Assembly (NCBI GenBank): GCA_964413025.1 | Contig: CAYPRG010000001.1 | Location: forward strand, 464-64,463 | Direction of reading: 5' to 3' | Origin: an uncultured Planctomycetales bacterium | GTDB taxonomy: Bacteria > Omnitrophota > Gorgyraeia > Gygaellales > Profunditerraquicolaceae | Length of the DNA: 64,000 nucleotides | Part shown: positions 1-64,000 of the stretch, piece after piece | Layout of the letters: each line of letters begins with the position of its first letter | How positions within the stretch are numbered: the first letter of the stretch is position 1 | Made by a program: the position numbers and the translations under genes | Notes under the pieces: model-generated | What the model was told of the DNA's origin: nothing | The model's input: only the letters and a program-made list of their open reading frames with translations | Databases searched by the model: none

Positions 1-1180
1 CTCTATTTCCTTGACCGGGCCCTTCCATAATTCCCTTACTATATAATAGCCCTTCCTGGGGACGCGTTTATTAAGCCCGTTTTCTAATTCTTCAGATAGC
101 GTCACAATACCAAACCACTCCTCGTTCATATTTTTATTACCCTTTGCCAGGATATCATGGTAGTAGTTGCCATTGGACCAGTTTGATTCGGTATTATGCC
201 GCTTCCATCCTTCTGCGTTATTATCCACCTGCATAGATTCGTTATATTTCCACCACTCATCCGTCCATTCAAACATTATGCCGCCTAAACAATTACCCAC
301 GCCCTCTTTATTGCCGGCTAAATTCTCATAAATCTGGCGCCACTGCCATTCCAAAAAGTATGCCTGCATGTTCTGGTCTTCTTTATTTAAGTAGGCATCA
401 TAAGCGTCCGCGCCGAATTCCGCCACTATAAGAGGCTTATTAAAATCTGTCTTTAGGGATTTGAATAAATTTCCGAAAGTCTTACCACGATAAATCATAC
501 AGGCAATTAAATCAATATCTTTCGCAACAGAAGAGGCGATGTTTAAATATGTGAGTTCACAATTACCCAAAGCCACCGGATGGCTGGGGTCTATTTTATG
601 GATCTCTTTAGCCAGTTCATTGACAAAAGAATAATAGGCTTTAGCGCGCATCTCTATTTGTTTTGAGGGATTTGGCTCTTTGTCTATTTCGCTGTTGCAC
701 CAGGGCCTGAGCTGGCCGGAGAATGTACGGTTATTTTCATTACCCAGGATCCACATCAGGATTCCCGGCTCATCTTTGTAAAGATTAACCATTGCTAAAA
801 CTTCTTTTTTTACTTTTCCCTGGAAAGCTTTATCGTCATAACTGGGACAGGGCCCTTCCCACAATCCCACCCAGTTACCCAAGACAGTGCGGATACCAAA
901 AAGCTCGTAGAAGTCTTTGATTACCTGCTTTACTGCCTGGGGATTTTCCCCGGGGTTATAAATCCTTATTGTGTTTATCCCCATTTCTTTCATTAATTTA
1001 CCATCGACAAGCCAGGGTTTAGCCGGGTCAAGCCACCAGTCATATTCATGGTTCTGGCCTATAGGCACGGGGCTGTAACAAACACCCTTTACGATATATG
1101 GTCTACGCTCAACCATCAACTCGTAACGGCTGTCTTTGAACTTTTTGATATAGACATTTGACTTGGGTATGGAAGCCATA
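1..1180 (-). other. Clan GH-A (TIM-barrel) glycoside hydrolase-like domain, at the C-terminal end of the in-window part of ORF A.
   Basis: Translated ...DEPGILMWILGNENN... (acid/base-type motif, about +730-750) and ...KPLIVAEFGADAYDAYL... (nucleophile-type xEFG, about +400-440). Also ...MFEWTDEWWKYNE... Confidence 0.55.
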
Positions 1181-4100
1181 CCCATCATAGCCATCAAAGA
1201 AAAGGAGAGGAACAAAACAAAACAGTATTTCCCGAACTTATGCAGCGGAGGAATATACTTTTTCACTTCTCCTTGCGGTTCCTTCTTATCCTGATTAGTG
1301 CCTTTAAAATCCCCCCTGCTCCTCTCAATCATAACCATACTGTTATGCAATTCAACTAAAGCATGGTAGCACTTTTGCTTAATCTCCTGATATAAAGAAG
1401 CTTCCATAGAATATTTTCCGGCAATATTAACCAGGTCTATCAATGTCTTTTCTATGCTTTCCAAACTCCCTTTATCCTCAAGGCATAAATTAGCAAATAC
1501 AGCCAGCTCCTTTACAGGCTTAATCATATTTTTGACAGCCCGGGAAACAAACTCTTCCCGGCTTAAGCCTGTCTTGCAATTTATTGAGGGTTCTGAAAAC
1601 AATTTCCTTAATTCATCCCCGGCGTTCATTAATCCCTTCAAAATCATAACCAACTCCTGCTTCAGCGAAGTAGTTATGTAATTAGCCAAATACAGGGAAT
1701 CATCCCCATAGACATCTTCAAGCGGCTCTTCGCTTCCGATGGCCTTAAATTTACGCTTCTGGCCCAACATGGAAGATTTAAATACCCTGGCCAGATTTTT
1801 AATTGCCGTCTCTTTATCAGGAGACTTTTCCCAGATGGTGATAATGCGGATCATCTGAGTGACCTCTCTGGGAGAGTATTTTAATTTTTTAAGGATACCC
1901 CTTACATCATCCCGTTTTTTCTCTTCGCGCCAAGTCAGGCTATCCGATACCGGGTGATAGGGTATGGCGCGGACTTGCTCCCTGGATAAACCCCGGATCA
2001 AGCCTGCTAATTCTTTCCTCGTCGGCCAAGGCGGACCGGTGAGTTTTCCGGAATCAACCAGGTATTTTACTATGGCTATTTCAAGGAGCGGGCGCATCCT
2101 TAACCTGTGGAACCCTTTGTATTCATCAGACCCTTCCTTAACACCCACCTCCGCCTCAAAGATTTCCTGCAAAGTAAGGAAATGAAAACCGGGGTCAATA
2201 TTGGGAGCGCGCGTGGCTTTATAAAATCCCTCTTTTTGCCCCAGGTAAAGCTGGTGTTCTTTTGTCGGGAATGAATTTTTAAGGTGTTCATATCCTGCCC
2301 TTTCACGGGCGATGTAATCTGAAATGGCCGAGAATAGCATGGAATCGGAGAGCGAAATAAATGCCGCCTGGTAGAAAAGCGCCCAATATAGATTAGGAGA
2401 ACCCCTGACCGCGTTAGACTTCTGTAAATATTCCAGGAAAATAGTGTTAAAGGCATCCTGGCGGGTCTTTATCCCCTCTACCCCTTCCATTTGAGACTTA
2501 ATATAAAGCAGGCGGTAATCCTGCATGAATTTAGCCAGGAGTTTACCGGCCACAATCCTATCACGAAAAATCTCAAAGACTTCTTTTGCCTGTTTAAGTT
2601 CTTCGCTGCCAACGATCCCCCTCTGGAATCTCCTGCCGATTTCTCCTAACGGGTTAAGCAAACAATTAAATTCCGGCTCATTAAAATAAATTTTATGCCG
2701 TATGTCAAAGAGGTCGTTGTAGAGGATTATCTTTGTCAATTTATAATGCCCGTAATTCAAATTTCTTAATATTTTTACGATCTTGCTCATCAGATAATCG
2801 TTCCTTGAGTCCACTTCCTGTCTCAACCTCTTTAGCCTCACTTCTTCTAAGCTTCGGATTATCTCTTTGCTTTGTCCGGCCCTTAAGGCGAAAAATGTCT
2901 GCGTCAGATGCAACAGCCCCTTGATTTGTTTAAATTTCCCCAATCCTAGAAGTTCTTTCGCATAGGAGAGCACAATACGGGCTAATTTCTTCTCCTCGCT
3001 TCTGATGCCTTTTAACTGGGAGAGTAGTCCGTCAATTTCTTCCCCTATCCCGGGAGCATCCTCGTCGGAAAGGCCTATCAATCCTTCAAGCGCTTTCGCG
3101 CAACCTGTAAGCCAAGCTATTTCTTCAAGCTCCGAATCTATCTGATGATCCTGGGCCCGGAATGCTACCCAAAGATTTTCATAAGGGATATATTTATAAG
3201 CCAAGACGGCGCTGCGGCTAACTTCCATTTTTGAATAAACTCTCTCCCGCACCAGATACTTGGAGTCTCTTACCATCAGCCAGCTGCCATCCCCTTCCTG
3301 ATTAATACGTTTTACCAAAAGCCTGTCTTTTTCTTTTTGAATGCGCACGATTGCCGATACCAAAAGAGTATTGGCTGCAGTTTCATTAGGAGAACGTTCC
3401 CCCTGCTTGTCAGTTCTCTCCAAGAAAGGCAAAGCCCGCCTGGCTTGAGTGGTTATGTCCTGCGGGATTTTGAGCATCCTGAAGTAAGGTAATTTTTTCC
3501 TCATTTGAGCTGTGACCGCGTCAAGCTCCTTAAGCACAGAAAGGCTTTCACCTTTTTTCTTTGAAGCCATTCTTCTGGCCTCCAGGATATATATTTTAAG
3601 ATTCCAAGACATAACTGATTCGTGCAGATTCTTCAAAGCGGCGATATATTCCAAACGGAAACGATTTGCCTGGGCCCGGATAGCTCTTTCTTCGGTAAAA
3701 TATAATTCATGAATGTCGATTGAAGATACAACCCATCTTCTTGCGGCAGGTTGATATCCCAAACTGATAAGAATAGCATCAATTTTTTCTCTCTCTTCTT
3801 TATTCCAACTCTTGTTATCAGCTACAACATAAGTAGCAACCATTTGTTTTTGTTCTGGGGTCAAAGCAAAAATTAATTTTTCTATGCCTTCTCTTTTGGG
3901 CGGGCCGGTAAGCTTGCCTGATTCAAATAAATACTTCACCAAAGCTATTCTGAAAGTAATCTTACCCAATCTCTCAAACGCGCAAGATATGTAAGGCTCG
4001 TCTTTATATTTTAAAGCCGCGTCAAACATGGCCTGGGCTTTGATAGGATGCATGTTTTGCGAAAGGATATCTCTACTTCCACACAACGCCTCTTCAAAGA

Positions 4101-7100
4101 CCTTGCCGGGTTCTGTTTTAAGGAAACGCTTTACCGCTTTGGTAAAGCTCTTTTGTTTCTTTATCTTCTCCCAATGATAGAGGACCTTCTCTCTGCTGTA
4201 GTGAGCTAAAAACATCACCCTCTGGAAAACTAGTTGCCGTTTTTCCTCTGAAGCGCGCTTCTTCCTTAAAAGCACCCGAATGTGCCACTTAAATGTTTCA
4301 CCCTGAGCGGGAAATACAAAACCAGCCTTACAGCCGCTCTTGAACAGGCTGGGGTTATCCCGCATTACTGCGGAAACGGTAATACTGTGCCATTTGAATC
4401 TTTTTGCCCAAGCCTCGACTACATCTTCCCGGGTGGAATAGTCAATGTGTCTATCGATTTTTGCTATTCCGAAATCAATAAAACCGAAACGCCGCACTGC
4501 GGCGCTGTAAAGGGCAACGTTTTCTTGCTGTAATTTCCAATAAGTATTTTCTTTACCGCTATTGTGCCTCTCTGCCAGCGCACGCTTGACCATGCTAGGG
4601 GCGTGATATTGGAAAGAAGCCCTGCTAAGAGGCCTTAGAGCGGCCAATTCCAATTCATCCTTATTATCAGTTAATTGATATGCCTGAGATAACCTCTCAA
4701 CTTCCTGCAATAAGAATTGTGTTCTTTTTTGATACGAGGCAAGAGACTTAAACGCTTCTTGGTTACTAATCAGGTAATTTTTTAATTCTCCGGATGCTTT
4801 TTTAGCATTTTCGTCTCTAATAACCGCGGTACGCACCAACTCCATCCAATTTACTAAATGTTTGACCGTGCCGCCATTCTGCGCGTTTAAACGGAAATTC
4901 TTATACACCTGCCAGGCCTTCTTCATCCTGGATTGCAATGAAGCCTGAGAATTTTCGTTTTCCCATTTCTTATATTCTTCAACCGCTTTATCTAATCGCG
5001 ATGGCGAAAGCGGCTTTTCCATCTTTATCCCGAAAACAGCATATAAGGCCCAGTAAAGAGCGGGGTTTTTCTTGTTTAAGATACTCGGCTTATCTACCCC
5101 TTCCTTGGCTAAAGCCATCCTGGCGGTTCCTGGAGTGGGATATTTCGGGAATACGGTACTCATCGGCCGCAAGACGGCAAATTCTAACTTATCCTTTTCT
5201 CCCTCCCCGTCCCCGTATTTCAAATCATATGCGCCGGAGATTCTTTCGGTTTCCTGCATCAGGAATCTTATTCTTCCAATATAAGACATAGACTCAAACT
5301 GTTTTTGATTCTCTAAAAGATAAAGCCTGGTTTCTCTTATCGCCCTCTTCGTATTCAGGTTCTTTATAAGAAGAATATTGACCATATCCATCCAAGTCGC
5401 CCATTGATTGGCCAAGCCGCCGTTTTGATGTCTAAGACGGTTGCTTCTATATAACTCCCATAATTTCTTTATCTTTATTATTAAAGCCGCGCCGGCATTC
5501 TTCTCTTCCCAGTTTTTATAGGCAACTAATATTTTCCTGAACGCCAAAGATTCACCACCGCATAAATCAATATCCAATAACCAGGCAGCCCTGTTCAAAA
5601 CCGCATCTTCGCGCATTCCGGCTTTAATAAATTCTTCTATTGTCACTCCCGGAGTAAGATACCTGGAGAACCTTCCATAAAGAGGGCGAAAAGTAGCAAT
5701 CTCTAATTTATCTTTTTCTCCTTCTTTATTGCTGTATTTTAATCCGTATTTCTGGGATAACTCTCCAGTCTTACTGATTAAAAATATTATCTTATTCTTG
5801 TAAGACAACCTCATGAAGTAGCCGCTGTTCAACCCCAGAAGCAGGATCATCCTTTGCGCGGCTTTCCTGGTCGCAGGTTCAGAGATGAGTGTCTTGTTGA
5901 TTAAGGCCGTCCAAATCACCCATTCATAAATAGGAGTATGGTAGCCATTCAGTTTATTAATTAAATAGAGCTCATAAACTTTTTTTGCTTTTTCCAATAA
6001 AGGCAATTCTCTATTATCCTTCTCCCAAGATTCATATTGAGCCACTGCCCTATTAAAAGCCTCCGAGGGTTCAAAATTTTTGTTCAGTAAGAATATTTTA
6101 TTTGCTGCCCTGCAGAGGCGGACCGTAAAATAAGCGCCGAAATATCCGGCGCTAATCTTATCGCTATCAGCCAATCGCTGCATCGCCCTCCATAAGGCTT
6201 TACCGAATCTACTGTCTAATCCCTTCTTCTGGGCTACGGCTTTAATGTGCCGGGCAACTGCCGGAGTGAACTCCTTATCGGACATAATCAAAGTCAACGC
6301 CCTGGCCAATCTTGCCAGAGGCAGGCGATTGGACTTTTCGGCTAAGATATCCACGGCTTCCCGCAAGGCATCTTCTACGTTAAACGCTTTGTTAATAAAG
6401 GCATTACCAACGGATTTGTTCTTTGAGCCATAAATCTCCAGCATCCTTCTTGCCCTCTTGATTGCTTTTGCCTCTATCTGCCTGATCCTTTCCCTGGTCA
6501 AACAGAGCAATTCTCCTGTTTCTTCAAGAGTCTTCGTCTGGTTAGCATCACCGCCTAATCCGTAACGCAAGGCTAATACAACCCGCTCATCGTTCTCTAA
6601 CTTTAAAAGCACGCCGCCTATATTTTCTTTTATTATAGCCTGACAGGCTTTCTTTTCGGGAGAGGCGAATGTGTTTTGTTCGATGAAACTTCCCCGGCTA
6701 TCTTCGCTTTCCTGGCTGACCGGAGCATCCAATGATATAGGGTCGCGGATTGCAAGGAGTTTCTTGATTATTTTTCCGGGTAGCTTCATTATCCTGGCCA
6801 GCTCTTCAAAGGTAGGCTCTCTCCCATGTTCCTGAACGAACTTCTGAGAAATCTTTTCTAATTTAAACTTCTTCTCCAACATAAACACCGGTACTCGTAT
6901 TGTATGGGCTTTTTCCGATAATGCCCGGGTAATTGCCTGGCGTATCCACCAAGCAGCATAGGTGGAAAATTTATTACCTCTCTTATGATCAAATTTTTCA
7001 ATAGCCGGAAACAAACCCAGTCTTCCATAGGCAAACAGGTCTTCGAATGCCATAAAACGGCCAAGGTATTTTTTAGCCTTATTGCCCACTAATCCCTGAT

Positions 7101-10100
7101 TACACACTACAAGGCAATCGGTAATGGTTTTTATTTCTTCGGGGGCCTTTGTAGAACGCAAAGCCATAAATAATTCAAATTCTTCTTCTCTGCTTAAAAT
7201 ATAGCGGCCATTCATATAAATAAGATTGGCCAGTATCCTCCTGGCTAAACTTAAGCCGTCTTCCCGGATATTCTCTAAAAGGTTTGTTGCTAAATATTCT
7301 GCTTCTTTTACATCTTCTCTACCGCCTATAAAATGCTTTTCTTCGTGCTCAAACAGCTTTATTAAAAGGTTTTCTTGGTTTAATTGGGTAAATCTGGTTA
7401 TTAGATTTAAGGGAATAAAAATCGTGGAATTATAGGTGCAGGCGGCTAAAAATCTTTCATTATTCTCATACCAAAGTAAACCCGGAGGGCCCTTTGATTT
7501 AACATCTGAATCGGGAAGGACTAGATAAATATTATCTTTACTCAACCACTTCAATATCTGCGGAGTAAGGACTAGCTGTGCTTTCTTATCCTGCGGTAAA
7601 TCCTTATAGCGGAAAAGGCGGTTCTCTTTCCGGGCTTTAGAGATGACTTTCTTTGTTCTCTTCTGAGCTTTCTCATCCACCGCGCCCTCTTCGGTGTAAA
7701 TGCCTGAGCCACAGGCAGAAACAGAATCAGCCAGATAGTCATCTAACCTTAACGTTCCGATTAAAGAATGCCACTTGCCCATCGCGTATTTTACGCAACC
7801 GCTCTTTAGGATATCTTTACCTGTGGGATTATCCTGATAAATCTCACCAGCAAAGAAAGGCTTTTTGATTATGGAAGAGGTATCTTTGAAACATTCGACA
7901 ATCAATTCAAAACAGTAGAAATCTATACGATGCTGCAGGAGGTTATGGGCAAAGGCAACCCTACCCAGACCTGTCAGCCTGAATAAACTGCGCCATAGCA
8001 CACCCCAGCCAAATCCAACTATAGCTGGCCAGTCATATTTGCGGCCTATCAGATTTTCTGCGCGGCTACAAGCTGTCTGCATAGCATCCTTATATTCATC
8101 TGCATCCTTAAATGCCTCCTGCTTAAGACGCACCACCGTTAAGCTGGAATTTTTATTTTCTAAATAACCGATTTGTTTTAAATATTCGGCTAATCTTTGT
8201 TTAATCACGCCTCTACCCAAAGCATGGACAATCCATCTCTTGCCTATATTTAGAACTCCATGGTTAACCGGGCTCTGGGTTGAGATCCTGATTAAATTGC
8301 TAAAGCTAAAGAATCCGTCGCTCTTAAATAAAGAAATATCTCCTTTGTTCAGTTTTAAAGCAATATAAGCAACTTTTATTTCCTTAAGCAGCCTCAAAAC
8401 ATTTTGCACATGGCCATAGTTTATCTTGCCAATCTTTTTCTCCTTTATCTCTCTCAACTTCAAAATAAGCTCAAGTAATCTATCTTCTAAAACATCGCCG
8501 GGCTTCCTGTCTGAAAACCCAATCACAATAGCCTTGATTTGCTGCCTTAATACTTTAGCTGAGGCACCTTGTAACCCTCGGGAGAGATGATTGAAAAGAA
8601 AATCCACATCGCCCTGCTCAATCCGTCTCTTAACCTGTTCTATATTCGCCATACCGCCTTCTTTAAAGGGCACGGAGAGCTTAATATTATTCTGCCCAAG
8701 ACGAAATAAACCATATCCCCAGGCGGGGAGTGTAACTACCATTTTTTCTTGGTCGATAACAAACTGAACATCCTCCGAACAAAGTTTCGACGTAAGTTCG
8801 CCGTTTATTTTCTCAGGGACGTTCGGCTCTCCTTTATAATAATTAAAAATACTGTTAAAATTAAGGCTAAGGCGCACCGGATAAAGCGAATGATTGACAA
8901 GAACTACGGCGTCTTCCTTATCCAAGTGCCGCACAAAAGGCACAACCCCGGTATCTTCTATGCCGACTTCTTTTCCACAAAAATCTATTTTTTCTAAGAA
9001 AGCGCTAAAGAATCTTCCTTTACGAAAAACAGGATGGGACACGAATTTAATCAACTCAACAAGCGGCTTAACCACCATAGAATTGTCTTTTAAAACATCC
9101 GGGTATGAAAACTGATATATGCCCGCGTCTGGATTCTTCATCTCCATACGCGCTCCCTCAGGGATTCTCATGCCGAGAATCTGACGTAGAGGAATAAGTT
9201 TATGCCCGGGGATGGCATAGGTAACCACCGCCGCGCCCATAAGGCGCTCCATAGAGCCGAAAGCGTCTATTGCCGGAGGCTCATCGTGATCCTCAATAAA
9301 ATGAGTGCAGTGCCTTAAAAATTCTTCCTTATGCTCACCCATAAATAAATATCCCCTCAAAGATGCAATATTCCCTTCTCTAAGTAAATCATAAAGGTGC
9401 TTATCATAAGGAAGCATTCCGCATTTCTGCAGCGTATCATGCGTTCCGTAATCGTAAGTTTCGGCAGGCATCAGCATTTTCGGATACTCTCTGCGGGCTT
9501 CCTCCCAGAATTCATTAGGCATCGTTTTCTGGAACTCTTCCCAGCTTACGCCCAAAGGAGCAATCCAGGTCTTCCAAACATGCTCCCTTAACCCCAAATG
9601 TGCCAAGTCCGCCCTGAATCCACCGTTACAAGTTAGATAGGCGATTTTTCTCATAACTTTTTTTATCATAAATCTACGGGCTCTCTCATCAAAATAATTT
9701 ACCTGAGCAAGATTTATCATAGACGGATCTTGCTCAAAGGGAGCGTTTTCCCGGGCGTGCATAAAGATAAGATCGGATCCGTTATGCCGCGAGAATGAAC
9801 GGCGATCACCTTCCATAAAAACTTTTAACTGCTCATCGCAAAGCCCTCGTGACCAATTAGGAAAATATTTTCGCACTAACTGAACAAACCGATTGTAATC
9901 TCCGCTGATCACCAGGCCGGGGGCTTTCTTAAGCAACGGCGAATCAGCGGCGATATGGTTAGTCACAAAATCAACAATCACCCTCATGCCCTTGGATTTC
10001 AAATTTTTGGCTACTGCCCGGAAATTACCATCATTGCCGGCAATCTTCGGATTTATGCGGTATCTATATACATCGTAACCGGAAGGTATTCTTTCCAGGG

Positions 10101-13100
10101 TCTCATTGTGTTGCTTGCTCCAATTTTGCATGAGTTTTTCTGAAAGCTTGCTCTCCTGCCATACCGCTTTCATCCATACAACACCGATACCCAACTCAGA
10201 AAGCCATTTCCAGAATCCCGCGGGCACCTTATTTATAATCCCGTAAGTGTCGCTTAAAGCGCGACCGTCAATTTCGGTGATTATCTGCGTAGATTCATCA
10301 GCCGGCCTGCGTAATTCACTGCTCAGGATAGTTATGGTAGATATTCTTTTCAGCTCGCGGATATAATTTTCATCAATCTCCACGATATCTTTTAATTCCT
10401 CGACGCCGGAAAGGAATACTTCTAATTCTTTTCTGTGGTCTCTATAATAAATATAAGCCTTGTGGCAAGCGCGCTTATGCGCTTCTTCTGGGGTGCAATG
10501 CAATTCTTCTAACTCTACTGATTCATGGAGTTTAAGATCGGGGAGTATTTTTTGCAGGCGGGGATCTTTAAGCAGCCGATGGATAACAAATACCAGAATA
10601 TCTTCAAATCTTTTGATTTCAAAAAGTTTTCCATTGCTGTCGCCAATAAGCTCAAACCGGGTTTTTACCCGCGGAGGGGCATGGACTAAAATACCTTCCA
10701 GCAACTTAGATATTGCCGGATCCGGCTCTTCTTTTTCCGAAAGCACCTCTGGTTTTTTGATTTCTTTTTTCGCTTTGCCATAGTAACTGCGGAGGCTAAG
10801 AGAGATGTTTCGCCCAGAATCAAAAACCGCCTCTTCTTTATCTATCCCGACATAAATAGGGTGGTATACTTTCGTGTGGAACGGTATCTGTTTCCTCATC
10901 TTATATTCTAACAATTCATCCCTTGTTGCCGAACTTGCGTCTTTGCGGAATATCTCCCACACACACTCGTGAGCATATTCTTCAAGCTCGCCGTTTTTGG
11001 TATTAAATATAAAACTCCTGGGAAGCGTACCCTGATATCGCGAATCATGAAGCAAAGTTTCTTTTATAAAGTCATCCTCTAAATTAAAATTATCGGTCAG
11101 CCATATATGTATAACTTCTTCTTTACCGGGCTTGGTTTTTATTGCCGCGAACATCTCATATATCAAGGTAAAAAGGTCAAAATTATTATTAATGTGGGCA
11201 GCCGCCGCCTCTTTGGTGGCAGGATTGTACATCAATATGCCTCTGCAGGTAGCAATACCGTAACTGGCTAATTTATAATTCTCATCATAAGCATTAGTCA
11301 CCGCCCATTCTCCCTCAATCGCTACCGCGGTATTATCAAAAGGCCTGATCTCTACGTCAAATTCCCTGCGGTCGACCCCGGGATATACCCAGAAAGTGCA
11401 AGCGTACCCCCAAGGAAGACAGTCTGTTTTTCTCCTCCAAAAAATATTTGTGCTATTGAGAAGGTCAGCTATCTTCTCTGTTAACCTGCTGGAAAAATCT
11501 TCTTCTTTTACAAGAAGCCATATCCTGTTCTTGTCCTTCCGGACGACCTCTAACCCGTTCGACGCCGCCAATGTTGGTAAAATAAACTGCCATTCTTTTT
11601 CTGAAACAGACATCTCAATATTTGCTTTTAATTCTGATCTGCCTTTCTTGATGGTTAATAAGCTGCCTATCATTAACCCGGCGGGAAATAAGGTAGGCGA
11701 GTGATTATAGAACAAGACAACCGCGGCCAAGAAAGCTAAGCATAAAAAGATAATCAAGGGGGAGAATGCCTGGCCGGAACGGTTGCCCAATGAAGCGCTC
11801 CTACGCACCAGAGCCTGTTCCATATTCTGCCTTATTTGCGGTTCGATCTTCGCATAGTCAAGGAAAGAGAAATCCGGTTGCCTGTCTTTCAAGTAAAGGC
11901 CGTGTATCTTCGAAGAATCTACCGCCGTCTGGATCATTGCTTCTGATATATAATCCGGGTCGTCTTTATATTCAAAAAGCTCAATTCCGACTTCAGCAAG
12001 GCGCCTTTTGATTTCTTCTTTTGGTACGGCCCTTAATCCTCCCTGATGGTTTATGCAGATATTCATTACGAATTGCGTATTCTTGACAAAATATTCAAAG
12101 AGAGCGCGCTTACCTAAGATTTCCTGCGGCCGGCGGGCTATCCATAAAGCCGCGGTCCTTAATGTTTTTAAACGCAGATAAACGCTACTGATACTACGCT
12201 CCATTATCTCTCCACAATTCATGCGGTATAATTCAACAGAGCCATAGAGCACCTTGCATCTATCGATATCCCTGTCGCATACAGTATTAAAACGGGATAT
12301 CCGCGGGAATATATACGCGGGTATAACATTTAAGGCCACTTCCTTTCCTTCTCTGCCCTGCACAAAAACCCTGCCATCTTTAAATGTTAAAGCCACCCCC
12401 TTCAATACTTTATATGCCGCATCTAAATCTTTTACTACCACCCAATTATCGAAGTCCGCGAATTCATTCTTCTCGCGGGCTGCCGAACCGTATAAGACCA
12501 CTGCTTTTAAATTATCCCCCAATCTTCGCTTAAGCCAATTTATATACCCATAACGCTCCTGTTCCCCCTGGGTAAGACAGGCATTCACAACGTATGTCTC
12601 TTCAGAAACGCAAGCCATAGGCAGAAGCTCAAGATACTTGATCATCCTCTTTTTTATCTCAATGAGCAGGCTCGTAGGATCATCCCTTGAGAAACGATAA
12701 GGCATAAAGGAGGCGTTTTCTCTACGTAAGAGCCCCAGAGCGATAAGCATCGCGGTTATTCTGTTATACACGTATATTTTATTGAGGAAGGTTTTATATA
12801 CGCCCCTGTTCTGGACAATATAGGAATCCATAGTGGCGATCCTCTGCGAGATCTCGGTCTGCAGCTGCAGTATTGCGCGCAATATTTTTTTTCTATAAAA
12901 TATGCCGTTGATGCCGGTCAGCGCGGATAATTTTTCTCTTCCAATATTCTGTTGAAGCTTATTTACTACTGAAGGTAAATATACCGCGAAGTTCCTGATT
13001 TCATCCACAGTCCAGGGTAACGGCAGGGTATCTTCCGGGGTTGTCTTAAGAAGGCCCTTTAGATATGAAGCGGTGGGAGAACCTTTTATAATAATCGTCC

Positions 13101-16100
13101 TAAATGCCCCTACATCATTATATAATGTCTGTCTCCGGAGAGGCTCGGTCCTATCAACAAGCACGCGCGGCGCAGAACTAGCGGAAGATTTGGTATCTTT
13201 AACGTAAAGGCTGAAAGCCCCGGGGAATTCTCTCCTATACAGGTTGGATATTTTCCGTACCGTTTTTAATCTGGTAAAGGAATCGGACATTCCGCATTTG
13301 ACTATAAAAATGACCGAATCCTTGGCTTCTCGTATTATCTTTTCCTCTAATTCTTCCATACCTATGCTATATGGGCCATAGTATAAAAATATGAAGTCAT
13401 AATCCGATATATCTACATTCCTTAAATCCTTATACAGCCACTCCACAGAACCGCTTCTTATTAAATTCTCATCAAGAGCCTGTCTTTCTGATATTTCGAC
13501 TAAGTTCTTAAACCTTTCATCAATTTCTACCCCGGTTGCCTGCGCGCCAAACAGTGCCGCTAAAATGGCTACGCGGCCATCACCGGAGCCGACATCGAGG
13601 AATTTTTTGCCTGGGCAGAGCCCTATCTTCTTAAAAAAACCTGCTACTGTCGCCACGTCCGACGGAAAGAATGTGCCGCCTCTTTCTCGTTGCCCTGGAC
13701 AGGTCCCATCAAAAGGCCTGATGCCTGCCTTATTATCTTTTAGCGTATGATCGCAAATCTGGGAAAGCCTTTTAACTGCTTTATTGTGTTTACTCCTTTC
13801 CCATAACTTGTCCGCATTTACCAACAGGGCAACCAGAGTAGTGCCGATAGGTATTAATATAGCAAGAGGAATAAGCGGGCCTCCGATAAAAATGATTATA
13901 GATAGAGCTATTATTGCTTCGATTGCTACTACGACTCCGAAGAAAGTTAAATTTGTTTTATTTAAAATTAGCCATTTTAAAAGGAGGGCCCCCGGGAAAG
14001 ATAGTAAATGAATGCTTGCTTCAAAGATTTCCTCGAGTTGTTGCCTAGTTAAAGGAAGGGATGAAAATATTGCTGCGCTAAGGAGTAAAACCCCTATGGA
14101 CATGGCAATAAGCAGCGGCGAGAGTGTAAAGCCGGAACGGTTAGCTAATGGATTGGGCCCGCGTTCTTTTTTAGGGTCGCTGTCTTTTTCATGAACAACC
14201 TTAATCGCCCTTTCCACCGGCGGTAATGCATCTTTTTTGCGTGAACCGACTCCGGGCAGCTCCATCTGCCATACACCTTTATCAATCTGCTGTACCTTCA
14301 TTACCTTAGTCATATTCAAAGATGAACCGACTTCCCTAAAGACGCCTTCCAGCTCACGGGCAATATTATGGGAAATAAGCGGATCACCGATTTGCGGCAC
14401 ATTATTTCTTAGTACGCCTGCTAGCAGCTGGACTAATTTCCTGGATGTTCTCCAGTCCAATTTTTTGGTAAAATCATGCTCTAATTCCCTGATATACCTG
14501 GTAATATCAATATTTTGCAAGTGGGCCTGCTTGACTTGATGTTTCTTTATCGCGGGCTTAGCTATGACGCTACGGACAAAAGAGGTTTTAATTTGCTCGG
14601 AATGCGAGACTTCCCTGATTATTGCCCGCATAACCTCTTCATCCGCCAGGACAATCAACCGGGTGCCGTATTCTTCGCTATCCATGGAGGTAACCATCCA
14701 GAAGACCGCTTTGAGGTGTTTCTGTGCCCTTTCCTTCTTCATAAAATCCACTATCGCGTCAAGATGCTCCTGCGTGTATTCAGACCAATTAACAAACTTT
14801 GTCTGGCCTATACAAAATCTGACTTTGCCCAGTGGAAATAATTTAGAATCCCATGTTAGGTCTTTAACGTTTGAATGCCTGGTGCAATAATTATGAATAG
14901 CCAGTTCATTTAAAAATGCCCCCATATCCTTAATATCTAAAATCTTCCTTAGCCGCTCTATTTCCTCTGCGTCTGCTTTAGTAGCAGTAGAAGACTCAAA
15001 AACATACCTTAACAGGTTGTGGGCATAACTAACCACATCTAAATCCCAACAGATGGCGCTTACAAGCATAAAAGCATCTGCCCGGGAAATATCAATGTTA
15101 CATTTACGGTAATCTTCCGCGACCATACTGCAAGTACATGACTCACAAGGCCTTAATAAGAAATCCTTCGGCAGGATAACCCCTTCAGGCACAGAATGAT
15201 GGTCTTTTCCATTAATGACTTCGAACTTCTTCAGCTCATCTCTTTCAACCTTAGTATGATCAAGCGGGATTAACTTTAATTTTTGCCGTATAACCGAAGA
15301 TCTCTCGGATATTTTTTTGATCAGAGGTTCTATTTCTGAATAAAAGATTAAATCGCTCTCTTTAATGCCGCATTTCTCTAAAATATATTTTGACCCGCTA
15401 TCAAGGCCATCCTGGGTAATGGGAATATACTTTATATTCTTAAATTCTGACGGGTATTTTTTAGCAATCTCCCAACAACGGTATGCTTCTCTATCCGCAG
15501 AGACTACTGCATCCGCCTCCGGGTAACGGTGGCCGATGCAGAGGACTATCTCGCCGGCTATCTTCCCCTTATAAACCGCCTTAAGATAAGCCTTTAACTT
15601 TTGCTTACATTCTTTACGATACATTTGAGAAGCAACCGGCTCTTTATAAGCAGGTATGACGCTGATATGATTGTGATTGGCTTTGACAGGATTGGCCTGT
15701 GGTAAATTGTAAACAACCCTGTCCAGATCCTTACTGAGCGTATCCCGGAATATACGGCTTGCCTCTATAAAATTATGCGTGAAATCCAATTCTTCATCCT
15801 TGACTTGGCTCAATAGAAGGATTTTTTTATTGCGCGCCTTATCGTTAAGTTCAGCCGGATTATTATACAATTGCAGGAATTCCCCAAAATCGTTAACCCC
15901 GAGCTGGCCCTTGGTAAGCTGGTAATATCTAAAAACCCAGAGAAACATCTCAAATGACTGCCAGGCAATCGCCGCAGCAAGCAAATTTGGACGATCTTTA
16001 ATAAGATTATAAACGGGTTCGCTGATATAAATCACTCCTCTTCTTAAAGAGTAACGCATATAGAAGAGCCCCTCAGCAGCGTTTCCTGCCAGAAATGGCG

Positions 16101-19100
16101 CTGGCTTTCCTTTTACCTCCAGGGCAACTATGCCAATATTCCTCTCATTCAGGAATTGTTTATATGCCCTCTGCAGTTCCAGTATCGGCAACCCGGTAAA
16201 ATATCCTGCGTAGATTAAGCCGGCAATGACCTGTTCTGATTCTCTCTTTATCCTGATGATAGATTCATCTATGTAATTTTTTTCCTTATAACGCCTGTCT
16301 TCATAGGCTCTCTCGCGAGGCGTAATCTTTATTTTCTTTTCTCCCCACAACAAATACATCGCCCTGCTTCTCTCAACTGCCTTTCTCAAAGTGGACTCAG
16401 GCATCCCTGGCCGCTTCATAAATAATTCATGTATTCCATGAGCTATATCCGCCGGCAGAATATGCGCTAACAACGGCTTTACCTTAACAATGCGCCTGAA
16501 TATTTTTCCGTGGCCATTAGTCCCGTTTATGGCCGCCAAAACATCTTCTTTCTTTATCTCTTTGTTTACTTCTTCAAACAGCTTCTCTATTTTCTCGCGG
16601 GGTATATCAAACTCTACCGTGCTCACTCTGTCGCCCAAATCTATGTTGTATATATGCTGGCCCCAACGCCGCATATGTGAATCTGCATCGTAAGACTGAT
16701 TAGCCAGCTCAATTGACCTCAGGAATATATTCACCACCGGGACAAAACGGCTGAGAAGCATCACCGGATTTACAACCAATGATTTAAATAACCAGTTCTC
16801 ATTAATAGCAACTAGCGCCTTCTTTATCACTTTGAATATGGTGCCATTCATTGAAGTAGGGTTTGTTTCCTCGCTTAGAAAAACGGCTACAACGGAATGA
16901 TTCTTATCCTGGGGAAAATTCTCCTGCTCCAGTAAGTAAATGGGGAAATAACTCTTAGGATGCGCTCCGCCGTCAATCAACCGCCATATCTTATATTCTC
17001 CCTTGTATTTACCTTCCCAAACCACAGGATTAAAAATAATTGGCAGGGACATAGTCGCCCTGATGGCAGTGCTTAAGAGCATATCCGGGCAGTTTTCTGC
17101 ATTCAACTCAAGCAGCTTTCCGGAAGTATGATCTACGGCCGTAACCGTAAGGCTGATAGGGTAACCTGCTTCTTGGAGTTCTCCGAGGGTAGGGATATGG
17201 CTAAATCTATCTTTTATTTTATTTTCTATCCATTCCAGGGCTTTTTCGCCTTTATATATACCTCCCTGGGAAAGCAAATTCCAGACGTTATCAAGGAACC
17301 CTTTCGGCGCGTCCATAAAGGTAGAAATGTTCATACTCAACATTTCTTCTTTTGCCGTTTCCACATCATAACCAAGCAAGACAAACAAACCAAAAATACC
17401 ACCTGCCGAGGTTCCGCCGATTTTATTGATGTAAAAACCCTTACCCGGGCCAAAAAGATTTCCCAACATGCTTAAAAAAGAAGGATAAGCTATACCCTTG
17501 ACTCCGCCTCCCTTAGCCACGCAGTAGGCAAGCGGCCTTTTTCCATCCCTGGATTTATTGATTCTCTGGATTAACTCCTTAATTCTTTCTTTTTTCCATT
17601 TTTTTAATTCGTTTTCAATATATTCGGTGAATTCTTTGGCGGTAGAGTGGAGCGGTTGAAGATTCGCGGAAGCAAGAATTTTTTGAAGCAGGATTAGTAA
17701 TTTTTCCGGAGGGGCATGGCTTTGTAAATACGGCAGATATTGGCTTTTGAGTATTTCCGCCGCGCTTCTATCTGTCTTTAAAAGCCCGCTTAATATCTTC
17801 AGGCACCTATCATAACTATTCCTATTCAACCACTCCAGGAATACCGCTTCTGAAATAACTCCATCCTCCCTGTCCGGATTAACTTTTTTTAAAACACTGT
17901 ACGCCTGCAAAACTTCATCCGGAATACTAACCCCTACAATAAAACCCTTAATTCTGTAAGCAATCAACTTCTCTATCTCTTCTAAACTTAATTTAATAAT
18001 TAGATTTAATAACTCCGGGCTTATTTCGCGTAGCTCTGGCATAGTCGCAGCATAACTGACGCGCTTTACTTCCCAATCTCTATACTCCGGCTCGCTAAAT
18101 ATCTTATCAAGGGTAGCCCTGGCTCTTTTTTGAAATATAGGGCAATGCATAAATATAATAGTCCTGACATTCTCTGGCCCAAAACCATTTTCCCTTAGTA
18201 TTTTTATGCTATTACGGATATTCTCTTCTGTGTTGGTAGATTTATCCTCCACTAAGATTGCGTTTTCAGGGACGCCGTTTTTAATCAGGCTGTCTTTACA
18301 GGATTCTGCCTCGGATATTGTTCCTTCCTTTGTTGCTATTCCCACTCCCCCGGAAACAACTATCATTTTTACCAGCCCCTCTTGATAGATTCCGGCGGCT
18401 TCTTCAGCAATACGCGGCGAATCAAGGCTGCCGGGGATTAATAATACATCCGCCTTTTCTCGCGGCAGTTTTTCTCTCTCAGTAAGAAAAGAAACTATAT
18501 ATCTAAGCGCCTTTTCTTCGCGGGCTTCTTTTTTAAAATCAGCTATGCCTGTGATTAACCCGTGCCAGATACAATATACGCTGAATATGAGCATAGGGAA
18601 GACGAAGAAGACTACTGTCAGGAATAAACAAATATCTTCTCCGCTGATAGAAGATAAACCGCCAAAAGGCATAGCCCAACAAAGAGTTGTTCTTAGTATA
18701 GCCGTTAGAAAAACAACTAAAAATACAATTGCCAGGCCGCGGGTTTTGGAAGCGTTTTCAATAAACCCAAAATTTTTTGCTTGCGCTTTTATTGCTTCTT
18801 CTTCGGTGGGATATTTTTCGTGAATCCTGATCTGTGAAATAATCCAACTTATCTGGTAAAAAGGATAATCCAGGTTATTAAGGATTTGCTCGAGTTCTTC
18901 TTTCTTCGCTTTACTAAAGGTTGTATTTGTAGCAATTTCAAATTTATTTACTAAATTTTTAGCTTTTGAAGTTAATGCCGGTATTAATCTCTCTATCTCT
19001 TTTCTTAATTCCTTTTTCTCTATGGCGGTAAATTCTCTGGATTCACGCAGCAGGCTAAGTTTTTTTAATCTGGGGGGGCCGGTAATTTTGCCTGATTTAA

Positions 19101-20559
19101 TCAGATATACCAGGGCTATCCTGAAGACCGCCTGCCATAATTTCAAAAATGCCTGGCCGATTACGGGTATATTTTTATATCTTAAATATGCCTTAAATAT
19201 TCCCAGGGCAGCCATGGGATGCGTGCCTTTGCGGATTTTTGCCAAGATACTTCTGAATTTACCGGCTTTCGGCTGGCTGTTGGCTTTATCCTTCCGGGCT
19301 TCCTTTTGCGGCTGGGGTGGCTGCTGATCCATGAAAAGGATATTTACTTCGGTATCCTTATCAAAGAAAACCAGTTGATTAGTATTAAAAACAAGGTCCA
19401 ACTCTTGATTTAACTCAAGCTTACTCTCGCTTCCAAGTAAAGCTACAAAAATATGTTTATCATTTTTAAAATGGACTATCTTTTTATCGCCCATATTCTC
19501 TATTATATCCACTTTTCCTTTTACTATATTAACGAGTGAAGTATATTTTGACTCCACAAACATTTTATCCTGGATTTCGTGCGGCCTTATGCCCAAGATA
19601 ATTTCTTTATCTTTATAGGGCGCCAGATAGCTGGCTATTTTATCATCGGTTTTTACCTGGAAGCTCTCGCCGTCAAAATAATAACCATCTTCCCTCTGGA
19701 TAATTTTTCCTTCAAAGAAATTCATTTCCGGAGAGCCGATAAACCCGGCGACAAATTTGTTAACCGGATTTTCAAAAACAACCATTGGCTCACCGATTTG
19801 CTGGATAGCCCCATCTTTCATTACCATTATCCGCGAAGCCATAGTCATAGCTTCTATTTGGTCATGGGTGACATAAATAAAAGTGGTCCCTTTGCCTAAA
19901 CGCTTATGCAGCTTGTTAAGTTCGGTGCGCATCTGGACACGCATCTTAGCGTCTAAGTTACTCAAGGGTTCGTCAAAGAGAAAAACCAGCGGCTGACGCA
20001 CAATGGTGCGCCCCACAGCCACACGCTGCCTCTCCCCTCCGGAGAGCTCGCGCGGCCTGCGGGCAAGCTTATCTACAATAGATAAAATTTGGGCTGCCTC
20101 TGTAACCTTAACTTTGATTATCTCTTTTTTGACTCTTCTTAACTTTAACCCGAAGGCCATATTCTCAAAAACAGTCATATGCGGATATAGAGCGTAATTT
20201 TGAAAAACCATAGCAATGTTACGGTCTTTTGACGGCACATCATTTACTCGTTTATCCCCTATATATACATCTCCTTCGCTTATCTCTTCAAGGCCGGCAA
20301 TCATCCTTAAGGTGGTAGACTTACCGCATCCTGACGGGCCGACTAAAATGAAGAATTCCCCTTCATCCACCCCAAAGTCTATAGATTTGACCGCATAATT
20401 CTTCGGCTCTTTCTTATCTCTTCCGGGATAAATTTTACTTAGCTTAGCAACTCTTACGCTTTTGCCTGAGCTTGAAGTGCTTGTTTTATTTGAATCCACC
20501 GGCAAAAAGTTTGTTTGGCTGGCCTTCTTTGCTTGATGAGCCCTTATCGCCTTGTAAAT
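1..20559 (-). CDS. Giant ORF A, 3' end beyond window position 1. The open frame of >=6,850 codons begins immediately after TAG 20560-20562, and its start codon is unclear.
   Basis: Same minus frame as ORF B. 1-2760 and 19321-20559 were checked contiguously and about 60 other lines sampled, with no in-frame stop. The first in-frame ATG (+20302-20304) lies inside the ABC domain, after its Walker A motif, so it cannot be the native start. Candidate non-ATG starts are GTG at +20497-20499 and TTG at +20503-20505, the latter with a weak AAGAAGG upstream. Confidence 0.7.
   Translation of the reverse strand, partial: [6853 protein letters not shown]
1183..1250 (-). other. Predicted transmembrane segment.
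   Basis: Hydrophobic stretch [22 protein letters not shown] translated from +1183-1250. Confidence 0.5.
4100..6450 (-). repeat. Tandem intragenic protein repeats of about 180 aa (540-nt period), with at least 3 clear copies.
   Basis: The copies are [29 protein letters not shown] (about +4570-4680), [34 protein letters not shown] (about +5110-5220) and [34 protein letters not shown] (about +5650-5760). A weaker copy lies near +6130-6180. Confidence 0.65.
6450..7450 (-). other. Sigma-70 (RpoD-like) domain covering regions 2-4, embedded in the giant ORF.
   Basis: +6901-7020 translates [40 protein letters not shown] (region 2.2-2.4). +6421-6540 translates [30 protein letters not shown] (region 4.2 HTH). 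Both are in the giant frame. Confidence 0.8.
8750..10300 (-). other. GH13 alpha-amylase-family catalytic domain.
   Basis: +9961-10020 translates [18 protein letters not shown] (GH13 region I DxVxNH). +9601-9660 translates [14 protein letters not shown] (region II GFRxDxA, nucleophile region). Upstream is [11 protein letters not shown]. Confidence 0.75.
11660..11760 (-). other. Predicted transmembrane segment.
   Basis: +11701-11760 translates [20 protein letters not shown]. Confidence 0.5.
12300..12650 (-). other. Minimal (Pol-beta-type) nucleotidyltransferase-fold motif.
   Basis: +12421-12540 translates [40 protein letters not shown], matching the hG[GS]x9-13DxD pattern. Confidence 0.5.
13300..13750 (-). 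other. Class I SAM-dependent methyltransferase-like domain.
   Basis: +13561-13620 translates [20 protein letters not shown], the motif I glycine-rich loop. Confidence 0.55.
13800..14200 (-). other. Transmembrane helix cluster.
   Basis: +13861-13920 translates [20 protein letters not shown]; the flanking segments are hydrophobic. Confidence 0.45.
16500..17650 (-). other. Patatin-like phospholipase domain.
   Basis: +17461-17520 translates [20 protein letters not shown] (the GGGxKG oxyanion motif). +17401-17460 translates [21 protein letters not shown] (the GxSxG nucleophile elbow). Confidence 0.7.
17950..18500 (-). other. DUF218 (YdcF/ElyC/SanA-like) domain.
   Basis: +18181-18240 translates [20 protein letters not shown], the conserved STNTxEN motif of DUF218. 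Confidence 0.55.
18550..18760 (-). other. Transmembrane segment(s) between the ABC and DUF218 domains.
   Basis: Hydrophobic translation across +18550-18760. Read by eye only, less carefully verified. Confidence 0.4.
19330..20450 (-). other. MalK/UgpC-type sugar ABC-transporter ATP-binding domain, at the N-terminus of ORF A.
   Basis: Contiguously translated [39 protein letters not shown] (Walker A, +20281-20400). Then [63 protein letters not shown] (signature, Walker B and H-loop, +19861-20060). Then [29 protein letters not shown] (MalK-type C-terminal regulatory domain). Confidence 0.85.
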
Positions 20560-20562
20560 CCT
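20560..20562 (-). other. The single in-frame TAG stop codon separating the two giant open frames.
   Basis: + strand 'cta' at 20560-20562, read in the coding frame as ...[71 protein letters not shown]... Confidence 0.85.
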
Positions 20563-23500
20563 ATAGCCCAAATAAATCAATAACCCGGCGACTAAAACCA
20601 CTTTTACTAAAACTGGGATGCTGCCCAAAACCGGGAATCCGGCGAATAAGAACCCGTTAGCCAGAGAAGAGGGACTTTCACAATCCCGCATTTTATTATA
20701 CTGGTCGTTTAGAGAAGCTTTGTTCGCGCGATAGAAATCAAGAGAAGGCAGCTCTCTCTCATCATTAAGTATCCTCGCCTTCTTTGTATTCGCACGCATG
20801 AAATCATCGATTAAATCAATCCTTAGCTTACCTTGCGAATCTACAGGTAAGAAACGCTCATCAAGCAATGAACGCTTTCCCGAGGCAATATCTTCCCAAT
20901 GTTTCTTCCAATATTCATTACCGCCATTATCATCTCCCAGCAATCTTTCCTGCTTCTGTTTTTCTACTCCGGGATAAGGGAACTTTCTTTTTGCAATCCA
21001 GCTAAGGATTGATTTCTTATCTTTCCTTAATTGTTCCCAGGCAGTTTGCTCTTCCTGCCACTCTTTGCCGACATTAACAAGTTCCTCCCTGATTGTTTTC
21101 CATGTCGTCTTCATATTCCTTGCGATATAAGCACCCTGCCTATCGCCAGTTTCGGGAGTAGGATCATAGGTATAGAAGTAACGCGCTGTTGCATGCAAGA
21201 ATAGGCCATGGATTCCGGCGACTTCCCTGAATTGCTTGGCATTGAATAATTCCGGATATTTGGCATGCAGCCTGACTATCTCAACCCATTCTTTTTGGGC
21301 GTAAATGCCGGCTTTTTCCGCTTCCATAACCGCTTTTTCAAAATCAGGATAAATTCCGCTGGTGGCGATGTAATTGTCAATTACCTGGTGGACCAGATTT
21401 TCATTTTCGGGATAATAATAGTGGAGGATTTCTTCGGCGAGAGTAAGCACTGCCAGTAACGGAGGCGCACGGCTCTGAATGATATTATGTATTTTAATCA
21501 GCATGGCAGAAGCAACGGCTAATCTTTCCAGATCTCCTGTTTCTTCCAGGAAGAGTTGCGGGCGGCTTAATATGCGCGCCAGCAGGTCATATACCCTGGA
21601 ATCGTTCTTTTTGATCAGGAGCAATTCTTTAAGCGCCCGCTTAAGATATCTATCAAGCTTTCGTGGCAGGTTTCCGCTCTGTAAGCCTAAGGTATTTTTG
21701 TAACCATTAGCCTCTAAAGCAACCTCATACTTATTTGCCATATTTATTAAATCCTTCTGGGCTTTTACAAAACAACGCGAGGTATGGAAATTGCTCCTCC
21801 AGATACGGTAATCAAGCGACCCAAAAATATTATCCATCGCCTCAATCGTCTTCAGAAATTCCAAATCAATCTGACCGGAATAAATCTGATCGCAGAGTTT
21901 ATTGAACCGGAATATGTGGTCTACCGTACGCTTATTTGAATACGAAGGCGCGGTGCCGGTAGTCATTAAAAACGCCCAGTCCGAACTCTGAGCAAGGAAA
22001 AGCTCTCTTCCCGTCTGGTTCAATGCCCGCAGGGTAATCTCATCAGGGTTATTAAAACGATTAGCCAGCTCAATCATCTTCTGCGCGGCTTTTAACAGAT
22101 GCCTGTATATCCAGGCATTCCCGCCATTAAGCCAAACCGAGAAATCCCCTTCATTTCCCCAGGAGGAGAGCGCAGGTTCAGAGCGCTGAAGGGTCTTGTT
22201 TTCATCAAGATATTCAGAGATAGTCACCGGCCGCACAGTCCGTTGGTCAAAATGGAACTTGCGCATGACTAGATTGATAAAATCCTGCCCCTCGTACCAC
22301 CAATGGCCGAAAAGTTCAGCGTCGTAAGCGCAGGTAATCAAAGGTTTACTGAAATGCCATGTTTGACATCCTTCTTTTACCCTCTTAAAATGCCCATCCA
22401 GGAATTCCGCCTGTTTGCCTCTGGCCCAGACAAAATTACCAGAGTGGCAATCTACCTTGCTAGCTGCCCATCCCGGATGATAATATGCTTTCTGGTTAAG
22501 CGGCACATTTTTTCCGGTAATACGGAAATATTTAAGCCCAATCGCGTGCGGCCCTACATTTCTGAAATAATTATTGAGGCATCCGCTATCTCCATCATAG
22601 CCTAAATCGCGGTGAAATTCCTTGTAATCGGGATCTCCGGGGTAACCTCCGTCACGCGACCAGATACACTCTCTAGTCTCAGGGTCACGGCTGACAGCCA
22701 CGCATCCCGCGGGAGTAATCACGGGAGCATAGGCGGCGTAACCGGAATCAAGATGGCGGCCGAATACAGGTTTGGGATTAGCGTAGCTCAAAGTATGCAT
22801 ATCGGTCAAAAAGAAATTTATCCCCGCTTCTCTTAAGAAAACATCGAGACCAGGGTAATATGCGCATTCAGGCAACCATATACCTCTGGGAGAACATCCG
22901 AAAACTTCTTTATACTGGCTGACGGCTTGAGCCAGTTGCGCCCGTACCGCCTCAGGAAATGAATTCATTAAAGGTAAAAATCCGTGGGTAGCTGCGCAAG
23001 TGATAATCTCAATAAAACCTAAATCCTGGAAACGGCGGTAAGCCCGGGTAAAGTCCTTTTCATAACGCAGGAAAATTTCCTTGCTTTGCTTAAACTGCTC
23101 AAGATGAATCTGCACTGTATGCTCCCAGGGAGACTTATTGCGCCTGGCATTCTCGTATTCACATTCAGCGAGTTTAATCAACTCGTTTATATGCCTTAAG
23201 GTGCGCTCCTGCAGGAGCGGGTCGCGCATCATGCTTAAAAGCGGCGGGCTCAAAGAAACCGTCATCCGGAAATCCACGCCATCTTTCAGCCAAGATTCAA
23301 AATTAGCGATCTCTCTAGCGTAGACCTCAATCACAGCCTCAAAATACCACCATTCTTCAAGAAAATTATCGTATTCAGGGTGGCGCACAAAAGGAAGATG
23401 ATGATGAAGGACTAACGCCAAGTTAGCTTTTTCTGCGTAGTTATCAAGACGCGCATCGTGAAGGCCACGATAATGTTTAACCGGCGGGTCAGGGGTAAAA

Positions 23501-26500
23501 CCGCATTCCGTATTGGTAAAAGTTGGGCTTCTCTCAACTTCATGGTTACGAGCAGTCATAATGCGGTTAGACGTAGCCAGAGTTTCGTATTGACATTCTA
23601 TATAAACGCCCAGCTGGGCAATATATTCCTTCTCGGCGGAAAGATTATTGAACCAGAATTCCCGGCTGGTATTTCCCGTAATCCCTTGTTCCTGATAGCC
23701 ATTATGGTTAAACCCATTAAACGCGCCCTGGCCGCTGACATCATAGAGACGGATGGCCAAGCGGGCGTTCTGTCGGTAATAATCTACTTCGGGCATATCC
23801 CAGAAAACGTAAGCATTAGAGGTATTCCCCTGGCCAAGTAAATGAATCCCCAGCTTATTATAAAAAGTAGGGATATCTCCCCAGGTTGATTCAGGATTAA
23901 TTTTTTCTTCGCTTTCTCCGATATAATCTTCATCAGAGAGATTCTTTATGGCGAGCTCCAAAGAAGAAATCCCTGCAGGAGTAAATACGCGTGAATAACC
24001 GGCACCCTTTCTAGCGTGCCACTTGAAAGGCTCGATTTCTCCCAGATAAACCGAGCTAAAATGCCCTCTCTCAAGTAAAAATTCCATTTCCAGGCTTTCT
24101 ATCCTCTCGGATACCGCGTTCGCCCTTATACTAGAATGATGAATTGTATCTCTTAGTTTTTCGCAGATAATCCCTAATGCCTTCTTCAAAGGTATCTGGT
24201 TGCTTTTCAGGTCAGCCGAAGTTATCCCGCCCTCAATAAATAAATCTATAATTTTTTCAATTGGTTTTTCAGATGCTTCGGCAATTGCCTTAACTAAACA
24301 ATTCTGTTTTAGGGCATCGCTTATTTTATTTTCTTGCTTTTTGGATTCTTCCGGCGAATAAGCTTTGCCCGGAGCAGGAGAAGTATAAACAATGCCTGGC
24401 GCAGGCTTAATCCCGTTATTATAAAAAGCACTGAGCGCCTCTTTTTCTTCTGTTACTATCCGCGAAACCGCTTTCTTCAAAGATAAAAATAAAGACTGGC
24501 CCGCGGCTTTAGCATATACACCTTCGGATTTTGGCTTACCGTGTTCCAAGATCAACCTTAAAACTTCCACCACCCCTAAATCTTCTAATTCTTTATTAGC
24601 GGCTTTAGGGTCGCGCGCGAACTCAAAAATCCTGAATAACTGCGTTTGATTGGCCAAAGATACACAACTTGGCAGGCCTTTACCTGTCTTTAGCTCCGAC
24701 AAGACATCCTGCATCAGGGAATATGTCTCAGGCTCTATATCTAATCCAAATTGATGCTTTAAACGTAATAACCTCAGTATATCGCCCAGCAAAAAGTTAA
24801 CCCCTTCTCCCACTATCCGGACTTTATTATCCAGGAGGTCTTCCAGTGCCTGGCGGTAATGCCCATATAAATTACCGTTACAATCCACGGACATCTGCAA
24901 CAAAGCAGCGCCTGAGTGAGTGGCAAAACTTTCCTTTGTCGCTGAATCAACTACATAATTTTTTAATATGATTTCTTTTCCGGGAGCATATTCCGTTTTT
25001 ATCAGGCCGGCGAATTGGACTTTGAGCCCTTGGAAAATTGCTTCTCCGTATGGTTTTCTGAAGGTATCCTTATCGGCTCCCAGCGCCAGCGCTAGTTTTT
25101 CCAACGACTGCATGGCGAAGGAATACACTCTTTCATTGGCAGGATATTTGAGGCTTCTGAAATTATTCCTTTCTTCCTCGGTGAGTTCTACTTTTGCGGC
25201 TATATCTATATCGCCCGATTCATTACTGAAAAATATATCCCTGACCGCTCCGCCCATCACTAAAATATCTTCCAGGCCCTTTTGCTTCAGGAAATTTATG
25301 AAGTCTTTTATATTCTTATCGTTTATATCGCTTATGTCTATCCTGCCCAGTGCCAGGCCTTTTTGGGCTAACGCACGGTCGCGCTTGACCACGACTTTTT
25401 TAGCCAGCCATTTCTTAAATGCTAATATAGTCAATACTCCTAAGCCGCAGATAATGGCAGGCAGGACGAAATGTTTAATTATGCCTAATGATTCCGGAGT
25501 TATGAATGCGAAATATGTACCCATGGCGTAGATATTAGCGGTGCTGCCGGCTTCCATCTTAGCAATGGCTTCTTTTAATTCTATATATTCAGGGTTATCC
25601 TGGATGATTGTTCCGCCGGCATGGGGAAGGTTGTCTATTTCGACGGTAAGGGGAGTGGCGCTTAAGAGTTCTCTTAAGGCCTCAAGCACGCTTTTATCGT
25701 TGAATCTTTCTAAAGCTTCGGCCGCGGCAAAAGCAATGTAATGCTCTTTATCTTTTGATAATTTAATTAAACAGGGTATTGCTTTTTTGCTGCCTATCCT
25801 GTCGAGCGTTTTGGCAGCGAAATGACGGATAAGGGCAAATTTATCTTTTGATACATTAACCACGGCTTTGACCGCGGGTGTTCCGATTTTGACTAACCCT
25901 TCTAAATCCTGCCTGGCAATTAAGAAAATTATTTTTTCTCCCTCTGTCTTCGCTATCCAGCCTAATTGGCCTAACGCCCAAGCAGCTTCTAAGCGGACAT
26001 CGCTATCTTCATCTTTCAATTTTTCTTTAAGATACGCTATTGCCCAGACATTATGGATTTGGCCTAAAGCCCTTGCCGCGGCTTTACGCACAGAAGAATC
26101 TTTGTCTTCTAATAATTCGGTTAAGATATCTGCTGCTTGGCTGTCGCCGATATTACCCAATATTTCAGCTCCTGCTTCCCGGAAATCGGCGTCCGCATCT
26201 AAACTTCTTAATTCTCTAGCCAATAAAATTTCTGCCGGCAGGCCAACCTGGACTAAAGCATCTATTAAATCTTCACGCAAATGGCCTCTTTTATTTTTTA
26301 ACAATAACTTCACCAGATAATCAGCTGCTTCTTCTCCGCCAAGCTGCCCCAGAGTTTCAATAGCGGCAATTGTTTCACGGATATACCAATCCTCTGCTTT
26401 TAATTCTCTGATAATATGGGTAGCTGAGCGTTTATCACCAAGCCGGCCCAAACTTTTAACAGCTTGCTCGCGCTTTACCCAATCCTGGTCTTCCATAGCC

Positions 26501-29500
26501 TTAATATGATATGTAGACTCAAACATCATCCGGTTATCCGCGGAATCAATCAGGCGTAAGAATAACCCCCGGCCTCCTTCTTTCTGCCTGACTTCAATCA
26601 GGGCGCGATAGGAAGCTTCGGCAAAGTAATCACGCACCATATGAGAAGGAATATTATGCAGATAACCTTTGGCAAAACCGATTGCCGGACGGACTGGTAA
26701 AGCCTTTTCAGGGACAAATGAAATAATAAACGGCAGATACTTCTGAGGCTGAGCTAACACCTGTTGATAGCTGATATGCTGGTCGCCTGTGCCCTGCATC
26801 ACCCATTCAATCCCAACACTGATCAGATAGTCCCTTAAGCTGTAGAATTTATCGCCTTCCAGGTATATAAAAGGAACCAGCTTACGGTTGTTTTTCTGGG
26901 CAAATTCAGTGGCCTTACCAACCAAATAAATAAAATCTTCAAGGTTAGCGATTTTGGCAGAAGAATTTAATTCAGGGATGTTAGTCTGCAGGTATCCTGC
27001 TCTGGCAAAGTTTTTAATCTCCTCAAAAGCCTTTTCAATTGCCCCCGGATTTTGCGCTTCTTCTTTCTGCAGCTTTTCCAATTTTTCTTCCAGCAGGCCT
27101 TTACCTAACTCAACATAAGGCTGGCGCACAAAAAGATTTTCCTGGACAATTTTCGTCGCCGGATTATCCAGGTTATTCAAATCAACATCCGATGCTGAAA
27201 ATTTAGCTTTCAGCAGGGCCCTGGCGATTAAGCGATTACCTATAGTATTAGTCATTCCGTAAAAAACAGTAAAGAGTTCGGCAAATGTATTGGCTAAATC
27301 CTGCTTATCCAGCTTTTTGAAATCAGGAATGCTTATTTTAAAATTTTTGGCTGATTTACCTAATTCAAGGCCTAATAAATTGATGATAAGCTTATTAGGT
27401 TTATTTTCATAATGCACTTTTTGCCCAGTCCAATAACTTTCTTTAACCGCGATAAGGTTGACAAAACCTTCCTGCCAGATGCTTTCATTAAAGTTTTGCT
27501 CAATGGACTTTCCAAACCAGAAAAGGTAATCCGGGACTAAAAGGCAGATATCGGTTATCTCCGCATCCAGGATCATATTCCCTAAGATATTGGCAGTGTG
27601 AGCTTCCGAACGCACTTTCTTTATGTATTCATGACGAAGATCCCAATATTCTTCGGCATCAAGGTCATGGTAAGCCAGGAATGTCATCATATGCAAGTCG
27701 CCGGTCCAGCGTCCGCCTACATTATCAAACATTGCCCCAAACCCGAGAGCATCTTCTCCGAGCTCTTTATCCAGCCCGGAATTCCGGATAAAAGCAGAAA
27801 GCCTGCTGTCTGCCGGCCTATCAGTAGTTTCGAAGAACATATTTCCTAAGACCTTAGCAAATATCTTTTTAACCTGGCCATAATTGACATCCAAACCCGC
27901 GGCCACAGCATTATTAGCTATGAGAGATAGATTAAATCCTTTAAATAATTCCTGGCCTTTACGTTCTTTACCGCTGATAAAATTAATCTGGTGCAATGCG
28001 GCCAAAACGATATCGGCGAACTTCGCGCCATCAATGCCTGATTTGGCGGAGATGCGTTTTAGAAGGACATAGAAAATCTCAACAAACACTATCATTGTTT
28101 CATCGGTAGAGCCTGATTTTGAACTTGGGATGACCGCAATCTGATCCCAATCCGCGTTATTACGCGCCAAGGCCTCTGCCATCGCAGTTTCAAAATTTTT
28201 ACCCAGTTCATATTCACCGGCTATTGCCGCTGTACGCAGGTCGATTACCTCAAAACCGCTGGCAATGCCCTGGAATGGAGTATGCTGGCCGCCGATGCCG
28301 GTCTTAATAACGTATTTGATGGGCTTTCCTATTCTTTCTGCCCGCAGCCGGAAGAACTTTTTCATATTGCTGACACCTTCCAGGAATATTACTTTCCCTT
28401 CTTCGGTAAAATAACCCTGGCTTCCTTTTAAGGCATGCGAACCATCGACTGCCGCGCCTTCAGGAACACCATACCCATCCTTTTTATATCCACCCCTAAG
28501 GAAACGCGCTGCCATTTCTATATCCCCTTTGGCATCCAAAGGAGTAGTAAGCTTTTCAAAAATTACCCGGCTTTCTTTCTTTTCTTTCGCCATCTTTACA
28601 TCCATTGCTTCTTCCACGTTTACCTCCGCATTTTGATGAGAAGATATCCCTAATAAAGCCATGCCTATTTTACCTAAAAATTCCTGCCTTGCAATATCTG
28701 TTACTTCGGTATAAAGACGAGCCACGTTTTCTGTCCCGGAAAGCCGGATACACAACCAATCTCCGCTTTCAAAAACTACTTTTAGTCCATCGGATGTGAT
28801 TACTACCGCTATCTTTTGCGCCATTCCCAAAGATTGCAATTTCTTAGCTAAAGACATCTCTTGGAAGCTGACTTTTGCGAGTTCTTCCCGCGCCTGCTTG
28901 ATAAGGCTAGAGGCTTTATCTTTTAACTCCTGGGTCAATATTATGTTATCCCGGCGATAGAAAAACTTCCTGCCGATAGTATTCTCGATTTCCTCTTTAT
29001 AGCTGGTCAGGCTCTTATTTTTATCCGCGGCCATCCAAAGGCACATTAAGCCAATAACAATACCGTCATCCCATGACTGCATAAATGGCCCTACCCCCAC
29101 ATGCGCGGATTCTTCGCCGGCGACAATAAACTTTCTATTATTCTTTATAACTTCTTCAACCGACCACTTGAACCCGACTTTTGTCTCTATCAGAGACAAC
29201 CCTAAATAATCGCAGACCGCGTTAACAAAATTAGAGGTAGCTACTGTTTTTCCTACCGCTCCGCGGAAACCTTTCTCATGGAGGAAATAAGCCAGCATGG
29301 CGATAATCTCATTAGCAGACATCTCTTTTCCGCCAAAATCTATTACTCCGAACCTGTCCGCGTCCCCATCAGCAGCAATACCCAAAGTAGTATTGTTTTT
29401 GTTCACCTCGGTTAACAAATCTACGATACTTGCTTTTTCCGTAGGATTAGGCGCGCCGTTTACCTGGTAAAAATAAGGGTCTTTATTACAGTAATGGATT

Positions 29501-32500
29501 ATGCTAAATATTCTATTTGTTTCCATTTCTATCTGGGCGTATATAGCCGCGAAATACCTCACTGCCGCGCCCTGCATAGGGTCTAAAACTAATTTAAAAT
29601 CAGGATTACGCTTTATATACGAAACAATTGTATCCCAGGCGCCGATTTTTTTAAGCGTAGGAATAATATACTTCTCCACATATATATCTATTGCATCCTT
29701 AAAGGTCAATTCTTTGATTAAGCCCGAACTCTTAGCCACAGCATAATCAATATAGCGGTATACATTGCTCTGGTTAGCGCAATCAGAAATTAGTTTTGTA
29801 GCCTCTTCATCCGCCGCTCCGCCGTGGTAAGGCGAAAATTTAAACCCGCCATCGGTATATTTATTATGAGAAGCCGTAAGGTTAATCACCCCGCTGATTC
29901 CTTTGTCTGAATTTGCCAGATACCCCAACACCGGGCTGGGCGCGGGTTCATTGATGATTATTCTTACCGGAATATCATTTGCCGCCAGGATAGAGGCGAT
30001 ATTCTTGGCGAAATCAGGATTCCCTCTTCTAGCATCATAACCGATTAATATCGCGCCTCTACCGATACGGCGTCTATAATATTCTGCTACACCTTGAGCC
30101 GCGCGCCGGACATTAGCCGAAATAAAATCCTGCCCTATGGTTCCGCGCCAACCAGAAGTGCCAAAACTTATCTTTGTGCCGGTAGAATACAGGTTCACGG
30201 TAACCGGCTGAATAGCTACAAAACCCAACAACTCATCTTCTAATTCAAGGTTCTTTTCGTGAAGCTGGCCCATGGCCGCGCCTAATTCATGGATTATGGT
30301 TAAAGCCAATTCAAGGGTGTTATAAAGGATTGATTGGTCAATATAGAGAAGCTTCTCATGGATTGCGCCGAAGAATAAATCATACGGCCCTGCCCTTAAA
30401 TAACCTTCTTCGGGCAATAATTCATTTAATTTCATCAGCCGCTTTTCGGCTTCTTCGGATTTATATTTAAGTTTCAGGAAATCTGCGGCGAATTCTTTTG
30501 CCCGCAGGACAAAGGGCAAATCTTTTATTCTGGATTCTTTGTAGCCTTTTTTGGCTATTTCCTGGGCAACTTCTTCTGCTGTTATCTCTAAGCCAGACTT
30601 GGAGCGGCCAAAATCAACCGCCTCTATTACTGAATACCCGTATTTTTTAAAAACCGCGGTAATTGATGAAAAATCTGTCATCATGATCACCCCTGATCTG
30701 GATATCTCATCAATAATCGACCTGCGAATAAAAGCGTATCCGGAATCTCTAAATTGGTACATGGCTAATTTTGGATTCCTCTCAAATTTTCCAAAAATGA
30801 GCTGCAGCAAGTCTTCAGGAAGCGTATCTACCATATTTAAAACTTGGGCGACCCTTCTTTCTCCTCCGCAACCATATACTTCCATAAATGTCACTAAAGC
30901 CGGGGGCGCAATTGAAAAATCCAAATTGAAATCTTGTACATAAGTATCAAAAAGCGCCGATGGCTCATGGGTTATACCTTTGGCAATATGGCTGATAAGT
31001 TCATGGTAGAGTATCTCTAACTGTTTTGATTTCGCGTAGCCCGGGAAGCTTGGATGGATAAAAACGGTGTTTTCCGGATAATCTTTACTTATGCGGAACC
31101 CAAGATTTACTGCCGCTACATTCCCCCCCATCTGTTCTAAAATCTTTCTATCAGTAGTAAAGATAAACGTGGCTTCTGGAGGTGCGCGTTCGGCGACTAT
31201 AGCCAAACGCTCTAGAATATGTTTTAATCTACCTTCGGTATCTTTCCAGAATTTCCTTGCCTGCGGCGCATCCAAAAGATATTCAACCTTGTTCAAACCC
31301 GTATTAACCCTGACTATATCCCTTTCTCCGAATAGCTCAATGAATACCTTCTGGATCGCGGAAGAAACAAGAATAGGATAAGTATTCGGCTTAGCGAATT
31401 CATCCCACTTCTTTTCCGACCAGATCTCCAAATGGTCAACATTGCCGACGAAAACAATCTTTCCGCCCTTTTCTAATCCCGCTTCATCAACCAATTCCGG
31501 ACAAATAACTATTCTTCTCTGCTTATCTAGGGTCACCGGGAAACTAAAAACACTAAGCTTAACTTTTTCTTCTTCCGCGAGCGCGTCTATCTTTTTGTTA
31601 TAAGAATCTACCGTGTATATAAGGATTTTTTGTACCAGGGGATTACAATACAAATAAAGCTCTGCTTTATCTCTAAAATTTCCGGCAAAGGCTGCGGGGA
31701 TAATTGCCCGGTTTTTATTATCTAAGGTCGACTTATAGTGTCCGGGGAAAGAAACCCGCTGCTCTTTTACTGTGCCAAAGAGCTTCACCCTGTTTCTGCC
31801 TTCGTTTTTGGCCTCATAGAGGGCTCTATCTACATTAGCTATCAGGGTCTCCATGGGCATATCCTTCTTAAAACTGGCTACCCCTATACTTACGGTGCAA
31901 TTCAAGATTATTTCTTTTCCTTCATTGTTCTTCACCTTGAATTGATTTCCTTCGACTATCTTCCTGATATCCTCGGCAACGGTATAGTAAGCCAAATCCT
32001 CTTCGGTGTGAGGCAAAATAACCGTGAATTCTTCGCCGCCGATCCTACAAGCAATATCAGGTCTTCTCACCCTTTTCTTTATCAGTTCTGATATTTCTTT
32101 GAGCATAGTATCGCCTGCCGGATGGCCATAGGTGTCATTTATTGATTTAAAATGGTCGATATCCAGCATCAACAAAGATAATGGGTGGTCTTCATGCCTC
32201 TGGGCATCTTCTATTTCATTAGATAAGGCTAAATCAAAATATCTGCGATTAAAAAGATTAGTTAAAACATCCACATAAGCCAAACTATCCAATTCATCAG
32301 CTATGGCCTCAAGAAACTCTATCTGTAACGAGGAGTTTTCCGGGCAAGACAGGCCTTTACGCGCCCCCGATTCATGCAAGACTGCTGACTTCAATTTACG
32401 GGCGTTATTAAAAATGGCTTCGTTAAGGTAATAAGTCCCCTCATGCGCCGCGATATAGAATTTCTCAAAATTCCCCACCCTTGCCGAAGCGGTATCGATT

Positions 32501-35500
32501 AGCAAATCCTGGAGGCCAGAGAGCAACATGTCTCTTTTTGTCACTTCCAGGAAGTCTTTTACCGCTTTAGAATTGAATACTATTAACTGGTATTCCGAAG
32601 GAGAAATCGTCCGGCTGGTTTTTTCTTTAACTTCCTTCGAAACTTCTTCCTTAGTCAGAGGCGCTCTGGATTTCGGGCAAGCGTAATCAGGGGAAAGCGT
32701 TTTCCCGGAGGGGAAAACAAAAAATCTCTTTACTCCATTAATTAAGGTTGTAGATAAGGTTCCTCTCGCCGAGGAAGATGGAACGGACCCTTGTTTGGAC
32801 GAATAAACTTGTTTCCTGGCTAAGCTCCAGCCAATTACCGCCTGAAGTCTTGCCTTTAACTTTTCCGTCAGATTCAATAAGGAAATTATACTCTTGGCAC
32901 CAGTGCGGGTATTTAGCGGAGCTAAAAATCCCTCTTTCTGTCGGGATAACTTTGACAAACTCAAGGTTCTGTAAATTAAACATTTTACCCCCTCCTTTCC
33001 ATTTTCTAAAAATCTTAACCAATCTTCATCCGGGACTAATCCGATATTATTATTCTTCAGGAACGCGATGTGGCTTTCTAAAAGATTATATTTAATGAGG
33101 TACTTAAGGGTGAGCTTTCTGGCTTGCTTTTCATTCTTGCCGAGCAGATGGAATAATTCGTGGCCTTCGAAAATTATTTTTAGCTGCTCCGGTGGGCCGG
33201 TCAAGAGATTAGGATTGACGAAAATATAAAGGTTGCCGCCGATTCTTTCTACTTCTATAGGCTCTTTCTGGGATGGGCTCATTATTACCACCACGCCTTT
33301 TCTCAATAACACAGCCATTCCCTTAGGGCCAAAGGAATTACTTACTATCTCCTGCTCTTTTACAAAAGGGGACCTATCAGGCTCATCGCTTCCCATCATA
33401 GTGGCGGGGTAAGGCAAAGGAACTCTCCAATTGCTTCTGCGTTTCTCAATCCCTAATTTGTCCAAAGCTTCGGCTGCGAACTTGCGCACAAATTTATCCT
33501 TATCTCTCAGTCCTCCGGCGAGAACAAGGATAACCTGTTTATTTTTAAAATTTCCTAAGGCTTCAAGAACCGCGGCGCGGATATGCCATTCTTCATCTTT
33601 GGCAAGTTTGATCAAAACTGGGATTGCCCTAATGTCGGCAATTACCCCCAATGCCTTTATGGCAAAGTAACGGCCATTTCCTCTGCAATTTTCTACCAGC
33701 TCAATAAGCGCCGGGACCGCTGCCTGGCCTTTCTTAATTAAGGCCTTGTTTATGGCTTCCTGTAAATACCAGTCTCCGTTTTTGAGCCCTTCAATAAGCG
33801 CCGGAATCTCCTGCTCATCTCCATTATCCCCAAAGGCATTGCTAACAACGATACGCACATCACTATCTTCACTTGCATCCTTTAATACCTCGGATAAGGC
33901 TTTGACCCCTTCACTGCTGTCAATTTTTCCTAAAACCCCGATTATTGCTAAGCGAATACTCTTCTCCGCCTCCCGATCCTTAAGTATTTTAATTAAGTAT
34001 GTCTCTGCGGCCTGGCCGATTTTTACCAGAGCATCCCAATCCTGCTTTGCGATTAAATAAAGTATCTTCTGACTTTCCGTCTTGGGCTGCCACTTTAATT
34101 TATCCAACCCCTTGGCCGCGGCTAAACGGGTATCTGCATCAAAATTCTCCAGCCTCCATAAGTAGTAACGGACCTTAGCTATCGGCGATAAATAATGCCA
34201 AATGATAAAAAGCAGCCCGATTTTTAAGGCTAAATATACAAAACCAGCCTGAAAAGGATGCTCATGAATATTGGAGAAGAACCGCCAGATAGACGAAAAT
34301 TCCTGCACAATCCCGGCATGGGTAAAGATTTGAGCGGTTAATAATAACAACCCTACGCCCACAGTTCCTGCAGCCATAAAAACCAACAGCCCCGTAAACG
34401 CGCTGCCTTTTTGTTGGGTAGATTTAGCAGGCGGGTTCTTTCTCACAAAAGAAGCTATGCCTTTTAATTTATTCTTCATGCCCTGCAACGAGGCCTTTAA
34501 GGTACGGACAATTTTACGAAGTATTATTATCGCTGGTATACTGCTTACAACCAATACGCGGGCAAAGCCTGCGGGATAACGCTGGTGCACGATAACACTT
34601 TTCTTAGCAAGGCGATCCAGTATTTTAAAGGCCTGGAAACATATTCTTCCTTTGTAAACAGCAATGGGGACTGTCCTGCCAAGCCTCCACGATGCGCTGA
34701 TAACTTCAGGTTCGCTCTCCTGAATTAACAGGCTCACAGATAGAACCCGGCCTATAAAAGAGGAAGACTTTAAGTATCTACCAAGATACTTCTGGTTAAA
34801 CGGATTAAAGATTAATGTGTTGGAGGTACGGCAAATCTCTTCATTACATTTACTAAAAGGAGTTATTACGGTTACTTGAGCAGGTATCTGCTCAGGATGT
34901 TTACGGCTGGCTTCTTCATCCAGGTACTTATGGAATGCTACGTGGTCCTGATAGTTAAGCGCGGCAGAGCCTATAATCAGATAACTTAATGCTACGCCCA
35001 GGCCGGCTAAGATAGTTATTACCCGAAGCAGGTTATTCGCAGTCAAATAATGAATACCGTATCCGGATACGATTGCCAGGATGGAAATAATGATACTGTC
35101 CCGATAAGTAGCAAATGAGGTGAATGTTTTAGCGCTATCGGCTTTCTCCTCTAACCCTTTAATATAATCTGAGCTTGAATCAAAACCCACTTCCGTGAAT
35201 CTTTTAACATAAACGCGCGCAGATAGATTCTTCTTCCTTAGTAATTCCAGCGTATAAGTAATATCCTTCTGGTTCTGCTCTTTTTCAAAAGCTGAGTCAA
35301 AGCTATTGGCGATAAGATGGGATATTTCGTGGTTAAGCATCACCTGCGCAACAATATGTCTTATATTTTTACCGGGAATAGAACAGATTTTGCCATAATG
35401 GACAAAGATTATGGCCTGGCTTGGATCGGGGATTTGAATGACATAGGGAGAGTCTTTTCTAATGTTATGTATGCCGATGACTTTAATGGTTAGCCCGTTA

Positions 35501-38500
35501 TCCAGCCTGGTCCTTGATTTAACCGCCTCTATAAGCGCTCCTCTGGCAGCTTCGGAAAGAGCATCTTTTAGTGCTTCATCCATAAAAATGGTTATTCCTT
35601 TTTCTTCAGCTATTTTTTCTAAATCTTTTTCCGCGGCTGCGATAATATTTTTCTCGCCCACAATACCGCTCCTGCAAAAATCATCTGCTAAGAGAGGGTT
35701 ATCTTGCGACAAACGCGAAGCTTGCCAAGAATTACATCTAATGTTCTCCATAAATATTAATTTTCTCTTCTCTCGCTGATAACACCTCAATTGATGCCAA
35801 GAAGACTTATTATCGCTGAATCCATCGTTTACTAATAAAACTCCTCCCTCTCTAAGCGCGTTGCCAATCATATCCATAAACTCTTTCCTATGTATATTAT
35901 TATCCAAATGGCATACCACATGATTAACGGTAATCACGCTTGCTCCCCCTATGCCATCCTTTGCGGGATTATTAGTAACTACCAAGCGCGCCCCCCGCTT
36001 TTCAAGATATTTCTTCGCCGGGTCAAATTCAATGCGTAAGTTTTTATAATCCGCGTCTTTTTTGCTTTTAATCAAACGCTTAAGGGCCTCTTCTCCTAAG
36101 AATGAGGTAACATCTCTATAAATATGCGTCCTGCGTATACTTTCATTCAGCACATCTTTAACATCCCGGAAAACCACTCCGGGAGCAACCGCCAATGTTC
36201 GGTAACTTATTTCAGAATCAACTATCTTGACTATAGCCTCGGCAATCTCATCTTCGCTATTAACAGATAATATTACCTCTTCAATTTTGCTCCCCCAGCT
36301 GCCAAACAAAAATAGGTGGTCATGGATATCTGTTCGAATTTTTTTAGGAAGGCTTATAAAAGGAACCCTGATAAAAGCCCGAGGAACGGCAACAGGAAGC
36401 TCTGTTCCGATAATATTGATACCGGGGTTTAATTTTCTTAATTTACTTGCCAATTCGCCGGTTGTTACCGGCAGGGCACCTACACCAATGTCTAAAACCA
36501 GATGTTTACCTTTACGCAAATCAATTCCGTAGATTTGTTCAAATCGAGGGGTTAAGATGTACTCTCTCACCTGCCTATTGCGGCCATTAAATGTCAGCTT
36601 ATTAAAAGCTCTCGGCAAAGATTGGCTCACAACATCCCAATCAACTCCGTTTAAATTATCTAATAAAGCTTTAATTTCTTCTTTCTCTTCCCACGCGAAA
36701 CTTCGCACACTCATCACCTTACCAGAAACCTCCCATTTATGCCGGGTAATTTCTCTCAACTCTTCTCTTATGAGCTTTGCATCGCGGTTTTTCAAGGCCG
36801 CAATAAGAACTTCACCTTTACGGGCTATATAATCTCTATTCTTTAAATCCTTAGCATTTAAATTTGAAAAATACCGCTTACCTTTCTCCTGAAAAAACAA
36901 GGTTGTCCCTTTATAAATCCAATCACGTAAGAAACGGATAAACAGGTTACTCCTGGAAGAAGTACTAATACTGCATAAGGCCAGCCCTGCCCAACCGGCA
37001 TTGTTAATTAACGGTAATTTCAGTCCGTCTATTGGTGAGGCAGCGGCAAAGGCGGGGGTGGCAAAAAGCATAATACCGGCAACCATAATAGCCACACGCG
37101 CCGCAAACGCGCCAGCGTTCCTTTCTCTGAGAGTTCCGCTAAAATTTGCAGCGTTATAGCAATTTTCTGTTATTATCCTTTCCCTTTCTCCAGGGCTTAA
37201 TTTTCCCAAAAAGAAACCTGATTTTTTTACTCTCGCAGACGTTTTAACATTAACTAATATGTCTTTAGAATTAAATACCAACTCTTGCTCACAAACAGGC
37301 CTTACCGGAGCAAAAATACTCCTGGCTTGAGGAAATACTTCTTTGAATCTGTTGGCCATGTTTACTTGGCGATCCTTACCCTTACCGGTAGAACAACTAT
37401 TCAGGACTATTGCTCCTTTGTCTTCTAATAAATATTGGGCCTCCCCTATCTGCTTCTTTAGATCCTTTGATGTCAACCATGATTCCCTACCTAAATGCAT
37501 ACTATCCCGCGACCCGTGAGCAAGAATAAAAATTAAAGAAGCTTTTTGTTCTTCTGTACTTTTTCTAAGGCTTCTTACCAGAGCTTCAGCATTATCAATT
37601 ATATTATATAAGACCCGATACCCTCTCAAATTTAATTCTTCTTTGAGAGACCGGTCATATATAAATGCTCCATTATGATCATAGGCCGCTACCAGAAAAA
37701 CAGCCAATCGATAACTACGCGGATCCATATATAAATCGCCTATCGGCCATGTCTTGGTTGATTCTTGGCTTTGCAGGCTACTCCCTATCCGCCTTGTAAG
37801 AGTGTTTGCACATTGAATAAGCGGATAGATAGCCGTATAAGGAGCGACAAGAAAGTTAAATACCATTTGGAGATGGATAGGCAAGTCACTAATATAAATT
37901 TTCTTAAAAACGCATACAATCAATCCCAGGGAAAAAACTGCAAATAAGAAACGCAGAAAATGACCAATGATTGTCTTCGATGCCGCATACTTAAGAATAA
38001 TCCAGCTTAAGAAAAATACACTGATATTAGCTACGCAGAAGTTGGCTGCGGATTGATTTACCCCTATGGCAAGGGCGAGGATGGTAATAAGCAGGCTACC
38101 GGCAACCATAAAAGCTAGAACCTCTATGCATGTGCTGCCTTTTTGTTCAAGCTGCGCCAATCTTTTCTTAAGCCCTCCCAAGAAATCATCATTCGGAATT
38201 ATCTTAATTTGGTAACACTCTAAAAATACGATGTGTTCTCTTAAGAAGGCGTCTTCAATCTTCCCTTCTAAAATATACTGCAGCATCGCCTCAATTTGTT
38301 CAAAAGGAGCCTTAAAGATTTCCGGATTGACTAATAAGGTTCCATTAAAAATACCAAAATAAGAACTTAATTCAAATTTATCAATTCCATTTGCTTTTAA
38401 TTTCTCTTCTCCCCCCGAAGCTTCCACGATTATGCGACACTCCTGCTCTACAGGCTTCTCTCCGTTTCGTTCCTTAATCATCGGCCAGGCAGCGGGATAT

Positions 38501-41500
38501 GTCCTTAAAAGGCAGGTTGGCCCTAAATACACATCAATATTTTTGACTAAACCCGCTCTTATTTGTTCAGCGTATGATGAGGGAATTGTGTCAGAAAGTA
38601 TTTCTACAAAATTACCGTCTTTGTCTTTAAAAGTTATCTTCTGTGGACTCACGCCATCTTTGCCAAATGTATCTTTTCTGGCAGGATTATGGTAAACAAC
38701 TTTGGTTTTGCTTAAGAAATTAAAGCTATATAAACCTTGTTCGTTAAATAACCAACCGGCTAACAACGGTCTTAGCTTAAGATTTAATTCATTTCGCTCA
38801 TTTAAGAAGAATGGCCTATTGCCTAAATTCATTAGAAGCCATATATGTAAAAATTCTACGGTTGAACCTGACAGGCGGGCCACAAAGCCATTTCCCCGCA
38901 AATTTTCATCTGGATAAACGCTGCTTGCCAAAAACGAGGAATTTTCCAAAATGCTGCGGCCGTATCTTTCGGGATTCTGGAAAGGAATGAACGCGGATTT
39001 AAAATCCTGGTAAAATTGTTCTACGAGGCCGCATTTTAAAGTTTCCAAAAGATACTTATATTCCATATGAAGCCAGATAGATTCGCGCTCTAACCATCCT
39101 GGGGGGAATGTCCGGCACCTTCCGATCTCTTCGGGCATTTCTTTGAGAGAAGCGCATACTTTATACATCCTAAGTTCTTTATCATAGAGCTCGCTTTTTC
39201 TTACTGCTTCATATAAAGCTTGTGCTTTGCCCATACCTCCGGTTGTCCTCAGGGCGTGCACGAAAGACTCTAAAAATAGAGGGAGTTTTTTCTGGGTGAA
39301 TTCCTGGGCTTTTATGTATTTACCGTCAAGAACTTCATATTTAGTAACTTCGTTTATAAAATAAGCCGGATAGATATTTTGTTGTTTGTCAAAAGCTCTT
39401 TCAATGCCAGATTCTATTTTCTTTAAAAAGTTATTTAGAATTAAGGTAAGCTCGGGGGCGGATATTTCTTTTTCTTTTCCGCTAAAACCAAATTTTGTTT
39501 TCAGGCGGTATTCCTCTTTAGCCGAATATGACTTATCCCAATATGTGTAATCTTTTATACCAGATGTGCTTTCAAAATATTCTCTGGTTAAATCATCAAG
39601 CTTGGCCAGGAGGCCATAGACCTCTTCTGTTATAGGTAAAGCTCGTATAGCTGCTTGCTCAAGGGAATCCCTGATGAAGATAAGAAGCCTTTTTAGCTCG
39701 AAGGTCTCGCAGAGCGAAGAGCCAAAAAGCGCAGGCAGCCCATTCAAGGCATCATACCAATTAGGTTTACCAGCCTCCATCTCGATTCCCATTCCAAGGG
39801 GGTCAAGGCTGGCCATTTTATTGGCTGCAAGGCAAAATAATTTATTGATAAGGGTGGTCTGATAAATCTGGCCTTTACCATAATCTGTTCTTGCCAGATG
39901 AGGTAATACCGCTCTCCCCTGAATCATTTCTTTTTTATCATTATCGGCGCAAATTGAGTTGAGTTGTCTTGGCTGGCCGTTTAACAAGACGTATTTTTTT
40001 GACCTGGGATTAACAACCTCAATATTGTCAAAATAAGTACATTCCCTCTTCTCAAAAATTATGTTTTTGAACTGTTCCGGATATACCCCTAAGAAGCTAT
40101 CAAGAAGGTCAAGGTTATAAGTCCAGTGGTCTGACCAAAAACCTTCACCGTGTTCGGCTTCCTGATTTTTTTCAGCATGAGAAAGGATTAAGACAATAAA
40201 TTCTTCGCGAGAGACCTTTAGTCTGACTTGGTTTTCTTCTATGAACAGGGCTAACTCACCGGGAGTAAATGATTTGCCAAAGAAGTACTGTAAAGCAGGA
40301 ATATCCTCTTTTTCGGTAGAATCTTTCAGGATTGTCTTTATATCTATATCTTTTTTGAGCATAAAACTTACTCCCTTTACCAACAAGGGGTTGAATCCGT
40401 CTGTCTGCAGAAGATTAAAGAAACAAACTACGTTTTCCTCTCTTACATCGGGATTAAACCAGACATCAACTCTTCTGTTCTGGTTTATGTCGCGGTAGCT
40501 GCCGTTGCCTTGCGAGAAATAGGATGGCTGTATCAAGAAACTATTGTAGTCCCTCTCCAAGTCGCCGTGCTTACGCCCATAACGATAAAATACCCCGGAT
40601 TTAGAATTTGATTTAAACACGACTGGGTAGCCGCCGCGCATGATATTATCCAGATAAGTTTGTTTTGTGTAGAGATCTAATTCTTTTGAACTGCTTTCGG
40701 TAGCAATATCGTTCTGGAGTTCTGCGATAACTTTTGCGTTCTCTTCTCTCTTCTGCCTGAGATAACCGGCTGCCATAATTTTAGAAACAGAGGAACTAAG
40801 CATCTCTAAATTCCTCATATTACCTATTACCGAATAAAATGTATTTTCCTGGTCTGGAGCTATTTCAATGCTAAGCGGAGAAAAGGCGCATGGAGTTTTG
40901 CCTATAATCACCTGCTTTGCGGGATATTGAAAATTTTTCACATCTAAGAATTGAGAAGGAGTTGAGAAATCGGAAATCGGGCCGAATATTTGCTGCGGGT
41001 CAACGATAGGCTTTATGATTTTTGGCCCGTTTTTATCATAGTTGAAGCTTAGGTAAAAATTGCCTTCCTTTATGCGGGTAACTTCGGGCTTATCCGCCAC
41101 CTCTACATCCAGCTTAAAGAACGGAACGCCATTCTCAAGGTTTTTAACGGTAAACCAAGCCTCAACGGTCCTGGATAAATGTTTCAGGAGGTAATCAGTA
41201 ATATAGCTGGGTATAATTTGCGGCAGGCCATCTAATAATTGCATTTTTATCGGCTTGTTGCCTATATTTTTTATGGTAACGGTTCTTGATAAACCGGCAT
41301 AAGCGTCATTGGGGATTGTAAAATATTCTACGGTTACTTTAATCCCCAAATATAAGTTATATTCCTCTATTGTCAGGCCGTGCGAACTAATCCGCATGTT
41401 GTTAACGAGGCTAAACCGCGAATTTACAAGCCCATTTTGGAAAGGCTCATAGAAAATAATTTCTTGGCCTGTAATTACCTTGATAAAGGTGCGGAAGCCA

Positions 41501-44500
41501 AGGGAAGTTACTAACTGCCAAGCCTTATTCGCCGGATAAAATTCCATTATGCTATGGTCTTTATCTGTTGTGCCGAAGCTGATTAATCCCTGTCCGCGGT
41601 TTACGTAAAATACCCACATCGGTATGCCGTATTCCCCTGCGATGCCGGGGAAGAAATTAGCAAAGGGCTTGGCAAAGTTATAATTCTTGATTACGAATTC
41701 ATTCTTATCGTTAAGGAAATATTCGGGGATTTTAGAACACACGTCTTCGGACGAAAGCGGTTTCTCCGGAGTTAAAATTAAAGATGGCCGAGCAACTTCC
41801 TGTACCGTAATTAATTTTAAATCATCTTCGGAAATATCAATAATATAATTGCAAGCGCCAGGATTATTCTTCAAAAACTCTTCGTAGCTTGGCACAAGGC
41901 CGGTATTATAGAAACCCATCTGCCTGTCCGCGTTATTAGGAGTCAAGGCGCGGGTGCGCATTTCAAATTTGGCTTTGGTGCGGTCCGGATTATCTTTTAA
42001 GCAATAACGGATATCGTAAAAACTCCTTAGCTCGGGAGCATTCGCGTACTTTCCGTCAATAATCACAATTGTCTTATTGGTCAATTTAAATTCTAAATCT
42101 TTTCTCTCGCTGCCTCCGCGGATATAGGCATTAGGAATGCGCAGAGTATTTTCATCTTCTCCTGAACGGCGGAAAGTATTTATCTCACTCATCATCTTCA
42201 AAATTGCCGGAAGATCAAAGAATGTTCTTTCCTCAAGATAGGGTTGATTAGGGGTAATCCGAGAAATTATTTCTTCACCTAACAAAGCGCGCTCTTGCTG
42301 AAAAATCTCTTTTCCTGCTACTAAATCCTCAATAACATAACGCCACTCTTTTTGTTTCAAGAACATATCCAGGCCCAGAATAACTGTTTCATAGCCCAGG
42401 GGCTTTAAGAATTTAGCGACCTCTTCAGCAATGGTTGTCTTTCCTGAACCGGAAGCGCCATCAACAGAAACTACCGCCATTTGGCTTATTCCATCTCTGC
42501 CCGCTAATTCTCTAATATCCCTGCCCATATGGCCGGCGATAGATTGAAGCCTCTGCCTAATCTGTTCTTCTTCGGTTATCTCATAAGGCTTTCCGGTGCG
42601 GGGGTCTATAGGAGGATTACCATAATAACCCTTAGCTTTGGCAAATTCATGCACTAAACGAGGCACAAATGCCGCGTCATGGCTGTTGCGATAATATGTA
42701 GAGCTAACGTTCAAGTCTATATCCGGGTCTTTCACTGCCAGCATGGGGAACATAGGCAGAAGCTCGGCGCAACCCATCTGCTCAGCAATTTCTCTAACCA
42801 TCGCTTCCAGCATTTCCTGAGTCATTGAAGCGCCGAAATCCCCTCTTTGTATAAATGCTACGGTAATTTTATGCTTAGGATTACTCCCGAATTTATGTTC
42901 TCTGGCAAACTCAAGTTGCTGTTTAATGTATTTTCTCACTCTGGCTTCATTCTCTATGCCTAACATATAGAAAATATGGATTTTCTTATCAGCGTTCATT
43001 GCCAGGAAACGATGCATTTCATCCGCGCCTTCGCGTGCATTATTCGGTTCGCTTCCTAAATCCGTATATTGGACCAAAGGATATAAACCTAAAAGTATAT
43101 TTTTAATATTCTCATGGCGTTCTTTTGCCGGCACGCGGTCTGATTCAGGCAAGTCCTTATAATTGATCTCTCCCTGGACACGGTAAGTTACAAAATCTAA
43201 ATCCAGAAGATTTATTCCCATTAAAGCGATTAAGATATGCCCCCAGTTAAGCGGGTTGCCGGTAATAGGCAGGAATCCGATTTTGATTTCGCGCTCTATA
43301 TTATGAGTCCAGCTGTTTTTTGCTTCCTGGCTATATTTCAATAAGTTTAATTTTACAAAAGGATCAATTTTTCCGCTTAAAACTTTCTTTTCAATATTTG
43401 AGTATGTTTTGCCTATTGCGTGATAGAGCCGGGAGAGAAAAGGTACGGTCTTCTCATCTACATGCGGGTCAGACATTTCAATATCAATCTTTACATATTC
43501 CCAAACTTTCCTTATCGCCAAAACCGTTTCCTGAACAATTTCTTTTTCAGTTAAAGATTGCGCGGGCCTGGGGCGAGAATTCCTTATCCGGTAAATATAA
43601 TATGCGCGCTGTCCGCTGCCTCTTAGAACCGGATCAAATTTGGCTCCCATCTTTTGATAGAAGCCCATCGCGTCTTCTGTGCTTTCAATCCAGATCTGCT
43701 TCAGGCCCATAGCACCGGCCAACTCTGCTACCTTATTGAAAAGATGCCTGCCGATACCCTGGCCTTCATAGTCGAACGATACCGCCATGGCGTGCCATTT
43801 TCCGTTATCTCTATCGCTGGGTATCCATTGGAATCCGCCTACAATTTCCTTGGTGAACGTATCTTCTGCTACGTAAGTAAATTTTAAATAAAGCTTATTT
43901 TTCTTATGCAGGGAATTGCTAAGGCCGGTACCGTCAAAAACTTTCCTCAGGCCTTCCAAGTCATCCTTTAGATTATTTTTATCCAAAGGCCTGATAATTA
44001 TTCTCCCTTTGTTTAAGAGATCTATGTATGCTTTATCCAGCTTTATGTCAAACATGCCGGATGCCTTAAAGAACTTATTGTATTCTTTGGAGTTTTTAGC
44101 GAAATATTTACGGCTAGCCGAACAGGCGGCCTTATGGGATGAAGTTTCTAATTCTACGAGTTCGTGGCGGATGAGGTCATTAATAAAAACCTGGAAGAAA
44201 TCAGAAAGGCCATCTTCCGAAAAAGGCGGAGCGCGGGCAGCCAAACCCTCCAATATTGTAATCTTACCAGGCAGGGTTTCTACATCAGCGACTTTACCAC
44301 TCTTGGTTTTGTTCTTAAAGACAATGATTCCATCTATTTTGGCTTTACTGCCGCAGTTTAAAAGAGACTGCTCAACATATTTTCTAAAGTCCTTTAACTG
44401 CCGTACGGTCGGTTTATTCACTTTGTCGAGAATATTGGCGGGGTAAGCGTGTGAATCCGGAGGAACCGCTTTCTTTTCACCCAAAAATATATCCGCGTCT

Positions 44501-47500
44501 TTTTCGGTTAACGCCTGGTTCGCTTGCAGATATTCCTCTTTATGCGCTCCTTTATAATCAACTTTTCTTCCGCCTAATTTGGGGGTTAGAGCAATAGACT
44601 TAACCTGGTCATTATGGACATAAAGAATGAGGTTATTCTGGCCTTGCAAGATATAATCTATGCCGGTCTTACCTAAAAGACTACACATCGCCAGGTCACC
44701 TGCCGAAGCAGGCGCTGAACGGGGCAGATAATCTAATTTTCCGGCCAGGCTTATGCTGATTCCTTCTTTCTTCAGGGGGGCTTTAAGCGCAGCGGCAATG
44801 ATGCGGCCGGCATCTTCTAATTTGGGATGGCCAAACTGGTCTAAAGATTTTCCGCCCACTTCAAAGAAGGCGGCTTTGGCAACGTAGTCTTTTTCAAAGG
44901 CCTTATCCAAAATTAATTTGTTACCGCTGAAATTAGGATTTATTTTTATGCCTTCCGAAACCACTACTACCGCATAGTCATATTTTTTATGATAATCTGC
45001 AATGTCTTTGGCGAGCTGAGCCAGGTCGAGATTTTCTTCTTCAGGGATGAGGGTACGGCTTGCCTTGACACGAGCGCCTATCCGCAGAGCAGCAAAGCCG
45101 GCATTCCGGCCAAAGACTTCTACTACCAACACGCGAGCAGTAGACTTTGCATCTACGACCCCACCTTCCAGCAACTTGGCTGCGGCCTCAGTAAAGCTTG
45201 AGAATCCGTAAGTATCGGCATCGGGCTCAGGAAGATTCAAATCATTATCCATAGTCTTGGGAAGGCCGATAAGAAGGAATTCCGGATGCTCTTCATGGAG
45301 TTGATAAGTAACACTATTAGTATCATCTCCTCCGAGAGTAAGCAGGCCGTCTAATTTCAAGCGCTGGATATTCTGCCAGAGTAATTGCGGCTGGTTTAGA
45401 TTTATCCCTTCTTCGCTATAAGGATTAAATCTTTCCGTGCCTAAGATCGTCCCGCCTTCAAAACGATGCGCCTCTACTTCTTGCAGATTTAAAGGTTGTG
45501 CCTGAGCCACTAAGCTTTCTTCTACCAAGCCCTTCCAGCCCATTTTTATACCGATAAGTTCTATTCCGTTATTTTGGGCTTCAGCCAAAGCAGAATAAAT
45601 CACCTCGTTATGCCCTGAAGCCGGGCCGCCGCCGGTCAGAATACCCAAACGTTTAACAAAACGAATTTCAGGATAGTATTGCCTAGCAACACTTTTAACT
45701 TCTTCGGCAATGTCTTGAGGAACTATTAAGCTAGTTTTCTTAACAGAAACCGTAGAACTCCTTTCAAGCTCGTCTTTATAACTCCTAACATTCTCTCCGC
45801 TAACCCATTCTTCAATTTTAACCTTATCCCCAAATTTTTCCTGCAGTTTTTCTCTTAAGCCATATGGCAATGGCTGAGAAGACCAGCTAGATGTCCCATA
45901 GAAATCATAATCCTCTGTATATTCCCGGTCAGGCAAATAAATCTCAATAGCATTATCATCTATTTTTATACAGCCCATTAGAGTTTGGGATACCTCCAAG
46001 CTTATGGCTTTTTGTTGCAAATTTTTCTGTAATTCTGAAATTACTCTGTTACTATTTGACTGTTTTTCAAAAAAGAACCTGAATAAATCTTCTGTGAATT
46101 CTTCGGGCCTATTCTTTAACCACGCCAGCGTATTATCAAGATCTGACCATTTGATATCTTCAACTTCCCATTTTCCGGGTTCCTTTTCATTGCGCCCTTT
46201 TAGTTCCTCTTTAATTTTTCCTGAATCATTATTTAAACTCGAACGGATTTCCTGAAGCAAACTGGCCTTAGTTTTGACTCGTACTTCTTCTTTAGAATTC
46301 AAGATAAGTATGTAAAGCGCTCTTCTTTCTCTATTATTGTCTTCTCTTACATTATAAATATATTCACCAGCTGTCCCTATCGGAATAAGCCTTCCCTTAA
46401 TAGATTCCCTTAAGGCTTCGTTGATTTCCTTTTCTTCGTATATATCCGCTTCTTCAATCACTTCTCTCACCGCGGAATTCAGATAATCTGAACCGACAGA
46501 TACATGCCCGCCGAAAATAGTCCATAAATGAGGGAACTTCTTAAATCCTGCGCGCTGCTGAAGTATTAACTCAAACTTAGAACTGACAAGAATAATATTA
46601 GTAGTTCGATGAAAAAGGCCTGCCGCCTCAGCTATGTTTCTATCTGCTTGACCTACTATCTTCTCTTTCTCAAACCCTATCTCTGATTCTGGACTTAATA
46701 TATCTATCATTTCTCCTTTTAGTTCTTCTGGCTGCTTAATTTCAGCAGTTTTTGAAAAACCTAAAAGCTTTTGGACCCAGTCAGAAAGCGTATTCTGCGT
46801 AACCTGATATGCAGCCCGGGCAGCCCGCAAGATGCGCTCTTCAATCCCCATGTTTATGGCTTTGTAAAGAGCCTCGACTATTTCTTCCTGTTTATAGGGG
46901 TCGACACCGAGCGTGCCGCTATCTACTTCCTGATATGCGCCCATATTCTTTGAAGCAATGATAGAAGCTGGCTGCAATATAACTCTTTGTTTCTTATAAT
47001 GATAGGAACGCAGTGCATGGTTTGCCTCTGCTATGACGAATGGGTCGTTCAAAGCAGCAAAAACCTTGACTACCAGATTCATACCATCGCGCAGAGAATT
47101 CACGATGGCAGCATCACAAGCCAAGCATAACCCCACCCACTCATCAATCGGGAACAGATTCACTACGATAATCGGCCAATCTTTATCAAAACAATTCTGC
47201 CAATCATCCTCTGTTTCGATTATTCCGTTCCAAGAAATTTCCGGAGAAAACTCCTTATTTATCCCGATAACGAGCTCTTTAACCTGTCTCACCATTTCCT
47301 GATACTGCGGGATATTTAACCGCGAAGGTATAAGCCAAGTGATAAAAGAGAGTTTATTCCTTAAGTCCGGATGCCTCTCCAGAAGCGTGCGGAAAGCGGT
47401 CAAACCTTCTATAATCCCCTTGGTCAATTCTGTGCGCTCAGCCCTGCCGATAATGAATTTATCTTTGGCCTTCATTTTTAATTTTTGCGCTAACGATAAT

Positions 47501-50500
47501 ACGGGAAGGCTTAACGCTTTCTCCCTGAAGAGGTCGAAATCGCACGAAATCGGGTTGGCTTTGACCAAAACCTGGCGACCGGCATAAATAACCATACCCG
47601 TATCGCGTTCACACACTGCCCCTAATAATTTTTCGCATGCGTCTATAAAGTTGTTGACGTAAGACTGCGCGCTGAACACTACCGAATTATTAGACAACAT
47701 GCCTTCAAGAATCTCGCGTAAAATTTCTTTGGGCACCGTAACCTCAAGGTAATCCAGCGACGGCCAAGGTACGTGTATAAAGTGGTCGGTATAAACTGCG
47801 GGATACATAAAACGCAATTCAAGAGGAGCCAGATAAACATGATAGTCATGGAAAGATACACGGGCATGAGGAACCGTATTTATCAGTTGCGCGATTATCT
47901 GGCCGAAGCGGCGGTTAACCGCCTTGTAATCGCGATACCCTGCGATAATCTCAGGAGTGAAAGCGCCGCTCATCTCATGATGCGCCAGCCAAAGAGCAGG
48001 ATTGGCTACTATATTATAGAACCGGTTAAATTCCGCATCAGGATGCAGTACATACTTAACCCATATGTTGTTATCAAATTTAACCAGCATCTCTTCTCTA
48101 GCAATCGCTTTTTCTTCCTCGGTCATAGCCGCACAGACAATAATCCCGCCTCCGCTAGCCATGAGTAAACGATATAAAGGATATGCAACAGCGCCGTTAT
48201 CTTTACACATAACAACTTCGCCATCCCTAGAAATAATCCTCGCCATTCCTTTGTTATAGAGAACAATCGATGGCGTTGGCCCCAAGTCTGAAATGACAAA
48301 ATCCAGGGACGCCTTAATCAGCGAGGCGGATAAGCATCCGCTGGTCAATACTTGGTTAGAAATCGAGCGTATCCAGGGATGTTTACTGTAAGCGAAATTC
48401 CCTGCGGAAACCAAGAGCTTTGCGCACAACGACTCATCTGAAATAGAACATCTTAATCTCCTTACGCCTTCAAGAGCGGTATATACCAGGTATTCAGGGG
48501 CATACTCTGTGGAAAGAATGGTTTTATGGACAAAACTTAGGATTTTTTCTGTCCGCTTAGGGTTAGCAAAAGCGCTCCGTAGAAGGATTCGCAAGATATA
48601 ATGCCCTTCTATGGCTTCGGGAATGTTATGCAGTTGAACGCCCTTATTAAATCTCAGGAGGAACTGCAAACGCCATTCCAGGCGATCCTCAAAAATGTCG
48701 ATATTCCTTTCGATAAATTCCATTACCGCAGCACAGTCAAATACAGAGGAATACCCTAACCGTTGTATCAACCTGTCTTTTTTCTCAATGGTGCGGCATA
48801 GTTCATAATCTGTCCTTAATAAAGTCAAGAGGATATCTTTACGGGTGGCGGCGTGTTCCTGAACGTAAGAAGCTATTTCTGACGGCATTACGCCCTCCGG
48901 CCCTTCCTCGCAGACAAATATACGGGATTTCCAGAAGCCATCGCTATAACGTGGAGAGTGCACTCTCCACATAGGGATTATTGAACCGTTATAAATATAT
49001 ACCAGCTGCTTATCTACCAATTCCAAGAGGGCCTGCCGGAATTCAGATTCGGTGCCCTTAGGAATAATATATGTATTTTTTGCCGTATATGAAAATCTAT
49101 CCAAAGATATTGCTAAATTCCGCGCCTCTTCGCTCAATCGTAATTGAGCGTAGTTATCCACGGCCTCTTTCAATAATTTATAAGCCTTCCCCCGCTGGGC
49201 ATCATTAGTCAAAAGCATCTCTACCTGCTCAAGGCTAATATCTCCAGACAGCAATAAAGTCCGGATCCGGCCGATATATTTTGAATTTATTTCTTCGCCT
49301 ATACCTCGCAATCCGCTATCTTTAATAAGCGCTCCGGGCGTCTTTAGTCCTCCGTTTTCATAAATTGTAATCCGCTCCTTATCTTCTTTAAGGAATTGAC
49401 CCTCAATATCCCGTATTTGTTCATAAGGTAATAACTGCGGGTAAGTATTTGTATTGTTCAGGTTAAGGCCGTCCATGGCTAACCATCCCGCAAATTGAGA
49501 AGCTAGGCCGGACATTTCCTTTTCCTCGACTCCTTTAAGATAAACATATAAATCATCGATATCGCTACCTCTGACCATAACGCCTCGGGCGAAAGAACAA
49601 ACTGCCGTATTTATAGCGACAATTTGAGCTTTGGGATTGTTTTCTTTAATAGCTGCCTCAAGTTTTTTTGTCGCAGAAACAAACTGCTTATAAACTTGGG
49701 GAGTAATATCTAACATTCTGGGATGTTCTTTTTCTATGCTTTGGCTATGTTTAATAGCTATGGGAAGGTTGAGATAATAATGTAGCGCGGTTGTAAGAAT
49801 AAAGGCGGGAATTAAATAGGTATATCCGGACAGGAATATTGATGAAGCAGCAAAATTTACTAAAGCAACGGTCATTGCACCATCCAGAGGAGGCGCCTGA
49901 GGCATATTAGAGGTCCTGAATTTCTCCAGATGCAGCAGAATAAATATGGACCAGCTCAATGCCCATGCCCAGAGGCTCCCTAGCGCCGGCGTCAAGGCTA
50001 AAGCAGCGCCCCAGAATATTACCTGCTCAATTAATGCCTGATACCCTAACGGAACGCCCACTCTATCCAACGCCCAGCTTAAAGCAGGAATCATTGCTGT
50101 GCCCAGAATCTCGTTTCCTCCATTTTTTTGCTCACATTCCAACGCTCTCGTCTTCTCTTCAGTCATGCCAGCCCAAACCCTAATCAACCCCTTGGCTTGA
50201 TTTCTTATGTCTCCCTGGGTCATGCCCATTTTTAAAGAATTGTAAGCAACTATACCGTAATTTTCCGGATTTTTGTAATCTTCACAGGCTTCTTCTAATT
50301 GTTTCATAAAAGATTCTTTACTCGGCCTGGTTTCGCCGTCACTGCCGGGGTGCTTTTCATATTCCACAAGATAACCGGTGCCGCTGATTATCTGGCCTTT
50401 ATCATTTCTTACTATCGGCTTTAATCTTTCAGGAATAACTCCGTCTGGAGTAGCGAAAATCGGCGCCCCATTTAACTGAGCATTTCCAACACTTGTTGGC

Positions 50501-53500
50501 CCGGCTTCTTTGCCCAACCAAGATAACATCCCGCCAAAATCTGTCCCCTGCTGTATTAGCCAGGAGGTAAATACATTGTGATTAGAAAGCAATACCGTGC
50601 GATGGCGAATCCGAGGATCTTGACGTATTAAGTTCTCCGTTCTTTCAAGCTGTATATCGGAAAACTTGCTAAACTTTCTTCCGCCGGTAAAAATCGTAGC
50701 CAACGCCTTAACTATACGATCCCTAAAATTAGGGTCGCAAAGGATATCCACTATTAAATCGGCGCATTTATAATCAACCATCCGGCGCACAAAAGTAAAG
50801 AATGGCGATTCCATAAATCTTGCCTTGAGTTTTTTGCTATCATTTTCCCATTCCTTCTTAAGCTCCGCGTTAATTCCCCCAAAGGTCCCTTTAAATAACT
50901 CATCAACAAACCTCTGCTTCTGTTCTTTCTTTACGGTCAGTAGATCTTGAATAAAATCCTGCTTGAATTTGGGATTCTTTTCCAATTCAATAAAGAATTT
51001 AACGTAATTTCCGTCAACAATGCCAACTCCGGATTTATTCATCTTAGAGAAGTATTTTTTTACAAGTTCTTGAATTTTTAACCCTTGCCACCGTTCAATA
51101 TCAGAACCTTCGCTATTCCCGAATAAATCATCCTCTGCTACTTTATCAGCAAAGTCATAGAATATTTCTTCCCGTAATATTTTTGTGTGCTTGGTAGAAC
51201 ATCCTGTAATAACATCGCTTACCATCCCGGTTATCTTGACTAAATCTATTTTACCATCATAGATTGCCGAACGAAATTCTTCAGCTATTTTCAAGATATC
51301 AAACAAATAACTATTATAATAAGGCATACCGGCAGGCACAATTGTATGGTTATAATGATGCACCTTAAGATCTTTGAATGCCGGGTCATTTTTATATCCA
51401 TCCTGCCTTACGGCGGGGATGACTAAGGTGGTATTGATTTCACTGGTAGAGAAAATTAATTTCGGGCTTATGCTGCCGACCTCTACCCCCTCTTTAACAA
51501 ACCTCAATGCGACTTCGCGGTAGAGTAAAGTCTGCACAGCGCGAAAATCATCATAGCTTTCTCCGCAATAAGCTTCATGAAAAACCTGCGGGCAATAAAG
51601 CCAGTATTCTTTTAACTCAGAATAAGGATTCGCATAAATCTCAACATCCACTTCCCCTATCAAATTCATATTAATGGCTATCCCCTTATAGGTTTTAACC
51701 TTTACCAATAAATTACGGACTAAGTCAATGATGTTCTCTTTTTCTATGGTTCCGCGAGGTTCTAAAGCGCCCTGGCCTTTTATGGCCCTGGAATACAATA
51801 CGCCAAAAACATGAAGATGATTTCTTGCTTCAAGATTCCCCTGATATTGTTCCAATACCTGAAACCAACCCCTCACTAAATCAGGCTTAAAACTACCTAA
51901 GCCTCCAGCCATAAGAATCTTTGCCACTTCTCCTGTGTTATAAACCGCATCTTCCCATGAACATCCTTTCATCTTTACCAAATAATCACAGAACTCTTGC
52001 AAGAACTTCATTGATAACTCATATTCCATCTGCAGAACAAATATATCATACCCTTTCAGAGATTCGACTGACACACCTAAAGAAACTTTCTTAAATTCTT
52101 CCGCCCATTCTTTATCTACAGAATATCCTTCAGTATCTTCCTGCCTATCCTGCGCCTTAATGATAAGGGAAACTTTACGCTTTAAATTAGTGTCGCGTAA
52201 AATAACATCAATTACAGCTTGGCTGCCCCGTATTCTGTAGAGTTCGTTTAATTCTGTTAACTTTCTGGCAAATCGCTGACCCTGAAAATCCTGGTGAACT
52301 ATGAATATTCCGCCTTTTGCAATGAACTTTCTGCTCTTTCCTGCTTTAGCCTTATATAATACTCCTTTATCGGCTATACAATTGTTTGTCTCCAGGCCTA
52401 TTATTCTTCTAACAGAATCAAGGAGTTCGGGGCGGCTTTTTAATAATTTAAAGTTTATTTTCTGGACAGCCGGTTCGGGTAATTCGCGGACTAAGTGGAT
52501 AGATTCGTGGTCAAATACTACTTCTAATGTATTAAGGAGATCTTGCAGGTATTCGGGAGTATTTAAGCCCGGATTCTCAGGCGGCCCGCGGTCTAACCGC
52601 CAGTGCAAACCAATTTGTTTGGCTTTAGCATAACCTAATTCACCTTCTCTTCCGTAAAATTCCAGGGTGAATTCAATTTCTTTATTTTCGCCAATCCATT
52701 TCGCGAAGGCTTGTTTATCTTCTTTTTGCCTGCGTGCAAACGCATCGGTAATAATCCTGAGCAATGCTTCTTTTGTCTTTTCGCTTACTGGAGCAGGAAC
52801 GCCTTCAGGAAAACTAACCTGGATATTATCCTGCGCCTCTTGAGTAACTTTGACCTTAAATGTGACAGCGGGGACATCTATGGCTTCGGCGGTAGCGGGG
52901 AAATATGGATTGTAGCCATCCCAGTATGTCCAAGAAAGCCCAGAATTATACCTCTTTTTTCCTTCTAATTCGGCGGCATCTTTTTTAGCTTTCAACTCTG
53001 CAATTATAATACTTAGTTTTTCCAGCGCCTCACCAGCCTTAGTCTTAATTTCTAAATCGTCCCCATTTTCTATTAATGCTTGTAAGACAGGGATAGCAAC
53101 AGGACCAATTTTAATTAACACTTCTTCGGTAGCGCTATGGATATCTGACTCGGCATTTTCTAATGTTTTTATCAAGGCAAGTACGACGAATATGGTTTCT
53201 TTAGAAGCAACAGGTCCAATCTCACCTAATGCTTTGATGGCAGAGTAACGGCGATGCGGATCTCTTAATGCAAGGGTTAGGACCGGTATAGCTTCTTTTG
53301 CAGCCTGACCAATCTTGCCCAATGCTCCAGCAGCGGTGTAATAGACATCCCAGTCATCATCTCCGAATGCCTTAATAAGAGAAGGAACAGCAGCGCTGCC
53401 TATCTTAGCTAATGCTTCTTCAGCGCCATCTCTTTTTGCTAATCTCTTGATATGCCACTTAATCAAAAAATATTTACGCCAGACCGCAATAAACAAACTA

Positions 53501-56500
53501 GCGATTATAATGATTGTACTAATAACGATTATGCTAAGAATAATATTGTTAATAACTTCATCTTTTAAATTCTGAAATACCGTTACCCTGAGCCACTTCG
53601 CCACCAATATCATCAAAATGGCACTACCCATAACCTTACTAACTCCTTTATATAGTGAATATATTATTACCTTACGTATAATAGAAACTAATCTTGCAAC
53701 AAAAAAACCAACCAAAATCGGACCTATAACCAGAACTATAAATGACGCAATCCCCCAGAAAATCATCGAAAGGAAAGATATATCGTTACTTCCTTGCTCC
53801 AAGGGGCCGCTTTTGCCAGCGCAACCATTTAAGAACATCATTGAGCCTAAAAAAAGAAAAGCTAAAATAATTTTATTAGAATTGTCAGAAGCAAAGTTTT
53901 TAACTTCCGGGGATTTAATTACTGTGTTTTCGATGCCACGGATGTAGCCAAACTTATCTCCAGTCGTAATAAGCTTTACTTGTCTTACTCCTATTTGCCC
54001 GATCTCTACTTCGCGTAATCCTTTAATCTTCTCGTGTAGCTGTTTAAATTCTTCCGGAGTAATCTTGTTTACAATTCTTCCCAGGCTAATATGCACTAAT
54101 GGCGTATAGTGCTTATTATCTGAAAATTCTTTATATAATTTTTCTCTCAATTCAAATATCTTCTCGTCATCAACATGCCCCTGGACGAATATTGCTCCAT
54201 CAAAACCTAAATTTATGCCCTCGAATCTTATTTTGATTGGACCAACACTAGCCATAATCTTTTCTATTGTTTCGGCTATCTTCCCATTAACCTGGAACAT
54301 ATTATTGCAGTCGTTGATTAAGCTCGAAAACAAGCTGGTATGCAATAAATCACTAGGGATTAATTCTAATGCAGGGTAGACTTTCTGAATTTCTTTTCCG
54401 ATAAACGACAATTTATTAATTAATTTCTCACCTAAACCAGCACGATCTACACTTAGAGCTATTGATTGCAGTGCGGAATTTTGTAATGGCTTAGGTGTTT
54501 TGCCTTGTGCTACCATTTCGCCAGTCGCCTGCCAAATACTTCCATAAGCCTCTTCTAAACTGGTTTTATCTTTAATTAAAAGGGATTTTCTCGGTTTTTC
54601 ATCAGCTTCGTGGTTATTTTCTTTTTCAGCAATAACTGAAGAAGATTTGTCGGAAACGTTTGCTCTGGTTTGTCTTTTCCAAGAAGGAAGAGCAAAGCGG
54701 GTGATATCTTCTCCTATATATTCTCCGTGGCTACAATCGGATGGAGAAAATAGACAATCACTTACAGAATCATCCCATTCAAACCAATTACAGTCATGCG
54801 GAATCATTGGAGCAATTGGGTATTGACTTTCAGAAGCTTCTTTCTTATGCTTAGCTACTAACATTTTTTCAGTATCTTTGTCATAGGCAGGGCATTTATA
54901 TAGTTTACGACTTACTACTTCAACATTTTGTCCTACTAAAGCGATTTCATCCTTAAGTTCTTGCTCTAATTGTTCAATGGAATTCGAACGTTCAAGCATT
55001 TCGGGCAAGGCATTTCTTAATTCACTATCTTCCAATTTCTTACCTCTGGCTTCCTTAAACCATAGCGAAATAAGCCTAGCCACCCCTAAGGATTTTTCTA
55101 ATCTTTCTGGCGTAATATTGAACTTTATTACTATCTTTTTCAAATCTCTCAATAATTCTTCTCCATCATTCCTTCTCTCTAAAACACTTGCAAATTCTTC
55201 TAAACAGCAGATATTTGTTTCATATTCTATTAAATTCTTTGATATTCCAAGAGAAATGGGAACCCCGATTTTAAGAATAAAATCAGGGTTTATATCTTTG
55301 CCAATCAGCCTAACCCCCATATTTATCGTAATCTCAAGCCACTTAGATTCGCTTTTTGTTTCTAATAATTCGACTAAATCTACAATATACCCAAAATACA
55401 TTGATTTTTTTTCTAATTTATCTAGTAATAATTTAATGGAAGGATATTTTATCAAAACTAATCTTAATTTTATTTCCCTATTTTTTGAATGGTTCATTGA
55501 TAGGGTGTTTAAAAGGAATTGCAATAATTTTCTGTTCGAAAGTTCTGCCTCCGGAATTCCATACCTACACAGAGATAAAGCTATTTCTACCCTGACATCC
55601 AAATTCGGGCTCTCCGAAGCTTTAAGATAACCTCCCAATATTTGTTCTCTAGTTGCACCTAGTTTAGCTAACGACTCTGCAGCTTCCCACACTCCACAAC
55701 CTAGTGCTATAACGAGAGCCTCAATGGCTCTTTTATCATTAATTTCTCCCAAAAATTTTGCTGCATAATTACAAACATTTATATGAGGGTCGCGCAATTT
55801 TATCAAAAGCACACTAAACAACTGTTCTTTAGCTTCTAACGACGTCAGTGCTTCAAAACAGCTTCTTGCTACTTCGTAACACTGAGTTTCATTTAACGCA
55901 GAAAGTAGCTCCGGGATAGCTCGCTTATCTTTCGAGCGTCCCAAGAAAGTAACGGCCATACGAACAACTCTGTAATTACTATCATTTAGCGCCTCAATAT
56001 TTGAATCTACGCTGAAACCTGCAGGGTTAGAACATCCAACGCATTCCAATGTTTTACTAAAATTAATATAATTCACATAACCTAATTCTACTGTTTCATA
56101 AGAATGGGGTTTGGCTTCGTCATCTGACAATCCCCAATATTCTTTTTCATCAGCACTTATTATCGCATCCTTCCTAAACACCCTCCATTTATATCCTCCC
56201 CCTAAACATGACTGCACATATCTTACAACTCTATACTGGTCAGCTTTTTTGGTTTCTTTTAATGTTTTTTTCTCTATAACTATCTTATTAAAGATTTCAT
56301 TCAAGAACCTCCTAGTTGCGGATATTGGCATATCTTTATCCATACTTATGCTAAGAATTATCTTAGTAAATTCTAACATGGCGCTTATAGGAGCATCTTT
56401 ACTTGACCATATTAATTGCTTACCGTTTGAATTCATCCATTCAATCCATTTATGGGTTCCGATTTCTAAAATTTCTATATTCCTCTTGTAATATTCAACA

Positions 56501-59500
56501 TCACCTTTTGCGTATTGCCACGCAAGGGGAAGCCCTTCCTGGAGACAATTGCAAATCGGAAAACCTGAATTTGATAGCTTTACCCCTAATTGTAAACCGA
56601 AAATAAATGCTTCCTTTTGTTTAACGTCCTCTAGGTCAAAACTTTTCAGTAAAGAAGGAATTAATACTTTTGCGCTAAATTCCAACGGCAGATTATTCTT
56701 TTTTAGAGAAGATAAATATTCATTGATTACTTCACGAGCCGCGAGTTTCCTTATATGATATTTCCTTTCTAACCTCCCTATATACCAGCTTATTGGAAAT
56801 ACATACCGCCAGATAATAAGGAATAGACCAATACCAACCGGGATTGCTATAGAGGTAACAAGCGAAAATCCTAAAATAGAAGCCTTAGCCATTGAGAAAG
56901 CAGAAGTCGTTACATCTAAAGTATTACCATTTGTGCCACATCCACTCAATCCCACCAGCGCACCAAGAGAAACAAATAATATAATTGACCAGCATGGACC
57001 CCAATAATCCTGACGGTCACTGCGCCCTTCGCCAGGATAAGTTAAATCTTCCGGTTTCGCAAACTCGCTATCATTGAGATGAGAATTGAGTCTTCTTTTC
57101 TCCAGCATTTCTTGAATGGCGTAATATAATAATTGCCCGAAAAATATAAGAACAGAAACTAACAAGGCCCAGCCGGCTATAGCGTTACTATAATTATTTA
57201 ACCAAGATAATATCGAAGTAGTTTCATTCGAGTATCCAGTCTTTGCACATCCTACTAACCCCATTAACGCGCCTGTAAATAACAGGAATAAAAAAATCCT
57301 GCTAGAAGATTTAATACCACCGGAATCAGACTGCCGTAGATAATATATGTATCTCCAACCGAGACTTCCATCCTCGTATGGCCTTGGTAATTGAGAGCGC
57401 TCTATATGAGCTATTGCAGGTATATTGCCTTTCAAACTGTCATAAAAGTTTACAGCGGGATTATTTTGTTTTACATCTAAGACTATTTTGTCAGTATTTG
57501 AGTTTAAAACATATCTGATTAGTGCTTTCGCCAGTTCTGTGGCAATGCCTTCCCGGCGATGGCTTGGCGATACGGCCATCTGGTTGATGTAAATCGGGCA
57601 TCCTTCTTCAGGTCCAAAAATTAAATATCCAGTGATTTCTTTGCCATCGTAGTACACTAAGGTAGAATGGCCGGCTGCTTTGATTTTGTTGGAAACTAAG
57701 GATGGCGTGACGAAAGGCTTATCAGAAGTTTCCGCTATTGCATTGTTGAGCATTGAAATCTGATTTAACACATAGTTATTGATTTGCGTATTATCAAGCA
57801 AGAAGATAGATTCACTAATCTGCCTACCTTCAAATTTCTTTTCCTCCTCGTCCTCTCTCCTTTCAGTTTCTTGAGCAGGAATTACTGAAGCAGTTTCTGC
57901 GGAGACAGGCTTCTGAGCCTGTTGTTCCGGAAGTTTTATCTGGAAGGCAATTACTTTGCCATTTAGATTTGTATAAGCAAGCTGAACAAAAACGCAGTTA
58001 TTAAGAGAGATACTATTAGGGTTAATTTCTAAATGAATACTGGCAAATCTAATAGAAATGATATCTTTTTCTTTGAGAGGAATTAAATTGCCTTGTTTAT
58101 CCTGAATTTTAATTGTAATCTTGCCTGTCTTAATCCAATCCTTGAGGATATTTTCTGCGGTTTGAAGATTTTGCTTTACTATTCCGGGGAGTTCTGTATC
58201 TACAACCAACTCTATGGATGTATCTTTTTGCTCGACTTTAAGCGGAGGAGCCTGGGCATCACGTAAAGCCGCATCAAGGATTTCATTCAATTTTGATTCT
58301 ATCTCTGCTTCTATCTGAACAACGGGCTGATTGATTGTCTTTGAAGAATTTCTTTTAACGCGTAGTTTAATTTTTAAATTATCAAAACGAGGGCGACCAT
58401 CTTTTTGAACAGAATATTTACCATCTTCAATTATAACCTCAATATTATCCTGAATGCCGTTTGAACGCACATCTTTTGACTCTATTCTTTCGCCATTTTT
58501 GTCAAAATAACGGTTAAGAATATCATTCAGGTTGACCGGCTCGGAAACCAAATTGTTAATTTTAATATCTCCCATGAATACAGGGCCGTGGGAATTCCTA
58601 GTGAATAACACTTCTTTTGCGCCTTTAATGACTAACGACTTAAGGTTCATTATGGAAAACTTCCCAAATGCCTTCTGGCAATTGGTTAAATCATCGTAGT
58701 AAGGAATACCTCTAAACTCAATATAAGGAGGATATTTTGAAGAATCAATGTTTTCCAGCATCCAAGTTTCTTGGTTAACCCTGTAGAAGTCGCTGTCTGC
58801 CTGCAGTAAATAATCGAAAATCAATTTAATAGGAGTAAAGAACTTGGTGCGATCGGCAGGCGCATCAAGATTGACGAGACGTAACAATTTGTCTACTCCG
58901 TAGCGCTTGAGGATTTCTTTTGCCTTGTCATTCTTTTCGCAGAAATTATGCAAGTTAATAAAGCAGGAGCCGATAGGGCCTTCAATCTGAATATATTTCT
59001 CGCCGTCAGGCCCTGGCTTAAGGCCGGATATTAAATCTGAAGCATATATCTCTTGTAAATTTGCTAACTCCCCTCCAAAAACCTCTTTAACTATATCTTT
59101 TAAAATCTTACCTATGAGATCTTGATCCAAGAGAGCAATATTGGTATTAAAGTATTGTTTCCCTGCCTGGCCATAGCCTTCTTTGATGCTATTCTTTTCA
59201 AAAATGTCAGTCTGATTGTTAATTACGGCTGCGGCGCGCTCCTGCATACCTAAATACTCATAAACAATAGTGCCGTCAGGAAGGATTTTAATCTTATAAC
59301 CAAATTGCCCGCCTTTTATATCGGCTGGGATTTTGGTAGAAGTTATCATAATAATAGGAACATTATTCTTAATCATCCATTCTATGGTGTAATCGTCGGG
59401 AAAGTTATTAGTTCCGTCTCCGTTAAAGAAGGCGCGGATTGTCTTAAGATTGTTATCGAACTCTTTCCCGTCTTCTCTCTTTAGAAAAATATTCACCATT

Positions 59501-62500
59501 TCAGTTAAAAGCTTAGAGCCCCATTCGCCGTGACTTAAGTTTCCCTCTCTTTTTTTAGTAGGAATTCTTGTTTCCGGGTCAACAGAAGGATAAGGTTTAA
59601 CTATATACCAGTTCTTAATTATTCCCAATTCTTCCATAACTTTTTCATAAGTGCGTGCCGCCTCGCTGCGCTTACCCAACAGCCTATCCCGTACATCTTC
59701 AAAATATTCTGTTTCAAATAAATTGTCGTAAGTAGGTTTAGAAGCAGTGTCGCCTACACTGACTATCGGGTCAAAAGATATTATGCCTTTAAATCCTTTT
59801 GCTCTCTTGCCCCTTGTTTCTTTTATAAGACGCAATAATTTAATTTCTGCGATAGGAAGTATTTTATATCTTTCATTCTCCGGGACAGTTTCTCCTAAAT
59901 CAATCTTGAAATAAAGGTCCCCGCCCTTAGAACGCAATTCAGTCCTTCTAAATATCTGCCAAACCATCTTTTTTCTGCGCAGGCTTGTGCCTAATCCTGC
60001 GTCTAAACAGAGAAGGTGGATATTATATTCAGGAATACCTGTAACTTTGGAGATTTCTCTTCTGTATTCATCGATTTCTTTTACCAAATCCTGATAATTA
60101 ATAACGCCAAATAACTCCTTTCTCTTTTCGTCACTAAACATTTCTGAAGCAGAAAATAAAAAGTTCTTATTTATTATTAAAGCGGGCAGGTTAGGAAGAG
60201 GTCTGAGGTATTTCATAAACAAGGCCCGGAAACAGGCCTTGCTTGATTCATCCAGCTTTTCACTGCCCGTCCCCTCAATCATCAAAGCCTCTTCGATCTC
60301 TTCCGGGCTTGGCCTTTTTGCAATAGTAACTTTGGCATTCTTCAAGCATAGCTGCTCCCTTTCGTCTTCATAGAATTCCCCGTTTTCAACTGGGCGGGCC
60401 ATTTCTTCAGGTAAAGGCCTAGAGAAATAAAACTTCTCTCTGGTTCTATTTTCTATTGTAACACTACCCTCTACTATGCCCTTAAGTTCAACCGCGTTAC
60501 CGATAAATCTCAAAAAAGACTTATCAGTTATGTCTGTCCTCCTGGATATCCCACCGACAGTTAACTCCACGGATTTGCAATTTTCCGGCTTTAATCCCCC
60601 GACCGGGAATTTATCGGATTTAATTTTAGCCGGGTCGATTTCAAGATGAATAGTGTCGAATTCAATGGCAACCTGATCCTTGGGAACATCTATCCAGGCT
60701 CCTTTGCTATCCTGCAGGCGAATCTTAATCATTTCATCATCCAGCTCTTCCGCCGGATTAATGTATTCCGGCATTCCATTCATTATGGCATTGAATAAAA
60801 TCTTGGTTACTACCGGTTCTTTTACTTCTTCATTTCCTAACTGACGCTTAAAAGTGCTTACCTTTAGCTTAAGCTTAGCCTGATCAGAGATCTTAATTAC
60901 TTTAGGAGAAGCTTTTCCTCTGGTAAACTCTACGGCTTCATACTTCCTGTCCCCGGGCACTTTCTGAGGAATAGCCTTAATTTCCATATTCATATTAGGA
61001 TAAGCAACAGAGACAGCTTCAGAAGCAAATGGCACATCTACCCAATTTTCATTATCGCCATCTTTGACTAAAATTCTGAACCGGACACTCTTATCGCGTT
61101 TGATTATTTTTTGAATATTATCTTTCTGCCTGAAATCTTCCTTAATAATCACATCTATTGTGCCATCTTGATATTTAAATTTCATTTTTGACTGGACAGG
61201 AGTAACCGGCTCAAGGTCATTTATAATATCGTAAATAGCTCTCCGCTTCATATCTTTAAACCAATAAAGTAAACTTACTGCCAAGTGTACTTTCCAAGGC
61301 AGGACTGTATAAACTTCATCTGTTACCACTTCATCAAAAGCATCGCCCTTTTTCCTTGCTGATTCTAGCTTACTCACTACTACAGGATGTACGAGAAGAT
61401 TCTTTAAATCATACCCGAATAGTTTAATCAAAAGCCAATATGTAAACGGCCTTAAGATAAACATAAGCGTAATGGCCAACAGAGGAACTGATTCTTTAAG
61501 GCCTTTCCATAAATCTATACCTTTTAAATTCCCTTTGCGGTCCCGGAATAAACCATAGGCACGCATACCGCTTAAGAACGAAAGAGATGCTAAAAGATAT
61601 AATATAATGGCTGCGGCACCTAATTTCGTCAGGAAGAAAAGCCCGACTAAGAACCCAAATATAGCCGCCATAGAAGCGATACCATTAAATGGCATACCTT
61701 TAGAAAAACCTACAGAATACACCATCATAGTATTCGCATAATAGTTAGGCCTATTAAACCCTCCGATTACAGTTTTCTTAATCGTTGAAATAAAAGCGAA
61801 TATGGAATTAGAGGCATACATAATACCCTTAAAGAACAGTGCCAATAGAGGAACATAGAATGGGAAGGCTATAATAATATCCCTCAAAGTCAGAACAGAA
61901 GCTCCCCAGAAACTGGCAGATTGCCTCCAATGTCTTATAAAGTTATTGGCATTGATTGCTTCCATGAAGAAGAAGCTTATGGCGATAAAGAATACTGCTG
62001 GAGTCAAGAAAGCAAACGAGCTAAACGGAGAGAGTAACGGCAACACCGCTAAGAGAACAAGAGCAAATGCTGATATGAAATAATGAAACCATAAGAATAA
62101 ATGTGACAATTTCTTATCAACGGGTAAATCCTTGTTAAAGAATAGCGCAAATTGGTTTCTATCCATCATGAACCGGGTTACATTATAAGCGTAGCGCAAC
62201 TCTGTATTCGCCAGAGAGGAATCTAACAAGGTCGGACGGCCCCAATCCATCATGAACCAGTCTATCTGGGTAGATTCCATCAACGGCTGCTTGTTTTGTA
62301 TGACTAAGAATGAACCGGAATCTTCTCCGGGAGGGGTAAAGAGTATCGCCGCGACTTCCGGACGGCAGCATCCTTTACCGTAAAAGGTCAAGGCACCTCT
62401 ACGCGCTCTCTGCGTATCTCCTGTCCAGGTTTCCTGGGCGATAGCATAGATTTCTGGCACAGGGAACGCCCAATCTCCAGGGAAGAATGAATTCGCATTA

Positions 62501-64000
62501 GCACCCCAAACCATCATCATCGGATTGATTGTGCCAATATGAGGATTCCTGCCGTGATAGGAAGCCCAGGCTACTCTCCAAACGCTTTGCCCAGGATAAG
62601 TCCTAACCCAAGCATCATAATTAGTAGCGATAGGATAATACATATAAATGTTGTTGCCAATCCACTGGTTCTTAACTGATGGGGGTATTTGGACATCATC
62701 GGGAGATTTATGCCGCGCCATATTAACTCTGGCTTTCTCGGCTCCAATAATGAAATTGGCTAATCGGTTAACTACTTCAAAAGGAGCGCGGATATTCTTG
62801 TCTCTCCTCAGAGCCATAAGTATGCCTACCGCATCTTCATTTCTCCATCTAATGAAATCATCAGCCCACTGACGAGGTGTCTTGCCGGTTATGTCCGGGA
62901 TACCAGGCAACACATCTTCGACTTTAGCAAGAGCCGGCATTTCTAATAAATTCCCTTCGGCATCTAATCTAAACTCATCTCCTTCTCCCCACAAAGCTAC
63001 TTCATGATATATATGTTTCAGCTTTATATCTACCAAGCGCTGATAATCAGGATAGTCAGCCTTAAATAATCTTTCATCGCTATCCATGGCGTCTTCGTTC
63101 TTTTTGCTGATAATTTCATATATTTCCGTGGGGCTCATATAAAGATACTTATCATTATCTTTATGTCTTAAGCGTTGTAAGACATCGCCATATTTATAAT
63201 CCCCTAACTGTCCGCTCACAAATAGATGCATTTCAAATTGATCGCGCCCCATAGCCTCTGTTGCCGCGTAGTTGCTCGGAAGTATTTCGCTTACCCAAGT
63301 GCTTAATATATTAAGTATTTTAGCTAAATCCTCTCTTGCTTTGTCTCTAATATTCTTTTCTTTATCGTTAACCTTCAGCAACCCCGCTTCTTCGCCTTTT
63401 CCAATAAGCTTAGTAAGAATATCCGCCCATTCCCATTCTTTATTGCCGTCATCTACTATATTTGACAAGAATTTAACGACCTCTTCTCTTCCTACTTCTT
63501 CGCTTATGCGTTCTTTAACATTTTCCCATTCCGTATCTTTATATTTCCTGGCTAAATAACCTAACAGGTTAGTCTCTATATCTTTACCGTCTTCTTTATC
63601 ATCAAAAGTCCCATACAACAGATAGTCTTCGGGAGCAAAGAAATACTTTTCTTTAAACGCGTGCAGGTTGCTACTATTAGACTCTAAAACCGCATAAACA
63701 TCGGTACCGGGTTTTTTCTGGCTAATGCTAAAAAATTTATTGTAGATAACCATGCGGGCTTTTTTAGATTTAGGGGCAACAAATTCTCCGCCCTCTTGCC
63801 TGGCTAACGCCATAAGCCATTTATCTTTCTCTATATTGCTCAGATACATCTTCTTATGCAGCCAGATTATATCTTCAGCAATACTTTCTGCTACCGTCTG
63901 GTCGTTAGGGAAAAGCTGCATATATTTATCTTCAACTTCTTGAAATTCTTCAAACCATTTTCTATAGGACTTCTCCCAATAAGCGGCAGACAGACGGAAA
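20560..64000 (-). CDS. Giant ORF B, 5'-truncated by the window edge. It spans >=14,480 codons, ends at TAG 20560-20562, and encodes a multi-domain mosaic protein.
   Basis: Minus frame with codons at +3k+1..3k+3. Apart from 20560-62, no TTA/CTA/TCA triplets were found in about 130 sampled 60-nt lines between 20581 and 64000; 20581-21000 was checked contiguously. The ORF track reports no ORF in this frame. Many conserved catalytic motifs translate in this one frame; they are listed as separate features. Confidence 0.8.
20563..20650 (-). other. C-terminal transmembrane segment of ORF B.
   Basis: +20581-20640 translates [21 protein letters not shown], directly preceding IDLFGL*. Confidence 0.5.
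21800..23500 (-). other. GH57 glycoside hydrolase domain (alpha-amylase, branching enzyme or 4-alpha-glucanotransferase family).
   Basis: +23341-23460 translates LALVLHHHLPFVRHPEYDNFLEEWWYF (region I). +22801-22920 translates SPRGIWLPECAYYPGLDVFLREAGINFFLTD (region III, the WLPECAY nucleophile motif). +22261-22320 translates AELFGHWWYEGQDF. Confidence 0.8.
24600..25300 (-). other. CCA-adding or poly(A)-polymerase-type nucleotidyltransferase head domain.
   Basis: +25201-25260 translates VMGGAVRDIFFSNESGDIDI: the GGxVRD motif followed by a D-x-D metal site. Confidence 0.65.
25500..26500 (-). other. HEAT (PBS-lyase type) repeat array.
   Basis: +26041-26100 translates DSSVRKAAARALGQIHNVWA; the surrounding translation shows the repeated D.D..VR..A..ALG pattern. 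Confidence 0.55.
26900..28400 (-). other. Glucose-6-phosphate isomerase-like domain.
   Basis: +28081-28140 translates IAVIPSSKSGSTDETMIVFV, the PGI SKSGxTxET signature. Confidence 0.65.
28700..30300 (-). other. Alpha-D-phosphohexomutase (phosphoglucomutase/phosphomannomutase) domain.
   Basis: +29821-29880 translates LTASHNKYTDGGFKFSPYHG, the active-site T-A-S-H-N phosphoserine loop. Confidence 0.75.
31700..32250 (-). other. GGDEF diguanylate-cyclase domain.
   Basis: +31981-32100 translates KEISELIKKRVRRPDIACRIGGEEFTVILPHTEEDLAYYT. Confidence 0.8.
33100..34200 (-). other. HEAT (PBS-lyase type) repeat array.
   Basis: +33541-33600 translates KDEEWHIRAAVLEALGNFKN; repeat units flank it. Confidence 0.55.
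34200..35400 (-). other. HExxH zinc-metallopeptidase-like module with transmembrane helices.
   Basis: +35281-35400 translates HYGKICSIPGKNIRHIVAQVMLNHEISHLIANSFDSAFEK. Hydrophobic helices lie C-terminal to it (about +34250-35100). Confidence 0.5.
35800..36700 (-). other. Class I SAM-dependent methyltransferase-like domain.
   Basis: +36421-36540 translates EQIYGIDLRKGKHLVLDIGVGALPVTTGELASKLRKLNPG. Confidence 0.55.
37300..37600 (-). other. Possible caspase-fold (clan CD or CHAT-like) His/Cys dyad segment. This call is tentative.
   Basis: +37381-37560 translates ASLIFILAHGSRDSMHLGRESWLTSKDLKKQIGEAQYLLEDKGAIVLNSCSTGK. The H-G ... C-x-x-G arrangement only is seen. Confidence 0.25.
37800..38200 (-). 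other. Transmembrane helix cluster.
   Basis: +38041-38100 translates GSLLITILALAIGVNQSAAN. Confidence 0.45.
38200..41800 (-). other. Large glycoside hydrolase or phosphorylase-like module, apparently a beta-sandwich followed by an (alpha/alpha)6-barrel type domain.
   Basis: +38821-38940 translates [40 protein letters not shown]. By-eye upstream translation gives ...HGEGFWSDHWTYNLDLLDSF.... The family assignment is uncertain. Confidence 0.35.
41800..42550 (-). other. P-loop kinase domain (uridine kinase/phosphoribulokinase-like).
   Basis: +42421-42480 translates MAVVSVDGASGSGKTTIAEE. Confidence 0.55.
42700..43350 (-). other. HxGH-motif (cytidylyl/adenylyltransferase-type, NadD-like) nucleotidyltransferase domain.
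   Basis: +43201-43260 translates GNPLNWGHILIALMGINLLD. The by-eye upstream reading is KIGFLPITGNPLNWGH. Confidence 0.45.
43500..43950 (-). other. GNAT N-acetyltransferase domain.
   Basis: +43741-43800 translates KWHAMAVSFDYEGQGIGRHL (motif A, Q-x-x-G-x-G). Confidence 0.6.
44500..45700 (-). other. Phosphofructokinase (PFK family A) domain.
   Basis: +45601-45660 translates FVKRLGILTGGGPASGHNEV. +45241-45300 translates LHEEHPEFLLIGLPKTMDND. Confidence 0.8.
46300..46700 (-). other. Nudix hydrolase domain.
   Basis: +46441-46560 translates KFPHLWTIFGGHVSVGSDYLNSAVREVIEEADI, matching the Nudix box GX5EX7REUXEEXGU. Confidence 0.7.
46900..48350 (-). other. GT20 trehalose-6-phosphate synthase (OtsA-like) domain.
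   Basis: +47041-47160 translates NLFPIDEWVGLCLACDAAIVNSLRDGMNLVVKVFAALNDP. +47881-47940 translates GYRDYKAVNRRFGQIIAQLI. Confidence 0.75.
49400..49700 (-). other. Pol-beta-type nucleotidyltransferase motif (GlnD/GlnE or MNT-like).
   Basis: +49501-49620 translates VAINTAVCSFARGVMVRGSDIDDLYVYLKG. Confidence 0.55.
49750..50250 (-). other. Transmembrane helix cluster.
   Basis: +49981-50040 translates QALIEQVIFWGAALALTPAL; the flanking translation is hydrophobic. Confidence 0.45.
50300..52900 (-). other. Alpha-glucan phosphorylase-like (GT35-type) domain. This call is tentative.
   Basis: +51301-51360 translates HHYNHTIVPAGMPYYNSYLF. The remainder was read by eye only. Confidence 0.35.
52950..53450 (-). 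other. HEAT repeat array.
   Basis: +53221-53280 translates LTLALRDPHRRYSAIKALGE. Confidence 0.5.
53450..53900 (-). other. Transmembrane helix cluster.
   Basis: +53641-53700 translates VARLVSIIRKVIIYSLYKGV; the adjacent segments are hydrophobic. Confidence 0.45.
53950..54500 (-). other. 2H phosphoesterase (LigT/2',5'-RNA-ligase-like) domain.
   Basis: +54301-54360 translates IPSDLLHTSLFSSLINDCNN (first HxTx). +54061-54120 translates DNKHYTPLVHISLGRIVNKI (second HxSx). Confidence 0.7.
55550..56000 (-). other. HEAT/ARM-like repeats.
   Basis: +55681-55740 translates NDKRAIEALVIALGCGVWEA. Confidence 0.45.
56800..57400 (-). other. Transmembrane helix cluster.
   Basis: +56821-56880 translates SILGFSLVTSIAIPVGIGLF. 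Confidence 0.5.
57400..57760 (-). other. GNAT N-acetyltransferase domain.
   Basis: +57541-57600 translates CPIYINQMAVSPSHRREGIA. Confidence 0.6.
59000..60300 (-). other. UDPGP-family nucleotidyltransferase (UTP-glucose-1-phosphate uridylyltransferase-like) domain.
   Basis: +59941-60060 translates REISKVTGIPEYNIHLLCLDAGLGTSLRRKKMVWQIFRRT. Confidence 0.5.
61400..62150 (-). other. Polytopic transmembrane region with several helices.
   Basis: +61561-61620 translates GAAAIILYLLASLSFLSGMR. The by-eye flanking translation is strongly hydrophobic over about 250 aa. Confidence 0.55.

Follow-up and report, generated by a model that had tools for sequence, protein, structure and literature searches.

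The window, the whole stretch of 64,000 nucleotides that was analysed, is occupied by one giant open reading frame. On the minus strand (reverse-complement frame offset 1) positions 1..63999 comprise 21,333 codons without a single stop, while the remaining five frames of the window contain 720–1949 stops each. The giant frame is open at both edges and the window lies wholly inside it; no Shine-Dalgarno-like enrichment was found ahead of in-frame ATGs within the frame. About 30 Pfam families were detected along it, above or near their cut-offs. The domains are enzymes and regulators of ordinary cytoplasmic type, with roles in glycogen, trehalose and sugar-nucleotide metabolism as well as phosphofructokinase (PFK), GGDEF, ABC ATPase, methyltransferase and sigma-70 functions. 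The nearest relatives are giant open frames from bins named Candidatus Omnitrophota or Omnitrophica, or labelled Planctomycetales, Planctomycetia or Eisenbacteria (TPA records), and the best of them shares 65% identity across 1,786 aa. A single exact 60-mer search in each of the genome and metagenome collections gave no match to the sequence itself. The window is best explained as an internal fragment of one giant multi-domain protein of at least 21,333 aa from an Omnitrophota-type bacterium.

An initial annotation of this DNA had proposed that recurrent clusters of transmembrane helices thread the protein through the membrane many times, and had listed eleven hydrophobic places. Segments of 19–21 residues are present at all eleven, while two further clusters (25414–25542 and 36955–37095) had been missed. 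Its plus-sign coordinates are correct as plus-strand positions, but the gene itself is encoded on the minus strand. In the order of the protein chain, the clusters and the main domains between them are the following (H, score on the Goldman-Engelman-Steitz (GES) trapezoid scale; ranges of the initial annotation are given as "listed"):

61426..62091, minus strand, aa 637–858 (listed 61400–62150): cluster A, four to six helices, with tight pairs at 637–679 and 773–814, a weaker segment at 707–727 and a non-conserved segment at 838–858
56806..57297, minus strand, aa 2235–2398 (listed 56800–57400): cluster B, four helices paired into two hairpins; a lipobox-like motif closes helix 1 (LVGC) and helix 3 (LSGC), with a Ser/Thr/Asn/Gly-rich loop after each
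53479..53871, minus strand, aa 3377–3507 (listed 53450–53900): cluster C, four helices, the first ending in LNGC; middle loop and C-terminal flank strongly Lys/Arg-rich, HEAT repeats directly after
49783..50121, minus strand, aa 4627–4739 (listed 49750–50250): cluster D, two clear Trp/Ser/Ala-rich segments (4671–4691 and 4719–4739; H 1.93, 1.68) and two marginal ones (H 0.62, 0.73); uncharged runs of 33 and 43 aa
44911..48132, minus strand: GT20 trehalose-6-phosphate synthase, NUDIX and phosphofructokinase domains (Pfam E = 2.7e-70, 1.1e-7 and 1.4e-48)
37816..38121, minus strand, aa 8627–8728 (listed 37800–38200): cluster E, four helices
36955..37095, minus strand, aa 8969–9015: cluster E2, a signal-peptide-like helix ending PAFAAA/SP and a weak second segment (H 2.11, 0.99)
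34192..35094, minus strand, aa 9636–9936 (listed 34250–35100): cluster F, a tight pair (9636–9681), a weak segment (9808–9828) and a pair (9871–9936) preceded by a very Lys/Arg-rich loop; HEAT repeats next
28696..32280, minus strand: GGDEF, MraZ-like and phosphoglucomutase (PGM) I–IV domains (Pfam), between clusters F and G
25414..25542, minus strand, aa 12820–12862: cluster G, a strong helix (H 1.84) with a weak partner before it (H 1.05) and the C-terminal flank KKWLAKKVVVKRDR
20557..20658, minus strand, aa 14448–14481 (listed 20563–20650): cluster H, 34 hydrophobic aa interrupted by a single central Lys, either one long helix or a tight hairpin, immediately ahead of a MalK-type ABC ATPase
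19579..20388, minus strand: ABC-transporter ATPase and MalK OB domain (Pfam E = 1.8e-30 and 2.6e-9), with clusters H and I on either side
18565..18735, minus strand, aa 15089–15145 (listed 18550–18760): cluster I, a hairpin whose 12-aa loop is acidic, following the ABC ATPase and OB domain
13813..14118, minus strand, aa 16628–16729 (listed 13800–14200): cluster J, three or four helices, among them a stretch of 42 aa that contains a GGP turn
11650..11766, minus strand, aa 17412–17450 (listed 11660–11760): cluster K, 43 aa without charges and with a turn at NHSPT, interpreted as a tight hairpin
6454..7113, minus strand: sigma-70 regions 2, 3 and 4 (Pfam E = 1.5e-14, 3.2e-11 and 3.7e-9), between clusters K and L
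1168..1224, minus strand, aa 20926–20944 (listed 1183–1250): segment L, a single helix with Lys/Arg on both sides, just before a GH2-like TIM barrel

These ~14 clusters of one to six helices are spaced ~0.2–3.9 kaa apart along the chain. By hydropathy only, 27–30 strong segments were counted (H >= 1.6 / 1.4), or up to 39 with weak partners, which corresponds to 2.5–3.7% of the residues; the fragment may contain roughly 30–40 membrane-spanning helices. The Pfam domains sit between the clusters, as the initial annotation had assumed for the enzymes: none overlaps a strong segment of a named cluster and no Pfam match covers any helix cluster, be it to transporter permeases, polysaccharide synthases or other known membrane-domain families. 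Sub-threshold hydrophobic peaks were also seen inside the GT20, GH57 and patatin domains, outside the places listed initially.

Hydrophobic segments of about 20 residues, which had been offered as evidence for membrane helices, do not by themselves exceed chance in a protein of this length. Against 200 residue shuffles of the protein, scored with a Kyte-Doolittle (KD) 19-residue window, the GES trapezoid H and a simple Hessa free-energy sum, the classical KD cut-off of 1.6 delivered 36 segments versus 33 expected, i.e., no excess. At strict cut-offs the picture differs: 14 segments versus 3.0 expected were found at KD >= 2.2, 8 versus 0.64 at KD >= 2.5, 21 versus 1.9 at GES H >= 1.8 and 22 versus 2.7 at a Hessa sum <= 1 kcal/mol. 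The segments are furthermore clustered, with 12 pairs spaced by no more than 80 residues (0.06 expected). Uncharged runs are in excess as well (12 versus 0.56 of at least 30 residues, 5 versus 0.07 of at least 36), and all of these runs fall within the clusters listed initially. For calibration, known ABC transporters gave 11–17 segments at H >= 1.4, compared with 0 in a HEAT-repeat protein of 1755 aa, therefore the shuffle null is conservative. Only strong, clustered segments exceed chance in a 21-kaa protein of such composition, and to this extent the recurrent helix-like clusters are confirmed.

Conservation of the clusters is partial. Cluster A differs from the others in being the membrane part of a conserved, uncharacterised module of ~830 aa (aa 1–~830) without Pfam match. 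This module has 124 relatives among 1.84e9 representative proteins; in 52 of its relatives, the family-mean hydropathy is conserved at aa 631–688 and 767–815, with ~1% charged residues. Sequence and profile searches of the module against the PDB came back empty, while its AF2 model is of low confidence and gave no Foldseek match. Among giant ORFs from Omnitrophota bins, three clusters are kept (A, I and C): cluster I in the Omnitrophica protein P0008 (42% identity across 89 aa) and cluster C, including the Gly-Cys of its lipobox, in the closest relative, L001, at a surrounding identity of ~27%. Clusters B, D, J, K and L are without counterpart at matching positions in the relatives compared. 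No membrane helix is found at the position of cluster B in L001, cluster D is absent from the homologue L019, the stretch of P0008 matching cluster J is shorter and helix-free, and segment L is absent ahead of the homologous domain in L006 and L009. For clusters E and F, a search with aa 8500–10000 found no homologues. The particular helices of B, D, J, K, L, E and F therefore give no evidence of selection. The density of helices is similar in the related giant frames, at about 2 per kaa, and the clusters other than A look like evolutionarily labile linkers.

The domains between the clusters bear on the topology. GT20, NUDIX and phosphofructokinase domains use cytoplasmic substrates. Cluster D is flanked by phosphorylase-like and GT20 domains, clusters E–F by GNAT and GGDEF, cluster G by PGM and the GH57 branching enzyme, cluster H by GH57 and the ABC ATPase, cluster J by DHH and methyltransferase, and cluster K by methyltransferase and sigma-70. 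These flanking domains need ATP, GTP, UDP-glucose, SAM, acetyl-CoA or DNA/RNA polymerase, and each of these clusters should therefore cross the membrane an even number of times. The anatomy points in the same direction: most clusters consist of tightly paired helices or of four-helix sets, with loops of 1–25 aa, and there are 40–49-aa uncharged stretches with a central Pro/Gly/Asn turn. In a fully automated charge test, Lys and Arg made up 6.6% of loops 1/3/5, 10.4% of loops 2/4 and 15.3% of the cluster-boundary flanks (Fisher p = 6e-4), while Asp and Glu were flat across the same classes (p = 0.68). Such a distribution is what the positive-inside rule predicts for clusters that begin and finish inside. 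The signal is a depletion in inner loops, since the flanks are not significantly richer in Lys and Arg than the protein average (p about 0.2). A hand-built topology model gave p = 0.0014, yet it was built with the charges in view and is partly circular. When helices are counted by an automatic cut-off alone, the number is odd in 5 of the 14 clusters (C 3, E2 1, H 1, J 3, L 1); even numbers result only from including borderline segments (H 0.97–1.01) or 41-aa double-length stretches in the count, as is proposed here.

From these features we infer membrane insertion of the helices and propose that the clusters probably hold the large domains at the cytoplasmic side of the membrane. Most clusters would be helical hairpins or even-numbered bundles that are inserted co-translationally: the chain would enter the membrane from the cytoplasm, expose a short Lys/Arg-poor loop of 1–25 aa outside and return. 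No large domain would need translocation, and the helices would act as repeated staples pinning a very long multi-enzyme polypeptide to the cell membrane from within. Taken together, the cofactors that the flanking domains need, the tight-pair anatomy and the Lys/Arg-specific asymmetry suggest that, with the possible exception of the last one, no large annotated domain faces outside. TM-only giant proteins have likewise been interpreted as cytoplasmic architectures anchored in the membrane, in which ~2% of the residues are TM (10.64898/2026.06.07.730766).

Two other readings of the same segments have to be considered. Single crossings or odd sets of helices could place successive multi-kaa blocks alternately in the cytoplasm and outside, where glycoside hydrolases and HEAT repeats would be surface-displayed for prey attachment and wall digestion. 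The odd automatic counts fit this scenario, as do the lone strong helix in each of G, H and L and the GH2-like, alpha-amylase and GH57 domains, which could work outside. Moreover, helix 8969–8987 resembles a cleavable Sec signal peptide (AFA/AA), and the ~620 aa between it and the next pair hold no annotated cytoplasmic domain. However, the frame also contains PFK, GT20, PGM, GGDEF, ABC ATPase, SAM methyltransferase, GNAT, NUDIX, MraZ and sigma-70 domains, for which no extracellular substrates or partners are known. As single crossings G and H would contradict each other, because both C-terminal flanks are strongly positive, and the Lys/Arg asymmetry favors both boundaries of a cluster inside. 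Export of thousand-residue blocks would in addition need a SecA-type motor, and none was detected in the window. HEAT repeats and sugar enzymes were predicted to be extracellular by West-Roberts et al., where TMHMM puts most domains of such proteins outside, but the authors themselves call these localisations unreliable (10.1101/2023.11.21.568195). We thus consider alternating domains unlikely and same-side hairpin staples the best reading. That the stretches are not membrane helices at all, and arise by chance from an Ile/Leu/Phe-rich composition or as buried cores of soluble domains, is extremely improbable. The count at KD 1.6, several of the sub-threshold peaks within GT20, GH57 and patatin domains and the marginal cluster D, the weakest of those listed initially, would agree with such an origin. 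It conflicts with the ten-fold or greater excess at strict cut-offs, the extreme clustering, the charge-free runs of 30–49 aa, the zero score of a natural soluble HEAT protein and the helix positions kept by the relatives of cluster A, and it leaves the Lys/Arg-specific asymmetry unexplained.

Another aspect of the fragment concerns three helices that end in a lipoprotein-type L-x-G-C: aa 2235–2251 (LVGC), 2336–2354 (LSGC) and 3377–3393 (LNGC). The former two fit the lipobox [LVI][ASTVI][GAS]C, while the third has an unusual Asn at -2. All three show the full anatomy of a lipoprotein signal, with a basic n-region, an h-region of 13–15 aa, the lipobox and a Ser/Thr/Gly/Asn-rich linker, but they are found >2,200 residues into the frame instead of at an N-terminus. 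Viral polyproteins undergo cleavage at signal sequences within the chain. By analogy, the three L-x-G-C helices and the one ending in a Sec-type A-x-A might be functional signal peptides, at which a precursor is lipid-modified and/or cut by Lgt/LspA or signal peptidase I to yield several membrane-anchored products. The count of three motifs versus 0 in mirror-image controls would fit such processing, as would the Gly-Cys of cluster C that persists in L001 and the sequence MARSNTLILALGLNALLFLIGC followed by SGG inside the giant open frame of L011; cleavage of giant proteins was also raised as a possibility by West-Roberts et al. (10.1101/2023.11.21.568195). Across 129 kaa of related giant frames, however, 6 forward motifs versus 2 in mirror controls are a weak signal, each motif is followed after 13–23 aa by a return helix, unlike in normal lipoproteins, and the motifs may be relics of lipoprotein genes that became fused. 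Processing of the protein as a polyprotein appears quite improbable to us, and it is very doubtful that the L-x-G-C and A-x-A signals are functional and the precursor is lipid-modified and cut by Lgt/LspA and signal peptidase I of the cell itself. If it were so, the "giant protein" would be a polyprotein of a bacterium whose maturation yields several multi-enzyme pieces with lipid and helix anchors.

Compared with known systems, the fragment is a new example of the described giant-protein architecture of Omnitrophota and not a new kind. Many membrane helices in such proteins were already reported in two preprints (10.1101/2023.11.21.568195; 10.64898/2026.06.07.730766), in agreement with the parallel to metagenomic giant proteins drawn by the initial annotation. 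With the "Archaeovorin"-type giants (West-Roberts et al. 2023, 10.1101/2023.11.21.568195), and with the "multi-enzyme metabolic" TM-bearing class (10.64898/2026.06.07.730766), it shares a reading frame that continues for tens of kilobases without a stop, a wide range of unrelated Pfam domains (HEAT repeats, phosphoglucomutase, glycosyl transferases and GNAT among them) and numerous predicted membrane helices (roughly 2–4% of residues). Like such proteins, it is a single ORF of >10,000 aa with varied enzyme and repeat domains, and its predicted helix content is in line with the ~2% of residues typical of the group. A SecA_DEAD-like domain and/or a C39 peptidase occurs in most, though not all, reported members; neither was found at E <= 0.01 in this 21,333-aa internal fragment. 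Type II secretion or pilus genes close by also characterise the group, and the window comprises only sequence of the giant ORF. The cytoplasmic side suggested here for HEAT repeats and sugar enzymes contrasts with their predicted extracellular position in West-Roberts et al. (10.1101/2023.11.21.568195).

Helical-hairpin anchors with both ends on one side of the membrane, e.g., reticulon-type hairpins or tight two-helix anchors, likewise comprise charge-free stretches of 40–49 aa with a turn, or short-loop pairs, with large soluble domains on both sides. In contrast, the hairpins predicted here from sequence alone recur ~14–19 times per polypeptide and have no sequence relationship to known hairpin families. 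Flavivirus-type polyproteins may serve as an analogy, as the hydrophobic segments within one long product decide on which side of the membrane the intervening domains lie, but the protein described here lacks protease sites and viral context, is ~ten times longer and carries metabolic-enzyme domains. With bacterial lipoprotein signal peptides (Lgt/LspA substrates) the three L-x-G-C helices share the basic n-region, the short hydrophobic core, the L-[VSN]-G-C lipobox and the linker, and differ in their distance of thousands of residues from any N-terminus and in the return helix after each. Lipoboxes go unmentioned in both preprints on Omnitrophota giant proteins (10.1101/2023.11.21.568195; 10.64898/2026.06.07.730766), and helices with lipoprotein-type ends are a detail that this fragment adds to the architecture.

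The window is the interior of one minus-strand gene which runs past both window ends. Six-frame translation of the whole window delivered 21,333 codons with 0 stops in the reverse-complement frame of offset 1 and 720–1949 stops in each of the other five frames, while the plus-strand skews (C>G and T>A) agree with minus-strand coding. Consequently, the coordinates of the initial annotation are plus-strand positions of the features of a minus-strand gene. Here, window coordinates refer to the plus strand and residue numbers to the translated minus-strand frame, with aa 1 near window position 64000. Internal translation starts found no support, as Shine-Dalgarno-like motifs precede 2.6% of the in-frame ATGs vs. 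3.0–6.2% of the out-of-frame ones. Pfam scans of the translation revealed a long row of mutually unrelated domains in the following order:

Minus strand, order 1: UDP-glucose pyrophosphorylase-like region, GNAT, HEAT repeats, phosphorylase-like fragment
Minus strand, order 2: GT20 trehalose-6-phosphate synthase (E = 2.7e-70), NUDIX, phosphofructokinase (1.4e-48), second GNAT
Minus strand, order 3: further HEAT repeats, GGDEF (1.5e-46), MraZ-like domain, phosphoglucomutase I–IV, HEAT again
Minus strand, order 4: DUF4912, GH57, branching-enzyme C-terminal domain
Minus strand, order 5: ABC ATPase with MalK OB fold, DUF218, patatin, DHH/DHHA2, methyltransferase
Minus strand, order 6: alpha-amylase, sigma-70 regions 2–4, GH2-like barrel

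The initial annotation had listed hydrophobic segments of about 20 residues at 11 places and read them as recurrent membrane-helix clusters. All 11 places were borne out by segments of 19–21 residues in the minus frame, and two further places were absent from that list (window 25414–25542 and 36955–37095). We refer to the resulting groups of helix-like segments as clusters A–L, with G and E2 as the two additions (aa: A 637–858, B 2235–2398, C 3377–3507, D 4627–4739, E 8627–8728, E2 8969–9015, F 9636–9936, G 12820–12862, H 14448–14481, I 15089–15145, J 16628–16729, K 17412–17450, L 20926–20944). As chance model we employed residue shuffles of the 21-kaa window protein, which is rich in Ile, Leu, and Phe. 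At Kyte-Doolittle (KD) >= 1.6, 36 segments were observed vs. 33 in the shuffles, so a hydrophobic 20-mer on its own does not exceed chance. At strict cut-offs, in contrast, there is an excess: 14 were observed vs. 3.0 expected at KD >= 2.2, 8 vs. 0.64 at KD >= 2.5, 21 vs. 1.9 at a GES trapezoid score H >= 1.8, and 22 vs. 2.7 at a simple Hessa free-energy sum <= 1 kcal/mol. Neighbouring pairs of segments <= 80 residues apart numbered 12 (0.06 expected), and charge-free runs of >= 30 residues (12 vs. 0.56) and >= 36 residues (5 vs. 0.07) all fall within the initially annotated clusters. This excess together with the tight clustering confirms the recurrent clusters. Applied to known ABC transporters, the same score called 11–17 segments, whereas a HEAT-repeat protein of 1755 aa had none; the shuffle null is therefore conservative. 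Cluster D (49783–50121) is the weakest of the initially annotated clusters, while the hydrophobic peaks inside GT20, GH57, or patatin are weaker and not among the 11 places.

Domain biochemistry, helix-pair anatomy, and an asymmetry of Lys and Arg together point to repeated hairpin staples that leave the enzymes on the cytoplasmic side. Based on the Pfam order, clusters D, E-F, G, H, J, and K are flanked on both sides by domains with cytoplasm-only substrates or partners: ATP is needed by PFK and the ABC ATPase, GTP by GGDEF, sugar phosphates by PGM, UDP-glucose and glucose-6-phosphate by GT20, and DNA or RNA polymerase by MraZ and sigma-70, while SAM and acetyl-CoA are required as well. With this arrangement, each of these clusters would have to cross the membrane an even number of times. 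In most clusters the helices come as tight pairs or in fours, separated by short loops; some pairs form charge-free stretches of 40–49 aa that turn in the middle at LSPFS, TKLG, GGP, or NHSPT, and others are joined via polar loops of 5–25 aa. A fully automated charge count, free of manual choices, put K+R at 6.6% for loops 1/3/5 and at 10.4% for loops 2/4, compared with 15.3% for the domain-facing flanks (Fisher p = 6e-4), while D+E is flat across loops and flanks (p = 0.68). The positive-inside rule, proposed in the initial annotation as a guide to which domains face the cytoplasm, predicts this K+R pattern if clusters start and end in the cytoplasm, and the observed asymmetry fits such an arrangement. 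However, 5 of the 14 clusters had an odd automatic helix count, which turns even only if borderline or double-length segments are included, and the parity of such counts is mixed in the window protein and 20 related frames. Cluster-boundary flanks were not significantly richer in Lys/Arg than random windows or the protein average (p ~0.2–0.4), and the hand-built topology model is partly circular. Since G and H would be in conflict if each were taken as one crossing, parity calls are fragile. The same fragility was encountered by West-Roberts et al. (10.1101/2023.11.21.568195) between TMHMM and DeepTMHMM, whose calls in published work on Omnitrophota giants differ over which parts are outside the cell. 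If any large segment of the window protein is outside, the best candidate would be the region after aa 8969–9015 (window 36955–37095), where ~620 aa without annotated domain come after a helix that looks like a cleavable Sec signal peptide (…ATPAFAAA|SP).

The helices probably act as repeated hairpin staples that hold a very long multi-enzyme polypeptide at the inner face of the membrane. Exposure to the outside would be restricted to short loops, so translocation of large domains would be unnecessary, and YidC/Sec handling of the short loops would suffice for insertion. The MalK-type ATPase between clusters H and I might be kept in place to dock on a permease. Few of the known predicted proteins reach the size of the Omnitrophota giants. 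A 2026 preprint (10.64898/2026.06.07.730766) applied DeepTMHMM to 916 long Omnitrophota proteins and found membrane helices or signal peptides in 94% and ~2% of residues within helices; the 'TM-only' class that it describes was interpreted as anchored in the membrane, with most of the protein on the cytoplasmic side. With 2.5–3.7% of its residues in helices and its multi-enzyme set of sugar-metabolism and regulatory domains, the window protein fits this description. As many membrane helices in such giants are already published, the gain is incremental; small additions are an unbiased asymmetry of Lys and Arg, the anatomy of the hairpins, the finding that most clusters are labile, a conserved uncharacterised module, and internal lipobox motifs. 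The window offers a clean 21-kaa example for the side-of-membrane question. If the staple reading is general, Omnitrophota giants would be membrane-tethered metabolic and regulatory assemblies and not surface-displayed wall-degrading machines. Sigma-70 regions 2–4 (window 6454–7113) and the MraZ-like DNA-binding domain (31390–31536) are embedded in the protein as well, and transcription-factor domains are unexpected in such a giant, putatively membrane-tethered chain.

A 60-mer taken from the window had no exact match in either the genome or the metagenome contig collection. Protein searches gave few relatives, all of them large proteins from Omnitrophota bins, and a scan of species-representative genomes delivered 20 loci (L001–L020). 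In 16 of these the matching frame is open over the entire 13–24 kb examined; those loci are therefore giant genes too. The closest relative, L001, is 65% identical over aa 1–1786. Protein self-comparison detected no paralogy among the helix clusters; recurrence was limited to HEAT and a few repeats of ~150 aa. Three tandem units of ~170 aa (aa 19305–19866, window 4402–6087) are <=36% identical and lack a Pfam match, as does a unit of ~140–170 aa whose copies share 29–49% identity:

18769–19269, minus strand: repeat unit, aa 14911–15077
3655–4074, minus strand: repeat unit, aa 19976–20115
1777–2235, minus strand: repeat unit, aa 20589–20741

HEAT blocks adjoin helix clusters (53008–53442 after C, 33442–34173 after F, 25660–26511 before G) and are 30–36% identical to one another. 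Domain order varies widely among the relatives (L001–L020 and the proteins P0001 and P0008): UDPGP is directly followed by PGM in P0001 and L004, while 9,400 aa lie between them in the window protein. P0008 is collinear with aa 14600–17972, yet the repeat unit and DUF218 are missing from it, as is the stretch bearing clusters J and K. Cluster I is kept in P0008 (42% identity over 89 aa) and cluster C in L001. In contrast, no helices were found at the matching places for cluster B in L001 and for J and K in P0008, clusters D and L are absent from homologues of their flanking domains, and a search with aa 8500–10000 gave no homologues of E and F. With the exception of A, C, and I, the clusters thus seem to behave as labile linkers between shuffled modules.

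What sets cluster A apart from the other clusters, on comparison with the relatives, is its membership in a conserved module made up of residues 1 to ~830 of the window protein:

61426–63999, minus strand: module A region including cluster A (aa 1–858), conserved, no Pfam or PDB match

Module A shares 33–56% identity with six relatives and contains the invariant motifs PPGEDS, NVTRFMMDR, EAINxNNxxRHWR, and PFYV. Among 1.84 billion representative proteins, a profile search gave only 124 members, most within multi-kaa proteins and nearly all from Omnitrophota; in one case (L014/P0005) the module stands in a stand-alone 2.5-kaa protein. Averaged over 52 members, hydropathy is conserved at aa 631–688 and 767–815 with ~1% charged residues, weaker at aa 708–726, and not conserved at aa 838–858. 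Since another four-helix cluster stands before the module in relatives (L001 and P0003–P0005), one more cluster would be expected just past window position 64000. A GT48/FKS-like glucan synthase, suspected from motif resemblance, is unsupported: 20 members gave no Pfam match, no PDB match was obtained by sequence or profile, and Foldseek of an AF2 model from 6 sequences (mean pLDDT 49.5) against PDB returned nothing at E < 0.04.

Three helices in clusters B and C end in lipobox-like motifs:

57247–57297, minus strand: helix ending LVGC (cluster B helix 1, aa 2235–2251)
56938–56994, minus strand: helix ending LSGC (cluster B helix 3, aa 2336–2354)
53821–53871, minus strand: helix ending LNGC (cluster C helix 1, aa 3377–3393)

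Each has a basic n-region ahead and a Ser/Thr/Gly/Asn-rich loop behind, which together with the lipobox is the anatomy of a lipoprotein signal peptide. Judged by eye, the two hairpins of cluster B resemble copies from a tandem duplication (GALMGLVGC vs. GALVGLSGC). L001 retains the Gly-Cys of the motif in cluster C (aa 3926–3944 of its frame), and the related frame L011 carries a Met-initiated fossil signal peptide, MARSNTLILALGLNALLFLIGC|SGG, at aa ~2399–2420 within the giant frame. Relics of fused lipoprotein genes that now act as anchor helices are the likeliest reading of these motifs, while the window protein may, less probably, be processed as a polyprotein at the lipobox helices. That helices ending in a lipobox are common to the related giants was rejected, as 6 forward cases vs. 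2 mirror controls in 129 kaa is a weak excess. Lipoboxes go unmentioned in both Omnitrophota preprints (10.1101/2023.11.21.568195; 10.64898/2026.06.07.730766). Besides, G+C is 0.378 in window 52001–60000 vs. 0.40–0.45 elsewhere, and much of this stretch (aa ~2106–3340, window 53980–57684) is also where divergence from L001, the closest relative, has erased recognisable similarity.

Follow-up and report, generated by a model that had tools for sequence, protein, structure and literature searches.

An RpoD-like sigma-70 module embedded in a giant reading frame of Omnitrophota type

The locus raises the question of whether a sigma-70-like sequence truly forms part of a giant polypeptide or represents an ordinary rpoD gene, and what such a module could do there. 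The window, i.e., the whole analyzed stretch of 64,000 nt, is spanned by one minus-strand frame of 21,333 codons (codons start at window positions that are multiples of 3, and residue i maps to position 63999-3(i-1)) that lacks any TAA, TAG or TGA. The remaining five frames contain about 720-1,950 stops each. Since the giant ORF exceeds both window ends, the ORF listing shows no ORF of at least 150 aa around the sigma site.

A sigma-70 module without a gene of its own

The frame and the sigma module within it have the following anatomy:

1..63999, minus strand: giant reading frame with 0 stops, the internal part of a giant gene with both ends outside the window
6442..7242, minus strand: embedded RpoD-like sigma module (residues 18,920-19,186), a region-1.2-like remnant followed by regions 2, 3 and 4
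7159..7242, minus strand: degenerate region-1.2-like helix RRILANLIYMNGRYILSREEEFELFMAL, aligning to the C-terminal half of S. aureus SigA region 1.2
6910..7113, minus strand: Sigma70 region 2 (residues 18,963-19,030; Pfam PF04542, 53-56 bits, gathering cut-off 24; conservation analysis)
6652..6864, minus strand: Sigma70 region 3 including the 3.2 finger (residues 19,046-19,116; Pfam PF04539, 43-47 bits, gathering cut-off 25.3)
6454..6609, minus strand: Sigma70 region 4 with intact helix-turn-helix LTRERIRQIEAKA (residues 19,131-19,182; Pfam PF04545, 37.5-43 bits, gathering cut-off 24.1)

All three Pfam matches exceed their gathering cut-offs, in agreement with the first-pass annotation, which had recognized sigma-70 regions 2-4; the two peptides it quoted lie in the giant frame at residues 19,011-19,026 (FSTYAAWWIRQAITRA) and approximately 19,157-19,185 (TLEETGELLCLTRERIRQIEAKAIKRARR). 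The NCBIfam model RpoD_Cterm matches the module with 237 bits (E = 2e-70, model positions 4-226 of 238), RpoD models score it at 237-252 bits, and B. subtilis SigA (7ckq_F) matches with E = 2e-58. These domain matches are far above chance. AlphaFold2 modeling gave a pLDDT of 85-95 across the module, and the best structural matches in Foldseek were SigA/RpoD chains. The module shares with RpoD/SigA (groups 1-2) the canonical order and fold of regions 2, 3 and 4, and these proteins are its best matches in all libraries (42-52% identity, 200-250 bits). Unlike them, it is not a gene product in its own right and is preceded by some 18,900 residues of a larger protein.

Upstream of the module, the stop-free stretch extends for at least 18,900 codons, downstream for at least 2,150. 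A frame break or stop, named beforehand as the mark of an ordinary rpoD-like gene, was looked for and is absent, and the in-frame position without own start or stop is borne out. As the 21,333 codons contain no stop, a stand-alone sigma product is impossible, and the module can be made only within the giant polypeptide. Separate expression from an internal promoter and an internal translation start could use the in-frame ATG codons at residues 18,929 and 18,945, immediately ahead of region 2. However, neither has a Shine-Dalgarno-like sequence, no Shine-Dalgarno sequence with start codon was found upstream of the module, and no promoter-like site was found on the coding strand between window positions 5500 and 9000. 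The main objection is the run of more than 2,150 stop-free codons past region 4: an internally started product would carry the whole giant tail, so this explanation is near refuted and very improbable, and a free sigma could arise only via proteolysis.

Chimeric or duplicated RpoD predictions do exist in public databases (P0001, P0122, P0123, P0125, P0127, P0128), and an ordinary rpoD might likewise seem fused through mis-assembly, a frame error or a misread frame. Such an artefact is hardly credible here, given the absence of stops over 64 kb in one frame and the recurrence of the same kind of embedding in a second, independent Omnitrophota contig. The module carries the native codon usage of the frame (within the lowest 4% of distances) and matches it in GC and GC3; regions 1.1 and 1.2, which make up the N-terminal third of a genuine RpoD, are missing from it, as is a start codon context. 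We consider the embedded region 2-3-4 anatomy to be real with near certainty.

Neighboring modules and related giant proteins

About 25 Pfam families are distributed along the giant frame, which contains transmembrane (TM) segments and many enzyme domains, as expected from the first-pass description of a sigma module fused to a giant membrane/enzyme protein. Among its other modules are cytoplasmic, nucleotide-dependent enzymes whose motifs are intact (GGEEF; Walker A, LSGG and Walker B; PFK GGDDT). No Rfam families or tRNAs were found in the window. Around the sigma module, the frame is organized as follows:

11710..11766, minus strand: nearest predicted TM segment on the N-terminal side (residues 17,412-17,430; Kyte-Doolittle scan)
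9940..10269, minus strand: GH13 alpha-amylase catalytic-domain match, N-terminal of the sigma module (residues 17,911-18,020; Pfam PF00128, 32.3 bits)
7750..8382, minus strand: permuted papain-like module (Peptidase_C92 / YaeF-YiiX-like) with invariant His and Cys (residues ~18,540-18,750)
7333..7347, minus strand: HExxH motif HEEKH (residues 18,885-18,889), 45 aa ahead of the 'ILSREEE' helix
4480..6084, minus strand: three tandem all-helical repeats of about 178 aa each, directly C-terminal of the sigma module (residues 19,306-19,840)
1168..1224, minus strand: nearest predicted TM segment on the C-terminal side (residues 20,926-20,944; Kyte-Doolittle scan)
367..1005, minus strand: GH2-type TIM-barrel match after the C-terminal-side TM segment (residues 20,999-21,211; Pfam PF02836, 23.2 bits)

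The placement of the sigma module between GH13, on its N-terminal side, and the tandem repeats, on its C-terminal side, had been described correctly. The repeats have an orphan fold and are not visible at the DNA level, where TRF gave nothing. The module and the GH13 match share one TM-free stretch of 3,495 aa (residues 17,431-20,925) between predicted TM segments. From the ABC ATPase module to sigma, the frame passes through six or seven hydrophobic segments. The anti-sigma-like flanking region that the first-pass annotation suggested looking for did not turn up: Pfam and NCBIfam searches, even at relaxed E-values, found no anti-sigma-like or known regulatory domain on either flank.

Two neighbors of the sigma module are candidate cis-proteases, which we treat as leads only. 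The C92-like module, which precedes the sigma module by about 200 aa and region 2 by about 300-400 aa, scores 24 bits in Pfam, slightly below the cut-off of 27, and matches the NCBIfam YaeF family. It is 50-55% identical to an Omnitrophota giant fragment (P0121) and to stand-alone proteins (P0160/P0271); the closest relatives of a module flanking sigma are Omnitrophota MAG proteins. HEEKH is a candidate minimal metalloprotease-like site. Four HExxH motifs occur in the giant frame against 0.45 expected from composition, all in similar contexts, and the AlphaFold model is of low confidence at HEEKH.

The window is an internal piece of an Omnitrophota-type giant gene of the 'multi-enzyme metabolic' or Archaeovorin-like class. 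Its ORF resembles the 'Archaeovorins' (West-Roberts et al. 2023, bioRxiv 10.1101/2023.11.21.568195) and the 'multi-enzyme metabolic clusters' (Nielsen & Lui 2026, bioRxiv 10.64898/2026.06.07.730766) in its length of more than 64 kb, its richness in hydrophobic segments, and its HEAT repeats and glycosyltransferase/GH, NUDIX, GNAT, methyltransferase, GGDEF, PGM and PFK-type modules. A giant protein with a sigma-70 domain is mentioned neither in the main texts of these two studies nor in one 2026 supplementary file, and such a domain inside a giant gene is apparently undescribed so far.

Sigma-like modules related to that of the window recur in a second Omnitrophota giant, MBF0486236.1 (P0124/L001; Ca. 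Omnitrophota MAG GCA_015233145.1, contig JADFYI010000024.1), which comprises the C-terminal 3,581 aa of a giant ORF with PilZ genes downstream. Embedded in this C-terminal part are four sigma-like modules, followed by a TM segment and a glycoside-hydrolase-type domain, the order seen C-terminal of sigma in the window. The derived motifs GNKFST, TGELL and ILSRE[EK]E..LF.AL are common to both proteins, and the most RpoD-like module of MBF0486236.1 likewise lacks the Q406/E407 pair. In contrast to the single module of the window, which is much nearer to RpoD, three of the four are strongly degenerate and each carries extra region-4-like helix-turn-helix segments; their scores against the window module reach only 37-80 bits. 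No exact-module orthologue was found in the libraries searched. The MzaA protein of the MZA anti-phage system (NCBIfam NF041931) also fuses an RpoD-like C-terminal half to other sequence, and its model matches the sigma module with 212 bits over positions 470-702 of 726, far under the cut-off of 800. However, the MzaA-specific N-terminal part is unmatched and the genomic context differs.

Divergence from RpoD and pattern of conservation

Compared with 84 RpoD representatives, the module shows a mean identity of 46%, whereas the most divergent representative shows 55%, and it falls below every curated RpoD, RpoS and SigB cut-off (RpoD_Cterm: 237 vs 354). Regions 1.1 and 1.2, looked for N-terminal of the module at the suggestion of the first-pass annotation, were not detected by Pfam (Sigma70_r1_2 gave no match even at E <= 10); the region-1.2-like helix keeps 4 of 10 conserved columns. 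Deviations affect 20 of 87 near-invariant RpoD columns, including Q406A, E407Y, N409R, R448H and H455F. Region 2.2 reads EDLFAYGRLGL, its RpoD counterpart LDLIQEGNIGL. Three of the four sigma-2.2 residues contacting the beta-prime coiled-coil, whose roles were taken from PMC8321222, are replaced non-conservatively (Q406A, E407Y, N409R; E. coli numbering), and the residues found at 406, 407 and 409 are absent from all 84 representatives. Because these contacts, H455F, R448H and three finger positions are altered, core binding may be weakened or gone. The label 'textbook RpoD-family' is too generous as regards the curated cut-offs and the beta-prime contacts.

Regions 2.3-2.4 read KFSTYAAWWIRQAITRA; conservation extends to the -10 residues Y430, W433, W434, Q437, T440 and R441 and to TRERIRQIEAKA, the -35 helix-turn-helix, and the -10 melting and -35 recognition helices are almost unchanged. 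Region 3.2 keeps 8 of 15 conserved columns and region 4.2 keeps 18 of 24. Of the columns with at least 95% conservation among the 84 representatives, the module has kept 77%, whereas its identity at columns of lower conservation reaches only ~0.5-0.66 of the RpoD-vs-RpoD level; the retention is far above what uniform drift predicts (binomial p = 9e-6). We take this as evidence that the module is probably not in neutral decay. Retention is higher in the DNA melting and recognition regions 2.3, 2.4, 4.1 and 4.2 (49/65 columns) than in regions 1.2, 2.1, 2.2 and 3.2, which contact the core and active site (26/51; Fisher p = 0.0105).

These changes might also mark an exapted or decaying domain that works no longer with RNA polymerase and persists as a DNA- or protein-binding or structural module or a slowly eroding relic, the frame staying open for other reasons. 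The lost beta-prime contacts, the poor retention of regions 1.2, 2.1, 2.2 and 3.2, the missing N-terminal regions, the low identity and the sub-threshold scores all fit such a course. In MBF0486236.1, three of the four modules have clearly lost the melting residues, so such modules do degenerate inside giants; and according to PMC3035472, B. subtilis sigma-A can bind promoter DNA without core, which makes a DNA-only role conceivable. Against this speak the drift statistics above and the survival of Y430, W433, W434 and much of the 3.2 finger. We know of no role for these residues and the finger outside the holoenzyme. Bacillus sigma-E and sigma-K also differ at the altered sigma-2.2 positions, which likewise counts against exaptation or decay. 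So do two points from PMC8321222: exchanges at the sigma-2.2 positions concerned only weaken beta-prime binding, and N409R/E407A is found in the sole sigma of Hodgkinia endosymbionts. Exaptation or decay is possible but rather doubtful.

A possible tethered sigma factor in the giant protein

We tentatively favor, with a probability of roughly 0.4, a latent sigma, or a docking module for promoters and RNA polymerase, that is tethered and would need proteolysis to become a free sigma. A housekeeping-sigma paralogue, long resident in the giant gene as one cytoplasmic-type module, would be translated only within the membrane-anchored giant polypeptide. While attached to the membrane-bound giant complex, it would be able to recognize -10/-35-like promoter DNA there, perhaps with weak docking of RNA polymerase; proteolytic excision would be the only route to a free initiation factor. 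The cytoplasmic location, the binding of DNA or polymerase and any cleavage are what we infer. What the sequences establish is the in-frame embedding, the full 2-3-4 fold, the native codons, the preferentially retained DNA-contact helices, the loss of three of the four beta-prime contacts and the presence of related modules in a second Omnitrophota giant. The lost contacts and the lack of a flanking anti-sigma domain count against a tethered sigma, whereas the cytoplasmic enzyme modules of the frame and the modules of MBF0486236.1 speak for it. Regulated release or tethering, already suggested in the first-pass annotation, is a reasonable hypothesis rather than a finding.

Precedents of proteolysis-activated sigma factors support the tethered, latent reading. 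In Bacillus subtilis, pro-sigma-E is an inactive membrane-associated precursor released by a protease; the pro-sequences of pro-sigma-E and pro-sigma-K differ from the present case in being only ~20-30 residues long, N-terminal only, in proteins of normal size. Pro-sigma-K, according to PMC6242693, is a membrane-associated inactive precursor freed by a dedicated protease, and both pro-forms resemble the proposed mechanism in these respects. The closest known way of working is that of the hybrids IutY (ECF243) and SCO4117 (ECF52), which link sigma covalently to portions that span the membrane and to extracytoplasmic, carbohydrate-related ones; free sigma arises from IutY and ECF52 only through regulated proteolysis (review PMC8999054). 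Unlike the RpoD-like window module with its region 3, these are group-4 proteins (sigma-2 and sigma-4 only) of a few hundred residues, with an N-terminal sigma that is followed immediately by an anti-sigma or zinc-finger domain; the window module is internal, has no detected anti-sigma and lies ~1,740 residues from the next TM segment. For the Omnitrophota giants, peptidase domains have been proposed to cut the giants into smaller products (bioRxiv 10.1101/2023.11.21.568195).

The module might instead be a docking scaffold that stays attached and brings RNA polymerase, or transcribing DNA, to the giant complex at the membrane, with release unnecessary; for the giant gene or its neighbors, transcription would then be coupled to translation and membrane insertion. 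The lack of an own stop, the position in the TM-free stretch between predicted TM segments, the intact -10 and -35 recognition helices and the SecA-like domains of giant proteins, for which self-export has been proposed, would suit a scaffold. However, the idea is purely inferential, the beta-prime interface is weakened, and the holoenzyme would have to accommodate a sigma flanked by ~19,000 aa and more than 2,000 aa; we consider such a scaffold improbable. Should the module instead be a tethered, latent sigma, the state or processing of the giant protein would be linked to transcription.

A sigma-70 module in the giant reading frame

A six-frame stop count of the window revealed one minus-strand frame without a single TAA, TAG or TGA in 21,333 codons (at least 63,999 nt), against roughly 720–1,950 stops in each of the other five frames. 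Because this frame leaves the window at both ends, the giant ORF is missing from the ORF listing, which holds just four ORFs of at least 150 aa across the window, each of them plus-strand, and only short ORFs around the sigma module (the RpoD-like regions 2-3-4 at residues 18,920–19,186, window 6442–7242, minus strand). The GC skew of the plus strand is negative and steady across the window, which fits a single long minus-strand gene. No Rfam family and no tRNA was found inside the 64-kb window.

The Pfam domains of the giant frame are, from the N- to the C-terminus: GNAT; HEAT repeats; GT20 (238 bits); NUDIX; phosphofructokinase (166 bits); a second GNAT; GGDEF (158 bits); MraZ; the complete set of four phosphoglucomutase domains; numerous further HEAT repeats; DUF4912; GH57 with BE_C; an ABC ATPase with a MalK OB domain; DUF218; patatin; DHH/DHHA2; a methyltransferase; GH13; a C92-like peptidase; the sigma module; and a GH2-type TIM barrel. 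The modules that were checked have kept their catalytic motifs whole: GGEEF, Walker A GPSGCGKS, LSGGERQR, Walker B and the phosphofructokinase GGDDT. With these enzyme domains and about 30 candidate transmembrane segments from a hydrophobicity scan in the same frame, the host is the giant membrane/enzyme protein that the first-pass annotation had described. The stretch at window 54001–62000 has a GC content of 0.36–0.39, against about 0.42–0.44 elsewhere, and codes for clusters of hydrophobic segments (residues ~640–860, 2235–2400 and 3377–3504).

The giant-gene context is already known in Omnitrophota. As in the giant proteins of that phylum, a single ORF spans tens of kb, with many transmembrane segments and with HEAT, glycosyltransferase, NUDIX, methyltransferase, GGDEF and sugar-phosphate enzyme domains. 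The ORF matches the Archaeovorin type (bioRxiv 10.1101/2023.11.21.568195) and the multi-enzyme metabolic cluster class (Nielsen & Lui, bioRxiv 10.64898/2026.06.07.730766). No SecA_DEAD domain, C39/S8 peptidase or PilZ gene was seen in the window, which is an internal piece with both ORF ends outside.

Table. Features of the giant frame; positions are residues of the giant protein unless given as window positions
Window 1–63999, minus: giant frame, stop-free, continues past both window ends
Residues 3831, 9557 and 10280 (window ~52495–52509, 35317–35331 and 33148–33162), minus: HExxH motifs
Residues 10,822–10,870 (window 31390–31536), minus: MraZ, 39.8 bits
Residues 17,412–17,430 and 20,926–20,944: flanking candidate transmembrane segments (hydrophobicity scan)
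Between these two segments: stretch of 3,495 residues holding the sigma module, without strong hydrophobic segments
Residues 17,911–18,020, minus: GH13 match, N-terminal side of the sigma module
Window 7750–8382, minus: C92 / YaeF-YiiX-like permuted papain-like module, ends ~170 residues before the sigma module
Residue 18885 (window 7333–7347), minus: HExxH motif, 45 residues before the 'ILSREEE' helix
Residues 18,963–19,030, minus: Sigma70_r2 (PF04542), Pfam 53–56 bits, cut-off 24
Residues 19,046–19,116, minus: Sigma70_r3, Pfam 43 bits, above the gathering cut-off
Residues 19,131–19,182, minus: Sigma70_r4 (PF04545), Pfam 37.5–43 bits, cut-off 24.1
Residues 19,306–19,840, minus: tandem helical repeats, three units of ~178 aa, after a linker of ~120 residues

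The first-pass annotation had placed sigma-70 regions 2–4 in frame inside the giant ORF, between the GH13 domain and a tandem-repeat block. The HMM check confirmed this, with all three Pfam domains above their gathering cut-offs, GH13 on the N-terminal and the three repeat units on the C-terminal side; the peptides that it quoted lie in the giant frame at residues 19,011–19,026 and ~19,157–19,185. An ordinary rpoD gene set apart by a frame break is ruled out, there being no stop between the module and its neighbours, and an artefact as the source of the arrangement is nearly excluded. A recent foreign insertion was also rejected because the module resembles the rest of the frame in GC, GC3 and codon usage; its codon-usage distance ranks among the lowest 4% for stretches of its size. 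The MraZ match, a DNA-binding transcription-regulator domain just after GGDEF, lies in the same frame, and the giant protein thus has a transcription-related domain besides the sigma module.

By sequence and fold the module belongs to the sigma-70 superfamily. It passes the superfamily model TIGR02937 in NCBIfam (97.6 bits, cut-off 42.9), and its best NCBIfam models are all RpoD, with RpoD_Cterm reaching 237 bits over model positions 4–226 of 238. Among solved structures, SigA and RpoD chains match best, with Bacillus subtilis SigA ranking first (E = 2e-58). AlphaFold2 modeling from 63 RpoD homologues gave a pLDDT of 85–95, and a Foldseek search of the PDB with this model returned sigma-A/sigma-70 chains of holoenzyme structures (E = 7e-17, probability 1.00).

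The score nevertheless stays below every curated RpoD, RpoS and SigB cut-off, the superfamily model alone being passed (TIGR02393, 236.9 vs 354; PRK05658, 251.7 vs 555; PRK09210, 234 vs 572). The match to MzaA (NF041931) reaches 212.2 bits against a cut-off of 800 and covers model positions 470–702 only, short of a full-length hit. Pfam detects neither region 1.1 (PF03979) nor region 1.2 (PF00140) N-terminal to the module, even at E ≤ 10; pairwise alignment with SigA places a degenerate remnant there, the C-terminal half of region 1.2 ('ILSREEEFEL').

Uneven divergence from RpoD

For comparison, the module was aligned with 84 RpoD representatives, one per 50%-identity cluster. Its mean identity to the RpoDs is 46%, against 68% among the RpoDs themselves and 55% for the most divergent single RpoD; as judged from the alignment, it sits on a long branch. 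At columns conserved in at least 95% of the representatives, 67 of 87 residues are retained. Relative to the RpoD-vs-RpoD level, identity is 0.78 at these columns and 0.49–0.66 at less conserved ones, and a binomial test speaks against uniform drift (p = 9e-6).

Table. Conserved columns retained by the sigma module, by region
Region 2.3: 11/13
Region 4.1: 7/9
Region 4.2: 18/24
Region 2.4: 13/19
Region 2.1: 7/12
Region 3.2: 8/15
Region 2.2: 7/14
1.2-like remnant: 4/10

When pooled, regions 2.3, 2.4, 4.1 and 4.2 keep 49 of 65 conserved columns, compared with 26 of 51 for regions 1.2, 2.1, 2.2 and 3.2 (Fisher p = 0.0105). The residues that recognize the −10 and −35 elements are kept as KFSTYAAWWIRQAITRA and LTRERIRQIEAKA; Y430, W433, W434, Q437, T440 and R441 (E. 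coli numbering) and the helix TRERIRQIEAKA are all present. Conservation of the module is thus non-neutral and favours the DNA-contact helices, with the core contacts altered.

Apart from the sigma-2.2 contacts, altered invariant positions include R385G, S389N, G398F, I405F, R448H and H455F; H455 makes the extended −10 contact. The sigma-2.2 contacts to the beta-prime coiled-coil are D403, Q406, E407 and N409 (PMC8321222); the module keeps D403 and carries Q406A, E407Y and N409R, residues found in none of the 84 representatives. These changes lower the expectation of strong binding to core RNA polymerase. Binding may still occur, since substitutions at these sigma-2.2 positions do no more than weaken beta-prime binding, and E407A and N409R are present in the sigma of Hodgkinia endosymbionts (PMC8321222).

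The main rival to the reading that we prefer below builds on the same substitutions. It holds that the module no longer works with the polymerase and has taken a DNA-binding or structural role, or is eroding. The uneven divergence (p = 9e-6) is evidence against its last form, neutral decay, as conserved columns are kept beyond uniform drift. Overall, we regard this rival as doubtful. DNA-contact helices that are kept next to core contacts that are changed offer a natural experiment on the separability of sigma functions.

The description of these sequences as textbook RpoD is therefore an overstatement: superfamily, fold and the −10/−35 residues agree with it, whereas the curated cut-offs, regions 1.1 and 1.2 and three sigma-2.2 contacts do not. 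RpoD is, moreover, encoded by its own gene with its own start and stop, and the module has neither. Tested on cut-offs, N-terminal regions, sigma-2.2 contacts and gene autonomy, it fell short on each and is not an RpoD equivalog.

Flanks, topology and expression

That the module lacks a start and stop of its own, as the annotation had stated, was borne out. In the 290 codons preceding region 2, no in-frame start with a Shine-Dalgarno-like sequence was found; on the coding strand of window 5500–9000 there is no sigma-70-type promoter-like site; and downstream of region 4 the frame stays open for over 2,150 codons. A sigma factor made separately from an internal start or promoter was rejected on these three counts, and separate expression is nearly excluded as an explanation. 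As no stop follows for such a distance, a free sigma could arise by proteolysis alone. Window 5500–9000 also contains 13 terminator-like hairpins, 11 of them on the coding strand, against 3.9 ± 2.4 in shuffled sequences, an excess that may simply reflect codon structure. One of them (6153–6133, minus strand) has a 9-bp stem with 6 GC pairs followed by TATTTT and lies ~290 nt past the end of the module.

Neither flank, including the 1,747 aa past region 4, contains a Pfam or NCBIfam family, and AlphaFold gives the flanks a pLDDT below 50. The annotation had also suggested anti-sigma-like tethering. No anti-sigma-like element was detected in the flanks by Pfam or NCBIfam, and the structure match of the adjacent repeat is non-specific: this repeat, visible at the protein level only, has a confidently predicted fold that matches generic helix bundles only. 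A word-indexed search found no homologues of the repeat block or the N-terminal flank. Such negatives are untrustworthy for divergent giant-protein segments because the N-flank query missed the Omnitrophota giant fragment MFA6281938.1, which is present in that collection and matches the C92-like module at 52% identity (309 bits).

The C92-like module, some 300–400 residues N-terminal of region 2, is the sole part near the sigma module with clear relatives. It shares 50–55% identity with MFA6281938.1 and with P0160 and P0271, which are stand-alone proteins. Its presumed catalytic residues, a His and a Cys, are invariant. Its stand-alone relatives are 267–464 aa long and carry a hydrophobic tail at the C-terminus. 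The two modules do not form a conserved pair, since no sigma module follows the C92-like module of MFA6281938.1. The giant frame further contains four HExxH motifs, against 0.45 expected from composition, in the shared context [FLG]-x-HE-x-x-H-[LF]. These sites may be minimal metalloprotease-like modules scattered along the giant protein, and the one just before the sigma module is a lead for possible cis-processing, no more.

Between the clearly cytoplasmic ABC ATPase and the sigma module there are six or seven hydrophobic segments. Assigning the membrane side by counting them was dropped, the parity being ambiguous, and topology predictions for Omnitrophota giant proteins have also been described as unreliable (West-Roberts et al., bioRxiv 10.1101/2023.11.21.568195). 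We infer a cytoplasmic location for the transmembrane-free stretch with the sigma module, in line with the nucleotide-dependent enzyme modules elsewhere in the giant protein. The module argues for long cytoplasmic, not extracellular, stretches in Omnitrophota giant proteins.

Relatives and possible roles of the module

Two large protein searches, one of them a HMMER search of 1.84 billion proteins, returned thousands of stand-alone RpoDs at 42–52% identity and none closer, together with P0124 (MBF0486236.1), a protein of a Ca. Omnitrophota MAG. Entries annotated as 'RpoD' with duplicated sigma segments outscored normal RpoDs (P0001, P0122, P0123, P0125, P0127, P0128, P0169 and P0261); they are probably assembly or gene-call chimeras with inflated bit scores, and the first six were ruled out as relatives. 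For the non-sigma parts, the relatives bearing a phylum name are Omnitrophota MAG proteins only, namely P0124 and MFA6281938.1, and the window is therefore likely to come from an Omnitrophota genome. Pattern scans with the window protein had no match in GTDB-representative or JGI metagenome contigs. Two scans with the embedded-module alignment recovered the contig of P0124 and, from other phyla, ordinary sigma genes, but no further giant-ORF example, with one weak exception: on an uncultured Planctomycetia contig (CAYLIX010000015.1, ~6034–11577), a reading frame that reaches the contig end (at least 1,847 aa) contains a stretch weakly similar to sigma region 2 (E = 6e-4), possibly a further case of a sigma-like piece in a large PVC-group protein.

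P0124 comprises the final 3,581 residues of an ORF entering from the start of its contig (JADFYI010000024.1, 1–10747; MAG GCA_015233145.1), and NCBI automatic annotation names it 'sigma-70 family RNA polymerase sigma factor, partial'. Four sigma-like modules are followed by a transmembrane segment and a glycoside-hydrolase-type (arabinofuranosidase-like) domain; extra region-4-like helix-turn-helix segments and repeated 'ADNRPGKPxxWNYGL...HES' elements are also present. Homology of the segment before the window's sigma module to this element was suggestive by eye and was rejected when alignment gave no support. One P0124 module is RpoD-like in region 2 (DLIGAGN, RpoD DLIQEGN), and the other three are without the melting residues. 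All four share with the window module features absent from RpoDs: GNKFST (RpoD GYKFST), TGELL before the region 4.2 recognition helix, and ILSRE[EK]E[YF]xLFxAL. Three PilZ genes lie downstream, along with genes for a GH94 enzyme and an MFS transporter; PilZ genes in this position are typical of giant genes (West-Roberts et al., bioRxiv 10.1101/2023.11.21.568195). These two loci, a thin basis, point to a sigma-derived module family resident in Omnitrophota giant proteins, of which the window member would be the least degenerate so far.

We hypothesize, with a probability of about 0.4, that the giant protein tethers a latent sigma-type module, which in the attached state could bind promoter-like DNA and possibly also dock the polymerase weakly; free sigma activity would need its excision from the giant protein. 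A variant in which the module serves permanently to dock RNA polymerase seems unlikely to us. Peptidase domains of giant proteins have been proposed to cut those proteins into pieces (bioRxiv 10.1101/2023.11.21.568195), and proteolytic release of sigma factors has precedents in IutY and ECF52-type hybrids (PMC8999054) and in pro-sigma-K (PMC6242693). These hybrids are the closest systems to the way of working proposed for the present module. IutY/ECF243 and ECF52 hybrids are of ECF type with sigma-2 and sigma-4 only, whereas the present module has region 3 and RpoD as its best models; they also carry an anti-sigma or zinc-finger domain and a transmembrane helix right after region 4, neither of which is found here, the next transmembrane segment being ~1,740 aa away.

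A further, improbable reading extends the latent-module proposal to a transcriptional switch that the giant protein carries itself. Omnitrophota giants would carry their own sigma-derived family, with the window module still competent; excision, for example on prey contact or during giant-protein processing, would then reprogram transcription. In a bolder variant, the module, alone or within a larger fragment, would be delivered to bacterial prey and act on prey RNA polymerase or promoters. On the switch reading, a transcriptional switch would be built into the giant surface machine.

Together, our results indicate that the anatomy is real and unusual, and the mechanism is a proposal. To our knowledge, sigma factors otherwise occur as free subunits and, at the extreme, as short pro-proteins or ECF hybrids. 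The literature searched, including the supplementary text of bioRxiv 10.64898/2026.06.07.730766, yielded no description of giant proteins with a sigma domain. Sigma activity is easily assayed and hard to square with staying embedded in a polypeptide of such size, and the module is a testable handle on whether Omnitrophota giant proteins are cut into working pieces. With an RpoD-type module inside a polypeptide exceeding 21,000 residues, an initiation factor would be packaged, and presumably controlled, in a new way.

Follow-up and report, generated by a model that had tools for sequence, protein, structure and literature searches.

Reading frame

Do the nucleotide-processing and second-messenger domains described in this locus among metabolic enzymes form a built-in regulatory or conflict-related module? 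We analysed the whole stretch of 64,000 nt (the window). All motifs named in the preliminary description fall in one frame of the minus strand, which contains no stop codons in 64,000 nt, whereas the other five frames contain 720-1949 stops each. This frame (1..63999, minus strand) has 21,333 codons, is open at both window ends, and represents a fragment of a giant gene. Position k of its translation corresponds to window coordinate 63999-3(k-1), and all features below are on the minus strand. HEAT scaffolds and about 30 hydrophobic segments were found along the frame.

It is very improbable that what looks like a single gene is an artefact, in which distinct genes had been joined by mistake or short motifs matched by chance. 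Three internal lipoprotein-type signal peptides, the existence of free-standing homologues of the modules, the division of the relatives' frame by gene callers at TGA, TAG or an N run, and the chance frequency of loose Pol-beta and HxS/T motifs could all be read in this way. However, a stop-free run of 21,333 codons is impossible by chance at 42% GC, and sequence errors introduce stops rather than abolish them. The codon-position composition (GC1>GC3>GC2) is uniform along the frame, and no enrichment of in-frame SD-plus-start sites was observed along it. The same frame is kept over module borders in relatives, and the main domains are matched with E-values from 1e-10 to 1e-246.

Relatives

Named proteins of Candidatus Omnitrophota, encoded in metagenome-assembled genomes, are the closest relatives of the giant frame, and through them its affinity to this phylum is established. 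One relative lies on a frame of about 32,000 codons, annotated as 19,622 + 1,361 + 10,971 codons. This frame is interrupted only by one N run and one TAG, and encodes a different mixed set of enzymes. Fragments of relatives are colinear with the window (45% identity at aa 16079-17084; 72-80% at aa 16960-18145), and in a relative with 50% identity the module order differs from that in the window. Free-standing counterparts of the modules occur elsewhere: P0004 (TM-HEAT-CCA-like, 829 aa), P0014 and similar nucleotidyltransferase-family proteins of ~450 aa, and methyltransferases of ~180 aa.

The window belongs to a type of giant multi-enzyme gene known from earlier work on Omnitrophota bacteria, under the names 'Archaeovorins' (West-Roberts et al. 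2023, bioRxiv 10.1101/2023.11.21.568195) and 'class 1 multi-enzyme metabolic clusters' (Nielsen & Lui 2026, bioRxiv 10.64898/2026.06.07.730766). These two reports catalogue HEAT, GT5, PGM, NUDIX, GGDEF, GNAT and methyltransferase domains, cite for their methyltransferase module PDB entry 5BXY, which is also matched here, and place PilZ genes downstream of the giant genes. The window shares with the described giants an ORF of more than 20,000 codons, many hydrophobic segments, recurring HEAT_2 scaffolds, and GT5/starch-synthase-like, PGM/PMM, NUDIX, GGDEF, GNAT and 5BXY-like methyltransferase modules. On the other hand, SecA-DEAD, reported there in most full-length giants, as well as C39/S8 peptidase, TPR and dockerin domains, are absent from this 64-kb piece, the gene ends lying outside it. 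Similarly, any PilZ and type II secretion neighbours, as mentioned there, would fall beyond the gene fragment in the window. Conversely, the window has CCA-like and ANT-like nucleotidyltransferases and sigma-70, whereas the words 'nucleotidyltransferase' and 'sigma' have no occurrences in both papers.

Carbohydrate enzymes

The main theme of the giant frame is alpha-/beta-glucan and trehalose metabolism. The domain map built from Pfam, NCBIfam and PDB matches includes GT5/GT35-like, GT20, GH161, PGM, GH57 branching enzyme and GH13 modules, a MalK ATPase and a PPi-type phosphofructokinase. The GT20 module (46762..48132, aa 5290-5746; Pfam 8e-72) is trehalose-6-phosphate-synthase-like. The phosphofructokinase (44908..45651, aa 6117-6364; Pfam 8e-48) has the motifs GGDD and PKTMDND; its PPi dependence we presume from PFK residues 104 and 124. 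The GH161 beta-1,3-glucan phosphorylase (38527..41706, aa 7432-8491) is full length, matching PDB 9h8v and 9qqk at 2.5e-246 over positions 3-1031 of 1039. A DHH/DHHA2 module (14206..15546, aa 16152-16598) resembles family II inorganic pyrophosphatases: NCBIfam PRK05427 matches positions 4-272 of 308 (2e-22, below the equivalog cut-off), and DHH and SRKK are present. By this match it looks like a Mn-dependent inorganic pyrophosphatase, and not like a nanoRNase or cyclic-dinucleotide phosphodiesterase. The DHH/DHHA2 module, the full-length GH161 phosphorylase and the MalK-type ATPase had been overlooked initially. A UDPGP-like stretch also occurs within the frame.

Diguanylate cyclase

The GGDEF domain, initially recognised by its GGEEF motif (31789..32280, aa 10574-10737), is matched by Pfam over positions 1-161 of 161 (3e-47) and by NCBIfam TIGR00254 (1e-50). 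The catalytic residues (GGEEF, DIDHFK..ND..GD) and the RRPD I-site are intact. Judging by these residues, the module is apparently an active diguanylate cyclase with an I-site, and the one genuine second-messenger enzyme of the window. Like PleD-type proteins, it has a full-length GGDEF domain, the GGEEF active site, the metal- and substrate-binding pattern DxD..ND..GD, and, with a distance of five residues, an RxxD I-site upstream of GGEEF. Unlike them, it lacks a sensor of the receiver, PAS or GAF type. It comes after a domain of ~130 aa, which also precedes the PGM module, and is directly followed by a fused MraZ (31390..31749, aa 10751-10870; NCBIfam TIGR00242 6.5e-16, positions 2-126 of 144; Pfam MraZ 1e-11).

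Nucleotidyltransferases

Two Pol-beta nucleotidyltransferase (NTase) motifs had been noted in addition to a CCA-type one, and one of them was borne out. The motif YGSAAREKNEFADFD at aa 17171 belongs to a module of ~470 aa with an ANT/KNTase-like Pol-beta NTase core (11770..13179, aa 16941-17410; GS...DxD at aa 17171-17185). A family of 27 members with identities down to 24% shows no variation at its G, S, D and D. The invariant residues of the module are G231, S232, D242, D244, K279 and K366, and it has 603 homologues. The AlphaFold (AF2) model has pLDDT 90.3, and its top Foldseek matches are ANT(9), AadA, ANT(6) and KNTase (probability 0.99-1.0). Lower-ranked matches include Hailong HalB (probability 0.8-0.87) and MntA, which are defence or toxin-antitoxin NTases. 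The similarity to the top matches covers the fold of module residues ~190-470 and the catalytic motif GS...DxD. However, the sequence identity is 9-16%, the window module has an extra N-terminal domain of ~190 residues, it belongs to no Pfam family (NTP_transf_2 touches only 1 of the 27 members), and it resides inside a giant protein, with no resistance context.

The other motif, CSFARGVMVRGSDIDD (49510..49617, aa 4795-4830), is a motif only. HMM, PDB and homologue searches gave no match for aa 4802-4822, and the loose Pol-beta pattern occurs 6 times in the frame with 5 expected. This candidate is unsupported. So is the proposed HxGH nucleotidyltransferase, H.GH being present nowhere in the giant frame.

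The CCA/poly(A)-polymerase-type NTase received moderate support, for its head and not as a full-length match. HEAT repeats followed by a CCA-like head-neck NTase with GGAVRD...DID (24556..26505, aa 12499-13148) align colinearly with P0004, a stand-alone gene of 829 aa (35-45% identity). The head at aa 12916 matches the NCBIfam CCA model at 2e-5, head only, and 4 homologues all keep the motif unchanged. The module profile matches residues 118-165 of the human CCA enzyme (E 0.03). The structural model is poor (pLDDT 55), its top PDB matches being CCA-adding enzymes (E 0.4-0.9). With class II CCA-adding enzymes and PcnB the module shares the GGxVRD...DxD head motif and a neck-like VRIVGEG..F..GDILRLLRLKHQFGL aligned to residues 118-165. 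However, it has ~260 residues (head and neck) and lacks the tRNA-binding domains of body and tail, it has GDILR at the EDxxR motif and no recognisable RRD-type motif, and it always stands behind TM and HEAT segments.

Nudix, 2H and P-loop candidates

The predicted Nudix domain is found directly after GT20 (46210..46614, aa 5796-5930; Pfam NUDIX 2e-7, NCBIfam YfcD 4e-9). The Pfam match at aa 5796-5853 exceeds the cut-off (31 vs 21 bits) and covers the N-terminal half only (positions 2-58 of 134). In the Nudix box REVIEE is present, and the first Glu and the last Gly are substituted. YfcD and IPP isomerase are matched best.

The candidate 2H phosphoesterase (53965..54387, aa 3205-3345) has LHTSL at 3219 and VHISL at 3303, 84 residues apart. 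Pfam 2_5_RNA_ligase2 matches at E 0.02 (15 bits, cut-off 27), a homologue search gave no result, and one such HxS/T pair was observed against 0.39 expected by chance, which is not significant. The candidate PRK/uridine-kinase P-loop, GASGSGKT at 7181, lies in a P-loop kinase-like module (41740..42492, aa 7170-7420). The NCBIfam matches (PRK07667 8e-7, udk 3e-5) cover the P-loop region only, and PDB 1rz3 is matched at E 0.02.

Acetyltransferases and methyltransferases

Both expected GNAT acetyltransferases are matched by Pfam, one at 43645..43881 (aa 6707-6785; 1e-10 to 5e-11, with Acetyltransf_7 at 5e-11 and Acetyltransf_1 at 2e-10) and the other at 57430..57729 (aa 2091-2190; Acetyltransf_1 5e-13), 3 kb outside the region originally delimited. 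One of the two SAM-methyltransferase motifs was upheld. It marks a class I, Dot1/aKMT4-like enzyme with FLDVGSGDG (13240..13722, aa 16760-16920). Its family profile matches aKMT4 (5fa8) at 3e-19 and 5bxy at 4e-19 and also matches Dot1; Pfam DOT1 is matched by 32 of 41 family members. With aKMT4/Dot1 it shares the class I SAM fold and DxGxGxG, the profile covering nearly the whole chain (5fa8/5jwj, 3e-19). It differs in being one module of a giant polypeptide. This similarity suggests that the methyltransferase is probably protein-directed. The second stretch (35788..35955, aa 9349-9404) is weak and unsupported, with a partial match to Pfam Methyltransf_23 at E 0.009 and no match in a PDB search.

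Signalling or conflict module

The view that nucleotide-handling domains are interspersed with metabolic enzymes in a giant protein was right. About half of the individual nucleotide-handling calls are real. The further suggestion, that NTases, kinase and GGDEF make nucleotide signals which 2H, Nudix and DHH erase in a built-in signalling or toxin/immunity-like circuit, seems unlikely: the diguanylate cyclase stands, a coordinated signalling or defence device does not. This suggestion agrees with the intact GGDEF with its I-site, the invariant catalytic motifs in two NTase families, the HalB and MntA matches of the ANT-like model, and the PADLOC match of PDC-S09 to the NTase motif (6e-6). Moreover, a relative giant contains SLOG and a weak Zeta-toxin-like stretch, domain types of nucleotide-centred conflict systems.

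However, it is unsupported because 4 of 11 motif calls fail (one NTase and HxGH) or stay below threshold (2H and kinase), and because PADLOC profiles gave no convincing defence-system match in the giant frame, with no significant match to defence-system cyclases or effectors. What PADLOC did give was a generic methyltransferase match to mads_2, Cas10 palm matches that result from the GGDEF fold, and the NTase motif of 40 residues. EAL and HD-GYP were absent from every Pfam scan of the window, the DHH/DHHA2 module matches pyrophosphatase, and the methyltransferase and GNATs modify proteins or small molecules and are not nucleotide enzymes; each of these points also argues against a circuit. So does the layout, since the modules are spread over 14,000 residues at spacings of 500-4,000 residues, separated by hydrophobic segments and unrelated carbohydrate enzymes, and since the traceable ones have free-standing homologues elsewhere. 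Their order is not conserved in the relative with 50% identity.

Nucleotide-centred conflict and defence systems include CBASS, Pycsar, Thoeris and Hailong, and NTase/2H/Nudix/SLOG networks of the Burroughs-Aravind type. The window shares with them the broad superfamilies of Pol-beta NTase and Nudix, a P-loop kinase-like module, and possibly 2H. However, their specific families have no profile match in the window, and generator, sensor and effector are not adjacent, the modules being interleaved with carbohydrate enzymes.

Organisation of the giant protein

It is likely that the region encodes the middle part of a mosaic giant protein that is anchored in the membrane, exceeds 21,333 residues and belongs to the 'Archaeovorin / multi-enzyme metabolic cluster' kind known from Omnitrophota, with the nucleotide-related modules as independent recruits. 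The frame is demonstrably single and modular, with confirmed domain identities. Complete gene-sized enzyme modules would follow one another in a single polypeptide, with HEAT-repeat scaffolds and hydrophobic anchors between them. The recruits would be of three sorts. Firstly, the diguanylate cyclase may produce c-di-GMP, presumably read by PilZ proteins, which are reported to be encoded downstream of such giant genes. Secondly, the Nudix by GT20, DHH/DHHA2, the P-loop kinase by GH161 and the UDPGP-like stretch may serve sugar-nucleotide and pyrophosphate housekeeping; for Nudix, it is the adjacency to GT20 alone that suggests the sugar-nucleotide role. Finally, the two GNATs, the Dot1/aKMT4-like methyltransferase, the ANT/KNTase-like and CCA-like head-neck NTases, and possibly the 2H phosphoesterase, could be modifying enzymes.

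The enzyme activities of the modules are predictions. If the modules were mostly non-catalytic relics or binding scaffolds, the domain list would tell little of the chemistry. Such pseudoenzymes could account for the partial or divergent HMM matches (Nudix first half only, kinase P-loop only), for the CCA-like module with no RRD-type motif or body and tail domains, and for NCBIfam scores far under equivalog cut-offs. We consider this improbable, as against it stand the intact catalytic residues in GGDEF, DHH, PFK, GH161 (2.5e-246), MalK (Walker A/B, LSGGE, H-loop) and patatin (GGGxxG, GTSAG, DGG). The catalytic motif of the NTase family is intact as well, GS/DxD being invariant in all 27 homologues.

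Reading frame and relatives

One frame of the minus strand contains no stop codons over 64,000 bases, and the other five frames contain 720 to 1,949 stops each. Because of this, mechanical ORF listing yielded only four short ORFs. It follows that the window lies inside a single giant frame of at least 21,333 codons, which places it in the size class of giant proteins (ORFs of at least 10,000-30,000 codons). Position k of the frame corresponds to window coordinate 63999-3(k-1). The codon-position GC content is uniform along the frame (GC1>GC3>GC2). Internal translation starts were considered and rejected: candidate Shine-Dalgarno boxes with ATG or GTG occur 14 times in the giant frame and 22 and 11 times out of frame. 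As these sites are no commoner in frame, nothing points to separately initiated genes.

About 30 hydrophobic 19-mers (mean Kyte-Doolittle at least 1.9) are scattered between the modules, and by this hydropathy estimate the protein would have the numerous transmembrane helices or signal peptides typical of giant proteins. Three internal lipoprotein-type signal peptides were observed on the minus strand at approximately 57258, 56949 and 53832 (aa 2248, 2351 and 3390). All three combine a K/R-containing n-region with a hydrophobic core and a lipobox (LVGC, LSGC or LNGC), after which the sequence becomes Gly/Ser/Thr-rich. These candidate sites could be processed by signal peptidase II inside the giant polypeptide. 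Placement of the nucleotidyltransferase (NTase) modules outside the cell by the parity of hydrophobic segments was rejected, since such simple parity disagrees with the positive-inside counts.

In a full HMMER scan, aa 16620-17420 matched 603 relatives. Of those that carry a name, the four nearest (45-80% identity) are annotated as Candidatus Omnitrophota proteins from metagenome-assembled genomes. Two fragments are colinear with the window: P0010 with aa 16079-17084 (45% identity), and L008, in one frame, with aa 16960-18145 (72-80% identity). The L008 fragment, the closest relative, has a single in-frame TGA at approximately 1877-1879, corresponding to a cysteine codon TGC at 11245-11247 of the window. 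The gene caller split the ORF at this point, and beyond it the frame and the similarity run on for 576 codons. Selenocysteine was rejected, as there is no convincing downstream hairpin (-7.3 kcal/mol), and the TGA was treated as a point difference or an error.

The 105-kb contig of a further relative, L007 (GCA_026387355.1, JAPLLW010000017.1), is annotated with 19,622, 1,361 and 10,971 codons sharing one frame. Within the 24 kb examined, the frame is broken only by a run of 28 N, at the first split, and by a single TAG. Its domains include SLOG, PALP, sigma-70, an NTase module resembling aminoglycoside nucleotidyltransferases (ANT-like), glucosamine-6-P isomerase, PAS, a trypsin-like domain, HATPase_c, M48 and GT1. 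It is thus another multi-enzyme giant. The comparison of domain order suggested in the preliminary description shows that L007 shares the NTase module and the multi-enzyme make-up with the window, but not the module order.

Giant ORFs across Omnitrophota are described by Seymour et al. 2023. In West-Roberts et al. 2023 (10.1101/2023.11.21.568195), which defines the Archaeovorins, HEAT is the most frequent domain, and GT5, PGM, methyltransferases, NUDIX, GNAT and GGDEF are listed; PilZ genes lie downstream, and a methyltransferase module was modelled on PDB 5BXY. Nielsen & Lui 2026 (10.64898/2026.06.07.730766) define class 1 multi-enzyme metabolic clusters, whose content includes HEAT, NUDIX and methyltransferase domains besides kinases and enzymes of sugar metabolism. 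The window gene belongs to this already described kind. This kind is also marked by a divergent SecA-DEAD domain and by PilZ and type II secretion genes in the vicinity. No Pfam match to SecA was found within the 64-kb window, the frame of which runs past both ends, so that any such neighbours would lie outside it. Omnitrophota giant genes rank among the longest reading frames known, and the window resolves one of them well: about half of its 21,000 residues can be assigned.

Domain composition

Pfam was run twice, on overlapping 2,500-residue tiles and then on 1,000-residue tiles with matches accepted up to E 1, and was supplemented with NCBIfam and PDB sequence searches. From the N- to the C-terminus, the map begins with UDPGP-like (weak), GNAT, HEAT, a candidate 2H phosphoesterase, HEAT and GT5/phosphorylase-like domains, followed by GT20, Nudix, PFK, GNAT, a P-loop kinase-like stretch, GH161 and HEAT. 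Then come GGDEF, MraZ, PGM/PMM domains I-IV, HEAT and a CCA-like NTase. Further on are DUF4912-GH57-BE_C, a MalK-type ABC ATPase, DUF218, patatin and DHH/DHHA2. The last part contains a SAM methyltransferase, a Pol-beta NTase, alpha-amylase, peptidase C92, sigma-70 regions 2-4 and a GH2-like barrel. Hence the enzyme domains typically tiled with HEAT in giant proteins (GT5/starch synthase, PGM, NUDIX, methyltransferase, GNAT, GGDEF) are all observed, GT5 being weak (E 0.001).

Entire enzymes, apparently active to judge from their motifs, are embedded in the frame, and so are a sigma factor and MraZ. A stretch of 1,060 residues without any Pfam match is filled by a full-length GH161 beta-1,3-glucan phosphorylase (minus strand, 38527-41706, aa 7432-8491; PDB 9h8v/9qqk, 2.5e-246). 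GT20 is matched by Pfam at 8e-72. The patatin-like phospholipase (minus strand, 16963-17514) has intact GGGxxG, GTSAG and DGG motifs. Together with the YiiX/C92 permuted papain-like amidase (minus strand, 8032-8352) it could equip a predatory or episymbiotic cell with lytic or effector functions.

The preliminary description combined NTases, a 2H phosphoesterase, Nudix and a kinase into a module generating and erasing nucleotide signals, or acting in conflict. This reading does not hold up. The nucleotide-related modules are scattered over approximately 14,000 residues and are separated by carbohydrate enzymes and hydrophobic segments. The PFK (minus strand, 44908-45651; Pfam 8e-48) carries GGDD/PKTMDND, a signature that marks PPi-dependent enzymes by the established role of PFK residues 104 and 124. 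The DHH/DHHA2 module (minus strand, 14206-15546) matches the NCBIfam model of Mn-dependent inorganic pyrophosphatase PRK05427 at 2e-22 (positions 4-272 of 308, scoring 80 bits where the cut-off is 283) and has the motifs HxxPExD, DHH and SRKK, the last presumably a motif of family II inorganic pyrophosphatases. From its sequence, the module looks like an enzyme of that family. Together, the PPi-type PFK and the pyrophosphatase-like module suggest pyrophosphate as a theme among the carbohydrate enzymes.

The Nudix domain is supported by a Pfam score above the cut-off and by the presence of REVIEE, with an alignment limited to the N-terminal half (2-58 of 134). Its Nudix box departs from GX5EX7REUXEEXGU in two places, with Gly or Ser instead of the first Glu and Asp instead of the last Gly. 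Among named models, YfcD and IPP isomerase come closest. The domain directly follows GT20, a user of NDP-sugars, and this too speaks against the signalling or conflict reading. The same applies to the kinase-like stretch, which directly precedes GH161. It contains GASGSGKT and is matched by NCBIfam kinase (8e-7) and udk (3e-5) models over approximately 45 residues, that is, in the P-loop region only, and by Pfam PRK with E 0.1.

The 2H candidate has the motifs LHTSL and VHISL 84 residues apart. Its Pfam score, reached on one of 22 tiles, is 15.4 bits (E 0.02), where the cut-off is 27. NCBIfam and the homologue search returned nothing for this region, and the PDB sequence search gave chance-level matches only. 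One HxS/T motif pair of this type was observed in the frame, with 0.39 expected by chance.

Nucleotidyltransferase modules

The Pol-beta NTase at aa 17171 was confirmed. The family, of about 450 residues, has invariant G231, S232, D242 and D244 and two invariant lysines. The AlphaFold model is of high quality (pLDDT 90.3, pTM 0.90), and its best PDB matches in Foldseek are ANT(9), ANT(6), AadA and KNTase (probability 0.99-1.0 for the first three). The module combines a predicted NTase fold with the family-wide motif hG[GS]x9-13Dh[DE]h. HalB and MntA rank lower among the fold matches; this likeness slightly favours the conflict reading. The family has no Pfam model, the window sequence is not matched by the Pfam NTP_transf_2 HMM, and a single-sequence PDB search with this region gave chance-level matches only. 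The module also occurs in free-standing proteins of about 450 residues, and an Omnitrophota protein of 1,293 residues carries it after a Sec-type signal peptide. A free-standing homologue of 483 residues, L005 (JGI 3300033143, contig Ga0366829_1000187), is encoded beside genes for CDC48, an archaeal-type helicase domain and RadA/KaiC-like proteins. This neighbourhood suggests that the family exists in archaea too.

The reading of a CCA/poly(A)-polymerase-type NTase stood as regards the GGAVRD...DID motif of the head (chance expectation 0.01), but not as regards a full-length HMM match, RRD/EDxxR motifs or body and tail domains. The motif GGAVRDIFFSNESGDID, with the pattern GGxVRD...DxD, is invariant in five sequences (the window and four homologues). 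The NCBIfam CCA model matches the head at 2e-5, and the family profile also matches residues 118-165 of the human CCA enzyme with E of about 0.03. The AlphaFold model built from the five sequences is poor (pLDDT 54.7); it retrieved mostly CCA-adding enzymes, with non-significant E-values, and so gives a weak pointer only. The HMM matches span approximately 35-50 residues, and in stand-alone homologues the module is about 260 residues long. Unlike CCA-adding enzymes, it consists of the head and neck only, without the tRNA-binding body and tail; the EDxxR position reads GDILR, and no RRD-type motif can be recognised. It is therefore a head-neck relative rather than a CCA-adding enzyme, and the CCA-like assignment is moderately supported. 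In marine-sediment metagenomes the combination of transmembrane, HEAT and CCA-like parts (TM-HEAT-CCA-like) forms a stand-alone gene of 829 residues. Both NTase families, CCA-like and ANT-like, lack Pfam coverage and recur in Omnitrophota giant proteins.

Two other predicted NTases were not retained. For the second Pol-beta motif (aa 4802-4822), a search with aa 4650-5250 found no homologues, and PDB matches were at chance level only; the loose form of the motif occurs six times, with five occurrences expected. As for the HxGH nucleotidyltransferase, H.GH does not occur in the frame, relaxed variants do not occur in a fitting context, and there is no match to CTP_transf_like.

Second messengers, modification and regulation

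The GGDEF domain was recovered in full (Pfam 1-161 of 161, 3e-47), with GGEEF, LDIDHFKSINDTYGHPAGD and RRPD all present. The substrate and metal residues DIDHFK..ND..GD are intact, and the RRPD I-site (RxxD) lies five residues upstream of GGEEF (GG[DE]EF). All features expected of a diguanylate cyclase are thus present, and the domain is one bona fide second-messenger (c-di-GMP) output of the giant protein, its activity being predicted from motif conservation. No EAL or HD-GYP domain was found in the window, and this too counts against a generating and erasing system.

The SAM-dependent methyltransferase at aa 16760-16920 gives weak matches only as a single sequence. The 41-sequence profile of its family matches lysine methyltransferase aKMT4 (5fa8/5jwj, 3e-19), 5bxy (4e-19) and Dot1, and 32 of the 41 members match Pfam DOT1. 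To judge from these matches, the enzyme most likely methylates protein and would not count as a nucleotide enzyme. A Dot1-like methyltransferase also occurs as an ordinary free-standing gene. The second proposed methyltransferase motif (aa 9349-9404) had PDB matches at chance level only and is unsupported. Both GNATs proved real by Pfam (minus strand, aa 6707-6785 and 2091-2190), but the latter lies 3 kb beyond the range in which the preliminary description placed them.

A PADLOC profile scan of ten segments found no system-specific cyclase, NTase or effector, and returned generic or sub-domain matches only, which again counts against a signalling or conflict module. SLOG and Zeta-toxin-like stretches in the L007 giant point faintly the other way. 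Of the signalling interpretation only the weakest form survives, namely a regulatory diguanylate cyclase among metabolic enzymes, but not a generating/erasing or conflict system. The value of the finding is mainly corrective: part of the list of nucleotide and second-messenger domains is right, and the Pfam components in it that recur were already published.

The most economical account is that the giant protein would be a mosaic of independently recruited modules, comprising a c-di-GMP output, some housekeeping for sugar nucleotides and PPi, and a set of modifying enzymes. The traceable modules, TM-HEAT-CCA-like and ANT-like, are autonomous units; with the Dot1-like methyltransferase, at least three modules also exist as ordinary free-standing genes. 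It is improbable that the CCA-like and ANT-like NTases, instead of housekeeping, serve an episymbiont as effectors that it displays on its surface or delivers, nucleotidylating host or prey molecules or making a signal that 2H and Nudix remove. If this were true, the giant protein would carry a nucleotide-based host-manipulation device beside its glycan machinery.

Complete DNA-binding regulators are embedded in this membrane-anchored giant protein. MraZ (minus strand, 31390-31749) is fused directly after GGDEF, and sigma-70 regions 2-4 occupy 6454-7113 of the minus strand. A sigma-70-like module was also found within the L007 giant frame (L007 9060-9878). Several unassigned regions are repeated. 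A domain of about 130 residues precedes both GGDEF and PGM (aa 10438-10567 and 11129-11262), a domain of about 160 residues occurs three times (aa 14911-15077, 19976-20114 and 20589-20740), and tandem units of about 175 residues follow the sigma-70 module (aa 19305-19866).

Follow-up and report, generated by a model that had tools for sequence, protein, structure and literature searches.

The whole stretch of DNA analysed here (64,000 nucleotides, hereafter the window) is filled by a single uninterrupted open reading frame (ORF) on the minus strand (Table 1). No stop codon occurs in this frame over the 64,000 bases, compared with 1,949 and 1,662 in the other two minus frames, and the giant ORF is therefore not a product of chance. 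Every Pfam module in the window was translated from this one frame, and none of the four antisense ORFs of at least 150 aa gave a Pfam match. The ORF matches the class published as Omnitrophota "multi-enzyme metabolic cluster" giant proteins; the window is probably part of a giant gene of this type, at least 64 kb long, whose product would carry complete sugar- and glucan-metabolising enzymes on one chain, with disordered linkers, HEAT repeats and membrane-anchoring hydrophobic segments between them.

Table 1. Features of the giant ORF around the ABC ATPase module (window positions)
Feature	Position	Strand	Basis or remark
Single ORF (≥21,333 codons), running off both window ends	1..63999	-	Giant multi-enzyme, membrane-anchored protein
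DUF4912	23533-23862	-	Pfam; precedes GH57 module
GH57 1,4-alpha-glucan branching-enzyme-like domain, full-length (GH57 + BE_C)	21799..23418	-	Pfam; upstream neighbour
Hydrophobic membrane anchor, 32 residues	20557..20652	-	Immediately upstream of ATPase; KD hydrophobicity peak 2.2
Linker, ~33 residues	20458..20556	-	Between anchor and ATPase; predicted disordered; no Met1-equivalent start codon
Complete MalK/UgpC/MsmX-type ABC ATPase (NBD + C-terminal regulatory domain)	19339..20457	-	ORF residues 14515-14887
ABC_tran core, with Walker A, Q-loop, signature and Walker B	19963..20388	-	Pfam PF00005, 4e-30
A-loop Tyr (KIY)		-	Motif reading; in ATPase module
Walker A GPSGCGKS	20317-20340	-	Motif reading
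Q-loop	20179-20208	-	Motif reading
Signature LSGGERQRV	20020-20046	-	Motif reading
Walker B LVFLFDE	19969-19989	-	Motif reading
D-loop SNLD	19951-19962	-	Just downstream of ABC_tran core
H-loop YVTHDQ	19858-19875	-	Just downstream of ABC_tran core
C-terminal regulatory (OB/TOBE-like) domain	19339..19749	-	Pfam OB_MalK 19579-19737
TM helix pair	18562..18726	-	~200 residues downstream of ATPase; KD peaks 2.4 and 2.8
DUF218	18100-18414	-	Pfam, 4e-15; downstream neighbour
Patatin-like phospholipase	16963-17514	-	Pfam, 2e-23; downstream neighbour

A first-pass annotation had described a MalK-type ABC ATPase here, and its contiguous presence was confirmed by profile HMM, Pfam and motifs, on the minus strand. 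The reported set of motifs and the C-terminal regulatory domain are likewise all present and contiguous (motif reading, Pfam OB_MalK, structure model), and the two TM helices, DUF218 and patatin do follow in the same frame (Pfam, hydrophobicity). The claim that the ATPase opens a downstream giant frame has to be revised: no frame boundary lies near 19300 or 20450, and the module is internal, with 14,514 codons upstream and 6,446 downstream within the window.

A family profile HMM of 367 positions was built from 120 free-standing homologues, and its positions 4–366 aligned to ORF residues 14515–14887 with 554 bits. The module also passed the NCBIfam model NF008653 (UgpC subfamily; 446 bits, cutoff 432). 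It was the only ORF module among those tested to exceed the curated cutoff of a full-length model (equivalog or subfamily), while the curated models for RpoD, OtsA, PFK, PGM and branching enzyme scored far under theirs. Of the two domains that the first-pass annotation proposed to search for, ABC_tran was recovered (4e-30) and TOBE_2 was not (no match at E ≤ 0.01), the regulatory domain being matched only by OB_MalK (2e-9). The best phmmer matches in the PDB included 7x0q (1e-117) and MsmX (6yir, 9e-113), and identity to E. coli MalK was 47%.

The AlphaFold2 model reached a pLDDT of about 90 across the module. Its two closest solved structures were MsmX and Clo1313_2554 (Foldseek target TM-scores 0.91 and 0.96), and scores of 0.84–0.93 were obtained to MalK and SugC within whole transporters. 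The regulatory domain was modelled with equal confidence (pLDDT about 90) and can be superposed on MsmX over its full length, although TOBE_2 is unmatched.

To place the module among its relatives, a neighbour-joining tree was computed, in which the free-standing ATPases sampled from Omnitrophota all fall in one clade and the module is placed next to it, with a terminal branch 3.6-fold longer. Identity to these 367-aa proteins is about 60%; the unusual LSGGE signature of the module is shared by 92 of 120 relatives and by only 6 of 150 representative sequences; and in codon usage it resembles the giant ORF as a whole. The embedded ATPase originates within the Omnitrophota ATPase lineage. It may be the phylum's own orphan MalK/UgpC/MsmX-type ATPase, acquired by duplication and in-frame fusion, with a catalytic core that purifying selection would since have maintained. 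Among the columns conserved in at least 97% of the 120 relatives, 128 of 149 are kept, and the six losses in the NBD are all conservative. Divergence relative to the family was 1.1-fold in RecA core I, 1.4-fold in the helical (permease-coupling) subdomain and 1.8-fold in the regulatory domain, where identity to free-standing relatives is 42% compared with 68% among those relatives. This pattern suggests that purifying selection is concentrated on the ATPase motor.

The module might instead be a normal, independently expressed malK gene of about 370 aa. Such a gene, with its own start and terminator and a missed stop near 19300, was looked for and none was found. No in-frame stop, start codon, Shine-Dalgarno (SD) site, promoter or terminator delimits the module, and the earlier description of a translational fusion holds. 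In the alignment and the DNA, glycine (GGC) occupies the position equivalent to the family Met1; an SD core is present ahead of 8.5% of the in-frame ATGs, compared with 10% as background and 41% at real Omnitrophota starts; and neither promoter-like nor terminator-like sites show enrichment. The independent gene is thus not supported. Release of the ATPase by post-translational cleavage, a process proposed for giant proteins, is possible.

As a whole explanation, the best reading is a working importer motor joined to a polypeptide that metabolises sugars and is anchored in the membrane, a proposal that we hold with evenly balanced confidence. In addition to the modules in Table 1, the giant ORF contains an OtsA-like GT20, PFK, a beta-1,3-glucan-phosphorylase-like module, PGM and a GH13 amylase, and the NCBIfam branching-enzyme models align 3–531 of 553 positions to the GH57 module, under their cutoffs. 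The neighbours share a sugar-metabolism theme and, judged by their domains, are predicted to act on sugar phosphates and on alpha- and beta-glucans. A direct coupling of the motor to these adjacent sugar-processing enzymes is probable. In an uncleaved chain, the ATPase would face the cytoplasm, kept close to the membrane by the anchor about 33 residues before it and by the TM pair after it. Two features favour such tethering. The upstream anchor, modelled as a single long helix, has a positively charged C-terminal flank (four K+R residues, compared with two on its N-terminal flank), and both linkers appear disordered (pLDDT below 50 at model residues 62–80 before the module, and again after it). 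Against cytoplasmic tethering, a simple hydrophobicity and positive-inside analysis yields an inconsistent topology: a cytoplasmic C-side is predicted both for the anchor at residue 12845 and for that at 14450.

We infer that the ATPase would dimerise with another NBD, provided by the corresponding module of a further giant chain or by the free-standing paralogue, that its Q-loop and helical subdomain would dock on CUT1-type sugar permeases encoded elsewhere, and that imported oligosaccharide would be delivered beside the phosphorylase, mutase and glycolytic modules that the giant chain itself carries. Several observations weigh against the importer motor. In E. coli MalK the regulatory domain holds the dimers together, and this region is the most diverged part of the embedded ATPase. 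Moreover, the window contains no second NBD by the family HMM, and its single long frame gave no Pfam match to a permease (BPD_transp_1) or binding-protein domain, so that the partner is hypothetical. The first-pass annotation had correctly reported that permease and binding-protein genes are lacking in the 64 kb (Pfam; long frame and four antisense ORFs), but its view that this is unusual does not hold. The free-standing Omnitrophota orthologue lies in a conserved DUF1015-accD-malK-GGDEF-GGDEF-ROK-LptD block, and in three lineages no permease or binding-protein gene was found within 10 kb on either side; an absent permease is therefore normal for this ATPase family. In line with this, MsmX, one of the two closest solved structures, is a documented multitask ATPase. 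In favour of the proposal, published work describes binding proteins and binding-protein-dependent transporters downstream of most giant genes in Omnitrophota.

The signature proposed for multitask ATPases in Firmicutes MsmX (D77/R104/E110/K154) reads N/R/I/L in the embedded ATPase; with only one of four residues identical, this also counts against the proposed motor. Embedding of the ATPase in a larger protein was absent among the best 270 database matches and 80 genomic loci, and the flanking linkers had no homologues in the searched collections that would show the fusion to be conserved. The embedding of an importer NBD is the unusual part, and the novelty is narrower than initially implied, because giant multi-enzyme proteins with sugar-metabolism modules had already been described in Omnitrophota.

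A six-frame stop count found no TAA, TAG or TGA in one minus-strand frame over the 64,000 bases, compared with 1,949 and 1,662 stops in the other two minus frames. The window thus shows part of a single ORF that is open at both ends and runs to at least 21,333 codons. A frame lacking all three stops makes an alternative genetic code unnecessary. A plus-strand reading was rejected, since that strand contained only short ORFs between 15 and 30 kb and the feature was found on the minus strand. A profile of 120 free-standing homologues aligned through positions 4–366 of 367 with ORF residues 14515–14887, and 14,514 ORF codons precede the module within the window. The first-pass annotation had thus located the MalK-type ATPase to within about 10 bases, although the module has to be read on the minus strand. 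Its placement at the start of a downstream giant frame had to be given up: no frame boundary exists near 19300 or 20450, and the module is internal.

The module is not a discrete polypeptide of ~350–400 aa with its own start and stop. The DNA equivalent to Met1 of the family reads GGC AAA AGC GTA, which encodes Gly at that position and offers no ATG, GTG or TTG there. The closest in-frame TTG and GTG codons lie 13–15 codons upstream and have no ribosome-binding site. Across the ORF, a Shine-Dalgarno (SD) core preceded 8.5% of the in-frame ATGs, as compared to a background of 10% for all codons and 41% for real starts in related Omnitrophota loci. An internal translation start was rejected on these grounds, the start codon being absent at the Met1 site and the SD core not enriched. 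Delimitation by a promoter and a terminator was rejected as well, because promoter-like and terminator-like sites around the module were not enriched over shuffled sequence. The in-frame fusion into a giant protein, as originally proposed, is therefore borne out by the stop-free frame and by the lack of start, SD, promoter and terminator signals around the module. The annotation had itself raised the case of a normal, delimited malK gene hidden by an overlooked stop; with zero in-frame stops and no start, promoter or terminator, this case was rejected.

All seven elements of an ABC nucleotide-binding domain (NBD) are present in the module: the A-loop aromatic residue, Walker A, Q-loop, LSGGQ-type signature, Walker B, D-loop and H-loop, with the Q-loop, Walker B, D-loop and H-loop in canonical order. 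The Pfam model PF00005 (ABC_tran) scored 105.5 bits against a cutoff of 25 (4e-30), and OB_MalK matched the C-terminal OB/TOBE-type regulatory domain that follows the NBD (1.8e-9). NCBIfam NF008653, the UgpC subfamily model that covers MalK/UgpC/MsmX-type ATPases of CUT1 sugar importers, scored 446 bits (cutoff 432) and was aligned over positions 15–352 of 357, placing the module in this subfamily. The MalK equivalog NF008233 reached only 373 bits against its cutoff of 568, and malEFG-like domains were absent from the window; the module is thus not MalK sensu stricto, either by score or by linkage. Among the modules tested with NCBIfam, the ABC ATPase was the only one that cleared a full-length curated cutoff (equivalog or subfamily), and the RpoD, OtsA, PFK, PGM and branching enzyme modules remained far under their own cutoffs.

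The best sequence matches in the PDB were Clo1313_2554 (1e-117), MsmX (9e-113), and MalK and SugC proteins of archaea and bacteria. With 30 homologues as input, AlphaFold2 gave a model with a pLDDT of ~90 across the NBD and the regulatory domain, to the end of the latter. It was superposed on MsmX, MalK and SugC over 375 columns, with target TM-scores of 0.91 for MsmX, 0.96 for Clo1313_2554, and 0.84–0.93 for MalK and SugC within whole transporters.

Features of the giant ORF; positions refer to the window.
Feature	Position (nt)	Strand	Basis or remark
ABC ATPase module	19339-20457	-	profile of free-standing homologues
Walker A GPSGCGKS	20317-20340	-	translated frame
Signature LSGGERQRV	20020-20046	-	translated frame
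Anchor at ORF residue ~14450	20557-20652	-	32 residues
Anchor at ORF residue ~12845	~25400-25470	-	
TM pair	18562-18726	-	
Sigma-70 module	6454-7113	-	regions 2, 3 and 4, RpoD-like
PGM module	28696-30171	-	
GGDEF diguanylate cyclase	31789-32280	-	1e-46
GGDEF and MraZ-like region	31390-32280	-	
Phosphorylase region	~38500-41706	-	phmmer, PDB chain sequences
Uridine-kinase/PRK-like P-loop GASGSGKT	41977-42489	-	motifs, by eye
Lipoprotein-signal-like (LVGC, LSGC, LNGC) and one Sec-type (AFA-AA) segment	57223-57297, 56920-56994, 53797-53871, 37021-37095	-	
UDPGP-like; GNAT (x2); HEAT blocks; phosphorylase-like		-	Pfam/NCBIfam/PDB searches
GT20 (OtsA-like); NUDIX; PFK		-	Pfam/NCBIfam/PDB searches
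Uridine-kinase-like P-loop; GH161/GH149-like beta-1,3-glucan phosphorylase		-	Pfam/NCBIfam/PDB searches
GGDEF; MraZ; PGM		-	Pfam/NCBIfam/PDB searches
DUF4912; GH57 branching enzyme; then ABC ATPase		-	Pfam/NCBIfam/PDB searches
DUF218; patatin; DHH/DHHA2 pyrophosphatase-like; methyltransferase		-	Pfam/NCBIfam/PDB searches
GH13 amylase; sigma-70 (regions 2-4); weak GH2 match		-	Pfam/NCBIfam/PDB searches

Searches of the whole frame against Pfam, NCBIfam and the PDB revealed a chain of mostly full-length enzymes with a metabolic theme. More than 30 distinct Pfam families were detected in the ORF at E ≤ 0.01, some of them under their curated cutoffs. Pfam recovered no permease or binding-protein domain anywhere in the 64-kb window; the NBD is an orphan there, unlinked to genes for such partners. 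No second, degenerate NBD that could act as a dimer partner in the same chain was found within the window. The few antisense ORFs of at least 150 aa had no Pfam match, and scans of the window for tRNAs, Rfam families and tandem repeats were all empty. A second Walker A motif at nt 42459 was considered as an NBD and discarded; by eye, its motifs are uridine-kinase/PRK-like, and in the PDB it gave weak P-loop matches that included the HlyB NBD (E = 0.008). This P-loop lies directly upstream of the phosphorylase region, which matched a GH161-type phosphorylase (3e-57), a chain named cellobiose phosphorylase (1.5e-56) and the NCBIfam GH149 beta-1,3-glucan phosphorylase model; Pfam assigned no family to it at E ≤ 0.01.

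Several other modules were observed along the chain. The GGDEF diguanylate cyclase is followed by the MraZ-like domain; PilZ genes, which could read such a signal, have been described downstream of giant genes (West-Roberts et al., 2023, bioRxiv 10.1101/2023.11.21.568195). The sigma-70 module reached 252 bits, short of the 555 bits that NCBIfam sets as the cutoff for its RpoD equivalog. The signal-peptide-like segments sit thousands of codons into the ORF, which suggests that genes for once separate secreted proteins were fused in frame. The best matches of the PGM module had 54–64% identity and included the database proteins P0284, P0286, P0288 and P0293. Some of them are ORFs that run the full length of 2–3 kb contigs from Omnitrophica and match more of the query flanks than free-standing PGMs do; they are probably fragments of related giant genes. 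Proteins of ~1,018 aa were also among the PGM matches, one of which is named phosphomannomutase/glucose-6-phosphate isomerase by JGI.

By a crude hydrophobicity scan (KD ≥ 1.6 over 19 residues), about 36 hydrophobic peaks are scattered over the ORF, as in a protein with multiple TM segments. Next to the module, a 32-residue anchor with a positively charged C-flank ends ~33 residues before its first residue, a TM pair follows ~200 residues after its end, and the linkers on both sides are predicted to be disordered. The DUF4912-GH57 segment is flanked by two single anchors, both of which carry their positive charges C-terminally. Consecutive simple spans cannot both insert in this way; one of them may instead form a re-entrant hairpin, or a TM helix may have escaped the scan. 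TM parity also put the sigma-70 module and the ABC module on opposite sides of the membrane; such a location would be absurd for a sigma factor and renders the parity-based topology unreliable. Topology from TM parity and the positive-inside rule was internally inconsistent and was left out of our conclusions.

By its relationships, the module stems from the Omnitrophota line of these ATPases. The best 120 matches among 5.8 billion proteins were all free-standing, 350–375 aa long, and covered only the module part of the query; many were labelled Omnitrophota or Omnitrophica. Nearly all source-named best matches of the ABC and PGM modules carried one of these two labels. In a neighbor-joining tree with other phyla, the sampled Omnitrophota proteins all fell into one clade, which the module adjoined; its terminal branch was 3.6 times longer than those of its free-standing relatives. 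The LSGGE signature variant found in the module was present in 92 of 120 Omnitrophota relatives, as compared to 6 of 150 representative sequences. Codon usage and GC3 of the module equal the median of the ORF; it is therefore not a recent foreign insert, and recent foreign acquisition was ruled out.

Full-length identity to the free-standing relatives was 58–62%, while these share 76% on average among themselves. Nevertheless, 128 of the 149 family columns conserved at 97% or more were kept (86%); the six lost within the NBD are conservative changes, and most other losses fall in the regulatory domain. Relative to the family, RecA core I diverged 1.1x, the helical subdomain 1.4x, core II 1.7x and the regulatory domain 1.8x, and the N-terminal strand and the regulatory domain diverge 1.7–1.8x faster than the family. 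The helical subdomain (72%) and the Q-loop remained 72–82% identical to the free-standing relatives. Six residues are inserted in the N-terminal strand and two before the H-loop. Such a pattern is what one would expect of a working motor whose regulatory or dimer-contact surface has changed.

To our 1,150-aa query (module with flanks), an exhaustive HMMER scan of 1.84 billion sequences returned the best 150 cluster representatives, below which weak linker-only matches would rank. Together with the best 120 matches, these 270 proteins were all ≤849 aa long and matched the ABC part alone. All 80 MalK-type loci among those listed from GTDB genomes had a stop-to-stop frame of ≤512 codons (median 380), and the difference to the embedded module is therefore real. 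An embedded MalK-type ATPase was seen in none of the 80 sampled loci and none of the 270 best matches, whereas embedded PGM is common. The linkers flanking the module had no detectable relatives in the collections searched: neither GTDB genomes nor JGI metagenomes yielded a relative to a 400-aa query that spanned the regulatory domain and the linker after it, and the 610-aa downstream flank had no match among the 5.8 billion proteins. MalK-type ATPases of 620–850 aa (P0251, P0122, P0129, P0219 and P0236) were observed in the representative library; P0122, P0129 and others carry C-terminal extensions of 250–480 aa with no Pfam match, and gene-calling fusions may be among these short proteins.

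In the mechanism that we favor, and regard as about as likely as not, the NBD would pair with a second NBD and dock on CUT1 permeases whose genes lie elsewhere, so that sugar would be taken up beside the modules for glucan phosphorylase, mutase, kinase and glucan remodelling on this chain. Orientation, dimerisation, docking, substrate channelling and an uncleaved chain are inferred, whereas the integrity, fold, selection pattern, origin and internal position of the module, the orphan context of its family and the metabolic theme of its neighbors follow from the analysis. A bolder version, possible but doubtful, makes the embedded NBD the point at which an ABC importer is physically coupled to a membrane-tethered metabolon within one chain: a single giant polypeptide would carry the motor together with the phosphorylase, mutase, kinase and glucan-remodelling enzymes that use the imported sugar, transport and metabolism would be hard-wired for substrate channelling, and the NBD would form a heterodimer with the free-standing paralogue. 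This would be the first importer-type NBD to work inside a non-transporter protein. The chain might, on the other hand, be cut after translation, so that a free ATPase of ~370 aa like the orphan of the phylum is released and the fusion only co-ordinates expression. The module is indeed a whole enzyme between linkers predicted to be disordered, other modules of the ORF are also full-length enzymes, and the internal lipoprotein- and Sec-type signal-like segments suggest once-separate proteins; moreover, it has been proposed that embedded peptidases process the giants of Omnitrophota (West-Roberts et al., 2023). However, a C39 or S8 peptidase domain was not found in the window, which held a weak sub-threshold match to C92, and the anchors beside the module would be purposeless if it were released. 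We consider such processing rather unlikely.

It is unlikely, too, that the NBD has ceased to drive a permease and serves as an ATP-dependent dimerisation or regulatory switch, e.g., by clamping two giant chains, or by controlling adjacent enzymes with a diverged regulatory domain that senses ATP or sugar. The lack of a permease in 64 kb would fit such a co-option, but the free-standing family is itself without nearby permeases. The accelerated divergence of the regulatory domain and N-terminal strand, the long terminal branch and the retention of only one of four residues of the Firmicutes multitask signature (TMD-contact region) point in the same direction. Against this stands the conservation of the helical subdomain and the Q-loop, whose only job, to our knowledge, is coupling to the permease. 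The module also keeps the residues aligned with A85, K106, V114, V149 and V154 of E. coli MalK, which we take to be EAA-loop contact or suppressor sites. That the module is a decaying relic, carried along by a gene-fusion event and without present function, would agree with its reduced identity and long branch; the seven intact catalytic motifs, the largely retained invariant columns with conservative changes in the NBD, the lowest divergence in the catalytic core, the confidently modelled fold and a score past the curated cutoff of a family, in which the module stands alone among those tested, make this highly improbable. We found no support for a malK gene of the usual separate kind, nor for an artefact of assembly or sequencing that merged genes; the upstream GTG/TTG codons lack an SD. 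Random errors break frames rather than opening 21,333 codons, and not a single stop occurs over 64 kb. With Gly at Met1, no SD enrichment, no promoter or terminator signal, and every listed MalK-type locus bounded by stops unlike the module, this last reading has next to no probability; among the rivals, it is the only one effectively excluded.

ABC importers are modular; their ATPase either forms a subunit by itself or is joined to the permease that it serves. Deep in an otherwise metabolic protein of more than 21,000 residues, an intact ATPase of the importer type was unseen in the matches and loci examined. The embedding is unusual, and it is experimentally tractable: the module is the best-preserved one in the giant ORF and provides an assayable handle on giant Omnitrophota proteins, as assays for MsmX and MalK exist, and its junctions give defined peptides by which a single chain can be told from a cleaved polyprotein. 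If the channelling model is true, uptake and metabolism would be coupled to an extreme degree in ultra-small, host-dependent bacteria; if it is false, the module would still be a clear example of a whole housekeeping gene captured into a giant ORF.

The closest counterpart of the module is the free-standing Omnitrophota ATPase of 367 aa (e.g., the database proteins P0096 and P0006), which belongs to the same subfamily, carries LSGGERQRV and has all motifs. It is annotated as 'sn-glycerol-3-phosphate ABC transporter ATP-binding protein UgpC' or 'multiple sugar transport system ATP-binding protein' and, like the module, is encoded away from permease genes. Unlike this protein, the module lacks its own start and stop and lies between anchors and linkers, and its regulatory domain has diverged markedly. 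The free-standing gene (loci L001-L006, 10001-11104) lies in a conserved block, DUF1015-accD-malK-GGDEF-GGDEF-ROK-LptD, and in three lineages no permease or binding-protein genes were found within 10 kb on either side of it. Missing partners are therefore a trait of the family and not an oddity of this locus, and the absence of a permease, which the first-pass annotation had regarded as remarkable, loses its significance. GGDEF occurs both as a neighbor of the free-standing malK gene and as a module of the giant ORF, and ROK is among the recurrent domains of giant proteins (Nielsen and Lui, 2026, bioRxiv 10.64898/2026.06.07.730766).

The context of the free-standing gene agrees with the orphan, multitask arrangement that has been documented for MsmX (PMC7658222). 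MsmX of B. subtilis (PDB 6yir) and Clo1313_2554 of C. thermocellum (PDB 7x0q), the latter being the closest solved structure, are 51–53% identical to the module (target TM-score 0.91–0.96), share its plan of NBD and regulatory domain, and are likewise encoded by genes unlinked to permeases; both are discrete soluble subunits of ~365 aa, whereas the module is embedded. The multitask signature proposed for MsmX (D77, R104, E110 and K154), which was derived from Firmicutes only (PMC7658222), reads N/R/I/L in the module according to the HMMER alignment to 6yir, with one of the four positions identical. E. coli MalK (MalFGK2) is 47% identical to the module across the NBD and a portion of the regulatory domain, with conserved catalytic motifs, most EAA-loop contact positions conserved as well, and a target TM-score of 0.84–0.87. 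While E. coli malK adjoins malEFG, the module has no such neighbors and is not a separate polypeptide. Short MalK-type fusions such as P0251 (MalK-GH88, 720 aa) also join the ATPase to another domain, here a glycoside hydrolase, but these carry the ATPase at the N-terminus, where it has a start of its own, are ≤849 aa long, lack flanking membrane helices and are not giant.

Giant genes of Omnitrophota have been described, most of them with binding proteins and binding-protein-dependent transporters encoded downstream (West-Roberts et al., 2023). An ABC-transporter ATPase or MalK-type domain inside a giant is not mentioned in the main texts of West-Roberts et al. (2023) and Nielsen and Lui (2026) or in one supplement. 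The latter authors defined a class, 'multi-enzyme metabolic cluster', that is marked by a TM-anchored topology, HEAT scaffolds and a module for sugar metabolism, comprising ORFs of at least 10,000 aa with many Pfam families, none dominating, and with sugar enzymes and HEAT. The present ORF falls into this class, with GT20, PFK, PGM, GH57, GH13, GNAT, NUDIX and HEAT among its families. It resembles the class in its size (>10 kAA), its PGM/GNAT/NUDIX/methyltransferase set and its HEAT scaffolding, as well as in TM helices at about the reported density and no nucleotide tandem repeats. The general phenomenon is thus already published, and the module is a genuine embedded ATPase within this recently described kind of giant.

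Follow-up and report, generated by a model that had tools for sequence, protein, structure and literature searches.

A 64-kb window as the probable interior of a single giant gene, encoding a putative membrane-anchored hexose-phosphate hub

This locus raises the question of whether normally separate enzymes of glucose, glycogen and trehalose metabolism are joined here in one polypeptide and, if so, what such a protein would do. In the window analyzed (the whole stretch of DNA, 64,000 nucleotides), the minus-strand frame beginning at base 63999 contains no TAA, TAG or TGA in 21,333 codons and runs past both window ends; the other five frames carry 720 to 1,949 stops each.

1..63999, minus strand: continuous ORF of at least 21,333 codons (aa 1 = bases 63999-63997), with 0 stops, no asterisk in the translation and uniform codon-position bias

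With ∼8% of codons being stops in the other frames of the minus strand, a frame of this length would stay stop-free with a chance of ∼e^-1700. Codon-position composition is even over all 21,333 codons (GC1 > GC3 > GC2), with purines at ∼63 to 67% of first positions, also in stretches that lack a recognizable domain. Besides the giant frame, only four ORFs of at least 150 aa were listed, all short and in other frames; the giant ORF is missing from that listing because neither of its ends lies inside the window. Searches for tRNAs, Rfam families and tandem repeats found nothing in the 64 kb. That an assembly chimera, or sequencing errors removing stops, has fused neighboring genes is extremely improbable: ∼1,700 stops would be expected over 64 kb, errors are far likelier to introduce stops and frameshifts than to take stops away, and contig-spanning ORFs with homologous modules occur in independent assemblies from many studies. 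An exact 50-mer of the window had no match in either of the two public collections searched.

A preliminary description of this DNA had reported the enzyme fusion from motifs, at 21800-60300. All nine motifs that it named do lie in one minus-strand frame (LLCLDAGLGTSL at aa 1329, HTIVPAG at 4218, LRDGMNLV at 5636, GGGPASGHN at 6123, PKTMDND at 6247, TASHN at 11375, SKSGSTDET at 11960, WLPECAY at 13708 and GFRADLA at 18127), and the enzymes follow one another as modules along this stop-free, membrane-threaded ORF. The ORF, however, covers the whole window, and the GH13 and clan GH-A modules, which had been assigned to a downstream frame, share the giant frame. End to end it encodes enzymes and regulators from 25 or more distinct families, with hydrophobic-helix clusters and HEAT repeats between them. 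Our best reading as a whole, to which we give a probability of roughly 0.6, is that the 21,333 codons of the window come from the interior of one giant gene for a multi-enzyme, membrane-anchored protein, a mostly cytoplasm-facing, hairpin-anchored hexose-phosphate hub that would have been built by module capture and shuffling.

The modules predicted to act on hexose phosphates, nucleotide sugars and pyrophosphate are the following.

58369..60363, minus strand: UGPase-like nucleotidyltransferase (UDPGP/PF01704-type), aa 1213-1877, by profile A3 and Pfam
46741..48237, minus strand: GT20 trehalose-6-phosphate-synthase-like, aa 5255-5753, by Pfam, NCBIfam and PDB
46441..46674, minus strand: NUDIX-like, aa 5776-5853, Pfam NUDIX 31.5 bits
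44500..45657, minus strand: phosphofructokinase (PFK) with PPi-type signature, aa 6115-6500, Pfam PFK 164 bits
28642..30183, minus strand: phosphoglucomutase/phosphomannomutase (PGM), four domains, aa 11273-11786, Pfam PGM_PMM_I-IV
26530..28554, minus strand: divergent PGI-like (SIS), aa 11816-12490, by profile A1 vs. PDB
14206..15546, minus strand: DHH/DHHA2 family II inorganic-pyrophosphatase-like, aa 16152-16598, Pfam DHHA2 and DHH

The PGM module carries TASHN, DGDADR, GEES and RLSGTE, matches the NCBIfam archaeal GlmM (170 bits) and pgm (143 bits) models, and is 53 to 63% identical to relatives, among which the catalytic motif columns are invariant (alignment A2); its close relatives include free-standing PGM-PGI genes of ∼1,020 aa. 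In the PFK module (GGGPASGHN, GGDD, PKTMDND and FGR), GGDD and the lysine of PKTMDND form the PPi-type signature. This module matched NCBIfam PFK_mixed (166 bits) and Thermotogales PPi-PFK (161 bits), and the PPi-PFK 9dqm was its second-best PDB match and the best single-domain one (E=6.6e-27). The GT20 module scored 199.6 bits against Pfam Glyco_transf_20, E=1.3e-38 against PDB 5lqd and 171 bits against NCBIfam OtsA, which is under the equivalog cut-off of 565; it retains HDYH, FIHVPWPS, R..(x4)K and LRDGMNLV, and has KV in place of KE and GAV in place of the N-terminal GGL. The NUDIX-like module has an imperfect box, in which REVIEE is present and the strict regular expression is unmatched. 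The pyrophosphatase-like module carries the DHH motif and matched the NCBIfam Mn-dependent pyrophosphatase model below its cut-off (77 bits, E=1.6e-21).

Pfam and NCBIfam recovered PGM, PFK, GT20, GH57 with BE_C and, weakly, Phosphorylase (34 bits) and alpha-amylase, together with a GH2-like TIM barrel, but with the single sequence as query neither PGI nor UGPase was recovered at E<1e-3. Both are divergent and score below curated HMM thresholds, and their detection needed profiles that include relatives. The PGI-like module has no Pfam or NCBIfam match and as a single sequence fails against PDB; profile A1 matches bona fide PGIs (top 1B0Z, E=4.4e-15). Its motifs are GIGGQ, SKSGSTDET, GGRWT, EQNFNES, RQPYVELGK and GDQHISYQQ, and an L-INS-i alignment shows conservation of its catalytic-type Glu, His and Lys motifs among giant-type modules; identity is 56% to the module in locus L023 and 47% to that in L029. 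Similarly, the UGPase-like module (LDAGLGTS, NGDGTNN, KGGQ, YFNTN and RFFTPIK) fails alone against PDB (3gue, E=0.41), whereas profile A3, built from it and five giant-ORF relatives, matches PDB UGPases (top 8c0b, E=7e-14). PF01704 was matched by all six A3 members, the window member with 21.7 bits vs. a cut-off of 22, and identity to the modules in L013, L017, L019 and L021 is 31 to 48%.

Five further modules are predicted to act on glucans or other glycosides.

50080..52032, minus strand: GT35 (alpha-glucan phosphorylase)-like, aa ∼3990-4640, Pfam Phosphorylase
38527..41706, minus strand: GH161 beta-1,3-glucan phosphorylase homolog, full length, aa 7432-8491, PDB match
21799..23862, minus strand: DUF4912, full-length GH57 glucan-branching enzyme and BE_C, aa 13380-14067, by PDB, Pfam and NCBIfam
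8680..10302, minus strand: GH13-like, aa ∼17900-18440, Pfam Alpha-amylase and motifs
1..1122, minus strand: clan GH-A TIM-barrel glycosidase-like, cut by the window end, Pfam Glyco_hydro_2_C 24 bits

The GH161 module, overlooked in the preliminary description, aligned with PDB 9qqk ("GH161 phosphorylase") over residues 4-1036 of 1046 (823.9 bits, E=1.6e-246), with partial GH149-like matches in NCBIfam; the biochemistry of this family is that of a beta-1,3-glucan phosphorylase (PMC6484121). The GH57 module matched T. maritima AmyC (PDB 2B5D, residues 5-523 of 528, 442.7 bits, E=1.9e-131), the NCBIfam branching enzyme (316 bits) and Pfam GH57, BE_C and DUF4912, with WLPECA and DAELFGHWW intact. 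The supposed alpha-glucan phosphorylase is less secure: HTIVPAG is present and Pfam Phosphorylase was matched at 34.4 bits (cut-off 27) over 67 residues only, but the PLP-position lysine is absent (EAGPTSVGNAQLNG vs. EASGTSNMKFALNG), being likewise replaced in the alignment with PDB 4bqe (E=0.0035). The GH13-like module matched Pfam Alpha-amylase in its N-terminal part only (34.6 bits, cut-off 22), with weak TreY-like NCBIfam matches; it has conserved regions I (DFVTNH), II (GFRADLAH) and IV (FIEDHD), and AETY is probably region III. The GH-A module carries GNEN and AEFG and is preceded by a signal-anchor-like helix at aa 20926-20944. The window yielded no glycogen synthase, trehalose-phosphate phosphatase or hexokinase.

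The same frame encodes transport, regulatory and other modules. Besides GH161, the preliminary description had passed over the ABC ATPase, the GGDEF and patatin modules, the RpoD-like sigma domain and the family II pyrophosphatase listed above.

57430..57729, minus strand: GNAT acetyltransferase 1, aa 2091-2190, Pfam Acetyltransf_1, 49.9 bits, E=4.6e-13
43639..43881, minus strand: GNAT acetyltransferase 2, aa 6707-6787, Pfam Acetyltransf_7, 43.6 bits
31780..32292, minus strand: GGDEF diguanylate cyclase, aa 10570-10740, Pfam GGDEF 160.8 bits
31390..31749, minus strand: MraZ-like, aa 10751-10870, Pfam MraZ 44.5 bits
19348..20460, minus strand: UgpC/MalK-type sugar ABC-transporter ATPase with MalK OB domain, complete, aa 14514-14884
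16963..18414, minus strand: DUF218 and patatin-like phospholipase, aa 15196-15679, Pfam 57.9 and 86.8 bits
13261..13662, minus strand: SAM-methyltransferase-like (weak), aa 16780-16913, Pfam/NCBIfam E ∼1e-3 to 1e-5
8032..8361, minus strand: permuted papain-like C92 amidase-like (weak), aa 18547-18656, Pfam Peptidase_C92 29.3 bits
6418..7200, minus strand: RpoD-like sigma-70, regions 2-4, aa ∼18934-19194, Pfam Sigma70 r2, r3 and r4

The ABC ATPase exceeded the cut-off of 432 for NCBIfam PRK11650 (442.2 bits; MalK, 370 bits), with the UgpC profile aligned over 15-352 of 357, matched Pfam ABC_tran and OB_MalK, and has Walker A (GPSGCGKS), Q-loop, LSGGE, Walker B (VFLFDE) and H-loop (THD). The cyclase has the active site GGEEF and I-site RRPD (NCBIfam 170 bits, cut-off 37), the patatin module has GGGVK, GTSAG and DGG, and the MraZ-like module matched TIGR00242 below cut-off (57 bits). 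The sigma module, which contains YAAWWIRQAITRAL and LTRERIRQIEAKAIKR, scored 249 bits for RpoD and 234 bits for RpoD_Cterm in NCBIfam, both under the equivalog cut-offs, and is 42 to 49% identical to ordinary RpoD proteins; a similar stretch occurs in the 7,852-aa protein P0142.

TM-like segments were called by a Kyte-Doolittle scan and sequence reading.

61426..62079, minus strand: cluster A, ∼6 hydrophobic TM-like segments, aa 641-858
53482..57297, minus strand: hairpin clusters B (aa 2235-2403) and C (aa 3377-3506), with a dark region and HEAT repeats (Pfam HEAT_2) between them
34198..38121, minus strand: clusters E and F and a signal-peptide-like segment, aa 8627-9934, with a dark region between

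The segments are mostly paired hairpins with K/R flanks, which suggests that the polypeptide is mostly cytoplasm-facing. Apparently single TM segments flank the GH57 module (aa ∼12848 and ∼14457), and around both of them the positive-inside rule, applied simply, yields conflicting orientations. In the stretch of clusters B and C, three hairpins open with a helix that resembles a lipoprotein signal and ends in LVGC, LSGC or LNGC. Such helices, or the embedded peptidase-like modules, could mark sites at which a polyprotein, translated once, is cut into enzymes that work as ordinary proteins. The complete, stand-alone character of the GH57, GH161 and UgpC-type modules, the C92 amidase-like module and the free-standing PGM relatives would fit such processing, yet the lipobox motifs occur at three sites only and not at module borders generally, and processing goes unmentioned in either Omnitrophota giant-protein preprint; we regard it as rather improbable.

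The same signal-peptide-like or lipobox-like helices, and the glycosidase modules that follow single TM segments, would fit a surface or periplasmic effector, mostly exported and displayed outside the cell, whose carbohydrate-active modules attach to the envelopes of prey or hosts, digest them and pre-process the sugars set free, as proposed for Archaeovorins. Glycolytic-type domains of giant ORFs were predicted to be extracellular, and the genes linked to secretion and carbohydrate import loci, although the authors themselves warned that the localization may be wrong if a TM segment was overlooked (West-Roberts 2023); the metabolic content of a 147-kAA multi-enzyme giant was placed outside by DeepTMHMM (Nielsen & Lui 2026). 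In that study, 94% have TM/SP and the TM-only class was read as cytoplasm-facing. An exported protein is nevertheless unlikely here, as many of its modules need cytoplasmic cofactors or partners, namely ATP (ABC ATPase), GTP (GGDEF), UTP (UGPase-like), PPi (PPi-PFK), acetyl-CoA (GNAT), SAM (methyltransferase) and RNA polymerase or DNA (sigma-70, MraZ), and most TM segments are paired hairpins, which would leave flanking domains on the same side of the membrane.

The fusion had been called unprecedented, but similar giant Omnitrophota ORFs are published: multi-enzyme and membrane-anchored like this one, with the same PGM, PGI, GGDEF, NUDIX and HEAT content (West-Roberts 2023; Seymour 2023; Nielsen & Lui 2026). 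Their modules extend to PGM/PMM, glucose-phosphate isomerase, aldolase, TPI, FBPase and GT5/GT1, besides GGDEF, NUDIX and HEAT (West-Roberts 2023), and one class is a "multi-enzyme metabolic cluster" with a sugar-metabolism Pfam module (Nielsen & Lui 2026). Peptides have been detected from a 39,678-aa LiM ORF. The fusion is real and of a giant-protein kind already known in Omnitrophota and in related uncultured bacteria. Its modules are shared, at 40 to 63% identity and in different order, with other contig-spanning open ORFs, the majority on contigs labeled Omnitrophota. In L008, L017 and L020 the reading frame that includes PGM stays open as far as the locus edges (∼7,180 aa or more), and in several further loci it does so on at least one side. 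P0141 fills its entire 22.7-kb contig, and proteins of 5,500 to 7,900 aa contain PFK and GT20 modules (PFK with 57 to 60% identity in proteins of 5,534 to 7,819 aa).

This reordering, with the free-standing PGM-PGI relatives, agrees with the alternative already raised of domain capture by a giant gene. Together with the altered signatures of the GT35-like (PLP lysine), Nudix (box) and GT20 (Glu changed) modules and the absence of a recognizable domain from about half of the sequence, it might also point to passive accretion, in which captured fragments pile up as relics without joint function while a structural or adhesive role keeps the frame open. This is improbable: catalytic motifs are intact in PGM, PFK, GH57, GH13, GGDEF, MalK, patatin and DHH, motif columns are invariant across relatives at only 48 to 61% identity, and the full-length, high-scoring GH161, GH57 and UgpC matches imply purifying selection on the enzymes themselves. 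Most catalytic motifs are thus intact, but some modules may be inactive, given the missing PLP lysine of the GT35-like module, the KV in place of KE in GT20 and the imperfect Nudix box.

The preliminary interpretation is partly supported. An assembly line or metabolon is plausible from pathway coherence; a strict assembly line is disfavored because module order is not conserved among relatives. In the hub that we propose, whole genes or modules would have been captured in frame and then shuffled between giant genes, and the polypeptide would be pinned to the inner membrane chiefly via K/R-flanked helical hairpins, so that the nucleotide-, PPi- or phosphate-dependent modules (UGPase-like, GT20, PPi-PFK, GH161 phosphorylase, GGDEF, PGM, PGI-like, MalK-type ATPase, pyrophosphatase and sigma-like) face the cytoplasm. 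The GH57 module with DUF4912 and the C-terminal GH-A glycosidase, after apparently single TM segments, may lie outside. The connections within the hub are textbook reactions of these enzyme families, and they, with the GH161 biochemistry, are why the modules are linked as follows. The MalK/UgpC-type ATPase would energize sugar import, and the GH161 phosphorylase would convert beta-1,3-gluco-oligosaccharides to glucose-1-phosphate, which PGM and the PGI-like module would turn into fructose-6-phosphate, the substrate of the PPi-dependent PFK. PPi from the UGPase-like step could be used by that PFK, UDP-glucose and glucose-6-phosphate would feed the GT20 module, and alpha-glucan would be the substrate of GH57 and GH13.

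Our analyses revealed that one minus-strand frame of the window lacks TAA, TAG and TGA in all of its 21,333 codons (0/21,333), and that each of the other five frames contains 720 to 1,949 stops. The resulting giant ORF, of at least 21,333 codons and open at both window ends, exceeds the size criteria applied to giant proteins, a length of 10,000 aa or more (Nielsen & Lui) and >20 kb (Seymour). Because it leaves the window at both ends, long ORFs are missing from the ORF listing. The preliminary description had confined the fused enzymes to 21800-60300; the stop-free frame spans the entire window. All nine active-site motifs that it names are real and share this frame, mapping from aa 1329 to aa 18127 of the giant ORF. 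Therefore the GH13 and clan GH-A parts, which it had assigned to a downstream frame, lie in the giant-ORF frame as well.

Codon-position composition is even from end to end, domain-free stretches included, and scans for tRNAs, Rfam families and tandem repeats detected none within the window. Such a stop-free frame cannot have arisen by chance. Were it an assembly or sequencing artefact, the errors would have had to keep it open; sequencing errors disrupt frames and would not hold one open across 64 kb. Three further explanations were rejected: stop-codon reassignment, which is irrelevant because in-frame stops of every kind are absent; tandem-repeat expansion, as tandem repeats are absent and self-BLAST found few internal repeats; and embedded RNA genes, the tRNA and Rfam scans being empty.

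When the giant ORF was compared with Pfam and NCBIfam in tiled 1,000-aa pieces, ∼25 to 30 families were found to tile it, none dominant by copy number and only HEAT and GNAT recurring (Pfam).

Domains of the giant ORF in order along the chain (Pfam/NCBIfam scans; amino acid 1 corresponds to bases 63999-63997 of the window)
aa 2091-2190, minus strand, GNAT
between the flanking entries, minus strand, HEAT repeats
aa 4455-4521, minus strand, Phosphorylase (short match)
aa 5255-5753, minus strand, GT20 (200 bits)
aa 5776-5853, minus strand, NUDIX
aa 6115-6458, minus strand, PFK (164 bits)
aa 6707-6787, minus strand, second GNAT
between the flanking entries, minus strand, P-loop kinase-like stretch
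aa 10570-10740, minus strand, GGDEF (161 bits)
aa 10751-10870, minus strand, MraZ-like
aa 11277-11768, minus strand, PGM/PMM, four domains
between the flanking entries, minus strand, second block of HEAT repeats
aa 13380-14067, minus strand, DUF4912 + GH57 + BE_C
aa 14514-14884, minus strand, complete UgpC/MalK-type ABC ATPase (442 bits against a curated cut-off of 432)
next in order, minus strand, DUF218, patatin, DHH/DHHA2 family II pyrophosphatase-like, methyltransferase
next in order, minus strand, alpha-amylase (weak), C92 amidase (weak)
after the C92 amidase, minus strand, Sigma-70 regions 2-4 (249 bits to RpoD)
window end, minus strand, GH2-like TIM barrel

About half of the giant-ORF sequence carried no recognisable domain in the Pfam and NCBIfam scans, and a PDB search with 4,758 aa of concatenated domain-free regions returned zero matches. 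Two repeated domains without a Pfam or PDB match were observed: one of ∼170 aa, in about three copies of at most 37% identity at aa 19300-19800 (window ∼4600-6100), and one of ∼150 aa, in three copies of 29 to 49% identity at aa 14911-15077, 19976-20115 and 20589-20741 (window ∼18770-19270, ∼3655-4075 and ∼1777-2235).

Of the enzyme families that the preliminary description had named from motifs, HMM searches recovered PGM, PFK, GT20 and GH57, whereas the PGI and UGPase modules failed as single sequences and were recovered together with their relatives. PGM/PMM enzymes are recognised by four domains with the phosphoserine loop, DxDxDR, GEES and RxSGTE; here, all four alpha-D-phosphohexomutase domains are present (PF02878, PF02879, PF02880 and PF00408, all above cut-offs), and TASHN, DGDADR, GEES and RLSGTE (phosphoserine, metal, sugar and phosphate loops) are intact. 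The PGI-like module was without a significant match in Pfam, NCBIfam and a single-sequence PDB search. PGIs are recognised by a family-model match, the motifs SKSGxTxET and GGR[FY]S, and catalytic Glu, His and Lys residues. A profile of the module and its relatives (A1, six sequences) matched genuine PGIs, the best being 1B0Z (E=4.4e-15), and in an L-INS-i alignment with the modules of two related loci, L023 (56%) and L029 (47%), SKSGSTDET, GGRWT, EQNFNES, GDQHISYQQ and RQPYVELGK are conserved among the giant-type modules and fall in line with the motifs that hold Glu, His and Lys in PGI. An AlphaFold2 model from the six-sequence alignment was unusable (mean pLDDT 39.5); Foldseek with this low-pLDDT model placed PGIs among the top matches, with a best E of only 0.06. 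The module occupies 26530-28554 of the window on the minus strand (aa 11816-12490), where Pfam and NCBIfam miss it. PGI was detected in 67 of 176 complete Omnitrophota genomes (Nielsen & Lui 2026, bioRxiv 10.64898/2026.06.07.730766), and divergent copies within giant ORFs might explain part of this gap.

The UGPase-like module was also without a significant match in a single-sequence PDB search, and a profile of this module and five giant-ORF relatives matched eukaryote-type UGPases (best 8c0b, E=7e-14). All six aligned members match PF01704, although the window member, at 21.7 bits, falls just short of the cut-off (22), and the module carries LDAGLGTS, KGGQ and YFNTN, the motifs sought being LxGGLGTxM and KGG. 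PPi-dependent PFKs are reportedly marked by an Asp after GGD (GGDD) and a Lys before TIDND, a distinction said to go back to Chi and Kemp in 2000. The PFK module (PF00365, 164 bits) carries GGDD (aa 6223) and KTMDND (aa 6248), its second-best PDB match is the PPi-PFK 9dqm (E=6.6e-27), and its scores lie under the NCBIfam equivalog cut-offs; by the family-A signature it is predicted to be of the PPi-dependent type.

In E. coli OtsA, UDP-glucose and glucose-6-phosphate are bound through GGL, HDYH, R262/K267, D361 and E369. In the GT20 module (PF00982, 200 bits; OtsA equivalog 172 against a cut-off of 565 bits), HDYH, LRDGMNLV and the R/K pair are preserved, KE has become KV, the GGL motif is degenerate (GAV) and the C-terminal part contains an insertion. 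The GH57 module aligned at 443 bits across the full length of 2B5D (Thermotoga maritima AmyC), matched PF03065 and PF09210, and reached 316 bits against an NCBIfam equivalog cut-off of 1000. Branching enzymes of GH57 are recognised by the nucleophile Glu (WxPEC/MA), the acid/base Asp and a BE_C domain; with WLPECA and DAELFGHWW intact, the module is by these marks a predicted glucan branching enzyme. GH13 enzymes are recognised by four conserved regions (I-IV) bearing catalytic Asp, Glu and Asp. In the GH13-like module, PF00128 (34.6 bits, cut-off 22) does not extend past the N-terminal 110 residues; DFVTNH, GFRADLAH and FIEDHD (regions I, II and IV) can be read directly, and the region III Glu, assigned by eye, is probable. 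The "probable alpha-glucan phosphorylase" of the preliminary description did not hold up, as the GT35 PLP lysine (EASGTxxMK) is missing from the aligned segment, EAGPTSVGNAQLNG; the Pfam threshold was reached over only 67 residues of this GT35-like module.

A PDB search identified the stretch at 38527-41706 of the window, minus strand (aa 7432-8491), as a full-length homologue of GH161 beta-1,3-glucan phosphorylase, with residues 4 to 1036 of 1046 of 9qqk aligned at 823.9 bits (E=1.6e-246). The module is absent both from the list of enzymes first reported for this DNA and from the Pfam matches. From homology to this biochemically described family (PMC6484121), it would supply glucose-1-phosphate to the other modules.

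Among the regulatory and other modules, the GGDEF domain has a GGEEF active site and an RxxD I-site; the ABC ATPase keeps Walker A and B, Q-loop, LSGGE and H-loop; the patatin module keeps GGGxK, GxSxG and DGG; and the DHH module carries its DHH motif. Most modules, but not all, thus keep their catalytic motifs: the phosphorylase-like module is without its PLP lysine, GT20 is altered and the Nudix box of the NUDIX module is imperfect. These exceptions are what functionless accretion, the gathering of gene fragments without a role, would lead one to expect; because catalytic motifs are kept in most modules, the modules are not systematically degraded remnants.

The UgpC/MalK-type ATPase (19348-20460 of the window, minus strand, aa 14514-14884) is flanked by a single TM segment on one side and a TM hairpin on the other, and suggests that the giant protein may dock onto a sugar importer. 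The RpoD-like sigma-70 module, regions 2-4, scored 249 bits at 6418-7200 of the window, minus strand (aa ∼18934-19194), and is 42 to 49% identical to ordinary primary sigma factors.

A hydropathy scan found 34 hydrophobic segments at ≥1.7 and 49 at ≥1.35, in ∼12 clusters along the chain. As read from the sequence, most are closely spaced pairs with Lys/Arg flanks, which would form hairpins that anchor the chain and leave adjacent domains on the same side of the membrane. Apparently single segments lie near aa 8969, 12848, 14457 and 20926; those at 12848 and 14457 bracket DUF4912-GH57, and that at 20926 precedes the GH-A module. By parity, all modules that depend on nucleotides, PPi, acetyl-CoA or SAM would share one side of the membrane, opposite GH57 and the C-terminal glycosidase. 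Positive-inside topology gave conflicting answers around aa 12848 and 14457, and we therefore present the topology as a parity model only.

Three of the hairpins open with lipoprotein-signal-like helices, whose lipobox endings are LVGC, LSGC and LNGC.

Lipobox helices
aa 2235-2251 (window ∼57249-57297), minus strand
aa 2337-2354 (window ∼56940-56991), minus strand
aa 3377-3393 (window ∼53823-53871), minus strand

By a rough estimate, their number is above chance expectation. They may be remnants of lipoprotein genes that were captured, or sites of lipidation or of cleavage; cleavage would suit a rival reading in which the chain is a polyprotein processed into separate pieces.

An exact search with a 50-mer taken from the beginning of the window matched nothing in the genome and metagenome contig collections. 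Relatives of the PGM module are of two kinds: modules 57 to 63% identical in MAG contigs mostly labelled Omnitrophota, and free-standing PGM-PGI genes of ∼1,020 aa from Bathyarchaeia/Thermoproteota. The nearest module (63%) and most giant-ORF relatives carry an Omnitrophota label, the others being labelled Planctomycetia, Elusimicrobia or archaeal. The PGM frame reaches both edges without a stop in three 21.5-kb loci (L008, L017 and L020), which gives ≥∼7,180 aa; in several others it is stop-free as far as one edge or both, and in a set of short contigs it runs the full length. L008, on contig JAIWAR010000003.1, is labelled a Methanosarcinales archaeon, and its PGM ORF is open over the whole 21.5-kb locus, like those of the Omnitrophota giants; this contig is probably that of an Omnitrophota-type episymbiont binned with its archaeal host.

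BLAST against the window protein showed that modules are common to the window and the relative ORFs, with differing order. Specifically, L017 has the window N-terminal module at 41% over 871 aa and two UGPase-like copies flanking PGM, the PGI-like module precedes PGM in L023 and L029, and L016 has two PGM copies. Aa 5-848 of the window (61456-63987), which include a cluster of six TM segments, are 41% identical to aa 843-1674 of L017, a giant ORF of the Omnitrophota MAG STD1_220; these N-terminal ∼850 aa are a conserved module. A word-indexed homology search with the GT20-NUDIX-PFK stretch gave matches of at most 31%, and exhaustive HMMER was required for the 46 to 60% relatives: the PFK module is 57 to 60% identical in proteins of 5,534 to 7,819 aa, and GT20 is 46% identical in a 7,852-aa protein (P0142) that also has a sigma-like stretch. 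A related protein, P0141, occupies a whole 22.7-kb contig. In a metagenome scan with the PFK alignment, the back-translated patterns PKTMDND and TLGGDDTN proved generic to PPi-PFKs, and among the matches listed the loci reached only 28 to 38%. These comparisons suggest that giant genes capture modules from a common pool and that the modules are reshuffled between them. Because module order is not conserved among relatives, a strict assembly line is disfavoured.

The archaeal free-standing genes (P0001-P0006; loci L001-L004, L006 and L009-L011) resemble the window in their PGM (57 to 60%) and in a SIS/PGI-type domain after it; one of them, in L001, lies within a glycogen gene cluster (GT5, GDE, GH57). 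Locus L026 holds a further free-standing PGM-PGI of the Bathyarchaeia/Thermoproteota set, its PGM 57 to 60% identical to window 28642-30183. Unlike the window, PGM in the archaeal loci is an ordinary gene with start and stop codons, and the archaeal PGI halves are only ∼22 to 24% identical to the PGI-like module. An NJ tree, computed without support values, groups the archaeal PGM-PGI genes in one clade nested among giant-embedded bacterial modules, a position that suggests gene transfer between the bacterial and archaeal lineages.

Classical multifunctional enzymes (bifunctional TPS-TPP OtsA/OtsB fusions; eukaryotic AROM, CAD and fatty-acid synthase) have 2 to 8 activities in at most ∼4,000 aa; their order is conserved, and channelling or coordinated expression has been demonstrated for them. 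The giant ORF likewise has consecutive pathway steps on one polypeptide but differs in its ≥25 families, >21,000 aa, membrane anchors and order that is not conserved. The fusion had been called unprecedented; this is incorrect, since giant multi-enzyme ORFs of the same kind are described by West-Roberts et al. 2023 (bioRxiv 10.1101/2023.11.21.568195) and Nielsen & Lui 2026. The latter define a "multi-enzyme metabolic cluster" (class 1) and a sugar-metabolism Pfam co-occurrence module, report TM or signal sequences in 94% of such proteins and leave the biochemistry open. The giant ORF resembles class 1 as a single ORF of ≥10 kAA tiled by many Pfams, none dominating, with a PGM-containing sugar module, GNAT, methyltransferase and NUDIX domains, HEAT repeats as scaffold, many TM helices and few tandem nucleotide repeats. 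The window differs in having no starch-synthase/GT1 domains, which head their sugar module, and instead GT20, PPi-PFK, GH57, GH161, a MalK-type ATPase and an RpoD-like domain. The terms trehalose, phosphofructokinase, ABC and sigma do not occur in the main text of Nielsen & Lui 2026, nor do trehalose, phosphofructokinase and sigma at main-text level in West-Roberts 2023.

West-Roberts 2023 describes giant genes with HEAT, GT5/GT1, TPR, GGDEF and NUDIX and, less commonly, triosephosphate isomerase, glucose-phosphate isomerase, FBPase, PGM/PMM and aldolase. With these Archaeovorins, the window shares HEAT, GGDEF, NUDIX, PGM/PMM and a probable glucose-phosphate isomerase domain in a TM-rich giant ORF; it differs in having no Pfam match to dockerin, TPR, SLT or SecA-DEAD. 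Dockerin type I/TSP3 repeats (PF00404, PF18884) had no Pfam match within the window, and SecA none in Pfam or NCBIfam; most full-length giant genes have a divergent SecA DEAD domain (West-Roberts et al. 2023), and the ORF N-terminus lies beyond the window. For the Archaeovorins, those authors favour extracellular cell-wall degradation, which would make the product an exported effector, whereas the cofactor-dependent modules of the window argue for the cytoplasmic face. Giant ORFs >20 kb occur in most Omnitrophota classes (Seymour et al. 2023, PMC10066038), among them the LiM ORF of "Ca. Velamenicoccus archaeovorus" (39,678 aa, 42 TM helices, peptides detected). [quoted passage not shown] Taken with these systems, the giant ORF is very probably a giant multi-enzyme ORF of the Omnitrophota type.

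The recognisable enzymes form a connected network, each step following the textbook reaction of its family. GH161 phosphorolysis would yield glucose-1-phosphate, PGM would convert this to glucose-6-phosphate and the PGI-like module would convert that to fructose-6-phosphate, which the PPi-type PFK would phosphorylate with PPi. The UGPase-like module would form UDP-glucose and release PPi, GT20 would join UDP-glucose and glucose-6-phosphate, and the pyrophosphatase-like module would remove excess PPi; GH57 and GH13 would act on alpha-glucans, and the MalK/UgpC-type ATPase would energise a sugar importer. Because of this connectedness we favour, over the exported effector, processed polyprotein, functionless accretion and artefact, a membrane-tethered, mainly cytoplasm-facing hexose-phosphate hub that would have been built by module capture, at a probability of roughly 0.45.

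Bacterial giants of >20,000 aa are rare and hardly characterised by experiment, their biochemistry being open in the literature. The window encodes an unusually readable one: its enzymes, connected and for the most part intact, centre on glucose-1-phosphate, glucose-6-phosphate and UDP-glucose, and one polypeptide carries a predicted PPi maker (UGPase-like), predicted PPi users (PPi-PFK, pyrophosphatase), a sigma-like domain, a diguanylate cyclase and the ATPase of an importer. It is thus a test case for whether the metabolic modules of giant proteins are cytoplasmic or exposed, active or not, and whether, in reduced genomes, they stand in for separate housekeeping genes; it also shows that modules are exchanged among giant genes and apparently cross between bacteria and archaea. 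A bolder reading, which we consider improbable, is that the giant ORF is the main or only carrier of PGM, PGI, PPi-PFK and UGPase and the main carrier of the MalK-type ATPase and RpoD-like sigma, an "operon in one protein" that would have arisen by in-frame fusion of entire housekeeping genes, its product perhaps carrying a lipid anchor or being cleaved at the lipobox helices. If this were true, giant proteins of reduced genomes would belong to core physiology, beyond tools of predation, and "missing" pathway steps such as PGI could be explained.
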